Made by a program: the position numbers and the translations under genes
The notes under the pieces: model-generated
The model's input: the letters and a program-made list of their open reading frames with translations, nothing else
Told to the model about the DNA's origin: nothing
Databases searched by the model: none
Source: Nemertoderma westbladi
Taxonomy: Eukaryota > Animalia > Xenacoelomorpha
Direction of reading: 5' to 3'
Length of the DNA stretch: 64,000 nt
NCBI GenBank assembly: GCA_032718475.1
Contig: JAUCBJ010006895.1
Location: 91,790 to 155,789, forward strand
Part shown: piece after piece, positions 1-64,000 of the stretch
Layout: each line of letters opens with the position of its first letter
Position numbering within the stretch: position 1 is the stretch's first letter

Positions 1-767
1 TTTAAGAGAAAATATATTTGAATTATTGTTTTTTTAAGAAGATAGTATATAATGTAGTTGTATATACTTTAAACTATTATTTTTAAATTCCATCACCTAA
101 CATTCAAAAAGAAAGTAGATAGTCCTAGTATCAATTTGAGTATCAAGTTGAAGTATCAATATTTAGTTGCGAAGGTCTTCATCACAGCAAGTTGCGCTAC
201 AAGAAGTGTCTTGGGGTACATTAAAGGCGCTTATTGCTGCTGCACAAATGTAGGTCTCTATTGTGTCGCATTCAGTGTCAGATAGGTAATCTTCTCAGTC
301 TTTAGGTAAACACATCGGCATTATGGTTGGAGGGATTCCGCCATGGTGGTCTATGGTCGGTCATAGTCTAAAATAATAACATTGCAATAAACCAACAGAG
401 GAATACATTTCAAACACAAGAAATAAAATAAAAATAAACTAGAAAGCCATCAAGATGGCTTTAAAAGAAACTGCCTTTTGGGACTCAGAATAAGCGCTAA
501 CTTTACCGAGTGCCAAACTCTTATAATAAAAGATACGCATCCACTCGATCCGTGCAGTCGAGGGACCATGTTTATCTTTAAGTGAAACCAATTTTTGTGA
601 CAATTCTGGTGATAATTAATTGTCATTTATAATGGTTGCGAGATAAAAACATTCTAACAAGAACTAAAATATTAAAACGTTGTTCCTTTTTGTTGTTTCA
701 GTTTGTTTTTATCGGAAGTTTATTGATTATAAAACAATATTATTAATTAATCTATATCTTTCAAATT

Positions 768-810
<43 letters not shown>

Positions 811-1114
811 GGGATCGGCATGCTGCAATGCAGCTGCATTTTTAAGAATGATGTGCCGGCTTGTCGACAAAATTGCGCCGCCACAACTCCCTATCACCCA
901 TGACATTTGATCGATCATCCGCATCTTCAAGGCCAATTTCCTTTAAGATGCGTCTCAAGAAAGTCATGAGCTGTCCACCATGCTTATTCACTCCATGAGG
1001 CTGCCAAAGTACAAAATGTAATGCACTGGCTGGTCCTCACGGCGAAAGCAATGTCCTGCAAAGCGGAGGCGATATTGTTCTAGTGTCAAGCTTGGGGGAA
1101 CCAATGAGACACCT
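768..1114 (-). mobile_element. 5'-truncated RTE-clade LINE, 3' end with (TAG)n tail
   Basis: (TAC)n at 768-810 followed by sequence matching the reverse complement of the 3' end of the RTE copy at 60014-61420. Confidence 0.85.
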
Positions 1115-1370
1115 ATGTTATTGGATAAATAATGTATATTTATTAAGACAACAACAAAGTACAGGTCAGCCTATAGAAAAAATTTATATGATCTTTTCTT
1201 CTAGTAAAATAAAGTTTTTGTATACATAAGGTTCACATTACGTACGCTAAATAAGAAAATAAATATTATTTTAAACACCATAAAAGCCCCACAATGGAAG
1301 AAAAAATTGGATTCTGATTATTAAATCTTGCAACGTAACAGTAACGAGAAACAATTCAAATAAATATAAA

Positions 1371-4300
1371 TACTGCTGTATGTATAGAATACCAAGTTAT
1401 TGATACACATTAATAATAATTACTGCTGTACGTATAGAATACCAAGTTATTGATACACATTAATAATAATTACTGCTGTTTGTATAGAATACCGAGTTAT
1501 TGATACACATTAATAATTACATTAATAATAATTACTGCTGTATGTATAGAATACCAAGTTATTGATACACATTAATAATAATTACTGCTGTATGTATAGA
1601 ATACCAAGTTATTGATACACATTAATAATAATTACTGCTGTATGTATAGAATACCAAGTTATTGATACACATTAATAATAATTACTGCTGTATGTATTGA
1701 ATACCAAGTTATTGATACACATTAATAATAATTACTGCTGTAAGTATAGAATACCAAGTTATTGATACACATTAATAATTACATTAATAATAATTACTGC
1801 TGTATGTATAGAATACCAAGTTATTGATACACATTAATAATAATTACTGCTGTATGTATAGAATACCAAGTTATTGATACACATTAATAATTACATTAAT
1901 AATAATTACTGCTGTATGTATAGAATACCAAGTTATTGATACACATTAATAATAATTACTGCTGTATGTATAGAATACCAAGTTATTGATACACATTAAT
2001 AATTACATTAATAATAATTACTGCTGTATGTATAGAATACCAAGTTATTGATACACATTAATAATTACATTAATAATAATTACTGCTGTATGTATAGAAT
2101 ACCAAGTTATTGATACACATTAATAATAATTACTGCTGTATGTATAGAATACCAAGTTATTGATACACATTAATAATAATTACTGCTGTATGTATAGAAT
2201 ACCAAGTTATTGATACACATTAATAATTACATTAATAATAATTACTGCTTTATGTATAGAATACCAATTTATTGATACACATTAATAATAATTACTGCTG
2301 TATGTATAGAATACCAAGTTATTGATACACATTAATAATTACATTAATAATAATTACTGCTGTATGTATAGAATACCAAGTTATTGATACACATTAATAA
2401 TAATTACTGCTGTATGTATAGAATACCAAGTTATTGATACACATTAATAATTATATTAATAATAATTACTGCTGTATGTATAGAATACCAAGTTATTGAT
2501 ACACATTAATAATAATTACTGCTGTATGTATAGAATACCAAGTTATTGATACACATTAATAATAATTACTGCTGTATGTAAAGAATACCAAGTTATTGAT
2601 ACACATTAATAATAATTACTGCTGTATGTATAGAATACCAAGTTATTGATACACATTAATAATTACATTAATAATAATTACTGCTGTATGTATAGAATAC
2701 CAAGTTATTGATACACATTAATAATTACATTAATAATAATTACTGCTGTATGTATAGAATACCAAGTTATTGATACACATTAATAATTACATTAATAATA
2801 ATTACTGCTGTATGTATAGAATACCAAGTTATTGATACACATTAATAATAATTACTGCTGTATGTATAGAATACCAAGTTATTGATACACATTAATAATT
2901 ACATTAATAATAATTACTGCTGTATGTATAGAATACCAAGTTATTGATACACATTAATAATAATTACTGCTGTATGTATAGAATACCAAGTTATTGATAC
3001 ACATTAATAATTACATTAATAATAATTACTGCTGTATGTATAGAATACCAAGTTATTGATACACATTAATAATTATATTAATAATAATTACTGCTGTATG
3101 TATAGAATACCAAGTTATTGATACACATTAATAATTACATTAATAATAATTACTGCTGTATGTATAGAATACCAAGTTATTGATACACATTAATAATTAC
3201 ATTAATAATAATTACTGCTGTATGTATAGAATACCAAGTTATTGATACACATTAATAATTATATTAATAATAATTACTGCTGTATGTATAGAATACCAAG
3301 TTATTGATACACATTAATAATTACATTAATAATAATTACTGCTGTATGTATAGAATACCAAGTTATTGATACACATTAATAATTACATTAATAATAATTA
3401 CTGCTGTATGTATAGAATACCAAGTTATTGATACACATTAATAATTACATTAATAATAATTACTGCTGTATGTATAGAATACCAAGTTATTGATACACAT
3501 TAATAATTATATTAATAATAATTACTGCTGTATGTATAGAATACCAAGTTATTGATACACATTAATAATTACATTAATAATAATTACTGCTGTATGTATA
3601 GAATACCAAGTTATTGATACACATTAATAATTACATTAATAATAATTACTGCTGTATGTATAGAATACCAAGTTATTGATACACATTAATAATTATATTA
3701 ATAATAATTACTGCTGTATGTATAGAATACCAAGTTATTGATACACATTAATAATTACATTAATAATAATTACTGCTGTATGTATAGAATACCAAGTTAT
3801 TGATACACATTAATAATTACATTAATAATAATTACTGCTGTATGTATAGAATACCAAGTTATTGATACACATTAATAATTACATTAATAATAATTACTGC
3901 TGTATGTATAGAATACCAAGTTATTGATACACATTAATAATAATTACTGCTGTATGTATAGAATACCAAGTTATTGATACACATTAATAATTACATTAAT
4001 AATAATTACTGCTGTATGTATAGAATACCAAGTTATTGATACACATTAATAATTATATTAATAATAATTACTGCTGTATGTATAGAATACCAAGTTATTG
4101 ATACACATTAATAATTACATTAATAATAATTACTGCTGTATGTATAGAATACCAAGTTATTGATACACATTAATAATTACATTAATAATAATTACTGCTG
4201 TATGTATAGAATACCAAGTTATTGATACACATTAATAATTATATTAATAATAATTACTGCTGTATGTATAGAATTCCAAGTTATTGATACACATTAATAA

Positions 4301-7300
4301 TAATTACTGCTGTATGTATAGAATACCAAGTTATTGATACACATTAATAATAATTACTGCTGTATGTATAGAATACCAAGTTATTGATACACATTAATAA
4401 TAATTACTGCTGTATGTATAGAATACCAAGTTATTGATACACATTATTAATTACATTAATAATAATTACTGCTGTATGTATAGAATACCAAGTTATTGAT
4501 ACACATTAATAATAATTACTGCTGTATGTATAGAATACCAAGTTATTGATACACATTAATAATTACATTAATAATAATTACTGCTGTATGTATAGAATAC
4601 CAAGTTATTGATACACATTAATAATAATTACTGCTGTATGTATAGAATACCAAGTTATTGATACACATTAATAATAATTACTGCTGTATGTATAGAATTC
4701 CAAGTTATTGATACACATTAATAATAATTACTGCTGTATGTATAGAATACCAAGTTATTGATACACATTAATAATAATTACTGCTGTATGTATAGAATAC
4801 CAAGTTATTGATACACATTAATAATAATTACTGCTGTATGTATAGAATACCAAGTTATTGATACACATTAATAATTACATTAATAATAATTACTGCTGTA
4901 TGTATAGAATACCAAGTTATTGATACACATTAATAATAATTACTGCTGTATGTATAGAATACCAAGTTATTGATACACATTAATAATAATTACTGCTGTA
5001 TGTATAGAATACCAAGTTATTGATACACATTAATAATAATTACTGCTGTATGTATAGAATACCAAGTTATTGATACACATTAATAATTACATTAATAATA
5101 ATTACTGCTGTATGTATAGAATACCAAGTTATTGATACACATTAATAATAATTACTGCTGTATGTATAGAATACCAAGTTATTGATACACATTAATAATT
5201 ACATTAATAATAATTACTGCTGTATGTATAGAATACCAAGTTATTGATACACATTAATAATAATTACTGCTGTATGTATAGAATACCAAGTTATTGATAC
5301 ACATTAATAATAATTACTGCTGTATGTATAGAATACCAAGTTATTGATACACATTATTAATTACATTAATAATAATTACTGCTGTATGTATAGAATACCA
5401 AGTTATTGATACACATTAATAATAATTACTGCTGTATGTATAGAATACCAAGTTATTGATACACATTAATAATTACATTAATAATAATTACTGCTGTATG
5501 TATAGAATACCAAGTTATTGATACACATTAATAATAATTACTGCTGTATGTATAGAATACCAAGTTATTGATACACATTAATAATAATTACTGCTGTATG
5601 TATAGAATTCCAAGTTATTGATACACATTAATAATAATTACTGCTGTATGTATAGAATACCAAGTTATTGATACACATTAATAATAATTACTGCTGTATG
5701 TATAGAATACCAAGTTATTGATACACATTAATAATAATTACTGCTGTATGTATAGAATACCAAGTTATTGATACACATTAATAATTACATTAATAATAAT
5801 TACTGCTGTATGTATAGAATACCAAGTTATTGATACACATTAATAATAATTACTGCTGTATGTATAGAATACCAAGTTATTGATACACATTAATAATAAT
5901 TACTGCTGTATGTATAGAATACCAAGTTATTGATACACATTAATAATAATTACTGCTGTATGTATAGAATACCAAGTTATTGATACACATTAATAATTAC
6001 ATTAATAATAATTACTGCTGTATGTATAGAATACCAAGTTATTGATACACATTAATAATAATTACTGCTGTATGTATAGAATACCAAGTTATTGATACAC
6101 ATTAATAATTACATTAATAATAATTACTGCTGTATGTATAGAATACCAAGTTATTGATACACATTAATAATAATTACTGCTGTATGTATAGAATACCAAG
6201 TTATTGATACACATTAATAATTACATTAATAATAATTACTGCTGTATGTATAGAATACCAAGTTATTGATACACATTAATAATTACATTAATAATAATTA
6301 CTGCTGTATGTATAGAATACCAAGTTATTGATACACATTAATAATAATTACTGCTGTATGTATAGAATACCAAGTCATTGATACACATTAATAATTACAT
6401 TAATAATAATTACTGCTGTATGTATAGAATACTAAGTTATTGATACACATTAATAATAATTACTGCTGTATGTATAGAATACCAAGTTATTGATACACAT
6501 TAATAATAATTACTGCTGTATGTATAGAATACCAAGTTATTGATACACATTAATAATTATATTAATAATAATTACTGCTGTATGTATAGAATACCAAGTT
6601 ATTGATACACATTAATAATAATTACTGCTGTATGTATAGAATACCAAGTTATTGATACACATTAATAATAATTACTGCTGTATGTATAGAATACCAAGTT
6701 ATTGATACACATTAATAATAATTACTGCTGTATGTATAGAATACCAAGTTATTGATACACATTAATAATTATATTAATAATAATTACTGCTGTATGTATA
6801 GAATACCAAGTTATTGATACACATTAATAATTACATTAATAATAATTACTGCTGTATGTATAGAATACCAAGTTATTGATACACATTAATAATAATTACT
6901 GCTGTATGTATAGAATACCAAGTTATTGATACACATTAATAATAATTACTGCTGTATGTATAGAATACCAAGTTATTGATACACATTAATAATTACATTA
7001 ATAATAATTACTGCTGTATGTATAGAATACCAAGTTATTGATACACATTAATAATAATTACTGTTGTATGTATAGAATACCAAGTTATTGATACACATTA
7101 ATAATTACATTAATAATAATTACTGCTGTATGTATAGAATACCAAGTTATTGATACACATTAATAATTACATTAATAATAATTACTGCTGTATGTATAGA
7201 ATACCAAGTTATTGATACACATTAATAATAATTACTGCTGTATGTATAGAATACCAAGTTATTGATACACATTAATAATTACATTAATAATAATTACTGC

Positions 7301-9747
7301 TGTATGTATAGAATACCAAGTTATTGATACACATTAATAATTACATTAATAATAATTACTGCTGTATGTATAGAATACCAAGTTATTGATACACATTAAT
7401 AATTACATTAATAATAATTACTGCTGTATGTATAGAATACCAAGTTATTGATACACATTAATAATTATATTAATAATAATTACTGCTGTATGTATAGAAT
7501 ACCAAGTTATTGATACACATTAATAATTACATTAATAATAATTACTGCTGTATGTATAGAATACCAAGTTATTGATACACATTAATAATAATTACTGCTG
7601 TATGTATAGAATACCAAGTTATTGATACACATTAATAATTATATTAATAATAATTACTGCTGTATGTATAGAATACCAAGTTATTGATACACATTAATAA
7701 TTACATTAATAATAATTACTGCTGTATGTATAGAATACCAAGTTATTGATACACATTAATAATTACATTAATAATAATTACTGCTGTATGTATAGAATAC
7801 CAAGTTATTGATACACATTAATAATAATTACTGCTGTATGTATAGAATACCAAGTTATTGATACACATTAATAATTATATTAATAATAATTACTGCTGTA
7901 TGTATAGAATACCAAGTTATTGATACACTTTAATAATTACATTAATAATAATTACTGCTGTATGTATAGAATACCAAGTTATTGATACACATTAATAATT
8001 ACATTAATAATAATTACTGCTGTATGTATAGAATACCAAGTTATTGATACACATTAATAATAATTACTGCTGTATGTATAGAATACCAAGTTATTGATAC
8101 ACATTAATAATAATTACTGCTGTATGTATAGAATACCAAGTTATTGATACACATTAATAATAATTACTGCTGTATGTATAGAATACCAAGTTATTGATAC
8201 ACATTAATAATTACATTAATAATAATTACTGCTGTATGTATAGAATACCAAGTTATTGATACACATTAATAATTACATTAATAATAATTACTGCTGTATG
8301 TATAGAATACCAAGTTATTGATACACATTAATAATTACATTAATAATAATTACTGCTGTATGTATAGAATACCAAGTTATTGATACACATTAATAATTAC
8401 ATTAATAATAATTACTGCTGTATGTATAGAATACCAAGTTATTGATACACATTAATAATAATTACTGCTGTTTGTATAGAATACCAAGTTATTGATACAC
8501 ATTAATAATTACATTAATAATAATTACTGCTGTATGTATAGAATACCAAGTTATTGATACACATTAATAATAATTACTGCTGTATGTATAGAATACCAAG
8601 TTATTGATACACATTAATAATAATTACTGCTGTATGTATAGAATACCAAGTTATTGATACACATTAATAATAATTACTGCTGTATGTATAGAATACCAAG
8701 TTATTGATACACATTAATAATTACATTAATAATAATTACTGCTGTATGTATAGAATACCAAGTTATTGATACACATTAATAATTACATTAATAATAATTA
8801 CTGCTGTATGTATAGAATACCAAGTTATTGATACACATTAATAATAATTACTGCTGTATGTATAGAATACCAAGTTATTGATACACATTAATAATTACAT
8901 TAATAATAATTACTGCTGTATGTATAGAATACCAAGTTATTGATACACATTAATAATTACATTAATAATAATTACTGCTGTATGTATAGAATACCAAGTT
9001 ATTGATACACATTAATAATTACATTAATAATAATTACTGCTGTATGTATAGAATACCAAGTTATTGATACACATTAATAATAATTACTGCTGTTTGTATA
9101 GAATACCAAGTTATTGATACACATTAATAATAATTACTGCTGTATGTATAGAATACCAAGTTATTGATATACATTAATAATTACATTAATAATAATTACT
9201 GCTGTATGTATAGAATACCAAGTTATTGATACACATTAATAATAATTACTGCTGTATGTATAGAATACCAAGTTATTGATACACATTAATAATAATTACT
9301 GCTGTATGTATAGAATACCAAGTTATTGATACACATTAATAATTACTGCTGTTTGTATAGAATACCAAGTTATTGATACACATTAATAATTACATTAATA
9401 ATAATTACTGCTGTACGTATAGAATACCAAGTTATTGATACACATTAATAATTATATTAATAATAATTACTGCTGTATGTATAGAATACCAAGTTATTGA
9501 TACACATTAATAATAATTACTGCTGTATGTATAGAATACCAAGTTATTGATACACATTAATAATAATTACTACTGTATGTATAGAATACCAAGTTATTGA
9601 TACACATTAATAATTACATTAATAATAATTACTGCTGTATGTATAGAATACCAAGTTATTGATACACATTAATAATAATTACTACTGTATGTATAGAATA
9701 CCAAGTTATTGATACACATTAATAATTATATTAATAATAATAACTGC
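1371..9747. repeat. Tandem satellite, 50-bp monomer (TACTGCTGTATGTATAGAATACCAAGTTATTGATACACATTAATAATAAT) mixed with a 62-bp variant, roughly 150 copies
   Basis: Directly visible. The long variant inserts TAATAATTACAT or TAATAATTATAT. Very few substitutions. Confidence 0.98.
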
Positions 9748-10299
9748 CAACTACCAAATTAATTAAAACTGAAATTAAAACATTACAGAGAAGGAGTCAA
9801 TCAACAAATCTCATTAATTTATCTTTTGAACGGTGTATCACAATTTTTACATTTTATAAATCACGAGATATTCAAAATTAAAATGAGTGGAAATGAAATT
9901 TAAGGCCATTAATCATAATCAGTTGAGATACTCGTTCGTGGGGCCTTCGCGCAGCATGAGAGCTTATATTAGAAAGTACATTATACTAATCTCTATCATA
10001 TATACGAAAAAAATATGAGCAAAGGCGAAGCCTCAGTTTGTGACAAACTAGTTGTAAAAAGAGAGATCCATTTCAGTTTGCCCTTATAAACTTTAACTGT
10101 CATTTGTAAACCTTCTAACTAGGGCTATTTAAGTTAAGTATGACATTTTTAGTTTTACAATACTCTTCTCCTTCATTAGCCTTGTTGCGCTCGTCCTGTT
10201 TTGTCTTAAAATAATTTTTATAACTATTTAACTTTAACTATAAAAACCTTTCTAACTCGAAACTGTGAGAGTGATTTATGATTTATGCTGATTTATGGC

Positions 10300-10535
10300 A
10301 GATGGACACTCATATCCACTGTAAACTCGTTGTATTCGTTCGTTTTTGACCAAACTTCAGATTCTTACTAAGCTTTTGACGGACTACATACATACCAAGT
10401 TTCGTTTAATTTCATCAAGGAATAACCGAGTTATTAGCGATCAAAAATTTACGACGTCGACGACGACGACGACGACGACAACTCGTTAATGGGACCCATA
10501 TGCTAAGGATTCGATCACTTCGTGGCTCGCCCCAC
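10300..10535. mobile_element. Possible non-autonomous Helentron/DINE-1-like element fragment
   Basis: ATACCAAGTTTC core followed by a (GAC)n microsatellite, an architecture typical of such elements. Boundaries uncertain. Confidence 0.3.
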
Positions 10536-10848
10536 ACTCAGTTATCTAATAAATATTTACATTGGATTTCGACAGAGGCGATAACAGCTGGCTACAGTAA
10601 TTTCTATTACAAACACACAGATAGTGAGAGAGTAATACTGTAACTAATACTGATCTATGAATATTGCCATCCTAAAGCCAACAGCAGTGCACTTTATAAC
10701 ATAATGCCAAACAAACAGCTAGTACCTGGCTTGTGTTTTTATCATTTCGAAGAGATGTGTTCGACCTTAGAGTTCAAGCAGCAGTGACCATCTATAGCTG
10801 TCTTTACAGTAATAAATTAATTAATGGGCCTACTTGCGGGAGGTATAA

Positions 10849-12350
10849 GGGGTAACGAGGTGCCCTGAATCGAGTGGCGGGGTGTGTTTTTAATAAAATC
10901 ACGAGGAAACGTTCGAAATGGTTGGTTTGAGTAAGCGCGGGAAGTCAAAATGATTTTGAAATCGGCTGTGATTAGCTTCTACATATTTGACGTCACTACA
11001 CAGTGCTCAGACAATTTCTTATATTGTTTTCTAAGGAGGGTAATTTTGGATCCATTCAAAGTTACATTTAATCTTAATCATTTCATCACATGTGAAAACA
11101 GAGTGTCTTGCGCGTATTTTAGCAATAGAATTCATTAAATTCATGATGATGAAAATATTATTGATAAAATGAATCAATTCACAATTATAAACTCGCAGTT
11201 TGCCTGAACGGTATGCAAATAGTATTGAACCACTCAGCCCTATAAACCTATTGCATTGCAGTATCGGAGTATTGCTGTATTGCAGCTTTAAGTTCATTAA
11301 GTTTAAATGTGTACTGGTCACCGGTAGCATAAGAGTTGTACAGCGGTAGATTTACTCAACGTAATGAACTTAAGCAACAATAAAGCAATAGGCCTACTCC
11401 GATACTGCAATGCAATAGGTGGCTAGGGCTGAGTTGATTAGTTCTTGCATACGGGGTCAGGCAATCTACCAAGTGTGCAAAATTGCAAACAGTATTATTG
11501 ATAAGTGTTTGTAGTGTTAAAAGACGCGCTTGACTCTCCGATTTCAATTGATATAAGCCAGGTGAGAAATGATTGTAGAGCGAACCATATCAAATTATTG
11601 ATGAACTTGTAGTGACCTAACAACACGAATTATTGGGTCAACATGAGAGCGGGATATTCAAACAGGGATATATAGGACTACTACCTAGGCCTACTCTACT
11701 GCTGTACGATATACAGCTTACTGCGCTGTCAGATCAGTTATCATATCTGCATATGCAATTATATCTGTTATCAATGCTATAACTAATTATTAATGAACGA
11801 TCATTAAAAACTCATTAATTGACAATCATTAAACTCTAAACTTTAAACTTTAAACATTAAATATTGTTGAATGACCTTTAGTCAGTCAGCCTTATTTGCT
11901 TAACCTTTTGTGGTGACTGGTATATATATTAAAGTTACATAGATATAACTTATGCAATCAATTTTGTAATATTAATTATACAATTTGTAAATTAAACATT
12001 TGTCTAAAGGTAAAATTATATTTCGAATTTATTTCACATTGTTCATATTGTTTTCTTAATTAATCTTAATCAATTGACTTTATTGTGCACGAAAATTATT
12101 GAACCTTACAATTATGTAGATTAAATGTGTATTTAAATCGATCGAAAATCAAACCATAGAAAACAATATAAGAAATTATCTGAGTACTGCTAAGTGACGT
12201 CATGTCAAATATGTAACAGCCAATCACAGCCGATTTTCAAAATTGGCTTCCCAGGCTTACTTATACTTAAACCCGCCATTTCGACCGATTCTTCATGTTT
12301 TTACAAAAATCACACACGCCGCCACTCGATTCAGGGAACCTTGTCACCCC
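10849..12350. mobile_element. Non-autonomous TIR DNA transposon, Kolobok-like
   Basis: Imperfect ~150-bp inverted repeats at 10849-10997 and 12194-12350 (GGGGTAACGAGGTGCCCTGAATCGAGTGGCGG / CCGCCACTCGATTCAGGGAACCTTGTCACCCC). Flanks ATAA and TTAT resemble a decayed TTAA. No transposase. Confidence 0.65.
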
Positions 12351-13458
12351 TTATTCGATTGTTTCTAGCCCAACAATTTTTTCGCGCACCAACCCTATTG
12401 ATTCCCTAGATCATCCGGGCGTGACCGGACAATTGCCGATTTTATTAGTTGTAGTTAGTGGATCGGCCCATATTAAACCTAATCCATCATGTCTGTCCCC
12501 TTCCATACTACTACACTTGTACCGAAAGTCTAACATTTATTGCTGAAGAATTACAACACATCGTACGCATTCATCTGTCCATATTTCCATATTTCCATCT
12601 GAATCAGAACTGTGGCAACTCAAACCATAACCAACTGCCACAAGTGATGTAAGAATCAATAAAGTGTTTCATAATTATTGAAAGGAATTTATACTAAAGT
12701 GATTGTAATTGTATAATATAATATATTAACAAAATAAATATTATTATTTCAAATATTGATTAAGATAATCTGAAGGCAATACAATAATTAAATTTAGTAA
12801 TCAATCAAAAGTAAACACAAATGCCAAAGATGTGATGTTTGGGTAACTGCTCAAGGTCTAGAAATCATACAGTAATGCATTGGATGTTGCATATTTTTCC
12901 TTGAGATGGGGTGCGGGTTTTAGGTGAGGGCTGGCTGGTGATGTCGATGTGTCTAAAGTTCACCAGTGGTTGTGAGGACGTGATTAAAACGTGATAGTTG
13001 TCTAGGTAGAACGTGTGAATCCCAGGTGATGGGGATCAAGCACTTAACCTCGTCATTGTGTGACTGTCGCTGTGTTACTATATGTAATACATCAAACAGG
13101 CCAGGAAGTCATGTTCCGCTTCATTAGTTCCTGCTGATGCAAATGAATCATTACTTTCTTCAAACTTCAAAGGTGCAAAGCTCCAGTCTTTAGTTCCCGC
13201 ATCTCGTTATTTAACATTTTCATTTCAATTTGGAACTTTTATGATGAAAAAATTTATTAAACTCAGCTGGACATGGTAGCATTTATATTATTTGGTTTTG
13301 CGGTAAAGTCTTCAAGTAATAAGGATTAAGGAACGGCGTTTGATTATTTATAAATTACCTACTTTTGATTGAGTATACTTAATTTGTTTAACTTTACTGG
13401 AGACAGTGTGTAATAAAATTAAAACAAGATGCAGTATGGTATAATCGTCATAGGACGC

Positions 13459-14662
13459 CGTAAAAGCTTTTGCGTAATTAGCCGGTTATTTTCCCTTAAA
13501 GTACTCTGTAGTTGGTTTGCCAGGCATAAAGAGGCCGTGTCCTTGCTGTACTGGTGTTTTAGAGGACATAAAAGTCATTTCTTATGTATTTGTACTGTAT
13601 TTGTACTTTAGAGGACATAATCCACAATCTCGTGACGCAATAGCTGGATACTTTTGAAAACAGTGTCGCTACCATGACGACGGCTAGCAGCTGATATTGC
13701 CACGTCGACGTTTCTTTGTTTCTTTGTTCTCTCGTTGTTCAGGTTGACCAATCAGAGCGTTTGTTGTCTCTGTGTTGGAGGTGTATACAGAAACTCAGTA
13801 GTTCAGTGTTATGTTTTTGCCCAGAGCCTAAGAACCGGCTTTTGGCACCTCCGTGTTTTCAGTTTTTAGTCTTACACTAGTAGGCTTAATTATAAGGACA
13901 TATATCCTTTAACTGCAATTTCGTAATCACTGCTGACACACGGCTTTTAATAACTGCTGAAACTGCTAAAATTTACCTGCTCAATCGATACTGTATACTG
14001 CTATTTGTTGTCGGTTATTCATTATATTTGTTGATGAATTATTATATTGGAATAACGAGAAATAACCCCGAAAACCCAATATTCTTGATATACCGAAGGT
14101 AAGAGAGAAAGGTTACCAATAACTATTGTGACTTATGTTAAAGTGGTTTGAAGTGAATCTAATGTTATTTGATAGACCCTACATGAGTCAGTCTGTGTTC
14201 CTTTTATATGTGACTAAAATCAGTGAAGATTGGCAGATTAGTGTGCAGTATTGTGCAGCATTGTGTATGAGTGAGTCTGTTAAAGAAGCAATTCCTAAAG
14301 AATGCGCCATATATGTGAATTATAATTGAGCCATATCGTTGTGAGTAGTTTAAGTCATAACTCTGTTTATATAGATAAAGCGCCACGTCCTAAAGGAACT
14401 GTTAATATTCCCGAAGGTGAATAATATTGTCAGAGATTATATAATACTGTCAGTCGAATAATACATTAGGCTTACATAGCAATAAAAATTAAGCCGTCGA
14501 ACCCAATCTCCTGGGAATATCCAGCGGGTGAATGATCGCGCACAGATTGGTTTCGACTAGTGTAGTGAATCAAATACTTGTCATAGGCTAAAAAGCGATT
14601 TATTATCTAGAAGACATCTTAATTTGGCGGGTTAAACTGCCAAAGGTCTGAAAGCGCGAACA
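13459..14662 (+). repeat. 5' LTR of element 1 (CG...CA)
   Basis: Matches 27242-28445. I see about 3 substitutions, including the first base (C vs T). Confidence 0.97.
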
Positions 14663-14674
14663 TTAAAGGATATA
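14663..14674 (+). promoter_or_regulatory. Non-tRNA primer-binding site TTAAAGGATATA, complementary to LTR 13901-13912
   Basis: Abuts the LTR end. Perfect 12-nt reverse complement of TATATCCTTTAA in the LTR. No TGG. Confidence 0.75.
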
Positions 14675-16931
14675 GCTTCTTTATTGCAGTAAGCAATAAA
14701 GTTGAAAATACCGGTCAACCGGTAAACTTGAACCGGTACTTCTGTAGGTCAGTAGGCCCAACTGCCAGAACCGGTACTGCTGTAGGCCCGTAGGTCCAAC
14801 TGCCAGAACCGGTACTTCTGTAGGTCCGTAGACCTAACTGTCCCAACCGGTACTTCCCGTATAAGTACATTAGTATTATTCGATTTGATAGTTATATACC
14901 GCTAGGCCTTAATAATTAATCAGGGACTGCAGCCCTGGTTTTTTATTGAGATTTTTACTTATTTCTGTCAAATTTTATTTGTTTGTAGGCCAGTATTGAA
15001 CAGAAGGCGTGTAAGCCTGATCAGATTGTACAGACAATTTGTAGGCTGAGCTGTTGTCTGATTGCTGTTAAGTCTGACCGGATTGCAGTGTGTGTAGATC
15101 ACCTGTCCGATTAAGTACGGTTAGGAAGTAGGGGCAGCAAATGCTGTAAGGTAAACCCCCAACTAAAGAATAAGTCGTACTACTGGGTTAGAACGCATAC
15201 TCCCTAATCATTTCGGAGTCTGCATGTCCTGTAGTTTATTTAGGCTTGAGAGTAGTCTGCCATCGTTTAGTCTGTACTTTGTTTGCGTAAGTCTGTACGG
15301 GTAGCGTATAATTTTATTTAGATAATTTGTAGGCTGGATAGTTGTCTGGCTGTTATTAGGCCTGAGCGGATTGCAGCGTGTGTAGATCACTTGTCCGATA
15401 AAGAACGGTTAGGAAGTAGGGGCAGCGAATGCTGTAAGGTAAACCCCCAATTAAAGAATAAGTCGTACTACTGGGTTAGAACGTATACTACCTAATTATT
15501 TCGGAGTCTGCATATACCGTAGTTTGTTTAGGCTTGATAGTAGTCTGTCAGTGTTCGGTCTGCATTTTGTTTGAGTAGTTTGTACGCATAGCGTAATATT
15601 TATTATTCAGGGTTTATGCGATTATTCGCAACATTCATTCCCCAAGTTTGTTCCTACAGTAATTGTGTTTGTTATACATACCGCTATAGTTAAATTAACC
15701 CCGGTACTACACGGGCTGCTTGGCGTAGGTAAAGACTGGTGATTTTGTGCATCGGTCACTCCAGCAGATGCCGTGGTTCTTTTAGCTGTTCAAGTATATT
15801 TAACTACTGATTATCTGTTGTACAAGTACTCGTACCTAATTTAGGGTTTAGTGTACAGTACTTTCCGAAGTAATTAGTGTAGACATTATATTTGTGTTGT
15901 AAAGTGGTTGATAGGCACGTTGCGTTCGATTAGCTCTATTAACTTCTAGGTAGGAACACTCCGTGATACATAACGTAGAACCTATAGCGATACGGCTATA
16001 GGTCGTCAGGCGGTGGTATTTTCCTATCTGGACAACGCAGTGTATTTACTACTACTTATTATTTCAAATACCGTAGTACCCTGTCCGTTGTAATAACCAG
16101 ATTTCTAACCCTTTGTTAGGCTGGTTTGTAGACTTCTTGTAAAATTACCCTAAAAAATTCGTATTTTGTGTTTTTGTAAATTTTTGTGTTTATTTAGAGA
16201 TTGTAATCTCAACCCGAATCGTACGTAATTTGTAGTATTAAGTAACTTAGGTAAATTAGAATTATTTGTTTTAGTGTCCTATAAGTAACACTTCACTGAA
16301 AGCGTACCGCTTTGTGTAGTGATTACTCCCCAGAAATAATAACATTTATTTCAACATTGACAAAACCCATTAAAACGGGTATATATATATTATAAATCAA
16401 CTCAAACGATTTATAAATAGTAGGCCTGCCATACAACAATTAGGTCTCAATATCAGTTGGATTACTGCTCAAATAACGGTAGTAAAGTAAGTAAAGTAAC
16501 CAAGTAACCCTAAAATACAGAAATTCAATTATTTAAAATAATTGATATACCGGTATTTACGATAGGCCTATTATCTTTATTTCTATAAATTTAGGCTGAA
16601 ATTATACCGGTACTTATAATTAATTCTAGTCCAGAATTATATATACTACAAACTGTAAACTGTATACCGGTATTCCCGATAGGCCTATTATATATTTATA
16701 TATATTTGTGCTAAAATTATACCGGTATTCTGTGATAAACCTAGTCTGTAATAATACTTATATAGTTATATATACCATAAGCATACCGGTGTTCTAATAT
16801 ATTATATATATATATCCTACTATACTGAGTAGCAGTATCGGTAATTAATTACTAGGCTAGCAGTTAATACTAAGTTACTAGACTTGCTCAGACTGTAATA
16901 CAGCAGTAGACATTCAACTGTATACATAAAC

Positions 16932-19900
16932 ATGTCTGATACTAAGCAGAACCTGTCAGACAGTTTATTAGATGTAACTATCTGCGACTCAGATAGAGAC
17001 GTACAACCGTCTGGTCGTAAGTTCAGTTCACCTCCCACTGTGAGGAAGGTCATCCCTCCAGTAGTAATAACAGAACCTAGGCTAGTCCAACATCGTAGGT
17101 CTATCATAGGCACCCGAGCTCAGGTCAAGCGGGACCAAGAAGCAGCGGAACAGCAACAACCCGGGAGTCAAGAATTTATTCCTCAGCGGCCCAGCAGCTC
17201 CAGTAGTGAGGATACTGTAGAGCTGACACCCGAGCGCGGAGCAGAGATGACGGATGCGGTTTATACGGATCCCCTTCTCATCCTTCCTGCAGCCGTACTC
17301 ACTAGGTTATTGATCGCGGTGGAAGAACACCAGATCGATTGGGCGAGAAGTCAACGGTCAACTAGAGATAGTTATGCGGGATACACGAGTGAAGAACTGA
17401 GGTCTATTGTCGAGTCGCAATGGAACTTCCCCGGACCCGGACTCCCGTTTGATTTATCAGAAGCTGCCTGGGAAGACATACACCGGATGGGAGTAGCCAA
17501 GGAAACCATCGATCCAGCTGTGTGGAAGAGGTCCGCAGCCGGATACGCACAGGGATTCTTCAGCTCTATAGAGCGATTAAAAGAACAACTGTTTCAACAA
17601 CCTCAAGGACCTCAAGAGCAGGGATTGCTGCTTTATCAAGTTAGAGAAAGAATTCTACGAATCAGGCTAATCTTATCAGCCTTTGGGGAGGCTTCTAAAC
17701 GAAGACAAGACACGTCGTTGCAAGTTGCCGTAAAGACTTGGTTTCAACGGGTGAGTCTCCAGGTTCAAGGAACAGCTCAGTGGAAAGCTCAGCTGGAGGA
17801 GCGATCAACCCATGGAGAATCAACAGACGCTACTTTTTCCCAAGTGGAAAGTGAAGCGACGGCAGAGAAACCGCATAAGAGGGATGCCATTGACATCTAT
17901 CTGTCAGACTATCAACGTTTTTTAGGTGATGACGAGTTGAGGAGAAGGTTAGAGGGACTTAGCCCTAATAGTGAAGGAACCAAGCTTGTGTTGGATGCCA
18001 TCGATGTGGAAATGAGGGCTGCGAATCAGGCCAAATTTGATGAACAACTCCGCCTGACACGAGTCCAAGAAGAGCAAGTAAAGAAAAAACGCATAGAAGA
18101 CAGAAAGAAAGCAGCAGTGGTAGCTGCAGAAGCAGAAAGAAAAGCGGCAGCGGCAGAGGCAGCGGCAGAGGCAAAGGCGGCAGCGGCAGTGGCAGAAGCA
18201 AAAGCAGAAGCAGAAAGAAAGGCGGCAATGGCAGCGGCCGAAGCGGAAAGAAAAGCGACAGAGGCAGTGGCAGAAGCAGAACGGAGAGCAGCTGAAGAAA
18301 CCATCCAATTAGAATTGGAAAACATTCAGGAGAATCAAGACTGCATAAATAAACAGTTAACAGCTAGTAATATGCAGATGATGAATAGATCTACTCCCAA
18401 AAGACAGGGATATACATCATCTGAGGAAGGCGATACCACCGATACTGAAGGCAAAGGAAATAGATCTCGTCTAAGCAGACGTAAAAGAACATTCCACCGT
18501 CAGAAATTGCCTGATTTGCCTCCAGCTGTTAGAAGGCAACTAAATAACACCAACTTAGGTAGTACAGAGCCCACAGACCAAATAATTAAAATAGAAAGAC
18601 TCCCTACTATAGTAGATGAGCCTGAAGTAATTAGGCCTGTTCTTGAAATCACCCCTTCGGTGATAGACACACCTGTGCTCCCTGAAACTACCTCTAAATT
18701 CCCTCTGCATAGCACTAAGCTACCTGTGCCCCGTAGAACTGCCCAGGAAACAGTTCAGGTCCTGGACCCCGAGCGAAATATTCCTGATTTGTCGCCCGTT
18801 GTCCCTCGTCCGCCCGCTACAACGTTGGCGACTCCCGCTTCGGCGGTCGAATGGGTGGACGAGAGACGGCGGGGGATGGATCTCCTGCTCGGGCAGATGC
18901 AGGAGACGGTTCAGCAATTTAAGGGCACAGTAAGGGAAAGTAGGCTAGAGTTGCAAGAAGTGCAGCAAAGTATTGCGCTAGAACGCGATAAATTAGTAAA
19001 TACCCAAAAGGGTATACCACCACCCTCTGTAACAATGTGTCAACCTGTTAGGTCTGAAGTATCGCATGCGCAAGGTGTGGAGCCTACACGCATCTATACT
19101 GCTAGCGAAGTAGAAACTCCTATAGTGAACCCTATTAAGGGTAATTATAGACCTGTTGATAATGATATTCCATATAGAACTGATCATAATCCGAGAAATT
19201 TATATACCGATAACTCGATATTAAATAACACGATGGCCCAAGAAAGTTTTACGCGTCAAATGGCTAGAACCGAAGCCCGGCAAGCGGTAAAGGTGGGAGA
19301 GATCGTCAAGTTCAATGGAGATGAGATGAAATGGTTACCTTTTAATGAATATTACAAAGATAACATACAGAACTCTGTACTATCTAATGGAGAAAAACTT
19401 AGATACCTCATCGAGTGCTTGGAAGGATCTCCCAAGTTAATGGCGTTAAAGTTTATTGGACATCCAGACGGATTAAGACAAGTTTGGGACACACTAAACA
19501 TCAGGTATGGTAATAGGAATAATATCGCTAAGTATTTATATGCAAAATTGGTAGCGCCCAGAAAGTTCATCAGCAGTGGGATAATAGAGTTTTCCGATGA
19601 GATTCAAGAGATCTGTAGACAATTAGATTGGTTAGGTAAGTCTCATGAATACCAAAGTTCTATGGTCATTGGAGCTGTGGCTTCTACTTTACCGAAAGGT
19701 GGGGTAGGCACACGCTGGGATAAGAAAGTACTATATATGATGGAACAACAACGACGAGACCCTACCATGGCTGATCTCATGTCATTCTTGGATGGAGAAG
19801 TGAAATTGCAACTCCTCAAGCAGTCCCGAGAGAAGACACCGGAAAACAAGGTAAGTGAAAAACCCGTCTCTAGGAGAAAGGTAACACCAGTGTGTTATAC

Positions 19901-22900
19901 AGACGACGGCGAAAGCCAGACTTCTCAAGGAGAAGATAGCGGGAAAGACACTGATAGATCTTATTATGTCAATAAAATGCCTAAAGATCAGGTAAGTAAA
20001 TTCAAGTCTCGAGCAAATGACAGGAGAGAACAGGTAAGAAAAACTCCTCCCACGTCTCCCAAGAGAATTCAGGTGAGAAAGCCAGAAGAAAAGGCAAGTG
20101 TACACAATGTGACTCAGAATAAGGTAAGTAACATCAAACCAAAATGTGCGCTGTGTGACGGGACCCACCATTTGAATAGGTGTGATGAATTTCTAAAGAA
20201 ATCATTAACGGAGAGACGCGAAGTCATGTGGGATAAGCGGTTATGTTATAATTGCCTCAGACAAGGACACCTACTTTACTACTTTACTGGCCCTTCCCGT
20301 AGAACACTCAAAGAAAGACTACCGCAAGAGCGCGTCTGTCAGGTGAGTGAATGGGAAGATGATACCAGTGAGGGAGACAACTCAACTGATGGAATTCCAT
20401 ACTCCTCAGATAACGACGACGTTCACCAGCTTTTTGATGAGGAGAATACCATCGATCTCCTTAAGGAAAACGAGGCTTGGCAAAACCAAGTTAACTTATG
20501 TCAACTTCTCTATCCATCTGAACGAGAAGCTTATAACGACGAGTTAAATGACGTCATTGAGCGTTGCAATGCCAAGACTCGAGATGAACATGCTGTACGA
20601 TTCTTTACGCAAGAGGCGGTAGAGCCCAATTCCTACGATAAAGCCTTATCGGTGGAAGAGGAAAGGGCCAAGCAGATCCAAGAGACAACTACACGTTTCC
20701 TCAAAGATCAAGGAAGGTACGAAGTCGGTTTACCTTTTCGCAAGAGAGAACCGAAGTTCATCAATAACAGACCTTTGGCGGAAAAAAGAATCGCGCAACT
20801 CCATCGACGCCTTACGGCTAATTCTTCAGCTAAAGCAATGTATCAAACACAGCTGAAAAAATTTATTAATAAGGGATACGCGGAGAGGGTACCGGAAGAA
20901 ACACCTGTGACTGAAAGAACGTATTACTTAACTCACCATTACGTTCCTAAACCCGGTAAACCACACGAAGTGAGAGTAGTGTTTGATGGCTCCGCTCTTT
21001 ACATGGGTCAATCCCTTAACTCTGAATTGTTACCCGGACCCAACTTGCTTCAATCTTTGTTGGGAATTCTTTTAAGATTGAGACAATATTCTATTGCTTT
21101 CGCCTCCGATATAGAAGGCATGTTCTTATAAGTCAAGGTGTTAGATAGGGATCGAGATAGTCTACGATTTCTGTGGTGGCCCGAAGGAGACCTCAACCAG
21201 AAACCGGTGGAGTACTGGATGACCATCCAGGCCTTTGGGATAATCTCAAGCCCTTCCAACGCCTGTTCGGTAGTGCGCACTACTGCAGAGGACAACAGAC
21301 AGGCCTTCTCTAAGGAAGTGATCGACAACATCAAGAGAGACATATACATGGACGACAATCTGAAGTCCCTTCCATCAGTTGAGGAAGCCATTGAGGTCGC
21401 TAAAGGAACGGTAGAGTGCTTAAAAAGAGGTGGTTTTCGATTAACAAAATTCACCAGCAACTCCCGTGAGTTTCTGGAGTCGATCCCTGCGGAAGATCGA
21501 GGAGCGAAAGATCTCGATTTGATCAAAGATGATCTGCCAGAAACCAAGACACTCGGCTTGAAATGGGACACAGAGCGAGATATCCTGTTTTTCCAACTAA
21601 AACAGCGAGATAATCCAGTTCGAACCAAACGGATTTGCTTAAGTATACTGAGCACTTATTTCGATCCATTGGGATTTATTAGCCCAGTTATATTGATTGC
21701 TCGAAGTTTGGTACAACAAATGTGGCTTGAAAACCACTCATGGGACGATCCACTTAAGGGAGAATTATTGAAGAAGTGGATGAAATGGGAAGATTCTCTA
21801 CCAGCCATCGAGGATTTTATAATTTCCCGTTCATATTTTGGTCATGTTCTCCCTACGTATTCCTATCAACTCCATGTGTTTGGAGACGCCAGCGATATGG
21901 GAATCGGTATAGTAGCCTACCTAAGAGTGGAAACTCCGGATGGAATCAAAGTCGCCTTGGTTACTTCTAAGGCATTAATCAACAACAAGTTGAAAGTTCC
22001 TCGAGCGGAGTTAAAAGCGGCTCTATACGCTACAGCCATCGGCCGGAATGTAACCGAACAGATTGACTATACATTAGAGAAAACTGTCTATTGGACCGAC
22101 GCTTTACTCGTGTTAGAGTATATAACCAATGAAGTCTGTCAGTTCAGCGTCTTCATTACCAACAGGGTAGCCATCATACTTAGTCGCACGACGATGGACC
22201 AATGGAGACATTGCCCCGGAACGATTAACCCAGCAGACATCGCTTCCCGAGGAGCGACTCCAAAGGAATTGGTAAATACTCCCGAATGGTTAGGAGGACC
22301 CGACTTTCTCTATAGAGAAGAAGAAGAATGGCCTCCCCATCTCACAACAGCAGAGATCAGACAGGCCAAGGGAGCGGAGAAAGTTAAACCCAAAACTCGA
22401 GCGAGTAAATCGAAGTTGTTTAAACCTGCGGTTGATCTATCTGTATTATTTACTTCCGGAGAGGATGCTTTGGATCAGAAACCCACCGCCACGACTAAAG
22501 AAGTCTTGGAAATCCGTGACAAGGATTGGAAATCTGGAATACCAGATATTTCGCAAGGACTCTCACCTCTCTTGCAGAGAGCGATACGTCACTACAGTTC
22601 CTGGAATCGGCTCTGTAAATCTGTCACCTATTTAAAACGATGTTTTCATCATCGTTACTCCGGGACAAAGACCCATAGTGATGATGCTCCATCAACATCT
22701 GCACGAGTCCATGTTGTTAAAGATCTTCCCCAATACAAGGTATCCAACAGGTTTCTAAAGGAGAAGATCAGTTACCAGGAGCATGATGAAACCAACAAAC
22801 AGATGCTGAGACTTCTACAATGTTATGAGGATTCCGATAAGTATTTCCTGTTGTTAAGAAATCCACAGATGCGCTTAAGGGATCGCTTCTCTAGTACCAT

Positions 22901-24230
22901 GATAGATGGGTTAATACGTGTTGGAGGTCGGCTAACCAACGCCCCGTTATCCTTTGACACTAAGTTCCCCATACTCATCAGAAATCTTGACATACAGATC
23001 AAGATAATTGTAGATGTTCATAGCAAACTGTATCATGCTGGTAGAGAACGAGTTATGAGCGAAATTCGAACTCGCTACTATTTTTATAAACCTCGTAGGG
23101 CTCTGAACCAAGTTCTTAGGAATTGTATACCCTGTAGGAAAGCATTCAGTAGGCCTTTGACACAGCGAGAGGCAGAATTACCTAGGGAAAGAGTAAGCTT
23201 CTATGAACCACCCTTTACTAATACCGGTGTGGATTTATTTGGCCCTATTGAAGTATATCGTGCCCGGACTATAGTCAAGAGATGGTGTGTCATCTTCGTT
23301 TGTATGACTTGTAGAGCTATCCATCTCGATATGGTAAACGATCTATCCACCAACAGCTTCGTGTTGAGTTTACGACGACAGATCGCTCGCTTCGGAACCA
23401 GTAACACGATGAGATCGGATAAGGGAACGAACTTCATTGGCGCCAACAACGAAATTCAAGCTTACGTAAAGGACTGGAATAAAAGACAGGTGGACGACCA
23501 GCTAAGGATAACAGCGTCTAGCTGGACCTTCAACGCCGCCGACGCCCCTTGGTGGGGAGGAAGTTGGGAGAGATTGATTAGGAGCGTGAAGACTGCGTTC
23601 CACTTTATTGTGCCTTGTCGCGCTTATCTCACCGACGAACTATTGCGGATGTTAATGGAGGAAATCGCCGCCTATCTCAACGAAAGACCGCTTATGCCAG
23701 TCTCTTCAAATCCTGATTCCCTGGAAGCGCTAACACCCGCGCACTTTCTACTGAAGAAACCCGTAGCCATGCTCCCACGATCGGAGATCACAGACGGAGA
23801 CGAGTACTGCCGTCGAACCTGGCAACTTATGCAGTTGCTATCCCGTCGTTTCGCTGACCATTTCGAGAAACATTACCTGCCCACTCTACAACTTCGAACT
23901 AAGTGGTTTGCGCAGCAAGAAAACGTCAGCGCTGGAGACATGGTGCTTATTGTGGACCCCGATCTCCCACGTAAGCGATGGCAAACAGGACGTATCATCG
24001 AGACTTATATCTCGAGCGATGGTTTGGTGCGATCAGTAGAGCTCGTCGTCATGCGGCGGAACTTTAAGAAACCAGGGATAGTCTTTGAGACTCAACAGCT
24101 CAATCGCCCAGTGGGACGTTTATGTTTACTGGAAAGAGACAGAGAGCTCTCCGGAAACTATGGAAGGCAAGAAACTCTTCCCACGACTACTTCCCTAATC
24201 CAACCGACATCTAGGGACTCCCCAACTTAA
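16932..24230 (+). pseudogene. BEL/Pao gag-pol polyprotein, single frame with one premature TAA at 21129-21131 and the protease deleted
   Basis: ORFs 16932-21131 and 21138-24230 are in the same frame (MFL*VKV, expected MFLQVKV). Gag FNGDEMKWLPF and Zn knuckles. RT VRVVFDGS, LLPGPNL, YMDD. RNase H LHVFGDAS, PRAEL, WTD, NPADIASRG. IN HHCC, GVDLFGP, SDKGTNF, GGSWERLI. Confidence 0.95.
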
Positions 24231-25853
24231 TATCGTTCGGAGTGGGCGTGTGACTCTATTATTTTATATTATTTTATTATTTTTATATTTATGTATGTAT
24301 TACTATGTAATTTTATTATAATCGTTTTATTTAATTTAGTAGAATATTATTTAGCGATTATTTTGTAGAATAGTGCAATATATTCGTGTTTATTACGTAA
24401 GTAATTACTTATATTATATTTAGTGAGACGGCGAAGAAATAATTATTTTTCTCTTTCCTTACTGTCCGTATTATATTATAAATACGTAACTACAGTAAGA
24501 TGAAATGTCCGTACTTATTAAAGTACAATAAAGCCACTACTATATTTAAGTATTATTGGTAGGCAGAGTATTAGGAATGCAAAGTTCAGATCCTCGTGTC
24601 TCGGCTAAACCAAGCTCTGGGTAAACCTTGGAAACGACTTGCCTCTTCACACTGACATTGCTTCGTGCGATATTGCTCTCATACCGTATATTAAATAATA
24701 CATATAGTAGCGTGATGTCCCTTTAACAGTAGCGTATAACGCAAAATAAATCTGTTAAACCCTTTGACCATCTGTAATTCTAGTCGATTAAGATATCGCG
24801 GCACCCACCGATATACTTGAAAGACAAATTCTAGAATCAGTGGTTAACGTCCCCAGACAAGTTCTGGAATAAATCGGTGCCCATCTCAAATATTAATTAT
24901 TTAATATTTGCAAATCTAATAAATCAAAATCTGTAAAATTCAGATCCTTCAACAATTCTAGTCAATTAAGATATCGTAGCATTTACCGATATTCTTAAAA
25001 AAGACAATTGTCATAGAATTAAGGATCTTGTGTCTCTAGACATGTTCTAGAATCAAAATATGTCCATTTAATTATCAAATAATAAAATTTCAGGGAATAA
25101 ATTTAAATTCATGCCTTTTAATGAATTTAATAAATTGCCATTTTTACGCAATTTATAAAGTTCCCAAAATTCCATTAATTAATAGATCAAGGGAGCGGAG
25201 ATTTATCTTATCATGCGTATGAGTGTGTGAAAGTCTCCCAAACATAGTCAATAGCCGATAAAATTCATAAAGTCATGTATAAAACAGAACATTGATTATT
25301 AAAGAATACTATTAAATAACATCCCAGATCTGTATGCATTGGAATCACCCTAATTCTACCGCTAGCTTTGCATAATGTCACCATAGCAACAACCACGCTA
25401 GAATTAGAATTGAGTTAAAAGAACAATAGAAAGCTTGTCCCATTGAATAGCATAGGGAATAAATAGCGCACTGCTAGTATCCAAGGATACATAATAATAC
25501 AGTGACATTCTGGAAGGCATTGACTAACGGACAAATGGCCCGAATGTGCGTAGTTGTGACCAGTTGTGTGGTATTTGTGAGTTTATAGGTGAATGTTACT
25601 GCTAAGGTGTGTTTACAGTAGCTAGTCGCAATCGTAAAAGTAACCTAACTCTCCAAGGAAAACCTGAAGTACATCCAAGCCTTTGGGACGGACAGTCGAG
25701 TGACTTGTGCCGGTTGTCGTTGTCGTTGTGCGGCTACGTCGTTGGCGAAAGTACAGCGGCGACGACACATCGGCGCTGAGGATCTCGTACTGTCCAGGGG
25801 TTAATTGGAGTAGGCAGCGACGCTCGCTAGCCTAAATATAAACTCCTTATAAT

Positions 25854-27163
25854 ATGGATAAACTCATATATAGCAGATATGACGGAGTGATAGAAGATGG
25901 TCTTGGTATCGGGGAGCGATATACTCTACTTTTGCAAGCGTTTGTTGATAGCTTAATACGCGGCGACGTTAGTCCAACTGCTGCGGAGGACGATGGTCGT
26001 TATATCGAACCGACAATGTCCCAAGTGCAGCTCTCGCGAGAGTTGGACTATAGAAAATTCGCTGCTCGATATACGCAGCGTAATGGTACGTATATGGGCT
26101 TCTTAACTACTGGTCATTCTATCAATTTACACAATACGGACTATGTCGACTATATATCCTGCCCAGCGGAGTCGGAACCATAAACTGAAATTCGAATGCG
26201 AAAATTCTATTCGAAATCGACTCGAAAGAAAAGACACTAAAGAAACAAATGGACGCGGTAACTCCAACGTATATTTGGAATTCTTGATAGAAGCATTGTA
26301 ACAACAAATAAATATCACCCGCGTTTACCTTACCAGACGTGCGTCTTTGGTATTATTACGATAAATGCCCTAGACCCAACTAATAAACGGAAAGACATAA
26401 ACGTCCACGGAAACCGAAACTTGTTGACGTATCACCTATGCTCACTCGGCTCGAACGATCCTGGAGTAAACCTACGATCAGAGTCCCGGAATACTCGGTC
26501 AAACCTCCTCATTCCTTAGTTGGACCTCAGACCTGCGATCCTGGTGGTGTCGCGGATCCTCGCGGACTGTATTCACTGTTCAAAGATCTAGTGCTACCCT
26601 AACAATTAATCGGTAACACTCCGACAGTGATTTCTAGCTAGCCGCCCATCTTACCTAGCCGGATTGTGACGCGGACACCTAATATCACTATCCAACCGTA
26701 TGGTCGTCCCCGTTTAACGCGATACAACCCCTCATCAAGGTGAAGGAGAGCTTTGTACGAAACGAGTTAAACGCAATTCTATAAAGATCAAAAGAGAAAC
26801 CTGCGTTTGTTCAGATAAACGTAAGTTATAACAGTAAGTCCAGTCGATAAACGAATTGGCCTTATCTCAATTCGATTGGGAAATCCAGAATCTCTAAGAA
26901 GTTATCGAACTTGGACGATCCTATTCTCTGCGAGAGTTTTTGGATGAACGTATCCAGCTACGAGCGGAGGAAAATCAGCTCGAGGAGAAGCATATCGAAA
27001 CGGCAGATACCTCGACCACAATCCTACACCTTCTGATGCAATCATATTGCACCCTTCACCCAGGAGTTATGGCCCTCCTAGTAAAGTGGCTCCCCCCAAA
27101 GAGAAAAAGACTCTTGCTAGCCTCAAAAAACTGCGTAAACGCCGTCTGCGTAAGAAGGGCTAA
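25854..27163 (+). pseudogene. Degenerate accessory ORF3 of element 1, homolog of 45308-46756
   Basis: N-terminus (IEDGLGIGERYTLLLQAFVDSLIRG...ENSIRNRL) and C-terminus (PSDAIILHPSPRSY...KKLRKRRLRKKG*) match element 2 ORF3. Frameshift and stops in between. Confidence 0.75.
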
Positions 27164-27233
27164 CTGTTTAGAGTATCTTTATATTTTAGAAACTGTGATT
27201 TGTTATATTTTATAGACTTAAATCCCATTTTCT

Positions 27234-27241
27234 GGGAGCGG
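27234..27241 (+). promoter_or_regulatory. Polypurine tract of element 1
   Basis: GGGAGCGG directly before the TG of the 3' LTR. Identical in element 2 at 46827-46834. Confidence 0.75.
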
Positions 27242-28445
27242 TGTAAAAGCTTTTGCATAATTAGCCGGTTATTTTCCCTTAAAGTACTCTGTAGTTGGTT
27301 TGCCAGGCATAAAGAGGCCGTGTCCTTGCTGTACTGGTGTTTTAGAGGACATAAAAGTCATTTCTTATGTATTTGTACTGTATTTGTACTTTAGAGGACA
27401 TAATCCACAATCTCGTGACGCAATAGCTGGATACTTTTGAAAACAGTGTCGCTACCATGACGACGGCTAGCAGCTGATATTGCCACGTCGACGTTTCTTT
27501 GTTTCTTTGTTCTCTCGTTGTTCAGGTTGACCAATCAGAGCGTTTGTTGTCTCTGTGTTGGAGGTGTATACAGAAACTCAGTAGTTCAGTGTTATGTTTT
27601 TGCCCAGAGCCTAAGAACCGGCTTTTGGCACCTCCGTGTTTTCAGTTTTTAGTCTTACACTAGTAGGCTTAATTATAAGGACATATATCCTTTAACTGCA
27701 ATTTCGTAATCACTGCTGACACACGGCTTTTAATAACTGCTGAAACTGCTAAAATTTACCTGCTCAATCGATACTGTATACTGCTATTTGTTGTCGGTTA
27801 TTCATTATATTTGTTGATGAATTATTATATTGGAATAACGAGAAATAACCCCGAAAACCCAATATTCTTGATATACCGAAGGTAAGAGAGAAAGGTTACC
27901 AATAACTATTGTGACTTATGTTAAAGTGGTTTGAAGTGAATCTAATGTTATTTGATAGACCCTACATGAGTCAGTCTGTGTTCCTTTTATATGTGACTAA
28001 AATCAGTGAAGATTGGCAGATTAGTGTGCAGTATTGTGCAGCATTGTGTATGAGTGAGTCTGTTAAAGAAGCAATTCCTAAAGAATGCGCCATATATGTG
28101 AATTATAATTGAGCCATATCGTTGTGAGTAGTTTAAGTCATAACTCTGTTTATATAGATAAAGCGCCACGTCCTAAAGGAACTGTTAATATTCCCGAAGG
28201 TGAATAATATTGTCAGAGATTATATAATACTGTCAGTCGAATAATACATTAGGCTTACATAGCAATAAAAATTAAGCCGTCGAACCCAATCTCCCGGGAA
28301 TATCCAGCGGGTGAATGATCGCGCACAGATTGGTTTCGACTAGTGTAGTGAATCAAATACTTGTCATAGGCTAAAAAGCGATTTATTATCTAGAAGACAT
28401 CTTAATTTGGCGGGTTAAACTGCCAAAGGTCTGAAAGCGCGAACA
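27242..28445 (+). repeat. 3' LTR of element 1 (TG...CA)
   Basis: Direct repeat of 13459-14662, followed by TSD GACGC. Confidence 0.97.
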
Positions 28446-29070
28446 GACGCAGTAACTAATATATTATAATGAATTAATGATTTCTAGAAAAATACTCAGT
28501 CGACTAACATTTTATCGACGAATTAAAAGTAAAGTAGTACTTTTATTTAATTAAATTAGTGTATGATAATGGAGGAGGCCATAAGGTACCAAATGATAAT
28601 AAATATTGTATGTTTGATTCTCATGGTCGGACAAATGAAGTACCGGTAAGGCATCTCTCACGAAACACGGGCCTTCAAAACGGCCAAAATTACGGAAATT
28701 GTTTTCAATAAATAGTCACCGTCTGTGTCCGTTCAGTTTTACTGAACACTGTCGCCATATTTTATTTGCTCATTTTCTCTAAAATGCCTTCTATAGGACA
28801 TATGAAAAGTCTTACTTACACGTTAAACAATTATTCACATACAGTACATAGGCCGCACGTATTATGCAAAGACGTGCTGCTTTATTGAATAAAGCAGAAC
28901 GCATTAATATAAATGGAAGTAATACATTCTGGAATACGGTAATTGAAGTTGTTACCATGTCATTGATTACTTTTGCAGCCTTACGAGTAATTCAGCAGAA
29001 CGCTGTTAAATTGACATAATGTAACAATAACTATTTACATCATTGTGTGCAAAGTAGCACTTTGCAGCGT

Positions 29071-31160
29071 TGTAATGTTTCAAAAGTTAGGTGTAATAAG
29101 TTGGCAAGGATTTAATAATAAGTATCTCACATAAGGCTCAGTCTCAATCAACACCACCAAACTGATTACAGATATATAACATTACTTAACCAATAAACAA
29201 AGGTCATACATGTTTACCACATGTTAAACAACAGACCACCACCAACTGGGTCACATTAAAAACCACAAAGGCTATACAAGTTTATATTGGGTGAGTATGG
29301 ACATTACACCTCTGCTTTTCTTGCCTCTATGGAGAAATATGAGTCGTTCTAGAACATGACATAGTCTCCATAGCGGATCGGCATGCGTCTTGTGCGTTGG
29401 GAGCGTCTTTGAGTAGGCAGTGATTGGTTGATGTTTTCAGGCCCCCTGTTTGTAGCTTCGACTTCCGATTGGTTCACAGTTTCTGGTGAGGTCATTGATA
29501 TGTTTAGATCTCCATCCAACCAGTCATTATTTCGTTCATGGTGAGGTTCCGCTCTTCTTTGTCGTATGTTCTCGTAGTTAATTGGTGTGTTTGTCTTAAT
29601 TTGCTTCCAGTTCTGTGCGTCTCGAGTTATCTCTTTTCCATCCTGATTACCTTTTATTTGGTGGCCATCAACGTCTGTGACGGTATACGGCTTTGGATCG
29701 AAAGTTGGTTTTGATTTTGTCTGTTTTTGTTTGAGCAGCACTTGGTCTCCTTTTGAAATTTCATGTGGCTTTACGTATTGTTTGGCGTCTTTGTATCCTT
29801 TCTGTTTTTCTTTGGCCAACATGTCATTGAATCGGGGTTCCTTGATGTCTTTACGCTCGAAAGATTCGGCAAGCATTGGGAGGCGGTTTTGGAATTTCCT
29901 TCCGAAGAGTAGTTCAGCAGGGGATTTGTTCGTCGATATTTGATGTGTTGCTCTGTACATTTGGGGGTGTTTGTTTAGTTCTGCTGTGGGATTTTTCTTT
30001 TCTATTATGGCAATGTGCCATGTTTTCTGGCAGTGTTTCATGAAGCTTTCAGCCAGTCCGTTGGCTTCTGGCTCTTCAGCACTCTGAGTTCCCTTGTGTT
30101 TTATTCCCACCCATTTAAGATATTGTTCTAACTCATGGGAATCTGATAAGTGTTTCACAGAAGCCGTGCCGAGAAAAGATCTCGTCAAATGCCTCAATGT
30201 TCTTATCAGAACTGGTACCATTTACTACCATTAATTCTGGGTACTTTGTACTACTAGGATCGGCATGCTGCATTGCAGCTGCATTTTTAAGAATGCTGTG
30301 CCGGCTTGTCAACAAAATTGCACCGCCACAACTCCCTATCACCCATGACATTTGCTAGATCATCGCATCTTTAAGGCCAGTGTCCTTTAAGATGCGTCTC
30401 AAGAAAGTCATGGGTACTTTGTAAGTTCATCAACAACGACCAGAAGAAATTTCCCATCTTCTGTTGGACCCCAGTGATCTGCGGATAAATGTTGCCATGG
30501 TTGCATGGGTGGTGTTGATGGAATGAGTGGGTCTCGATGGTGGGTCTTGGTTCCCGCCTGGCAAGCGAGGCAACTATTTACCCTAGATTCAACACATTTG
30601 TCCATGTTTGGAAACCAAACTCTTGATCGGATTTGGCGTTTCATGGTGACAATCCCCTTAATGTCCTTCATGAGCTGCATCAATGATCCATTGTCTAATG
30701 TTTCCCGAACCTTGGAATGAACTCTCCATCTGGGACGACAATTTTGTCTCCCCTAATAACTAGGTCTCCAACAATGCATAGTTCGTTCCAAACTCGTCAA
30801 TAGCCTTCGAGACTGCTTTCTGTTGGATGTTTGCCTAAGCGCAAGGTCTGGAATAGTTTCTGGTAAGTTTTGTCAAAGTGAGAAGCAGCTATGAGTTCTT
30901 TGGTTGTTATTGTGTCAGGTGAGTCGATGATATTGAGTTTCTTGATGTAGCTCTCTTTGCCAATGTCAATGCCCAGTCGTTCTTGCTGATCCTCGCTTAG
31001 ATGCTTGGTGGGAATTGGATGTCGGCTGCTGAAATCACAGGGCATTTCCTTTCCAGGAAGATGTTTCATTTTGAAGTTGAGGTCTAGTATCTGATCGCAG
31101 TGTTTGGAGATTCGCTTGGAGGTTGCTTTTTGGGAGTTGAATAGTGGTATCAGTGGTTCG
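29071..31160 (-). mobile_element. Ty3/Gypsy retrotransposon 3' fragment: RNase H end, integrase, PPT and ~238-bp 3' LTR
   Basis: HLPGKEMPCDFSSRHP, VWFPNMD...CLACQ, PWQHLSADHWGP, ANGLAE and SPAELLFGR. Purine tract before TGTAATGT at 29308 (minus strand). LTR 29071-29308 has 8-bp inverted ends. Confidence 0.85.
30251..30410 (-). mobile_element. Very short RTE 3'-end insertion inside the Gypsy integrase
   Basis: 13-bp TSD TGGGTACTTTGTA (30238-30250 and 30411-30423). Matches the RTE 3' end. Confidence 0.9.
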
Positions 31161-31265
31161 AATAAAGTTTATATTTTTTTACTATTAATTATTATTAAAT
31201 AATTGATCATTATTAATTTTAAAATTAATAATTATTAATAAATCAATTACTCAAACTAATTTCAG

Positions 31266-31392
31266 GTTGAGTCTTGTAATCGGATGTTTTCTAGATGGGA
31301 AAATCTTAAGATTCATTTACGGAACCACACTGGAGAAAGGCCCTGCCCATGCACAAACCCAATGTGTTACAAAGCGTTCAGTAACAGCTCAG
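31266..31392 (+). CDS. Exon encoding GLIS/GLI-type C2H2 zinc-finger segment ([42 protein letters not shown]), possibly a pseudo-exon
   Basis: TTCAG acceptor and G/GTACGT donor. Translation closely resembles GLIS1/3 [20 protein letters not shown]...KAFSNSSD. Confidence 0.75.
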
Positions 31393-31731
31393 GTACGTAA
31401 AATAGTAAATGAATAGGATAATTTTTTTGTTTATTTAAACTCCGTTCACTGTGTTATCTTCCACTATCTATTTTCCAAGTCGCCTTGGTTTGCATTTATC
31501 GACCAGTTAAGGATGAAAGCCAGGGTGGTGGTGCTATCACCAGCTGATAGGTTGGTTGCTAGGCTACCAACCAAACATACACACATAAACAGCATTGTTT
31601 CCAAAATTGTAACATTACTCAAAGTCATTAGTAATAACAGTGAGTTGTTATTCAGCACTTTACAACCTTTGATGACATTACAGCATTGTATTGGCCTGTA
31701 GTACATTTAGTATTGTATTGGTGTTGTAATG

Positions 31732-31908
31732 AGCAGGACCATGCCCTTGACTTTCTTGAGACGCATCTTAAAAGACACTGGCCTTGAAGATGCGGATGAT
31801 CTAGCAAATGTCATGGGTGATAATGAGTTGTGGTGGTACAATTTTGTCGATAAGCCGGCACAGCATTCTTAAAAATGCAGCTGCAATGCTGCATGCCGAT
31901 CCTAGTAG
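31732..31908 (+). mobile_element. Very short RTE 3'-end insertion
   Basis: 13-bp TSD TGGTGTTGTAATG (31719-31731 and 31909-31921). Empty site present in copy B near 35310. Confidence 0.9.
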
Positions 31909-32484
31909 TGGTGTTGTAATGTCCCTTGTTTATGTATAACCAATGTCGGCAAGCTGTAAAGTTACGGCGTCATTGGTTACCATGTAAACAATAGGTGGCA
32001 TTTATAATTAATTGCCTGACAGCCAGATAGGCCTACTTTTTTTCATTTCATAAAACACCCGGACGAGCCGGTATTATATTAGATAAAATATATATATACG
32101 GAATACATATACATATATAAGTGGGTACGCACGGTTTATCATTGGCAATAGGATAAAGATAACATAGGTAAATAAAGTGCACATATATTTAGGCAAAACG
32201 CATCAGACAAAGATAACATATGTAGGTAAATAAAATGCACATACAGCATGTTTGAGCAAAACGCATCAGGTCATTGTAAAAAAATAAGAAAACTTGGTGC
32301 AGATGTAATGAGAAGCATGTCATAAGGTTTTCTATCTCGAAGGGTGGACCACATAACCATATTAACATTAAGTGAGGAGGGGGAGGGGGGGGGGGGGGGG
32401 GGGGGATTGCAGAGTGCAGGTAGAAGTGATTGAATTTACGCTGCAAATATAGTTGGATATCAGATTAGGAAACGCCATAATATG

Positions 32485-33724
32485 AGAGTATTCTGGCTCT
32501 TTTCTCTTCAATGCTGTTTGTTTTGAGTGTGAGTGTAGTTCTAATGAAATTTGAGCTGATCAGTTCACGATATGTGAAATTGGCAAGTTGAAATACGTGA
32601 CACCAGCTCACTTTTGGAATATGAAATGTTGAGTGCAGAAAGCAGGTCAGGTAAGGCGTAGGATGAGCGCGCGATGCTGTAGCCACAAGAAATGCCGCGA
32701 TACGACGCCAGGGGGCGCACATTGCTGAACATTGCAATCCGACAACTTAGTTGTAGAAAGCGACTAGGACAGTTCAATATGCGCAGGATGGTACCGACAC
32801 ACAACCGAAGTGCAGCAATCGAGATTGGCACAAGATTGGCGACGTGGTAAAGAGTGCAATTCCCAACATATGGGCCAAGGTTTAGTAAACCTCTTAATGA
32901 TTTGCGGTAGAATACATCAAGAGCGTCACGATCAGTGGAGGTAAGAGAACCTATATTGAATTTTAGTCCATATGTGGTAGCTGGTACAGCGAGGAAGTCC
33001 CATAGTCGAAAGACCACCTTAGGAGGAAGCCAGCGCGTTGTCCAGCCTCTAGTGTGAAATGTTTGAGAGTAGTAAGCTATCAACCTGATAGGATCATTAA
33101 GGATTACTTTGGAGTTCGATGAACTTTTAAGGTTGTATCCTAAGAAGGTAAGGGCAGAACTTCTTGCAACAAAAGATCCACGTATGTTGATAAACAGGGT
33201 TTATGACATGGATTTTGGATGCTGTCGACTACAATCCATGAGGTTTTAGTGGGTTCAAAGCTAAGACATACCTCGTCTGCTTTGTCACTTACAATCATTG
33301 CCATACGTTCGAGATCAGTAGCCGAGGTGCTAAGAAGGAGGGAGTCATCGGCGTATACTATGGCGCCTAACCACCCAGGTCCGACACGACAACCTAAGTT
33401 GGAACTCTTTAGAGCCGCAGTTATATCAGCTGTGTATAAGTTAAAAATAGTTGGTGATAGTAGAGAACCTTGCTTTAAACCTTGGGCTACATGTATGCCG
33501 TTACAATCGATGCTACCATTGAATTTGAGAAAAACTATACCACAAGTGTAATATGAGTAGACCGTAGCTGCGATGTGAGGGTTGACTCCATGGTCCAGCA
33601 GCTTTCGAATGAGTGTGCAGTACTCAACATTGTCGAAGGCCGATTCTATATCTAGCTGAAGCAGGTACACTGCGTAGCTTTTTGATCTATAATGCTCAAT
33701 ACATTCCAGCAATGTGGCGATTAC
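32485..33724 (-). pseudogene. Non-LTR retrotransposon RT fragment, clade unresolved
   Basis: LDIESAFDNV, QGLKQGSLLSPTIFNLY and YADD motifs. Frameshifted. Confidence 0.9.
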
Positions 33725-34225
33725 CCCTGACGATGTAACCACCTCAGTTTCCAATGCGGGTACTTTTGGATCTATAATGCTCAATACATTCCAGCAATGT
33801 GGCGATTACCCCTGACGATGTAACCACCTCAGTTTCCAATGCGGGTACTTTTAACTGTATAATAGGTAATTCAGATCACCACGCAACATTTATCATTTTA
33901 CAAAAATTTAGCTGTATTTTCAATGAACCTAAACCACGCCACACTTTCGAATATTCAAAACTTGACGAATCTTCTTTCTTTCGTGACATTAATAAACCCT
34001 CCAACAACTAGTCCTACACCGATAAATCAATACCCATCACCTCAAAGTTTGACTGTTTTTACGATAATCTCACCAACATTTGCTCCTCTCATATTCCTTC
34101 AAAATCATATACACACAAAACTCGGCCCCTCAAAGCATGGATCACTGAAAGTCTACTCAAATCAATCAGAACTAAAGACAAATTATAAAGGAACTATTTA
34201 AAAAACCGAACTGAAACCAACTGAA
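33725..34225 (+). mobile_element. L2/CR1-group LINE ORF2 fragment (endonuclease C-terminus and linker)
   Basis: SDHHATF and KAWITESLLKSIRTKDKL motifs. An ~87-bp tandem duplication spans the junction at 33680-33850. Confidence 0.6.
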
Positions 34226-34524
34226 ATATTAATCGGTTACGTATCTATTTTCTTCTGAGTTATAATTACTCGAAATATAGAAAGTAAAATAAGTAAATAG
34301 GCCTAATTATGGCAAGAATAGGCGAGAATCAACGAATTTATGCGTAATGTTAATGTATCGCAAATTGTGAAAAATTCGCCAATATACCGTACAGAATATT
34401 AAATAAAATTGCATAAATGTTACTGTAGGAAGTCAAGTTAAACATCGTGTGAAATATGTTTCTGGCTAACTGATAAAATTATAATTAACTAAGAAGTCAA
34501 ACTTTCATTATACATTTTTTATAG

Positions 34525-34762
34525 TTGAAAACAAAGAGCAATCAACTTTCACCTATAATAAATACAACAATCTTACCTCAACCTACGCAACAGTCATACC
34601 CAAACCAGTACTATATGCAACCCTTAGCTGTCAGTGGTAACTCATTCCCATTGGACAGTATCCTCACTGTGGGATGTAACTCTGACCAATCTGAAAGCAA
34701 GAAATATCCGTTGGTGCATACAGACACCCAGGACAGCGGATTGGGCGCCTCATTGTCCACAG
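34525..34762 (+). CDS. Candidate host exon, S/T/P/Q-rich, unknown gene
   Basis: T-rich tract plus TAG acceptor, CAG/GTAAGA donor, open frame throughout. No recognisable domain. Confidence 0.4.
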
Positions 34763-35889
34763 GTAAGACATATTATATTATGTTTGTATATGTTTGTTTA
34801 TATTGAATATCGTAGCTTAAGAGTCATAAGGATAAGGCCCTAAGTCAAAGAGCCTACAAAAGATATCGAAAGATATATGATGGCCTTTCTGCAGTAAGAT
34901 ATTGCCCAATAGGAATGTCGGATTTCACTTTACCACGTAATAATCATCACTTCCCATTGGATAAAATATTCAAAACTTCACCAGCTAATACAGCATGTCT
35001 TAAAGCAACGATATATATATATGAATTAGATGGTGTTTCTTTTTATTCGAAGTTTTTTTAACATGTAAAACATACAATATTGGTATAAATATATAGAGAA
35101 ATATCCCCCCACCAAACAGTTAGACTATCACCAGCTGATAGGTTGGTTGCTAGGCTACCAACCAAACATACACACATAAATATAATTTTTTCCAAAATTG
35201 TAACATTACTCAACGTCATTAGTAATAACAGTGAGTTGTTATTTAGCACTTTACAACTTTTGATGACATTACAGCATTGTATTGGCCTGTAGTACATTTA
35301 GTATTGTATTGGTGTTGTAATGTCCCTTGTTTATGTATAACCAATGACGGCGATTTGTAAAGTTACGGCGTCATTGGTTACCATGTAAACAATAGGTGGA
35401 ATTTATAATTAATTGCCTGACAGCCAGATAAGCCTACTTTTTTCATTTCATAAAACACCCGGACGAGCCGGTATTATATTAGATAAAATATATATATACG
35501 GAATACATATACATATATAAGTGGGTACGCACGGTTTATCATTGGCAATAGGATAAAGATAACATAGGTAAATAAAGTGCACATATATTTGGGCAAAACG
35601 CATCAGACAAAGATAACATATGTAGGTAAATAAAATGCACATACAGCATGTTTGAGCAAAACGCATCAGGTCATTGTAAAAAAATAAGAAAACTTGGTGC
35701 AGATGTAATGAGAAGCATGTCATAAGGTTTTCTATCTCGAAGGGTGGACCACATAGCCATATTAACATTAAGTGAGGGGGGGGGGGGGGGGGGGATTGCA
35801 GAGTGCAGGTAGAAGTGATTATAATAGGAGTTTGCGTTGCAAATATAGTTGGATATCAGATTAGGAAACGCCATAATATGTATGAGAGT

Positions 35890-37157
35890 TGTAAAAGCTT
35901 TTGTGGGATAACTGATACGTTTGCCTTTGCTGGCCAGTTCCCCCCCAGGCGCTGGAATACTCTAAAAAAGGTTTTCTAACTGTATATATATTCCCCTCGC
36001 CCGCAAGGTACCTTTACAGGTGTTTTAACGGACATAAAAATCATTCTGCTATATACGTGTTTTAGCGGACATGGTAAGACAAAAAACTTGTAATGCACCA
36101 ACCACCTTTCACAGCTTAGCCGTGATGATTCATATTACGACATCTAGCAGCTGGTTGCTGACATGGAAACAGCCATTGGCCGCGTGGTTCTTTGTTTGGC
36201 TTGGGCCAATCAGGGCGGTTTTTCCTGTCGACGTGTAGCTTTTCTGCCGATCATAAGGAGAGTGTTCAGTCTTACTGTTTTTTACTTGATACTTTGTTGT
36301 TATTGCTGTCTAAGCCAGAAACACCGGCATTTTGGATAGATACTGCTGTACCGTAAACTGCTTGAATTATCGAAAGTATAAACTGTTACCTTAACTCACT
36401 AACGAATCTTAACTAATTGATCAATCTTAATTAACATACTCACTTAATTTAATTGCATTAATCATATTGTTTGTACTGTTATTTTACCGTCAGTTATTAA
36501 TTGTAAATATTTGTTGATGGAAATATTGCTATTTGGATAATACGGATAAATCACCCAATTCCCAATTTTCTTGATAACACTACAGGTTAGAGAGACCGGC
36601 TATACATAACAATTGCGATTTATATTAATGTGGTGTGTATTGAATCCAATGTTATTTAGCAGACCCTACGTGAGTCAATTACTGCTCTCTTTATGTGTGA
36701 TCAAATATACTGACTGTCGGCAGAATAGTGTGTATGATTGTGATTGGTAACAAAGTATTTCCTAAAGAATACGCTTTATACTTTAATCATAAGCAGTATC
36801 GTTGCGTTTTAGTATAAGTCTTAGTTCTGTTTAAATAGATAAAGCGCCACGTCCTAAAGGAACTGTTAATATTTCCCGAAAGCCAATAATATCTGTCAGA
36901 GATTAATTATTAACGATCTATCGAATAATACATTAGGTATACACTGCAACCTTACACTGTAATAATACAATTCAAGCATCCGAATTCAGTCTCCCGGGTG
37001 TAGATCCATCGGGTGAATGATCGCGCATGGGCTGATTTCGGCTAATGTTTGGCGTATTAGCATAAATTATTGTCGTATGCTAAAGTGGTTTTAATTAACT
37101 AAAAGACATATAAATTTTGGCAGGTTAAACTGCTAAAGGTCTTCAAAAGCGCGAACA
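35890..37157 (+). repeat. 5' LTR of element 2
   Basis: TG...CA, repeat of 46835-48102. Confidence 0.97.
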
Positions 37158-37170
37158 GTAACAGTTTATA
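37158..37170 (+). promoter_or_regulatory. Non-tRNA primer-binding site GTAACAGTTTATA, complementary to LTR 36377-36389
   Basis: Abuts the LTR end. Perfect 13-nt reverse complement of TATAAACTGTTAC. Confidence 0.75.
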
Positions 37171-39436
37171 ATCTTATTGCAGTAGGCAATAAGGTTGCAA
37201 GTGTAGGCATTAAATACAGTTTAATACTGTTCTGGCGAACAGTAACGGTTTACAATCTTATTGCAGTAGGCAATAGGGTTGCAAAAATACCGTAGTGACC
37301 GGTAAAACTGAACCGGTACTTTGTAGGTCAGTAGGCCTAACTGTCATCACCGGTACCGGTACTGCCGTACAAGTACATTTAGTATTATTCGATTTTGATT
37401 GTTGTATACCGGTAGGTCTTGGTACTTAATCAGGGAACGGCCGCCCTGATTTTTTATTTGAGATTCTACTTATTTCTGTCGGTTTTATTTACTAGTAGGC
37501 TAATATTGAGCAGAAGGCGTGTGACCCTGCTCAGATTGTTCAGATAATTGTAGGCTGAGCTGCTGTCTGACTGTTGTTGGGTTTGGAGAGATTACGGCGT
37601 GTGTAGAGTTTGTCTGATAAAGTGCCGTTAGTAAGTTGGGGCAGTCATAACTGTAAGGTCAATCCCCTCTTAAAGAGTAAGTCGTACTACCGTGTTAGCA
37701 CGCATACTAACTAACAGTTTCAGAGTCTGCATATACTGTAGTTTATCTAGGCTTGATCGTAGTCTGCCAGTGTTTTAGCCTGTGTTTGTTTGTGTGGTCT
37801 GTTCAGGTACCGTAATAGTTATTACTCAAATATTTGTAGGCTGGATTGTTGTCTAGCTATTTTTGGGTCTGAAGGGATTGCTGCGTGTGTAGAGTTGGTC
37901 TGATCAAGTGCCGTTAGTAAGTTGGGGCAGTCATAACTGTAAGGTCAATCCCCTCTTAAAGAGTAAGTCGTACTACCGTGTTAGCACGCATACTAACTAA
38001 CAGTTTCAGAATCTGCACATACAGTAGTTTGTTTAGGCTTGATAGTAGTCTGCCAGCGTTTGGTTTGTATTTGTTTGAGTATTCTGTACGGGTAGCGTAA
38101 TATTTATTATTCAGAGTTTATGCGATTATTCGCACCATTCATGTCCCCAAGTTTATTCCTACAGTAACTGTGCTTGTTATACATACCGTTATAGTTAAAC
38201 TAACCCCGGTACTACATCAGGGCTGCTTGGCGTAGGTAAAGACTGACGACTTTGTGCTTCGGTCACTCCAGCAGATGCCGTGGTTCTTTTAACTGTTCAA
38301 GTATATTTAACTACTGATTATTTGTTATACCGGTACTTGTACCTAATTTAGGGTTTAGAGTACAGTGCCTTCCGAAGTAATTAGTGTAGGCAGTATATTT
38401 GTGTTGTAAAGTGGTTGATAGGCACATTCGTTAGCTCTATTAGCTTCTGGGTAGGAACAATCCGTGATACATAACGTTGTACCTATAGCGATACGGTTAT
38501 AGGTCGTCAGGCGGTGGTATTTTCCTATCTGGACAGTACAATATATTTACTACTACTTATTATTTAAATACCGTAGTACCCTGTCCTTTGTAATAGCCAG
38601 AAATCTAACCCTTTGTTAGACTGGTTTGTAGACTTCCTGTAAAATTACCCTAAAAAATTTCGTCCGTAATATTTTTGTTGTGTTTAATTAGAGAATTAAT
38701 CTCACCCATATCGTAAGTAATTTGTAGTATTAAGTAACTTAGGTAAATTAGAATTATCAGTTTTAGTGTCTCAATAAGTAACACTTCACTGACAGCGCAC
38801 AGCTTCTGTGTAGTGATTCCCCCAGAAATAATAACATTTATTTCAAATATTGACAAAAAACCCATTTAAACGGGTATATATCTATTATAAATCAACTCAA
38901 ACGATTTATAAGTAGTAGGCCTGCCATACCACAACTAGGTCTCAAAATCAGTTGGACTACTGCTTAAATAACGGTAACAAAGTAAGTTAAAGTAACCAAG
39001 TAACCCTAAAATATTCAGAAATTCAATTATTCTAAAATAATTGACATACCGGTATTTACCATAGGCTTATTATATTTATTTCTATAAATTTGTGCTGAAA
39101 TCATACCGGTACTCTGTAATTAATTATAGTCCAGAATTATACTTATATATTATAAGTGTAAGCTGTATACCGGTATCCACGATAGGCCTATTATATATTT
39201 ATATATTTATATATATATTTGTGCTAAATTTATACACCGGTACTCTGTGGCAAATCTGGTCTGTAATAATACTTATATATACTATAAGCATACCGGTATT
39301 CTGATATAATATATATATATCCCGCTATATTAAGTAGCAGTATCGGTAATTAATTATTAGGCTAGCGGTGATACTGAATTACTAGACTTGCTTTAACTGT
39401 ATTTATAGCCGTAGGCATTTAACTGTGTAAACAAAC

Positions 39437-42400
39437 ATGTCGGACACAACCCAATCACTGTCGGATAGTCTTTTGGAAAGTGTTAGAATGACTGTTAGAC
39501 AGTGTCTTAAAAAGATCAGTGACCCAGATCCCAGTATAGAACATCCTAGATCCAAGTCTAAGTCACCTCCTGCTGTAAGAAAGGCCATCCCTACCGTAGT
39601 AGTGTCAGACCCTAGACTAGTAGAACACCGTAGGTCTATCATCGGAACTCGGGCCCAAGTCAAGCGGGATCAAGAAGCAGCTATCAAACAGCAGCAACCT
39701 CCTAGCCCAGAACCTAGTTCTCAGCGGCCCGATGGCTCCAGTAGTTCGGATACTGCTGAGCGGAGACCCGAACACGGAGCGAAGATGGCGGATACGGTTT
39801 ATGATGAGCGGCCAACCTATGAAGAATCAACCGACGCCACTTCTTCTCAAGTAGAAAGCGAGGTGGAAAGCGAAGTGGAAAGCGAATTAACAGCAGCAGA
39901 GAAGCCGCGAACTAGAGACGCCATTGACATATATCTGTCAGACTATCAGCGATTCATAGGAGACGAAGAGTTGAGGAGACGACTGTCTGGACTTCGCCCT
40001 AATAGTGAAGGAACCAAGCTTGTGTTGGACGCAATCGATGCGGAAATGTTAGCTGCAAACCAAGCTGAATGTGATGAAAAACTCCGTCTCACTAGAGTCC
40101 GAGAAGAACAAATAAAGAAAAGAAGGATAGAGGAACAAAAAACGGCGGCTATGGCGGCGGCTATAGCAGATGCAGAAGCAGAAAGTAAAGCAGCAAAGGC
40201 GGTGGCAAAGGCAGATGCAGAAGCAGAAAGGAAGGCAGCGGCTGCAGATGTAGAAGCAGAAAGAAAGGCAGCGGCTGCAGATGCAGAAGCAGAAAGAAAG
40301 GCAGCGGCTGCAGAGGCAGAAGCAGAAAGAAAGGCAGCGGCTGCAGATGCAGCGGCAGAAGTAGAAGCAGAAAGAAAAGTGGCAAAGGCAGTGAGAGAAG
40401 CAGAAAGGAGAGCATCTGAGCAGACTACCCAACTGGAGTTGGAGAATCTGCAAGAGACACAAGACAGTATAACTAAACAGTTTACTGCTAATCAAATGCA
40501 GATGATGAGAAAATCTACTCCCAAGCGCCAAGGGTACACATCATCGGAGGAAGGCGATACTACCGAACCTGAAGGCGGAGGAGATAGATCTCATCTAAAT
40601 AGGCGCAGAAAAACATATTACCGTCGTAAATTGCCTGATTTGCCCCCAGCTGTTAAAAGACAGCTAACTAGCACAGATTTAGGTAGTGCGGAACCTATAG
40701 AACAATTTATCCAGGTCAAAAGACTCCCTACTATAGTCGATGAACCTGAAATAATTAGGCCTGTAATTCCCAAAGTCACTTCTATGCTAGAGACCCCTAC
40801 ACTTCCAGAGCTTAACTCTAAATTCCCTTTACATAGCACTACACTGCCTGTACCCGGTGGAACAGTCCATGCAAATACCCCTGTCCAGATAGCAGAGAGA
40901 GAAATCAATAATTTGTCTCCCGTCGTCCCGCGTCAGCCCGCTACTATGTTGGCGACTCCCGCTTCGGCGGTTGAGTGGGTGGAAGAGGGACGGCGGGGGA
41001 TGAATCTCCTGCTAGGACAGATGCAGGAGACTGTCCACCAACTTAAGGGAACAGTGAGGGAAGGTAGAGCAGAGTTGCAAGAAGTGCAGCAAAGTATCGC
41101 GCTAGAACGCGACAAATTAGTCAATATACAAAAAGGCATACCAATGCCTCCTCCTGTAACATTGTGTCAACCCGTTAGGTCTGAAGTATTACATGCGCCA
41201 GGTGTGGAGCCTACACGCATCTATACTGCTAGTGAAGTTGAAACTCCTATAGCAAACCCTATTAAGGGTGATTATAGACCTGTTATTAATGATATTCCCT
41301 ATAGACCTGATAATGATCCGAGAAATTTGTATACCGATAATTCGATATTAAATAACACGATGGCCCAAGAAAGCTTTACGCGTCAGATGGCTAGAACAGA
41401 AGCCCGCCAAGCGGTCAAAGTGGGAGAGATCGTCAAATTCAATGGAGATGAGATGAAATGGTTACCTTTCAACGAATATTACAAAGATAGCATACAGAAC
41501 TCTGTACTATCTAACGGAGAGAAACTTAGATTCCTCATCAAGTGTTTGGAAGGACCTCCCAAGTTAATGGCGTTAAAGTTTATTGGACATCCAGATGGAT
41601 TAAGACAAGTTTGGGATACACTAAACATCAGGTATGGTAACAAGGATAACATAGCTAAGTATTTGTATGCAAAATTAGTAGCCCCCCGACACTTCCTTAG
41701 TAGCGGGATTATAGAGTTTTCCGATGAAATTCAAGAGATCTGTAGACAACTGGACTGGTTAGGTAAGTCGCATGAATATCAGAGTTCCATGGTTATTGGA
41801 GCCGTAGTCTCTACTTTACCAAAGGGTGGAGTATGTACACGCTGGGACAAGAAAGTGTTGTACATGAATGAACAACAACGACGAAGTCCTACCATGGCTG
41901 ATCTCATGTCTTTCTTAGATAGTGAAGTAAAATTACAACTCATAAGGCAGGCCAGAGAGAAAACATCGGAAAATAAGGTAAGTGAGAAACCCGATTCTAG
42001 GAGAAGGATAATACCAGTGTGTTATACTGACGACGGCGAAAGCCAAGCTTCTCAAGAAGAGGACAGCGGGAAAGACACAGCAAAATCTTACTATGACAAC
42101 AAGACCTATAAAGACGTAAGTAAATACAAGTCTCGAACCAGTGACAGGAGAGAACAGGTAACAACAACTCCTCCTACGTCTCCTAAGATAATTCACGGAA
42201 GAAAGCCCGAAGAAAGAACGAGAGTGCATAACGTTAACCAAGTTAAGGTGAGTAACATCAAACCAAAATGTGCGCTGTGCGACGGGCCTCACCGTTTGAG
42301 TGCGTGTGCTGAATTTCTAAAGAAATCCCCTGTAGACAGGCGTACAGTCCTGTGGAATAAGCGGTTATGCTATAATTGCCTCAGATCAGGACACCAACGG

Positions 42401-43696
42401 CGAACCTGTTACTCCGACGCAAAGTGTGCAAAGTGTGGCGCGAAACATCACATTTTGTTACACAGTGAGTTCGAACGAGACAACCCGAGTCAGGTAAGTG
42501 AGCCCGAACTACATGTCCAATTCAGTGATGTGAACGACACTGACCAAGGTTCTGAGTGGGAAGGATTCTATACAGACGAATTCTCCGATGCCAACGAATC
42601 CTGTTATCTAATAAATACCACAGTGTATCGAGCACTTACGGATGAAAAGGACACTGACGAGTTTACTCCAACTCCTTTTGACAAACAACCATCTTGGAAA
42701 GTTCCAACTTCCAACATAGGAATAAGAGAATTTCCTGTAGTGCAAGTTCGAGTTCATGGTCCCAACAAGAGTTACATAGTGAACGCCCTACTTGACTCCG
42801 GCAGCACAGGAACATTCATCGATCAAGAACTAGCCGAAGATATCTTTGCTGGACAACCCAAGTTCCGGACTAAATTGAATATGTCAGGAATTATGCAGGT
42901 TTGGAAATCTACCCTAACGGCAGATTACTATGTAGGTGTGTTGTCCACCCCCCAGGATAAGTTAGGAACACAAGGTATAAGGTCAGTAAAAATGGTGGCT
43001 ATAAAGAACTTTGCTACTACTCAAGCAGAACCTTATAACTGGGACGAGGACGAGTGCATCCAACATCTTGAGATACCTCGATTCCAAACCGATTATCCTG
43101 GAGTGCAAATACTCATCGGCCAAAACGCGCATGAGGCGCTCGAGCCATTAGAGAAACGGCCTGCTCAACCACAGCCACTACAAACCTATGCGGTAAGAAC
43201 TAGAGTAGGTTGGTACTTCACTGGCCCTTCCCGTAGAACTCTCAAAGAGAGATTACCTCAACAACAGGTATACCAAGTAAAGGGGGAAGTGGAGAGCAGT
43301 GATGTGGACGACCCAACTGAGGGAACACCATACTCCTCAGATAATGACGATATTAACTCCAATGTAGATCAATGGAGACATTGCCTTAGGACGATTAATC
43401 CAGCCGACATCGCTTCCAGAGGAGCAACTCCTCAAGAACTGATAGATACTCCAGGCTGGTTAGGTGGATCCGACTTCTTAAGTAAAGAAGAAGAAGGATG
43501 GCCTCCTCATCTTACCACGGCGGAGAGTAGACAGGCCAAGGGAGCGGAGAAACTAACACAACCACTCAATCGCCCAGCTAGTCGTTTATGTTTACTGGAA
43601 AGAGACCGAAAACTGTCCGGAAACTATGGAAGGCAAGATACTCTTCCTACGACCACTTCCCTAATCCGACAAATATCTAGGGACTCCATAACGTAA
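39437..43696 (+). CDS. Gag-aspartic protease polyprotein (1419 aa) fused in frame to short RNase H and IN-tail remnants
   Basis: Three Cys/His knuckles, ALLDSGS and ILIGQN protease motifs, NPADIASRG remnant. No RT or IN core. Confidence 0.92.
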   Translation: MSDTTQSLSDSLLESVRMTVRQCLKKISDPDPSIEHPRSKSKSPPAVRKAIPTVVVSDPRLVEHRRSIIGTRAQVKRDQEAAIKQQQPPSPEPSSQRPDGSSSSDTAERRPEHGAKMADTVYDERPTYEESTDATSSQVESEVESEVESELTAAEKPRTRDAIDIYLSDYQRFIGDEELRRRLSGLRPNSEGTKLVLDAIDAEMLAANQAECDEKLRLTRVREEQIKKRRIEEQKTAAMAAAIADAEAESKAAKAVAKADAEAERKAAAADVEAERKAAAADAEAERKAAAAEAEAERKAAAADAAAEVEAERKVAKAVREAERRASEQTTQLELENLQETQDSITKQFTANQMQMMRKSTPKRQGYTSSEEGDTTEPEGGGDRSHLNRRRKTYYRRKLPDLPPAVKRQLTSTDLGSAEPIEQFIQVKRLPTIVDEPEIIRPVIPKVTSMLETPTLPELNSKFPLHSTTLPVPGGTVHANTPVQIAEREINNLSPVVPRQPATMLATPASAVEWVEEGRRGMNLLLGQMQETVHQLKGTVREGRAELQEVQQSIALERDKLVNIQKGIPMPPPVTLCQPVRSEVLHAPGVEPTRIYTASEVETPIANPIKGDYRPVINDIPYRPDNDPRNLYTDNSILNNTMAQESFTRQMARTEARQAVKVGEIVKFNGDEMKWLPFNEYYKDSIQNSVLSNGEKLRFLIKCLEGPPKLMALKFIGHPDGLRQVWDTLNIRYGNKDNIAKYLYAKLVAPRHFLSSGIIEFSDEIQEICRQLDWLGKSHEYQSSMVIGAVVSTLPKGGVCTRWDKKVLYMNEQQRRSPTMADLMSFLDSEVKLQLIRQAREKTSENKVSEKPDSRRRIIPVCYTDDGESQASQEEDSGKDTAKSYYDNKTYKDVSKYKSRTSDRREQVTTTPPTSPKIIHGRKPEERTRVHNVNQVKVSNIKPKCALCDGPHRLSACAEFLKKSPVDRRTVLWNKRLCYNCLRSGHQRRTCYSDAKCAKCGAKHHILLHSEFERDNPSQVSEPELHVQFSDVNDTDQGSEWEGFYTDEFSDANESCYLINTTVYRALTDEKDTDEFTPTPFDKQPSWKVPTSNIGIREFPVVQVRVHGPNKSYIVNALLDSGSTGTFIDQELAEDIFAGQPKFRTKLNMSGIMQVWKSTLTADYYVGVLSTPQDKLGTQGIRSVKMVAIKNFATTQAEPYNWDEDECIQHLEIPRFQTDYPGVQILIGQNAHEALEPLEKRPAQPQPLQTYAVRTRVGWYFTGPSRRTLKERLPQQQVYQVKGEVESSDVDDPTEGTPYSSDNDDINSNVDQWRHCLRTINPADIASRGATPQELIDTPGWLGGSDFLSKEEEGWPPHLTTAESRQAKGAEKLTQPLNRPASRLCLLERDRKLSGNYGRQDTLPTTTSLIRQISRDSIT

Positions 43697-45307
43697 TAAC
43701 ATATGGAGTGGGCGTGTGACTATATCATTTTATATTTGTTTTTATTTTATATTTATGTATGTATTATTATGTAATTTTATTATAATCGTTTTCTTTAATT
43801 TTATTTAGTAGAATGTTAGTTTAGAATATTTAGTAAATTAGTGCAATATATTAGTGTTTATTACGTACATAATTACTTATAATATATATTTAGTGCGACG
43901 GCAAGAAGTAATTATTTTCTCTTTCCTTACTGTCCGTATTATATTATAAATGCGAGACTATAGTAAGATGACATGTCAGTACTTCTTAAAGTACAATAAA
44001 GCCACTACTATATTTAAGTATTATTGGTAGGCAGAGTATTAGGAATGCAAAGTTCAGATCCTCGTGTCTCGGCTAAACCAAGCTCTGGGTAGACCTTGGA
44101 AACGACTTGCCTCTTCACACTGACATTGCTTCGTGCGATATTGCTCTTCTACCTTATAACAAATAATACATATAGTAGCGTGATGTCCCTCTAACAGTAG
44201 CGTAAATCGCAAATAAATCTGTTAAACTTTTGACCATCTGTAATTCTAGTCGATTAAGATATCGTGGCACCCACCGATATACTTGAAAGACAAATTCTAG
44301 AATCAGTGGTTAACGTCCCCAGACAAGTTCTGGAATAAATCGGTGCCCATCCTAAATATTAATTTAATATTTATTAAAATCTGTAAAATTCAGATCCGTT
44401 AAAAATTCTAGTCGATTAAGATATCGTAGCACTTACCGATACTCTTAAAAGACAAATTTCATAGAATTCAGGATCCTATGTCCCCAGACCTGCTCTGGAA
44501 TCCAATTGTGTCAATTTAACATCAAATAATAAAATTCACGGGAATAAATTTAAATTCATATTCGAATGAATTTCATAAATTGTCATTTTGCGCAATTTAT
44601 AACATTCCCAAAATTCCAGTAATTAATAGATCATGGGAGCGGAGATTCATATTGAGTGCGAGAATCTACAACATATAGTCAATAGCCGATAAAATTTATA
44701 AAATCATGCATAAAGAGGATATTGACAATTAAAGAATTACTATTAAATAACATCCCAGATCTGTATGCATGAGAATTACCCTAATTCTACCGCTAGTTTT
44801 CCAAAATGTCACCATGGCAACACCCACGCTAGAATTAGAAACAAGTTAAAGGACCAATAAAAGCTTGCCCCATTGCGTAGCATAAGAGTATACATAGAGC
44901 ACTATTAGTATCCAAGGATACATAGTAATAACGTGACATTCTGGAAGACACTGACTAACGGACAAATGGCATGCGTGTGTGTAGTAAGTAATGATTGTAT
45001 GGAATTTGTGCGTTTATAGGTGAATGTTACTACTAAAGTGTGTTTACAGTAGCTAATCGCAATTGTAAAATAGCCCTAACTCTACTGAGATAACCTCAAG
45101 TGGATTCAAGCCTTTGGGACGGACAGTGGTGGGACTTGTGTCGGTTATCGTTGTCGTGCTGTTGCTACATGTTGGCGTAAACACTGCGACAGCGGTACAT
45201 CGGCGCTGAGAAACCCACTGTCCGGGGGCAAAAGGCCTAGTAGGCAGCGACGCCCGCTTGCCTAAAATATTAACTTATATTGATATTAATAAACTCAGAT
45301 AACAGAT

Positions 45308-46756
45308 ATGACGGAATTGATAGAAGATGACCTTGGTATTAGAGAGCGATATACTCTACCTTTACAAGCGTTTGTGGATAGCTTGATACGCGGTGAAGCC
45401 GATCCGACTATTACGGAGGACGATGGTCGTTATATCGAACCGCCGATGTCCCAAGAGCAACTTACGCGTGAATTGGACTATCGAAAATTAACCGCTCGCT
45501 ATACGCATCGTAATGGTACGTATATGGACTTCTTAACTACCGGCCATCCTATCGATTTACATGATACGGACGATGTAGACACCGAAGGGGAAATGGTTCT
45601 ATTTAAATATCATACCCAGCGGCGTCGTAACGATAAACCGAGAATAGATCACGAAAATTCTATTCGTAACAGACTGGGAAGACGAACCAATATGCCTAGA
45701 ATCTGAGGAGATTCAGCCTATCGCGCCCGGAACAACGACAACGATTACATCCTAGAATGGTATCAAGGTCCACAGTGTCTTACTGCGTATGATTATCGCC
45801 ATGCCAATTATGTTTCTCGACAACGTTGTCGGCTGTGCGCATCGAGAGACCATATTACGTCTATGGACACCAACGATCTTTGTTCCTATTTCCACGAGCA
45901 ACCGTCGATGGAAATCTATTGTGCATATTGTCGTCTTAATAATTTGCACATTTTTGCCGTCTGCCCCCAATTTATGACTCAATGCCATCATTGTCAATTA
46001 AAAGGACACGCCAGCTTTGATTGTCCCTTTAACCATGATTTAGAGAGCGTAGATGAAATGATTGTACTACGTTATATAAGAGCTTGGGAAGCGAACGCTG
46101 ATTTACATTGTGACTCACGCCATCGCTATTATCCCGGACGCGCCTATGAAGGAGTTTATGCGTTCCATCCATATTTGTTTGCCTCCGTCGAGCAGAAATC
46201 GCGCCTATCAAGTTATGAACTATTGAAGCGCGTTGGAGAATGTATTTCAACCAAATATGTGCGTAAATTTCTCAGGAGCATTAATCCGAGTGACATCCAG
46301 TCTTACAACTTAATAAACTTTATCCGTCAAGACCCTGCCTATGGAGACTTATTCGTCAACTCACACCCTGAGTTACAAGAAGTATATCGACGGCCTTACG
46401 AGTATCGAGCCCGCGAACGCGAGTTAGAAAGAACCATTAAACCAAGGAAGTTTCTAACGGCCTATGGTCCACCCACGGCCCTCGTTCAGACCACTCGTAA
46501 AGGACCCGTAAGAGCGGCTGTCTTGAAACGAGCTCTCAAAGCCGTTAGACCCCTCTCCCCTGACGTTGATGTTAATCAACCCGGTACTTCGACCGGCGGA
46601 TATACCGATCGCAATCCCATACCTTCTGATGCAATCATATTGCACCCTTCACCCAGGAGTTATAGCCCTCCTAGTAAAGTGGCTCGCCCCAAAGAGAAAA
46701 GGACTCTTGCTAGCTTCAAAAAACTGCGTAAACGCCGTCCGCGCAAGAAAGACTAA
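45308..46756 (+). CDS. Accessory ORF3 of 482 codons with one in-frame TGA (45704-45706), three CCHC-like knuckles and a basic C-terminus
   Basis: ORFs 45308-45706 and 45863-46756 share a frame and the gap between them is open (GDSAYRARN...CRLCASRDHITS). Confidence 0.75.
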
Positions 46757-46834
46757 CTGTTTAGAGTATTTTTGTATTTTAGAAACTGTGATTTTGTATA
46801 TTTTATAGACTTAAATCCCATTTTCTGGGAGCGG

Positions 46835-48102
46835 TGTAAAAGCTTTTGTGGGATAACTGATACGTTTGCCTTTGCTGGCCAGTTCCCCCCCAGGCGCTGG
46901 AATACTCTAAAAAAGGTTTTCTAACTGTATATATATTCCCCTCGCCCGCAAGGTACCTTTACAGGTGTTTTAACGGACATAAAAATCATTCTGCTATATA
47001 CGTGTTTTAGCGGACATGGTAAGACAAAAAACTTGTAATGCACCAACCACCTTTCACAGCTTAGCCGTGATGATTCATATTACGACATCTAGCAGCTGGT
47101 TGCTGACATGGAAACAGCCATTGGCCGCGTGGTTCTTTGTTTGGCTTGGGCCAATCAGGGCGGTTTTTCCTGTCGACGTGTAGCTTTTCTGCCGATCATA
47201 AGGAGAGTGTTCAGTCTTACTGTTTTTTACTTGATACTTTGTTGTTATTGCTGTCTAAGCCAGAAACACCGGCATTTTGGATAGATACTGCTGTACCGTA
47301 AACTGCTTGAATTATCGAAAGTATAAACTGTTACCTTAACTCACTAACGAATCTTAACTAATTGATCAATCTTAATTAACATACTCACTTAATTTAATTG
47401 CATTAATCATATTGTTTGTACTGTTATTTTACCGTCAGTTATTAATTGTAAATATTTGTTGATGGAAATATTGCTATTTGGATAATACGGATAAATCACC
47501 CAATTCCCAATTTTCTTGATAACACTACAGGTTAGAGAGACCGGCTATACATAACAATTGCGATTTATATTAATGTGGTGTGTATTGAATCCAATGTTAT
47601 TTAGCAGACCCTACGTGAGTCAATTACTGCTCTCTTTATGTGTGATCAAATATACTGACTGTCGGCAGAATAGTGTGTATGATTGTGATTGGTAACAAAG
47701 TATTTCCTAAAGAATACGCTTTATACTTTAATCATAAGCAGTATCGTTGCGTTTTAGTATAAGTCTTAGTTCTGTTTAAATAGATAAAGCGCCACGTCCT
47801 AAAGGAACTGTTAATATTTCCCGAATGCCAATAATATCTGTCAGAGATTAATTATTAACGATCTATCGAATAATACATTAGGTATACACTGCAACCTTAC
47901 ACTGTAATAATACAATTCAAGCATCCGAATTCAGTCTCCCGGGTGTAGATCCATCGGGTGAATGATCGCGCATGGGCTGATTTCGGCTAATGTTTGGCGT
48001 ATTAGCATAAATTATTGTCGTATGCTAAAGTGGTTTTAATTAACTAAAAGACATATAAATTTTGGCAGGTTAAACTGCTAAAGGTCTTCAAAAGCGCGAA
48101 CA
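46835..48102 (+). repeat. 3' LTR of element 2
   Basis: Direct repeat of 35890-37157, followed by TSD AGAGT. Confidence 0.97.
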
Positions 48103-49429
48103 AGAGTATTCTGGCTCTTTTCTCTTCAATGCTGTTTGTATTGAGTGTGAGTGTTGTAGTTCTAATGAAATTTGAGCTGATCAGTTCACGATATGTCGGC
48201 TTGGCAAGTGAAATACGCGAATATTAAAAGTTTAGTGCAGAAAGCAGGTCAGGTAAGGCGTAGGATGAGCGTGCGATGCTGTAGCCACAAGAAATGCCGC
48301 GATACGACGCCAGGGGGCGCACATTGCTGAACATTGCAATCCGACAAATTAGTTGTAGAAAGCGACTAGGACAGTTCAATATGCACAGGATGGTACCGAC
48401 ACACAACCGAAGTTCAGCAATCGAGATTGGCACAAGATTGGCGACGTGGTAAAGAGTGCAATTCCCAACATATGGGCCAAGGTTTAGTAAACCTCTTAAC
48501 GATTTGCGGTAGAATACATCAAGAGCGTCACGATCAGTGGAGGTTAGAGAACCTATATTGAATTTTAATCAATATGTGGTAGCTGGTACAGCGAGGGAGT
48601 CCCATAGTTGGAAGACCACCTTAGGAGGAAGCCAGCGCGTTGTCCAGCCTCTAGTATGAAATGTTTGAGAGTAGTAAGCTATCAGCCTGATAGAATCATT
48701 AAGGATTACTTTGGAGTTCGATTAACTTTTAATGTTGTATCCTAAGAAGGTAAGGGCAGAACTTCTTACAACAAAAGATCCACGTATGTTGATAGAGCAG
48801 GGTTTATGACATGGATTTTGGATGCTTTCGACTACAATCCATGAGGTTTTAGTGGGTTCAAAGCTAAGACAGACCGCGTCTGCTTTGTCACTTACAATCT
48901 TTTCCATACGTTCGAGATTAGTAGCCAAGGTGCTAAGAAGGAGGAAGTCATCGGCGTATACTATGGCGCCTAAACACACAGGGCCGACACGAGAACCTAA
49001 GTTGGAACTCTCTAGAGCCGCAGTTATATCAGCTGTGTATAAGTTAAAAAAAGTTGGTGATAGTAGAGAACCTTGGTTTAAACCTTGGGCTACATGTATG
49101 CCGTTACAATCGATGCTACCATTGAATTTGAGAAAAACTATACCACAAGTGTAATATGAGTAGACCGTAGCTGCGATGTGAGGGTTGACTCCATGGTCCA
49201 GCAGGTTTCAAATGAGTGTGCAGTACGCAACATTGTCGAAGGCCGATTCTATATCTAGCTGAAGCAGGTACACTGCGGAACTTTTGGATCTATAATGCTC
49301 AATACATTCCAGCAATGTGGCGATTACTGTGTCAGTGCCTTAACCCTTTTTGTATGCAGTCTGGTTTGTATGGGTGATGCAAGTGTATAAGTACTTTGAA
49401 AGGATAATGTGTTCAAGAATCTTGGCGAA

Positions 49430-49981
49430 TGTTAGCGAATCAATTCCGCCTCACCAAACCCCATAAAGTGAGCCGTTAAGCAATATTGGGAACACGAGGT
49501 TGATTACCAATATCAACCCCGTGTCACCCCAACAAAGTGGGAAGGAGAAACATACGCACAATAGGGGTCAGGGGTTACACCCCTGAAAGAGAGAGAACAC
49601 CAAGGGCGAAGGGAAGCACTTCAGGGGAGGTAAAAGGGTTATTAGCCAATGGGGGGAAGGCACCGGCTGAGTAATGTAACAATGGCCAACCGTGCAATAT
49701 ATATTACCGGTCGTTGTGTATTCCATTCAGTTATCTCAGTGCAGTCACAGCAGTACGGTGACAATTAAGACCGTCGCCGCTGTCACCCATATTACTGGTC
49801 TATTAACGTGTATTACCGCTATCTGCTATTGTACCTACATCTGTACATTGTACCACATATATATCTTATATCATTAACAACGACACTAGAACAACACAAA
49901 CTCTTTTCCAACCACACGGTGCGGCCTGACGCGTACATAAACGCCACCGGATAAACCGGGATCCTCTCGGATCCCGTCACA
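49430..49981 (+). repeat. 5' LTR of element 3
   Basis: TG...CA. TATA-like AATATATA near 49696 and TCAGT about 30 bp downstream. Confidence 0.95.
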
Positions 49982-49990
49982 GTCTTAATT
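49982..49990 (+). promoter_or_regulatory. Non-tRNA primer-binding site GTCTTAATT, complementary to LTR 49763-49771
   Basis: Abuts the LTR end. Perfect 9-nt reverse complement of AATTAAGAC. Confidence 0.6.
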
Positions 49991-50014
49991 CTAGGCCTGC
50001 TGCGACTGCCAAAG

Positions 50015-53000
50015 ATGAGCCAAGGGGGAGAGACGACACCGCCGCGGACCCCGGACGACGATTTAACGATCCGCGAGACCGCGACGAGACTGTACCAACC
50101 CACGACGCCGGATACGCCGACCACCCGCGATCCGGCAACCCAAGAGAAGGGGGGCCGTCTACAACGAGAAGGGAGAGACGAGTCGAGAGGGGAAAGAGAC
50201 GAGTCAACACACAGTGGCGGTCGACATACCGATGTCGCCGGCCAGCCACAGGCCGAGGGCGACGGACGGCCCACCGGAACGGCAACGGTGGAGCCGCCGG
50301 TATGACGCCGGACCCGGAGAGATGGAGGAGATGTCGGCGATGAGGACGTCGGGGTCAGCAGCCGGCTCCGACGAGCCTACACCGCGACCCGGCAGCAGTT
50401 ATGAGGAGCAAAAGGAGGGGCCCAGATAGATCAGGTGAAGTTGAAGAGACTGCTAGGTGAGTCGAACAGACATTTTGCTTACCTAATGCGTCTTGGGCAG
50501 GAAGAACTAGCCGAGGAGAGAGCGAGAGGGGTTGCCAGCGAACTGTCTGATCTATGGGAGTGAAGGGGTATGCAGCCTAGTGTAGTGTACATAGGGCCAT
50601 ACTTAGTCGATACCCGGGGAGTAAAATTAGTGGGTTGGAGGAAACCGCAGGAGGGCGAATCCGAGGTTAGCCCCGAGGATTCGGTCTCGTTGGTTGGAGA
50701 AAGTTCCGGGAGGCGGGGGAAAGTTGGTAGGACGGAGGGGCGACGGGAATCCGTCGCAACCGATAAGTCTGCTACATCCTCCGCAAAAGAAAGAAGGGTG
50801 CGGGAGATAAATCTGGCGTATGATTTAGAAATTGCGGAGCTAGCCCAGAGTGTTAGAGAGTGGGAAAGGGAGGATAGAGAGAGAGCCGAGGAGTGTAGAG
50901 ATCAGGAGAGAGAGATAGAGGCAGAGCGTGAGCAGGATGATTTGCGTGCCAAGCTAGAGAGGGTCACACAAAATCAAGCCAAACTGAATCAGCGCCGACT
51001 AGAACTGGCGCGGTTGGGACGATTAGAGAGTGAGACCCCACTTACAGGCACCGGGCGAGAGAACCAGAACTGGTGTAGCCGTACGGGCGGGGGGGGGGGG
51101 GTAATAATAGTACGTTAGAAGTAGTTAATATTAATAGTACCGTAGTGGATAACCCTAATCCCTTTATTACAGGAAATATTTTACCTGGTAGTAGTAATTT
51201 AAATTTAAATACAAATAATTCAAATAATAATATTAATTCAAATATTCAGAATAATTCAAATAATTCCAATTTAAATAATTTAAATAATAATCCCGTTTCA
51301 AATTCTAATAATTTAATTGATTTAACAAATAATATTGGGAATGGTGCTATTAATATGAGCGTGTCGGACGTACATAACCCGGCAGACGGGGGCCTGGTAG
51401 GCCACGTACTTAGTAGGCAGGAGGTGGCGGGGTTGAGCCAACCCAACGGCAGCCTGGTAGGCCACGTAGTTGGTAGGCAGGAGGTAGCGGGGTTGAGCCA
51501 ACCCGAGATAGGCCTGATGGGCCACGCAGTAGTAGAGAGAGAGGCGGGGGTGAATAGACCCAGCCGTAGTAGAGACAGTGCCTCGACTAGAGAGGGGTGT
51601 AGATACGAAGTAAGAGATAGTGAAGTAAGATGTGGCAAGTGGGGGGGAGCTACGGGCGCCCCACCACGGAGGATCAGTGACGAGAGAAGGGGGGTGGAGA
51701 ATGTCCGACAAGAGGGACGCAGAAGTGTAGTAAGAGATAGTGAAGTTAGATGCGGCGGGTGGGGGGGGGGGGGCTACGGGCACCCCACCACGAGAGATTT
51801 GTAGCGAGAGGGGGGGGGGGGGGGGTGCAGAGAGTGTCCCACAGGTGTCGGCGGGTAATGCGCGGGCCAAGCTAGGTAAACCGCAACACCCGGCGATGGA
51901 GAGTAATAGGGGGATTGCGAGTATCCCCAGCGGCGTGCGATCGAGCAGAGAGAGACAGGTTGACGTCGCGAGAGGGCGGACGAAGCGTCGAGCCCGATCA
52001 GAAGAGGAAAGAAGAACAGTGGAGTTTAACCGGGAGGTCGACGAGAGATCTCACGAGAGGGAATACTGCACTGAAAAGAGAAGAAGAGAAGATAGTAGAA
52101 AAAATGTTGCCGCTAACGATAAGGGTGCGAGGACGGATAGCGGACCGTCGATAGTAGAGATGGAGTTAGGGGGTCAGTGGGGTCGAACTTCGGGAGATTG
52201 CTGTCGCCCTGGAGAAACGCACCGCACACCAAGAGAGGGGTACAGGACGTACCGATGCAAAGTCGAGAACAGGAGAGGGGATCGAAGAGAAGCTTCCCGA
52301 CGGGATATAGCTGCCGATCGAGAGTGCGGTAGTCGAGGGGAGATTCGAGATTCGCAAAGATTAAACTTCGGTTCGAAAGGGCACATGCAGACTGCAGGAC
52401 ATACTGTAGGCCTTACTGCACATACTATTATAGGCCATGCTGGGAGAGATAGAGTAGGCAATAGGGTAGCGCGAACGACGGGATTAAACCCAGAAGCCGC
52501 GGAGTACATACCGGTAGGTAGGCAGGAAGTGGGTAGGCCTATATCGGTACAGCAGCATGACTATAATATACAGGGACATAACATACATCCAGGGGAGGGG
52601 AGATTTATTGGAGATAGATGTATGGGCCCCAATATATTAGCATCAACCCCAGCAACCAAACATACCAGCAGGGGGGGGACAGGGTGACATTCCCCCATCA
52701 CAATATCGACAATATACCCCAATAGGAGCAAGAACATCGAACTCCCTGGACGAGAACAGGTCGTGCGGACAGTCGCTACCACACGCGACCATACAGGGGG
52801 CTATAAGCCCACGGTTGGCTGGTAGCAGGGCCACACCGTGGCAGGGACAGAAAGAAATTAACACCATAAATAAACACAATCCCAATATACCCAGTAGGCC
52901 GAGTACAGACAACCCAAACACAAAATTGGTGCATATAAACCTACGCGCAATACGTGAAGGACTATACAGGAAACGCTATAATCCAGGATTCGAATGTCAA

Positions 53001-53641
53001 TTACATCAGGACGGAACCCATAAGACCAGGAGTTGTAAGCACTGGCAAGCGTTGCCCAAACAGGATCGTATAGCCTACACAGACGCAAACAGACTATGTC
53101 ATCGATGTGTGGTAGAAAGACACAGACCCGGAGAGTGTAAAGAAACAGCAACTACAAGCACGACAGTGGCAAGAAAGAAGAGAAAAGTACTACCCAAGGA
53201 AGTAACAGTTAGAGAGTGGGCGGGGGAGAATGGATATCCCAGCAAGAATCGGTATGAGATAGAGAGGAGCGGATGGCAAGATGTCCGGAGGACAAACCGG
53301 AGGAGCGTCCGGTGCAATATCAGGAGTGTCCGGAGGAGACGCCGGTGCGGTTGAGAGGCATACCGACAAGGGGGAGGCCGAGTAAGAAGAAAAGATGGAA
53401 AGGGAGAGGATGTGAAAGGACTAGACCAGGGGCAGAGAAGCCCAAGAGCAAACATAAAGGAGCCGGGAAAGTAGAAGGAGGCGTGTTGCATACGCACGCA
53501 GGACTGACACAGTGCGAGGGGGCATTACATGGGCAGACGTCGTGTATACTGAAGGACGAACGGGGGTCGTCGAGGCCTTTAATGCCAGCGCACATACAAA
53601 GGGGGAGACCAGCAGAGGTAGTATCTAAGAAAGTGTGGTGA
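50015..53641 (+). pseudogene. Fragmented gag-like reading frame of element 3
   Basis: Successive plus-strand ORFs, several broken at poly-G runs. Coiled-coil region, Asn-rich tract, 60-bp repeats and Zn knuckles. No pol. Confidence 0.65.
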
Positions 53642-55329
53642 AGAGTAAGAGGACGTATAGGAGGGCAGTGGGAGAGTGCCTACTGGAAGAAGGGGCACCT
53701 TAGAGTTTTAGTTGTCCAATATTTTGGACTGAGGGGGGTGGGAATGAGGGCGAGACGCCCTTCCCACGCAAAATAATTATTTAATTAAAAATAATAAAAT
53801 AATTAAATAATAAAGTAGGTAGAAGTTAGGTAGTAAGAGAGTAGTACCGTTAGTTAGTGTTAGAGAAGTTAGTTAGAGGGTACGTAGTACCGTTAGTTAG
53901 TGGAGTTAGTCAGAAGTAGTAAGAGGGTACGTAGTACCGTTAGCTAGTAGAGAGAGTTAGAGTAGTAAGAGGGTACGTAGTACCGCTAGTTAGTGGAGTG
54001 TTAGAGGTATAGTTAGTAAGAGGGTACGTAGTACCGTTAGTTAGAAAGTTAGTAGAGCAGTAGAGGGTTGTGGGCACCATAAGCGCCTCGTAGAAAGTAA
54101 TAGCAGTAGAGGGTTGTGGGCACCATAAGCGCCACGTAGAAAGTAGTAGCAGTAGAGGTTGTGGGCACCGTAAGCGCCACGTAGGAAGTAGTAAGCAGAG
54201 TGGTTGTGGGCACCGCAAACACCACGTAGTTTGAGTTAATAGGGGATGCGTTGAACTAAGTGGGGCACTGGCGTGATGACGTGTTTGATGTCAGAGCAGG
54301 GTATGTTAATTAGGGTGGGTGCCGGGTACGAGAGGTGCCGGGCACAAAAGGGGTTAGTAGTAGAGTTAGTTGAGTTAGTAGAGAGTTAGTAAGAGTTAGT
54401 AGTAGAGTTAGTTGAGTTAGTAGAGAGTTAGTAGAGTTAGTAAGAGTTAGTAGTAGTTCACATGATTAACATACCCACTCTGCCAGCATTCAGAGCATCA
54501 CGTGCAGGTGAGTAGACGTAAAGGGAGTAAGATGTAGATAGAGTAGAGTAGTAGAGAGGGCACATAGGGTGCCAGGTAGTAGAGTTAGAGTGTTAGAGGT
54601 AGTAGAGAGGGCACATAGGCTGCCAGAGAGTAGAATAGCAGAGACGGGCACATGGGGTGCCAGATAGTAGAGATAGAGAGTTAGAGGTAGTAGAGTAGTA
54701 GAGAGGGCACATAGGGTGCCAGATATTAGAGTGGTTGTGGGCACCGCAAGCGCCACGTAGAAGGAAGTAGTAGTAAAGGGGTTGTGGGCACCCTAAGCGC
54801 CACGTAGTTAGAAGAGTCGGTAAGAGTTAGAGAGAGTTAGTAGAAGTAGAGAATTAGTAGGAGTTAGTTAGACTTAGTAGAGCTAGTTAGAGTAAGAGAG
54901 TTAGATAGTTAGCAAGTAAGTAGTAGGTAGATAGTATGATAGCACAGGGGTAGCATTAGAGATTAGGGCCTTAGGGAGTGGCAGAGAGTAGAGAGTAGAG
55001 AGGAGATAGTGAGAAGAGCTGATGGCGAGAGAGAAGTTAGAGTGCGATTCAGGTGTGGGGAGAGTGTAAGAGTGGGGAGTTGAGTTAGAGAACGGAGCTA
55101 GAGTGGTGAGAGTGTCGGGGAAACAAAAATTGTGTGAGAGAAGCGCACGATCGGCCCGACACGAGACGCCAGAGGGTAGTGACATCATACCCATAGGGAG
55201 CAGCCTGGAAAGCCGACTCCAAGAAAATAACTCCACCCCACACCCGATAATAGATCGAGTTCCAGCGGAATTGAAGCGCACTTAGAGGTTGATGCTATCT
55301 TCTCACCGGGAAGATAGCATGGGGGGGAG

Positions 55330-55892
55330 TGTTAGCGAATCAATTCCGCCTCACCAAACCCCATAAAGTGAGCCGTTAAGCAATATTGGGAACACGAGGT
55401 TGATTACCAATATCAACCCTGTGTCACCCCAACAAAGTGGGAAGGAGAAACATACGCACAATAGGGGTCAGGGGTTACACCCCTGAAAGAGAGAGAACAC
55501 CAAGGGCGAAGGGAAGCACTTCAGGGGAGGTAAAAGGGCGACAACAGGGTTATTAGCCAATGGGGGGAAGGCACCGGCTGAGTAATGTAACAACGGCCAA
55601 CCGTGCAATATATATTACCGGTCGTTGTGTATTCCATTCAGTTATCTCAGTGCAGTCACAGCAGTACGGTGACAATTAAGACCGTCGCCGCCGTCACCCA
55701 TATTACCGGTCTATTAACGTGTATTGCCGCTATCTGCTATTGTACCTACATCTGTACATTGTACCACATATATATCTTATATCATTAACAACGACACTAG
55801 AACAACACAAACTCTTTTCCAACCACACGGTGCGGCCTGACGCGTACATAAACGACACCGGATAAACCGGGATCCTATCGGATCCCGTCACA
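55330..55892 (+). repeat. 3' LTR of element 3
   Basis: Direct repeat of 49430-49981, followed by TSD GCGAA. Confidence 0.95.
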
Positions 55893-57324
55893 GCGAATAT
55901 GTTGATAGATGAGATTAGTCTATAAGATGAAGGCTTGCGCGGATCTTTGCCTTTACCCTTATATAGGCTACTGAGGGCACTATGTCCGAAGTAAGAGGGA
56001 ACAGTTTTTAGCTCAATGCAGAGGTTATATATATTAGCTAAAAGGTTGCACAACGGTTCAGGGTTTAGGTTCAGTAGGTTCTCGACTATGAGTGAAGAGG
56101 AGTCACAAGCTTTACCTCTTGACAGAGATAGGATAGAGCTCTTTACAGTCAGTGGTGAAATATTTGGAAGAGGCGAGTTCCTACATGCATTGGTGAGTTC
56201 TTCCTGAAGTAGAGTATCATCCCTCTTGGTGGCAGATGAGACCGAGCCTTGAAATTTAGATTGAAATTGGCTGTAAAGTTTCTCCTGCAATTCAGGGGTT
56301 GAGTTGTGTTGGATCTTAGTGGTGATGTTGGACCAGAATCTACGGGGGTTTGAGTCTATCTGACCTGACCATTTATTTACAGAGTCCACCGAGCCGATGT
56401 GTAGATCTCTTAGACAATAAGACAACATCGATAAGTTTACAACTATACGGGCATTGCATGAGTCAATACTTATGCATTGACTCAATACTTATTATTGCAT
56501 GAATCAATTACCCGAGTGGGGTGTGGATTTGTTCTGGATTAATGTGAGCCTGGAAGGGTGTATAGAGCTTGCTATCATTGCTTGCTTGTTAGGGCGCTGA
56601 GTGTCAGGTCTGTTGCAGGTATATGGTTTATTTGTCGCACTGAAGTTACATTCATTATGGCGCTGCAGATATAGTGCTTGGTCATGTAGTCTGCTACCTG
56701 GCTTGTACGTGACATTATTGCTTCAATTAGTATGGTTTGTTGGGTTATGTGTCAATTCCCGACTAGTTATGCCTCCATTCCCGACTAGTTATGCCAGGGG
56801 GCCAGAAACCAGGTTTGATTACCTTATCCTTATCCGGTAAGTTTACAACTATATGGGCATTGCATGAGTCAGTGCTCCTGTTTATTCGCATTGTGATCCG
56901 ATAAACCTTAATATTCCTCAGTGCCAGGTAGTTAGTTATGTCACTTTCACCATTCTTTCTATCAATCCCGTTGATGAAGATAGAAGCATGCTGGAAACAT
57001 TGCGCCCCTTTAAGGGATGTAAGTATCTTCTCAGATGAGGCAGTGGACACTGGACATAGGTGAGTATTTTGTTACAGTTACACTATAAAGTTTAGTAGAC
57101 GACTGATAACTTAGTTTATATGGTTTAGAAAGAGGCGGGAGACGACTAGGCGCCCATTGTTGTTTAGCAGTAACTTGTGAAGTGATTGTGGATGCCTGTT
57201 TGCTATAGCCTGCGACCTCCTGTAACTTCTGGTCGATGTTCATTGTGGAGTGCTTCGAACTGTTGATGGCAGAGCAGGAGTGGTTGCTACTATGATTGTA
57301 GCCGGCTATCTCTAAAGATTCTAC

Positions 57325-57718
57325 TACCTACTACATTACGTACCGGTAGCTATTAATAACCAGTAGCTATTAACTATTAATATGGCTCCAAACGCCACCA
57401 TAAATATAAGCTAACTTATTTATAACATAATTTATGTCATTTTTACATTTATTTATGCAGCAACTAATTTAATTTGTTCAGTTTCTATCACTTATAATAT
57501 CATTACATATACAATAATTTCGTAATGTTAAAATTTTGGAATAAAACTACATACATACTTGTTGCAAAGTACTTTACAGTGTTCTGATACTCGTTGCTTT
57601 ATTTTCACTCACTCACTAACGTTCGTTCGTGTAACAAAGCCACCTGGATCATCACACTGTAAAATGCTAATTTACACACCAGTATGTATATAGTTGTTAC
57701 TGTACAGTTGAACATTTG
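57325..57718. repeat. MITE-like dispersed repeat, inverted copy of 61795-62200
   Basis: Reverse-complement match, e.g. ATGGCTCCAAACGCCACCATAAATATAAGCTAACTTAT. Confidence 0.75.
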
Positions 57719-58175
57719 GTAACATTACCTACTCCTTCTCCAAGGTTACCGAGTACTCCTATAAATAATGGGGTAGATTCCGATTGGAACAGGTCGTGTT
57801 ACAGTCAGTTGGACACAGAAGGTCGTTTACTTCTCTTCCTGGTAATAAACAAAGGTTAGCGGTAATTTAGGCATTTAAGAACTATTTAATATTTTTATAT
57901 TTTTAATATTAATATATATTTAAATTAGGCCATATATGGAGAGCAGGCATAGGGGAAGATAAGGGAGCTACTGTGCTACTAATACAACTAGAATTTAGAA
58001 TTTTAATACCACAGTCCGAACTCGGACAGTGGAAATGAGATCCTTCCAGGCTTCCCGATTCTCCATAGTTGTCGCAATTTCGTTTCTCTCAAGTTCAGAT
58101 TTGGTATGACCTCGTCTTTACTTGCCCATTACTGAATTTTAATTTGCGTTCACGGATAGTGGTTGATACAGGTGG

Positions 58176-59083
58176 TACTACTACTACTACAACTAGGATC
58201 GGCATGCTGCATTGCAGCTGCATTTTTAAGAATGCTGTGCCGGCTTGTCGACAAAATTGCGCCGCCACAACTCCCTATTACCCATGACATTTGCTAGATC
58301 ATCCGCATCTTCAAGACCAGTGTCCTTTAAGATGCGTCTCAAGAAAGTCATGGGCTGTCCACCATGCTTATTCACTCCATGAGGCTGCCAAAGTACAAGA
58401 TTATGCACTGGCTGGTCCTCACGGCGAAAGCAATGTCCTGCAAAGCGGAGACGATTTTGTTCTAGTGTCAAGCTTGGGGGAACCAATGAGACACCTCCAA
58501 TGTAATATAGTGTATGTTGGGAGCTGTGTGCATTGTACTTGACACAATGAACCCGGCGTAATATTCTTGTGAATGTGCCATCCAGAGATTTGGTGTCCTC
58601 AGCAGTTAGAGCCCAGCATGGACTCCCATAGAGGAGTACTGGAACTACTGCTGCTCTAAATAATCGGACCTTAAGTTTCCGATTAATTCTCGGTGACTTC
58701 CAAATCCTGGAAAGCCTATTCAAGGCTGCCCATGCCTTTCCCTTACGTATTCGAAGGTCCTCACCTGACTTCCGGATCCATGATCCCAGGTAACAGAAGT
58801 CGGCCACATGCTCAAGCATACCATCCTTTGAGCTTATGCTCATCCGATCAGAGACTTGCTGAAAACTTTCAAAGTTAACTGTCAAAATGTTGGTCTTTCT
58901 GGAGTTAATAAGAAGACCAACACTAGAAGCAGCATGTTCTAATGAGCTGAGGAGCCGTTGGGCTCCCTCTAGTGATTCTGAGAGTACTCCTAAGTTATCA
59001 GCAAAGTCTAGATCAGTTAGGTACTTGGCAGGATTTCTTCATCTTCTGGAGCCAGTAGGTGGAGTTATCATCACCCCATCATC
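58176..59083 (-). mobile_element. 5'-truncated RTE-clade LINE (RT C-terminus plus (TAG)n tail)
   Basis: DLDFADNL, FCYLGS, RLFRAAVVPVLLYGS, RLRFAGHC. Confidence 0.92.
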
Positions 59084-60013
59084 CTGCTTAAGGGCGTCGA
59101 GGACAAAGTGGCGTAGTATTGGGGCAGAGCATGGTGCTGGAATCCCCTTAGGTTTACGTATCTGAAACTGTATGGTGTAATGCCAAGTAACAACAGGGAA
59201 GGAGTGGAAATACTAACTCAAACTATTGTATATAAACTCTTCATGATTATTTGTTAGATTTAATTCTTGTTTTTGAAGTTTGTAATTATATCTGAATAAT
59301 TAAGTACGGGTAGGCAGGTTAAACAGTAACAATTAATTACCGCACAACTGAAAATTAAAAAGATCATGTTTCAACCGGGCTAACTATCTCAAACTAGTAA
59401 AATGGAAATTAACTACATTATTACTATACCATCTCGTAGATTATTTATATTAATGGAGATAATTGCAATAAGTGTACCATAATAGTATCCATATTAATAT
59501 AGTAATAGTAATAATATCCTATAGTGAGTCATTAACATAGAGTTATAGTTATTTTTATAGTTATAGAGCGAGTTATACATTTTGGCTGCTGATATTAGGC
59601 TGCTGACCATAATAGTATTAATTACCATTAATACGTATTTACTGCATCTCATTTTAAATTTATACGCATATATTTAATCTCATTTTTACGACATCAGAGA
59701 CCGACCCTTTTATTAATACGTATATATATATTTCATCTTATTTTAATACAAATATTTCTATCTAATTTCATATAACATCCAGTCTTCTGACCCTTTTAAC
59801 TTCTTCGTTTAATCTCATAATTAGCACGGCCTTTTTGAGACCAATTACATACAGTAATAATTTTAACTCGATGTATTTTAATGTACCTTAAATAATTATT
59901 AACTCATATTTTAAACTAAGTAATGTATGAATGTGTATTAACTCATATTTTAAACTATGTAATGTATCTCTTATGGGGGAAACCCCATCACCATATAATA
60001 CTATAGTTAAATT

Positions 60014-61420
60014 CGTTGAAAAGTTGAAAACAAATAAGTTGGTGCCAGTTCCCAAGAAGGGCAACCTAACACTCTATGGTTCTTTTCGGGGAATCTCATT
60101 GATCTCGATTGCTGCAAAGCTATACAATAGGATTCTATTAAATCGCATCAGGGATCCCATTGAGAGACTGCTCCGTGGAAATCAGAATGGGTTCCGTAAA
60201 GGTCGTGGGACCATGGAGCCCATTTTGGCACTTAGAAGGATAATTGAAGAATTATCAAAAAAGAAAGACAGGCATCTGGCTGTTATCTTTGTTGACTTCT
60301 TCAAGGCCTTTGATTCAGTCTCTCGCTCACGTATGTTCAGCATACTTTCATTATATGGGATTCCTGATGAAATTATTGCAGCAATCTGATCAGTATACGA
60401 TGGTTCGACAACATTTGTGTCTAATGTTGACGGTGACACCAGAACCATTTGAAGTGTTATGGGGCGTCCTCCAAGGAGACACACTTGCACCATTCTTGTT
60501 CATTATTGTGGTTGACTATGTTCTACGCATGTCCTTAGATCATCATAATGATGATGGGGTGATGATAACTCCACCTACTGGCTCCAGAAGTCGAGGAAAT
60601 CCTGCCAAGTACCTAACTGATCTAGACTTTGCTGATGACTTAGGAGTACTCTCAGAATCATTAGAGGGAGCCCAACGGCTCCTCAGCTCATTAGAACATG
60701 CTGCTTCTAGTGTTGGTCTTTTTATTAACTCCAGAAAGAAAACTTCAGCAAGTTTCTGATCGGATGAGCATAAGCTCAAAGGATGGTATGCTTGAGCATG
60801 TGGACGACTTCTGTTACCTGGGATCATGGATCCGGAAGTCAGGTGAGGACCTTCGAATACGTAAGGGAAAGGCATGGGCAGCCTTGAATAGGCTTTCCAG
60901 GATTTGGAAGTCACCGAGAATTAATCGGAAACTTAAGGTCCGATTATTTAGAGCAGCAGTAGTTCCAGTACTCCTCTACGGGAGTCCATGCTGGGCTCTA
61001 ACTGCTGAGGACAACCAAATCTCTGGATGGCACATTCACAAGAATGCTACGCCGGGTTCATTGTGTCAAGTGCAATGCACACATCTCCAACCAGACACTA
61101 TATAACATTGGAGGTGTCTCATTGGTTCCCCCAAGCTTGACACTAGAACAAAATCGCCTCCGCTTTGCAGGACATTGCTTTCGCCGTGAGGACCAGCCAG
61201 TGCATAATCTTGTACTTTGGCAGCCTCATGGAGTGAATAAGCATGGTGGACAGCCCATGACTTTCTTGAGACGCATCTTAAATGGACCACTGGCCTTAAA
61301 GATGCGGATGATCTAGCAAATGTCATGGGTGATAGGGAGTTGTGGCGGCGCAATTTTGTTGACAAGCCGGCACAGCATTCTTAAAAATGCAGCTGCAATG
61401 CAGCATGCCGATCCTAGTAG
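60014..61420 (+). mobile_element. 5'-truncated RTE-clade LINE, frameshifted RT
   Basis: PVPKKGNL, QNGFRKGRGT, FVDFFKAFDSV, GVLQGDTLAPFLF, DFADD. 12-bp TSD TATAGTTAAATT (60002-60013 and 61421-61432). Confidence 0.93.
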
Positions 61421-61477
61421 TATAGTTAAATTGTCTATGCAGTCTTTGTTAGTTCTAAGTTATGGTGTAAATTTATA

Positions 61478-61489
61478 TTAATAATAATA

Positions 61490-61554
<65 letters not shown>
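61478..61554. repeat. (AAT)n microsatellite
   Basis: Directly visible. Confidence 0.95.
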
Positions 61555-61794
61555 GTATCCATATTAATATAGTAATAGTAATAATATCCAATATAGTGTG
61601 TCATTAACGTAGAGTTATAGTTATTTTTATAGTTATAGAGCGAGTTATACATTTTGGCTGCTGATATTAGGAATGTATTGTAACCATATTTGTTTCGAAT
61701 CATAAGTATTTTTATTGTCTTGGTTCTAATATTTATTTGCTATGTGGTGTTTTTTAGTTGGTCAATAAAAGGAAGCCGTGTGTAATGCAGGAAT

Positions 61795-62447
61795 CAGATC
61801 TAACATGTACCTGTAATAACTATTTACATACTTGTGTCTAAAGTAGCACTTTACAGTGTGATGATCAGAGTGGCTTTGCTACACGAACGAACGTTAGTGA
61901 GTGATTGAAAATAAAGCCACGAGGATCAGAACACTGTAAAGTACTTTGCAACAAGTATGTATGTAGTTTTATTCCAAAATTTTAACATTACGAAATGATT
62001 GCACATATACATTATAAGTGATATAAACTGCACAAATTATATTATTTCCTGTAAAAATAAATATAAAAATGACATAAATTATGTTATATATAAGTTAGCT
62101 TATATTTATGGTGGCGTTTGGAGCCATGTTATAATAATATAGCTAGGCCCTAGTGGTTATTAATAGCTCTACCCCGCCTACCGGTAGGTAATGCAGTAGG
62201 ACTATTTGGCTGTCACGAAAATTTCCACCTATTGTTTACGTGGTATCCAATGACGGCGTTAAGTAATGTCCCCTTAGTGGACATTACTTAACGCCGTCAT
62301 GGGTTACCACCTAAACAATAACACCAAATAAAATACTAAATGTACAGGCCAATACAATGCTGTAATGTCCTAGAAAGTTGGAAAGTGCTAAATAACAATT
62401 CGCTGTTAATACTAACGGCGTTGAGTAATGTTACAATTTTGGAATAA
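61795..62447. repeat. MITE-like element with long internal palindrome. Right part is related, inverted, to 31600-32030 and 35190-35430
   Basis: Shared blocks such as AATGTTACAATTTTGGAA and ACAGGCCAATACAATGCTGTAATGTC. Confidence 0.6.
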
Positions 62448-62469
62448 AGATATTCTGTTGAGTGGAACA

Positions 62470-63110
62470 CTCATAGGGCGTTTAAGTGTGGAAGTCTTGT
62501 AACTGTTCTTAGTTCAGTTCCAGTGCTTTCTTGTATTTTTTTTATATGATACGGAGAGCATAATTTTGTATTTAATTGTGGTAGGGCATTACGAGTGTTT
62601 TATACAGCATTAGTTTCGTTAATAGAGGTAGTTGTCCTTTTATCTGTCTTAGTAATGATATTGTCATAGACATTTATTGCTGGGTTGTATGTAGCTGTTC
62701 CTTTCATGATATTTTATTATGGAGGAATTCTCGCGCTATCGTCACCGGCGTGGTAATCATATTCTTGATACAACATACAATTGTAGCAACTTTTGTTTGA
62801 TGTTAGTCTGGGTCTCACTTGTAATAACTTTTGTTATTCATTTCATTAGTCATCTGTGGTCAACCCGCTCTACCCCAAACTGTATCGATTTTTATTATCT
62901 ATAATAACCCCCAGATATTTAATTTCTGTTGATTGGTCAATTATTTTATTGTTTAAGATTAAATTTAGGCTATTTATCTCAGGTGTTCGTGGTTTTGGGC
63001 TTCGTAGTAACAGTACTGTTTTAGTCTGTGTTATTGATTTGAATAGCTGTTCTATTATTTGTTTGTGCAGTTTATCTACAGCTAGAGGTTTGGGTTCTCT
63101 GGACGCCAGA
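62470..63110 (-). mobile_element. Decayed LINE RT C-terminal fragment
   Basis: Minus-strand translation EIKYLGVIIDNK near 62900-62935. Many stops. Confidence 0.4.
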
Positions 63111-63139
63111 AGAAATTATTACAGTTATCCGATCACTGT

Positions 63140-63418
63140 ACGATGGTTCCACCACATTAGTGTCTCCTGCTGATGGTGGCGACACAGATCCATTCGAAGT
63201 CTTATGGGGAGTCCTTCACGGTGACACACTTGCACTCTTTTTATTCGTAATTGTGATTGACTGACTATGTTATACGCATGTCCTTAGATCATCATAATGA
63301 TTATGGGTGATGATAACTCCACCTACTGTACTGCCACAAATAAATAAATCCATTAAATTACCTTACTGATCTAGAATTTGCTGATGACTTAGGGGTACCT
63401 GTACTGTCAGAATCACTC
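63140..63418 (+). mobile_element. Older, degenerate RTE RT fragment
   Basis: Similar to 60400-60660 (PFEVLWGVLHGDTLA, DLEFADDL). Confidence 0.8.
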
Positions 63419-64000
63419 GGAAACATATTAAGTTAGGGGGGGGGGGGGGGGGGGGGGGGGAGGGGTTGCGATCTTTCTTTGTCAGGTGATCAAAGTAGTA
63501 TTGTACTTAATTATACTTAATATATATGTAATATATATAATGCAGCTGCAATGCAGGACTCCGATAGCAGTAGTAGTATTTCCTAGACGAGCGTCAAGGT
63601 TAGAGTAACTCACCACACCCATTGATTCTCTATCAAATTGAAATCCACATAAAAGACTATTAAGAACAGCACTAATGTTGTACCATGATTGTTGGTGACA
63701 GGTGATGAATATATATCCTGGGTGTTATATCCTGGGTTATCTTACAGTAGGGGAAACTTCCGTTAAGATTATTGGTTCCCATGACCTGAGTCATATTCGT
63801 GGAACATAGTCACGGATTTCAATGAATTATCATCGATTTCTACGTACACACACCCCCTTCTTGTATAAAGATGACAAACATTACATTACAGAGATATTTG
63901 CGATAGATAATATCTCCCTTGGAACACACAGCCCATTAATTAGTGAACTAAATGGAAACACCCATATTTGTAGAAGTAAAGTTCAGTTGTTACCAAACCA

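Follow-up and report, generated by a model that had tools for sequence, protein, structure and literature searches.

Self-priming in LTR retrotransposons

Tf1 is among the described systems closest to the elements reported here. It has no tRNA site, and its primer-binding site (PBS) pairs with approximately 11 nt of its own LTR RNA, where cleavage generates the 3'-OH, according to the parts of PMC7175516 and PMC4600332 that deal with priming. Self-priming has also been predicted, from complementarity between the PBS and the LTR, for the TAR lineage of Ty1/copia elements (Houba and Osr-1) and for the Tcn1 chromoviruses of plants, as stated in the portion of PMC6317226 devoted to them. The BEL/Pao group is described by the ICTV as holding an 18-nt PBS for tRNA-Arg or tRNA-Gly, with a replication that is poorly understood and tRNA-primed (PMC8742986). 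Our literature search found no paper on self-priming BEL/Pao elements, and no link between a reverse-transcription primer and pre-mRNA processing.

Three defective elements with BEL/Pao affinities

The window analysed here is a stretch of 64,000 nucleotides from Nemertoderma westbladi (assembly GCA_032718475.1, contig JAUCBJ010006895.1, positions 91,790 to 155,789). It contains three LTR retrotransposons on the forward strand, E1, E2, and E3, all of them young but defective, and each holding direct LTRs that end in CA, a target-site duplication (TSD), and a polypurine tract.

The 5' LTR of E1 (13459–14662, 1204 nt) begins with CG instead of TG, bears a CCAAT box at 13748 and an AATAAA hexamer at 14481, and differs from the 3' LTR (27242–28445) by three substitutions. 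A polypurine tract (27234–27241) adjoins this 3' LTR, which is followed by the TSD, GACGC (5' copy at 13454–13458). The defective gag-pol region (16899–24230), supported by Pfam domains (DUF1759, Peptidase_A17, Integrase_H2C2, and DUF5641), open reading frames, and alignment, lacks the protease region and has an in-frame stop at 21129–21131 within the RT. Its Pao-type RT/RNase H (PF05380) is followed by an integrase; the RNase H and integrase regions are present, and the acidic residues of the RNase H are invariant in the alignment that includes E1.

E2 has a 5' LTR of 1268 nt (35890–37157) with a CCAAT box at 36206, a gag-protease open reading frame (39431–43696), and a polypurine tract followed by the 3' LTR (46827–48102 together, the LTR being 46835–48102). 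Its LTRs differ by one substitution, and its TSD is AGAGT (5' copy at 35885–35889). The RT and most of the RNase H and integrase are missing, and this part is assigned through DNA homology to E1. E3 is flanked by the TSD GCGAA (5' copy at 49425–49429) and consists of a 5' LTR of 552 nt (49430–49981), a remnant of a gag zinc knuckle of the BEL/Pao type (52989–53160; profile E-value 7e-8, tblastn E-value 9e-6 to P0027), and a polypurine tract with its 3' LTR (55321–55892, the LTR being 55330–55892); its pol is absent, including RT/RNase H and integrase, and no Pfam match was found in it.

The original prediction of three BEL/Pao elements is thus firm for E1 and E2, which hold the DUF1759, Peptidase_A17, and DUF5641 domains, and weaker for E3, which lacks pol. 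A BEL/Pao gag zinc-knuckle profile, derived from 26 of 120 homologues, matches all three elements, the knuckle being all that E3 has of the gag. ARAGORN detected no tRNAs in the window and three in 93 loci, too few to serve as a host tRNA set. Rfam gave no match in the window at its gathering score, and therefore the LTRs hold no known ribozyme.

Each primer-binding site is complementary to its own LTR

In each of the three elements, the bases that follow the 5' LTR are the exact reverse complement of a segment inside that same LTR. This match covers 12 nt in E1 (14663–14674 with 13901–13912), 13 nt in E2 (37158–37170 with 36377–36389), and 9 nt in E3 (49982–49990 with 49763–49771). As had been predicted, every match starts at the first base past the terminal CA, the register needed for priming, with no further base pairs on either side, and no TGG, the start of a tRNA-type PBS, occurs within 20 nt after any of the three 5' LTRs. 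Each PBS pairs with the LTR of another element over 6 nt at most (six cross pairs among E1–E3). E2 also holds a second, internal copy of the LTR end and PBS (37242–37254), which differs from the LTR-adjacent copy at two of 13 PBS positions.

Matches of these lengths were reached by few first-order Markov null LTRs (9, 5, and 76 of 20,000 for E1, E2, and E3, respectively), and by few internal positions taken as alternative anchors (2 of 12,549, 1 of 9,640, and 13 of 5,311). E3 taken alone is the weakest match (p ~0.004), while the joint chance of the three matches in the window is negligible. The E1 and E2 segments are homologous and differ at four of 13 positions, each of them mirrored in the PBS by a compensatory change. 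In the E3 family, approximately three quarters of the contig depth has another base at PBS position 8 (49989), for which no matching change of the LTR segment is listed; this variant breaks one pair and leaves a 7-bp core, unless the variant contigs represent subfamilies whose segment did not align.

Recurrence among BEL/Pao relatives

Fifteen BEL/Pao relatives were counted, namely those loci where a second copy of the LTR defines its end; L059 was retained because its sister L065 fixes its LTR end. Loci with a 3' LTR that was cut by the contig end, merely overlapping, or decayed were left out (L006, L010, L014, L016, L024, L033, L038, L045, L050, L052, L055, L058, L062, L067, L073, L075, L083, L087, and L089), among them L062, where none of the candidate ends gave a self-match. 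A search of viral contigs gave 16 pattern matches, with no relative among them.

Three of the 15 relatives (L054, L070, and L092) hold a TGG site, and their self-match extends over merely 3–5 nt. TGG is absent from the other 12, and 11 of these match their own LTR perfectly over 10–12 nt. In eight (L003, L008, L044, L051, L059, L065, L081, and L084), this match of 10–12 nt spans a GT..AG junction, a result obtained in 0–2 of 600 null cases for each of them. The remaining three (L048, L085, and the 3' LTR of L057) hold a contiguous match of 11 nt (null 0–1 of 600), and the twelfth relative, L086, matches at 10 of 11 positions across a junction. L081 and L084 show a compensatory difference at the end of exon 1, and the 3' LTR of L057 reads like the 5' LTR of the same element, and like L033/L082, with the intron precisely removed. 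A blind scan recovered self-matches in 25 of 61 loci vs. 25 of 305 shuffles. Altogether, approximately 20 different PBS sequences each track their own LTR. The expectation that the complementarity would be kept while its letters change is borne out by the four compensatory changes between E1 and E2 and by 11 of the 12 relatives without TGG.

The candidate primer ends in AC in 16 of 20 cases at the longest register, and in 19 of 20 when a single A-T pair at the end is disregarded in three of them; the E1 segment does not end in AC. A canonical poly(A) hexamer is present in 10 of 14 LTRs, every one downstream of the primer end. Splicing does not lengthen the matches of E1–E3 (best 8, 13+1, and 5 nt in a relaxed test), and none of the 15 joints listed for E1, of 30 in contigs from public runs, is a GT..AG joint.

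The interpretation of these elements as a self-priming BEL/Pao lineage is supported by the relatives, although a lineage is not established for E1. In quick trees of E1 and its relatives, E1 forms a long, unplaced branch; the best tree separates it from the self-matching clade, with monophyly not rejected (p-AU 0.26).

Proposed mechanism

The register, the complementarity, the compensatory changes, and the recurrence in relatives are plain observations, and E1–E3 probably prime their minus-strand DNA with an internal segment of their own LTR RNA rather than with a tRNA. Transcription would start some 35–110 nt upstream of the segment, which would then fold back on the PBS with the assistance of a second, weaker helix upstream. 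The RNA would be cut at the 3' end of the segment, usually after AC and likely by the RNase H of the RT, as in Tf1, so that the resulting 3'-OH would face the base that immediately follows the LTR or, in some relatives, a base beyond a spacer of 2–5 nt. Strong-stop DNA would extend through U5 and R as far as the cut, and then jump to the 3' LTR, where the poly(A) signal would lie downstream of the cut. Plus-strand copying of the primer would rewrite the PBS, so that both sites could change together.

For many relatives, splicing of the LTR intron would be needed to create the segment; E1–E3 represent the intron-less form, possibly as a result of intron loss. Chances are even, judging from these sequences, that the host spliceosome assembles the primer in a large group of animal BEL/Pao elements: an LTR intron would split the primer, only spliced RNA would start DNA synthesis, and E1–E3, L048, L058, L085, and one LTR of L057 would be intron-loss derivatives with a ready-made internal primer.

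Position of the primer and alternative explanations

The original prediction placed the primer inside the transcript if the TCAGT motifs are the start sites, and the evidence on this point is divided. TCAGT motifs are found at 13795 and 13803 in E1, 36266 in E2, and 49727 in E3, that is, 96–104, 109, and 34 nt upstream of the respective segments. In E3, the Inr-like TCAGT lies 29 nt after a TATA box (49698), a TATA-Inr spacing, and a second helix is formed between 49741–49753, upstream of the segment, and 49997–50009 (12 of 13 positions complementary; shuffle p 0.022; stronger than 20 of 20 swapped upstream regions). Over 21 elements, a second upstream helix reaches a Fisher p of ~0.001, with four individually below 0.05. 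The motifs and the E3 helix favour an internal primer, as do the eight relatives where the match exists solely across a predicted GT..AG junction, a sign that the pairing takes place in RNA and that the primer lies within the transcript. The predicted folding of E1 points the other way, since its helix has a pair probability of 0.93 if the RNA starts at the segment and of 0.00 from three upstream starts; the corresponding values are 0.09–0.15 in E2 and 0.35 or less in E3. An internal primer, moreover, does not explain why the matches stop at 9–13 nt, and it implies that the 3' LTR intron of the intron-bearing relatives must escape splicing.

Two further features were considered and rejected as general ones. 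A Tf1-like R-U5 stem, between the 25 nt after the primer and the 25 nt before the PBS, had p<0.05 in only one of 20 elements, and display of the primer in a hairpin loop was seen in E3 only, where a predicted hairpin (stem 49756–49762/49773–49779) holds the segment in its loop. Nor was the segment exposed as a general rule.

The same LTR segment could instead prime in trans, provided by a second packaged RNA, a short LTR-only transcript, or a host-processed small RNA. Such a primer would let the intron-bearing relatives keep their intron, with an unspliced genomic RNA and a primer derived from a spliced short RNA, and it fits the absent R-U5 stem, the poor folding in cis across the 750-nt loops of E1 and E2, and the very high copy number of the LTRs. 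Nevertheless, every element matches its own LTR and none matches that of a neighbour, even among defective, helper-dependent elements; strict tracking of this kind is simplest in cis, and counts against priming in trans, which we regard as unlikely.

The folding of E1 only from a start at 13901, and match lengths near the 11 nt of Tf1 in all families, would also suit the classic Tf1 mechanism, in which the RNA begins with the segment itself and the capped first 9–13 nt are the primer. However, junction-spanning primers would then require a first exon of 3–7 nt, and the TATA box and TCAGT of E3 precede the segment, as does its second helix, making a capped primer quite doubtful.

It is improbable that the pairing is a structural switch, acting in packaging, dimerisation, or translation, while a tRNA fragment or another host RNA is the true primer. 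Half-tRNA primers do exist in Ty1/copia, according to the part of PMC6317226 on these elements, and the ICTV calls the family tRNA-primed (PMC8742986), but a switch of this type would not account for so many different PBS sequences tracking their own LTRs, for a pairing that ends in the priming register, or for its absence from the relatives with TGG sites. Finally, despite the modest significance of E3 alone and the variable PBS position in its family, chance inverted repeats or functionless template-switching scars are largely refuted by the null models, the blind scan, the compensatory changes, and the recurrence in independent relatives, also across splice junctions, and their probability is minimal.

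Comparison with known systems

If the proposed mechanism is correct, a widespread part of the BEL/Pao group would be independent of tRNA, and neither the supply of tRNAs nor their fragments would therefore control it. BEL/Pao would join Ty3/Gypsy, where self-priming has been shown, and Ty1/copia, where it is predicted, as a third self-priming LTR superfamily. Reverse transcription would be linked to pre-mRNA processing through an internal primer that is often built by splicing, and the absence of a tRNA site would explain how such elements could be overlooked by LTR finders relying on a tRNA PBS.

E1 and E2 share with the Belpaoviridae of the ICTV their LTRs, 5-bp TSD, polypurine tract, and DUF1759 gag, as well as the Pao RT/RNase H and integrase, a part that is largely deleted in E2. 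However, E1–E3 lack the 18-nt tRNA-Arg/tRNA-Gly PBS of that family, although they are BEL/Pao by protein (E3 by its gag remnant only). With Tf1, Tf2, Tj1, and the Tf1/sushi group, as far as the sources cited above describe them, they have in common the lack of a tRNA site and a PBS complementary to their own LTR in the priming register. The TAR and Tcn1 elements are from plants and belong to other superfamilies, and the portion of PMC6317226 on them describes no splice-made primer. Unlike the Tf1/sushi elements, which hold a Ty3/Gypsy chromovirus pol, the pol and its homologues here are of the Pao type. Tf1 has an R-U5 stem beside its primer helix, which is not enriched in these elements (1/20). 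Whereas the Tf1 primer is described as the initial 11 nt of its RNA, that of E1–E3 is likely internal, and in many relatives it would lie across a predicted splice junction.

Complementarity between the PBS and the LTR

The bases that directly follow the 5' LTR (the PBS) are the exact reverse complement of a site inside the same LTR in all three elements, over 12 nt in E1 (13901-13912), 13 nt in E2 (36377-36389) and 9 nt in E3 (49763-49771), the match starting in each case at the first base past the terminal CA. This confirms the lengths and positions of the original prediction, and its claim that a TGG-starting PBS is absent was also borne out, as no TGG occurs within 20 nt past any of the three 5' LTRs. 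The complementarity is real and beyond chance: among 20,000 Markov-model LTRs per element, matches of such lengths arose 9, 5 and 76 times for E1, E2 and E3, respectively; internal anchors reached them in 2 of 12,549, 1 of 9,640 and 13 of 5,311 cases; and in the six cross-element pairs, the PBS of one element matches the LTR of another over at most 6 nt.

E1 and E2 belong to related families, and their sites coincide when the LTRs are aligned. In register, the sites differ at 4 of 13 positions, every one mirrored in the PBS, and the E1 helix is one base shorter at its LTR-proximal end. E2 also holds an internal duplicate of its LTR end and PBS (37242-37254). This duplicate departs at 2 of its 13 positions, whereas the copy next to the LTR matches perfectly; though the numbers are small, this would be expected if the PBS in use alone stays matched to its site. 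The expectation that relatives would keep the complementarity is thus upheld by four compensatory changes between E1 and E2, and by 11 of the 12 non-TGG relatives described below, but not by the E3 family, where about 75% of contig depth has another base at 49989 (1338/1790 and 1003/1228 in the public runs X1 and X3), with no matching change listed at the partner position in those contigs. Such contigs could derive from subfamilies in which the site failed to align.

The three elements and their surroundings

E1 (13459-28445), E2 (35890-48102) and E3 (49430-55892) are LTR elements with 5-bp target duplications, and represent recent insertions because their LTR pairs have diverged so little (3 substitutions in 1204 nt, 1 in 1268 nt, and 7 plus one indel in 552 nt, respectively). 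Their predicted BEL/Pao identity stands for E1, with DUF1759, Peptidase_A17, Integrase_H2C2 and DUF5641 domains, and for E2, with DUF1759 (all Pfam); it is weaker for E3, which has no pol and is placed by a gag zinc knuckle (E 7e-8 to a profile built from 26 of 120 homologues). In E1 the protease region is missing and RT is interrupted by a stop, and E2 is devoid of RT, integrase and most of RNase H; each of the three would depend on a helper. Among the protein relatives, identity reaches 44% at most, and those that carry a name are from fishes and marine invertebrates. Copies of the E1 family are very numerous, 42,446 contigs from one run aligning to E1.

Between pol and the PPT, E2 holds extra ORFs (45293-46756), including one of 349 residues, Cys/His-rich and with no Pfam match, and a homologous decayed region lies at about 25870-27160 in E1. 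The 2.2-kb leaders of E1 (14675-16930) and E2 (37171-39436) are 85% alike, and contain a duplication of 288 nt besides numerous repeats that include ACCGGT. The LTR end of E3 (49945-49981) contains a short perfect hairpin, its final 35 nt being common to far more copies (depth about 20-fold above the rest). Elsewhere, a long satellite in which 50- and 62-nt units are mixed spans 1245 to about 10000, and 29349-31168 and 32485-33805 (both minus strand), 48103-49327 and 58183-61426 hold remnants of another LTR-type integrase/RT, of non-LTR RT elements (RVT_1) and an inverted repeat of 900 nt carrying DUF6451. E2 and E3 adjoin pieces of one non-LTR RT element (RVT_1).

Contiguous matches and matches across predicted splice junctions in relatives

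An alignment comprising E1 pol and 41 homologues led to 80 metagenome and 13 genome-bin loci, among which 15 relatives were kept, their 5' LTR end being fixed by a second LTR copy. In three of them (L054, L070, L092), a TGG site follows the LTR at 2-5 nt, and the match to their own LTR covers only 3-5 nt. Among the 12 non-TGG relatives, three show a contiguous 11-nt match to their own LTR (L048, L085 and the 3' LTR of L057), and eight, representing about six families, show a 10-12 nt match only after removal of a GT..AG intron (L003, L008, L044, L051, L059, L065, L081, L084). In these predicted introns, of 67-451 nt, the donor resembles the consensus and the acceptor is rich in pyrimidines; only 0-2 of 600 random internal anchors per element gave junction matches. 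L086 matches at 10 of 11 positions across such a junction. At the junction, the 3' LTR of L057 reads precisely as its own 5' LTR, and also L033 and L082, would with the intron removed; with just 88% similarity between its LTRs, this contig joins two subfamilies. A scan blind to LTR ends matched 25 of 61 loci versus 25 of 305 shuffles, adding L010, L023, L033, L038, L045, L058, L060, L082 and others, part of which are surely false.

The LTRs of the self-matching relatives L048 and L051 end in TA rather than CA. L081-L093 are BEL/Pao elements within prokaryote genome bins (L092 in a Wolbachia record), most likely host DNA in those bins. In trees of 49 of the 93 loci and of 25 loci, E1 forms a long branch outside both the TGG and the self-matching groups; its possible grouping with the latter is not rejected (p-AU 0.26).

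Probable position of the candidate primer within the transcript

A complement that arises only when an intron is removed is indicative of an RNA-RNA helix, and of a primer preceded by further sequence in the transcript. The matches of E1-E3, which need no splicing, represent the contiguous form. E3 has a TATA (49698) and a TCAGT (49727) at canonical spacing, the latter 34 nt before the site, and its 49741-49753 pairs at 12 of 13 positions with 49997-50009 (shuffle p 0.022). Such upstream extension is modestly enriched over 21 elements (Fisher p about 0.001 against mononucleotide shuffles, the L086 row being slightly out of register), 4 of them individually significant. On the other side, the predicted E1 helix has a pair probability of 0.93 when the transcript starts at the site versus 0.00 from upstream starts, while those of E2 and E3 fold poorly; folds of such long RNAs are unreliable, and the E3 loop-PBS contact would be a pseudoknot.

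The candidate primer ends in AC in 16 of 20 elements, chosen after the matches were seen, at the longest register, and in 19 if L051, L081 and L084 are each read one terminal pair shorter, E1 being the exception. Canonical poly(A) hexamers, found in 10 of 14 LTRs, all lie downstream of the primer end, a placement that strand transfer would need once the RNA is cut. Where no spacer precedes the PBS, the PPT (its end read by eye) also borders directly on the 3' LTR; where a spacer of 2-5 nt is present, 2-4 extra bases follow the GG-rich motif.

The R/U5 region (14020-14662 in E1, 36507-37157 in E2) is unusually long (about 600 nt), 73% conserved between both elements, and common to more subfamilies than U3, as seen from a depth step. 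It contains a conserved donor-like motif (14099/36586) that could yield a PBS-less spliced mRNA.

Proposed priming mechanism

Judged from sequence, the LTR segment most likely anneals to the PBS in the particle, where it would be cut at its 3' end, probably by the RNase H of RT as in Tf1, and would then prime minus-strand DNA. The RNase H acidic residues are invariant in the alignment with E1. The PBS would be rewritten when the primer is copied during plus-strand synthesis, so that site and PBS could change together. In a cis model, neither the constant length of 9-13 nt nor the persistence of the introns is explained.

Comparison with known systems

According to ICTV, Belpaoviridae are primed by tRNA-Arg or tRNA-Gly, and their replication is poorly understood (PMC8742986). 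The words tRNA and priming are absent from the main text of two BEL/Pao surveys (PMC554778, PMC3118150), and the available portions of PMC3601003, PMC8220671 and PMC6934838 add nothing on BEL/Pao priming. A search of the open literature turned up no paper on BEL/Pao elements that are self-primed or splice-primed; Repbase Reports, GyDB, subscription papers and supplements may hold a note. Self-priming and RNase H cutting of the primer have been shown for Tf1 (PMC7175516), and self-priming has been put forward for Tj1, Tcn1, the sushi group and the copia TAR lineage (PMC7175516, PMC4600332, PMC6317226). The R-U5 stem next to the primer, a feature of Tf1, has no general support here (1 of 20 elements). 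E1-E3 would work like Tf1 self-priming, yet they are not members of the Tf1/sushi group, and they likely represent a new variant, in which the primer is probably internal and, in many relatives, would be built by splicing.

Follow-up and report, generated by a model that had tools for sequence, protein, structure and literature searches.

Two related LTR retrotransposons lie in the 64,000-nt stretch of Nemertoderma westbladi DNA analysed here (the whole of which is called the window), and in each of them the PBS behind the 5' LTR is a perfect complement of a segment within the element's own LTR. The elements belong by their proteins to BEL/Pao, a family described as tRNA-primed, and the pairing is a real feature and, judged from the sequences, likely a new form of the self-priming mechanism. 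The reading that we favour, at a probability of roughly 0.6, is that minus-strand DNA would be primed in cis by the element's own LTR RNA segment, much as in Tf1.

Anatomy and family of the two elements

Element 1 (13459-28445) has LTRs of 1204 bp (13459-14662 and 27242-28445) with three differences between them and the TSD GACGC (13454-13458 and 28446-28450), and element 2 (35890-48102) has LTRs of 1268 bp (35890-37157, TG...CA, and 46835-48102) with one difference between them and the TSD AGAGT (35885-35889 and 48103-48107); all features described are on the plus strand. As the LTR pairs are near-identical, both elements were inserted recently. The sequence-only reading had taken the LTR termini to be shared, which holds for the three LTRs that begin TGTAAAAG but not for the 5' LTR of element 1, which begins CGTAAAAG. 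A short polypurine-tract-like sequence, GGGAGCGG (46827-46834), abuts the 3' LTR of element 2 and is identical in element 1. The gag-protease frame of element 2 (39431-43696) carries DUF1759, zinc knuckles and an LLDSGS protease motif, and its RT, RNase H and integrase core are deleted; the gag-pol region of element 1 (16899-24230) carries DUF1759, Peptidase_A17, integrase H2C2 and DUF5641, with the protease region deleted and an in-frame stop within RT at 21129-21131. Both elements are defective, each copy being without some domains. An additional Cys/His-rich frame of 349 codons lies between pol and the 3' LTR of element 2 (45707-46756) and gave no protein family above the cut-off; element 1 shows only partial similarity to it in the matching region. 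The leaders are unusually long (about 2.3 kb, 14663-16930 and 37158-39436), with a tandem duplication of 286-288 bases and many ACCGGTA words.

The Pfam matches (DUF1759 in both elements, the other three families in element 1), together with the same families in the closest protein relatives (32-43% identity), identify the elements as BEL/Pao and not as members of the Tf1/sushi group, which has a Ty3/gypsy chromovirus Pol. Domains follow the PR-RT-RH-IN order of BEL/Pao, the protease motif of element 2 coming after gag, and the LTRs have TG...CA ends (one of the four begins CG), a TSD and a polypurine tract. In common with the Belpaoviridae (BEL/Pao; Semotivirus) they have a DUF1759 gag, zinc knuckles, a Pao RNase H (PF05380), H2C2 and DUF5641, TG...CA LTRs of about 1.2 kb and a 5-bp TSD. 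According to the ICTV profile, members of this family replicate by tRNA priming from an 18-base PBS for tRNA-Arg or tRNA-Gly (PMC8742986), whereas neither 5' LTR in the window is followed directly by TGG or by a tRNA-type PBS, and the elements are longer (12-15 kb versus 4.2-10 kb; PMC8742986). They are therefore classified as BEL/Pao-type by their proteins, and their priming departs from the ICTV profile. Neither the Pol protein nor the Pol alignment found a relative among viral contigs. Two metagenome contigs that matched a 20-base LTR-end pattern were both unrelated to the window by BLAST.

Pairing between the PBS and the LTR

The PBS of element 2 (GTAACAGTTTATA, 37158-37170), which lacks TGG and directly abuts the terminal CA of the LTR, is an exact 13/13 complement of an anti-PBS, the inferred self-primer, at 36377-36389 (TATAAACTGTTAC, LTR offset 488, followed by C), which is found again in the 3' LTR at 47322-47334. 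That of element 1 (TTAAAGGATATA, 14663-14674) also abuts the LTR end and is an exact 12/12 complement of 13901-13912 (TATATCCTTTAA, LTR offset 443, followed by C; again at 27684-27695). In both elements the helix reaches precisely to the LTR boundary and contains no G-U pairs. A complement of at least 12 bases in the LTR occurs at only one other of 12,548 internal positions in element 1, and none other of 9,646 internal positions in element 2 reaches a 13-base LTR complement, so chance is a very unlikely source of the pairing. Each element thus shows the Tf1-type arrangement of a PBS that adjoins the 5' LTR and complements an LTR segment. ARAGORN found no tRNA genes within the window; Rfam returned one weak U12 match on 35800-39500, far below the gathering score, which was taken as chance.

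The PBSs of elements 1 and 2 differ by three substitutions and one indel, and all four changes are mirrored in the LTR sites. Duplex energies were -11.6 and -13.9 kcal/mol for the cognate pairs and -0.5 and -1.7 kcal/mol for the crossed pairs; the pairing is element-specific, as the crossed pairs do not form. Both LTR sites occupy the same columns in a global LTR alignment, within a weakly conserved stretch, and a BLAST alignment of the two LTRs starts only about 70 bases past them. That the PBS differs between the elements and that the LTR site (offsets 488 and 443) has changed to the exact complement had been noted before from the sequence, and the coordinates and mirrored changes confirm it. 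The same reading held compensatory change to be the strongest sequence evidence that the pairing is functional; this stands in so far as the pairing is very unlikely to be chance, is element-specific and recurs, with different letters, in distant relatives other than the TGG-type ones, but it is not necessarily classical covariation. The window amounts to one evolutionary comparison, not four independent ones.

Just 3' of the element 2 PBS is a hairpin (TTATTGC-AGTAG-GCAATAA, 37174-37192), the same as that behind the PBS of element 1. A second copy of the LTR end, PBS and hairpin is present at 37235-37284 (47 of 50 positions identical to 37151-37200), and the leader of element 1 is collinear with this copy, not with the LTR-adjacent one. 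Two of its three differences fall inside the PBS, and the displaced PBS (37242-37254) matches the anti-PBS at 11/13. As the LTR-adjacent copy alone is perfect, perfection is tied to the LTR-adjacent position, in a control that is a single case with few changes.

Folding of the RNA gave a mixed picture, which counts against self-priming. For an element 1 RNA that begins at the LTR site, most pairs of the helix have a probability of 0.9-1.0; moving the start 100 bases upstream brings it close to 0. For element 2 the value is close to 1 if the RNA is cut at 37200 and close to 0 with the leader to 37300, where the site pairs with a repeat of the 8-base PBS core (37216-37223) that rivals the PBS for it. 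Forcing the helix from an upstream start costs 11 and 4 kcal/mol, and 1-kb equilibrium folds of this kind are weak evidence either way. CCAAT and TCAGT lie with matching spacing about 155-170 and 98-111 bases upstream of the site in both LTRs, and these distances hint that transcription begins some 100 bases ahead of the site, which would make the primer internal. As in Tf1, the 5' end of the RNA may serve as primer, or else an internal segment that carries a 5' tail; the motifs hint at the latter, as the spliced relatives described below would also suggest.

Part of element 2 is present in seven of the ten public sequencing runs listed (as contigs; none of the runs is on record as RNA), in which the family is very deep, although depth does not measure copy number. 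The contigs mapped were those at least 80% alike, from X1, X3, X5 and X7 on 35850-37500 and from X1-X4 on 36300-36470; X5, guessed to be RNA, was excluded as evidence of expression or splicing. In four runs from three studies, contig depth stays high between about 36354 and the last base of the anti-PBS, and over the next ten bases it drops roughly a hundredfold: in X1 it is 476,000 at 36378-83, 333,000 at 36384-89, then 71,000, then 4,000 at 36396-401. Among the X1-X4 alignments listed there is no substitution inside 36377-36389, one X4 contig has the LTR site one base shorter in its A run, and the sequence directly behind the anti-PBS varies between subfamilies. As the conserved island includes 23 bases upstream of the anti-PBS, a promoter element could contribute to it. 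A third PBS variant was seen in the contigs mapped on 35850-37500; its predicted LTR partner is not among the alignments listed at 36300-36470 (X1-X4, contigs at least 80% alike), which counts against self-priming. The window holds a single copy of the word predicted for that partner; it lies at 11760, not in LTR-like sequence, and we regard it as a chance match. The duplication (37151-37284) is polymorphic in the family, as contigs of X1 and X3 pass over 37209-37307. The most conserved LTR block, nearly identical in the two elements and with the highest contig depth, is 36802-36913 / 14370-14440.

Self-complementary sites in distant BEL/Pao loci

A Pol-alignment scan of a prokaryote genome collection found 18 BEL/Pao loci (L003-L020), which most likely are contigs of animal hosts that ended up in metagenome bins; one genome, G015, holds three of them. 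To these, 21 stretches were added from searches of 15 of those genomes plus two further retrievals. Loci with no LTR with leader or no Pol match were left out (L003, L011, L015, L016, L018, L019, L056-L059, L061, L062, L065, L068 and L072), as were L052 and L054 (TGG type, unscanned) and L064 (same contig as L013), giving 21 loci besides elements 1 and 2. Each was scanned blind from the LTR start, at every CA and offsets 0-5, for exact matches in unspliced and splice-junction forms, against a null of 20-40 resampled sequences per locus; elements with TGG within 0-4 bases of the LTR end were counted as TGG-type. The strict scan found a self-complement of 11-13 bases in eight of the 15 elements without TGG or with an unknown LTR end, and in none of the six TGG-type elements (L012, L053, L055, L069, L070, L071) did the match rise above the element's own null. 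The share of null runs reaching the score was 0.00-0.03 for the positives, with 0.15 for L017. In L005 the self-complement is unspliced; in the other seven (L004, L008, L009, L010, L017, L063 and L067) it is found only across a GT-AG junction with a consensus-like donor. Four further fits, L006 (11), L066 (11), L020 (12 at offset 8) and L060 (10/11 by eye), are counted as post hoc because the scan rules were relaxed for them. Nothing convincing was found by the scan in L007, L013 or L014 (which has a gap of N), three of the 15 relatives, and this too counts against self-priming. The top scan matches in L006, L013 and L014 lay off the expected PBS position and look like local hairpins or chance.

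Among the spliced relatives, L008 (LTR 382/719) and L010 (357/807) are sisters, and both come, with L006, from one assembly. Their PBS has its complement only across a GTGAGT...CAG intron, and a change at three exon-1 bases is accompanied by one at the matching PBS bases (CAC/GTG versus TAA/TTA). The distance from acceptor to LTR end is 52-256 bases in the ten spliced relatives tabulated, compared with 750-768 bases between the partners in the window, and the latter distance is a further point against self-priming. The splice-junction form does not apply to elements 1 and 2, where the full match is unspliced and the best spliced matches are 8 and 12. The 12-base candidate in element 2 (donor 36385, acceptor 36585) was rejected, as its donor is poor, it is shorter than the unspliced match and nothing in element 1 corresponds to it. 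The PBS of element 2 shares a GTAA start with the matched words of L004, L017 and L067. An RT/RNase H tree was built from 30 rows, after removal of six that were too short or had no match; L064 and other loci lacking a Pol match were not part of it. All self-complementary relatives share one 16-row group, which is weakly supported (82/86). Element 1 forms a long branch at an open fork together with this group, L003 and the TGG-type L012, a position that also counts against self-priming.

Models of priming

In the pathway that we propose, a transcript from the 5' LTR, starting at or upstream of the anti-PBS, would fold so that this segment and the PBS form a helix over the 12-13 complementary bases observed. 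Because the helix ends at the LTR boundary, it places a 3' end exactly where minus-strand synthesis must start. By analogy with Tf1, the RNase H of RT would cleave where the helix ends on its 3' side, just ahead of the C at 36390 or 13913, and from the 3' end so formed RT would copy the 750-768 bases of LTR that lead back to the cleavage site. The two defective copies would have moved with the enzymes of intact family members. In tRNA-primed retroelements plus-strand strong-stop DNA copies the primer; a self-primer copied in this way would automatically rewrite the PBS in each cycle, and the pair would be kept perfect through substitutions and indels. The PBS is probably re-copied from the primer each cycle, and the mirrored changes then need not reflect selection on separate mutations: they are evidence for priming more than for independent selection, and are not classical covariation. 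Rewriting would explain why the Watson-Crick match has stayed perfect despite an indel, why the displaced copy has decayed and why G-U pairs are absent. The mismatch of L060 is present in both LTRs and counts against strict copying, as copying would not leave it unless the PBS had mutated later. In favour of self-priming, the 11-13 base matches in relatives are close to the 11 of Tf1 in the available parts of PMC7175516. The collapse of contig depth past the anti-PBS, the confinement of the strict-scan matches to relatives outside the TGG type and the mirrored triplet of L008 and L010 also speak for it.

The same LTR segment might instead act in trans, from a separate RNA such as a second packaged genome or short transcripts of a solo or 3' LTR. 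This would suit partners so far apart and an intramolecular fold that is unstable, a family so deep in the runs could supply many LTR transcripts, and a separate spliced primer RNA would explain why the spliced relatives keep the intron in both LTRs. We consider it rather unlikely, since a match within each element and not across subfamilies arises more easily in cis, and Tf1 acts in cis (PMC7175516, in the parts available). A helix that serves as a structural or regulatory pairing (leader closing, packaging, dimerisation or site masking) while another RNA primes is unlikely: no further primer site can be seen, the helix extends precisely to the end of the LTR, G-U pairs are absent from both elements and the lengths in the scoring relatives keep to 11-13 bases. 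Long-range LTR-leader pairings do occur around retroviral PBSs, and these, with the conserved hairpin behind both PBSs, are what speaks for such a role.

It is very improbable that the LTR site lies in U3, with its TATA start a TATA box, so that it would be present only at the RNA 3' end and its pairing with the PBS would circularise the genome. The site of element 2 does begin TATAAA, but that of element 1 begins TATATC, the CCAAT and TCAGT spacing in both LTRs suggests an upstream start, and the partner in relatives spans a splice junction and must therefore lie in transcribed sequence. We give hardly any credence to each PBS binding an internal tRNA fragment with an incidental LTR complement, as every PBS would require a fragment of its own and, in addition, a complement arising by chance, against a background of about 1 in 10,000 positions per element; half-tRNA priming is nevertheless described for some Copia lineages in the available sections of PMC6317226. 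Returning to self-priming, a broader version, to which we give a little less than even odds, is that a broad BEL/Pao lineage dropped tRNA priming. Its 11-13 base primer would be cut from inside the element's own RNA and in most members assembled by host splicing of an LTR intron, the window family being intron-free, and the PBS would be rewritten every cycle so that primer and PBS drift freely together.

In Tf1 the PBS is complementary to an 11-base segment of its own LTR and an RNase H cut makes the primer, as given in the available portions of PMC7175516 and PMC4600332. According to the same portions, Tf1/Tf2 (Schizosaccharomyces pombe), Tj1 (S. japonicus), Tf1/sushi and Tcn1 (all Ty3/gypsy) resemble elements 1 and 2 in a PBS that complements the element's own LTR and not a tRNA. 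The window elements differ from this group in belonging to the Belpaoviridae, in a 12-13 base helix and in partners 750-768 bases apart within a 1.2 kb LTR; distant BEL/Pao relatives form the partner across a splice junction. For the TAR lineage of plant Ty1/copia (Houba, Osr-1), the part of PMC6317226 available predicts self-priming from at least 10 bases, 0-5 after the 5' LTR, that complement the LTR, a pattern seen in elements 1 and 2; the domain order there is that of Copia, the hosts are plants and self-priming is a prediction there too. Within the text available of these three papers self-priming is demonstrated in Tf1, and for certain Ty3/gypsy and Copia lineages it is a prediction (PMC6317226, PMC4600332, PMC7175516), and the accessible parts of PMC6317226, PMC4600332, PMC3601003 and PMC6934838 name it only for Ty3/gypsy and Copia groups. 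The excerpts of BEL/Pao and related surveys have no mention of PBS or priming (PMC3118150, PMC6238403, PMC8556966), that of PMC554778 uses 'primer' only for PCR, and that of PMC8220671 mentions the PBS only in general terms. A full-text literature search found no report of BEL/Pao self-priming; a prior report is possible in subscription journals, Repbase notes or supplements, which were outside its scope.

If the proposal is correct, a self-primed BEL/Pao branch would be the third LTR family with this trait, and its elements would be freed from the host tRNA supply and, we infer, from tRNA-fragment silencing at the PBS. It would also explain how PBS-based annotation could miss such elements, and through the spliced form of the relatives reverse transcription would be linked to host splicing. 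For a simple test, elements 1 and 2 offer a natural cognate/crossed pair. Elsewhere in the window there is a large AT-rich satellite array from 1245 to about 10000, with spacings of 50, 62 and 12 bases, and long inverted-repeat elements at 10845-12354 and 57364-62145 are probably non-autonomous DNA transposons.
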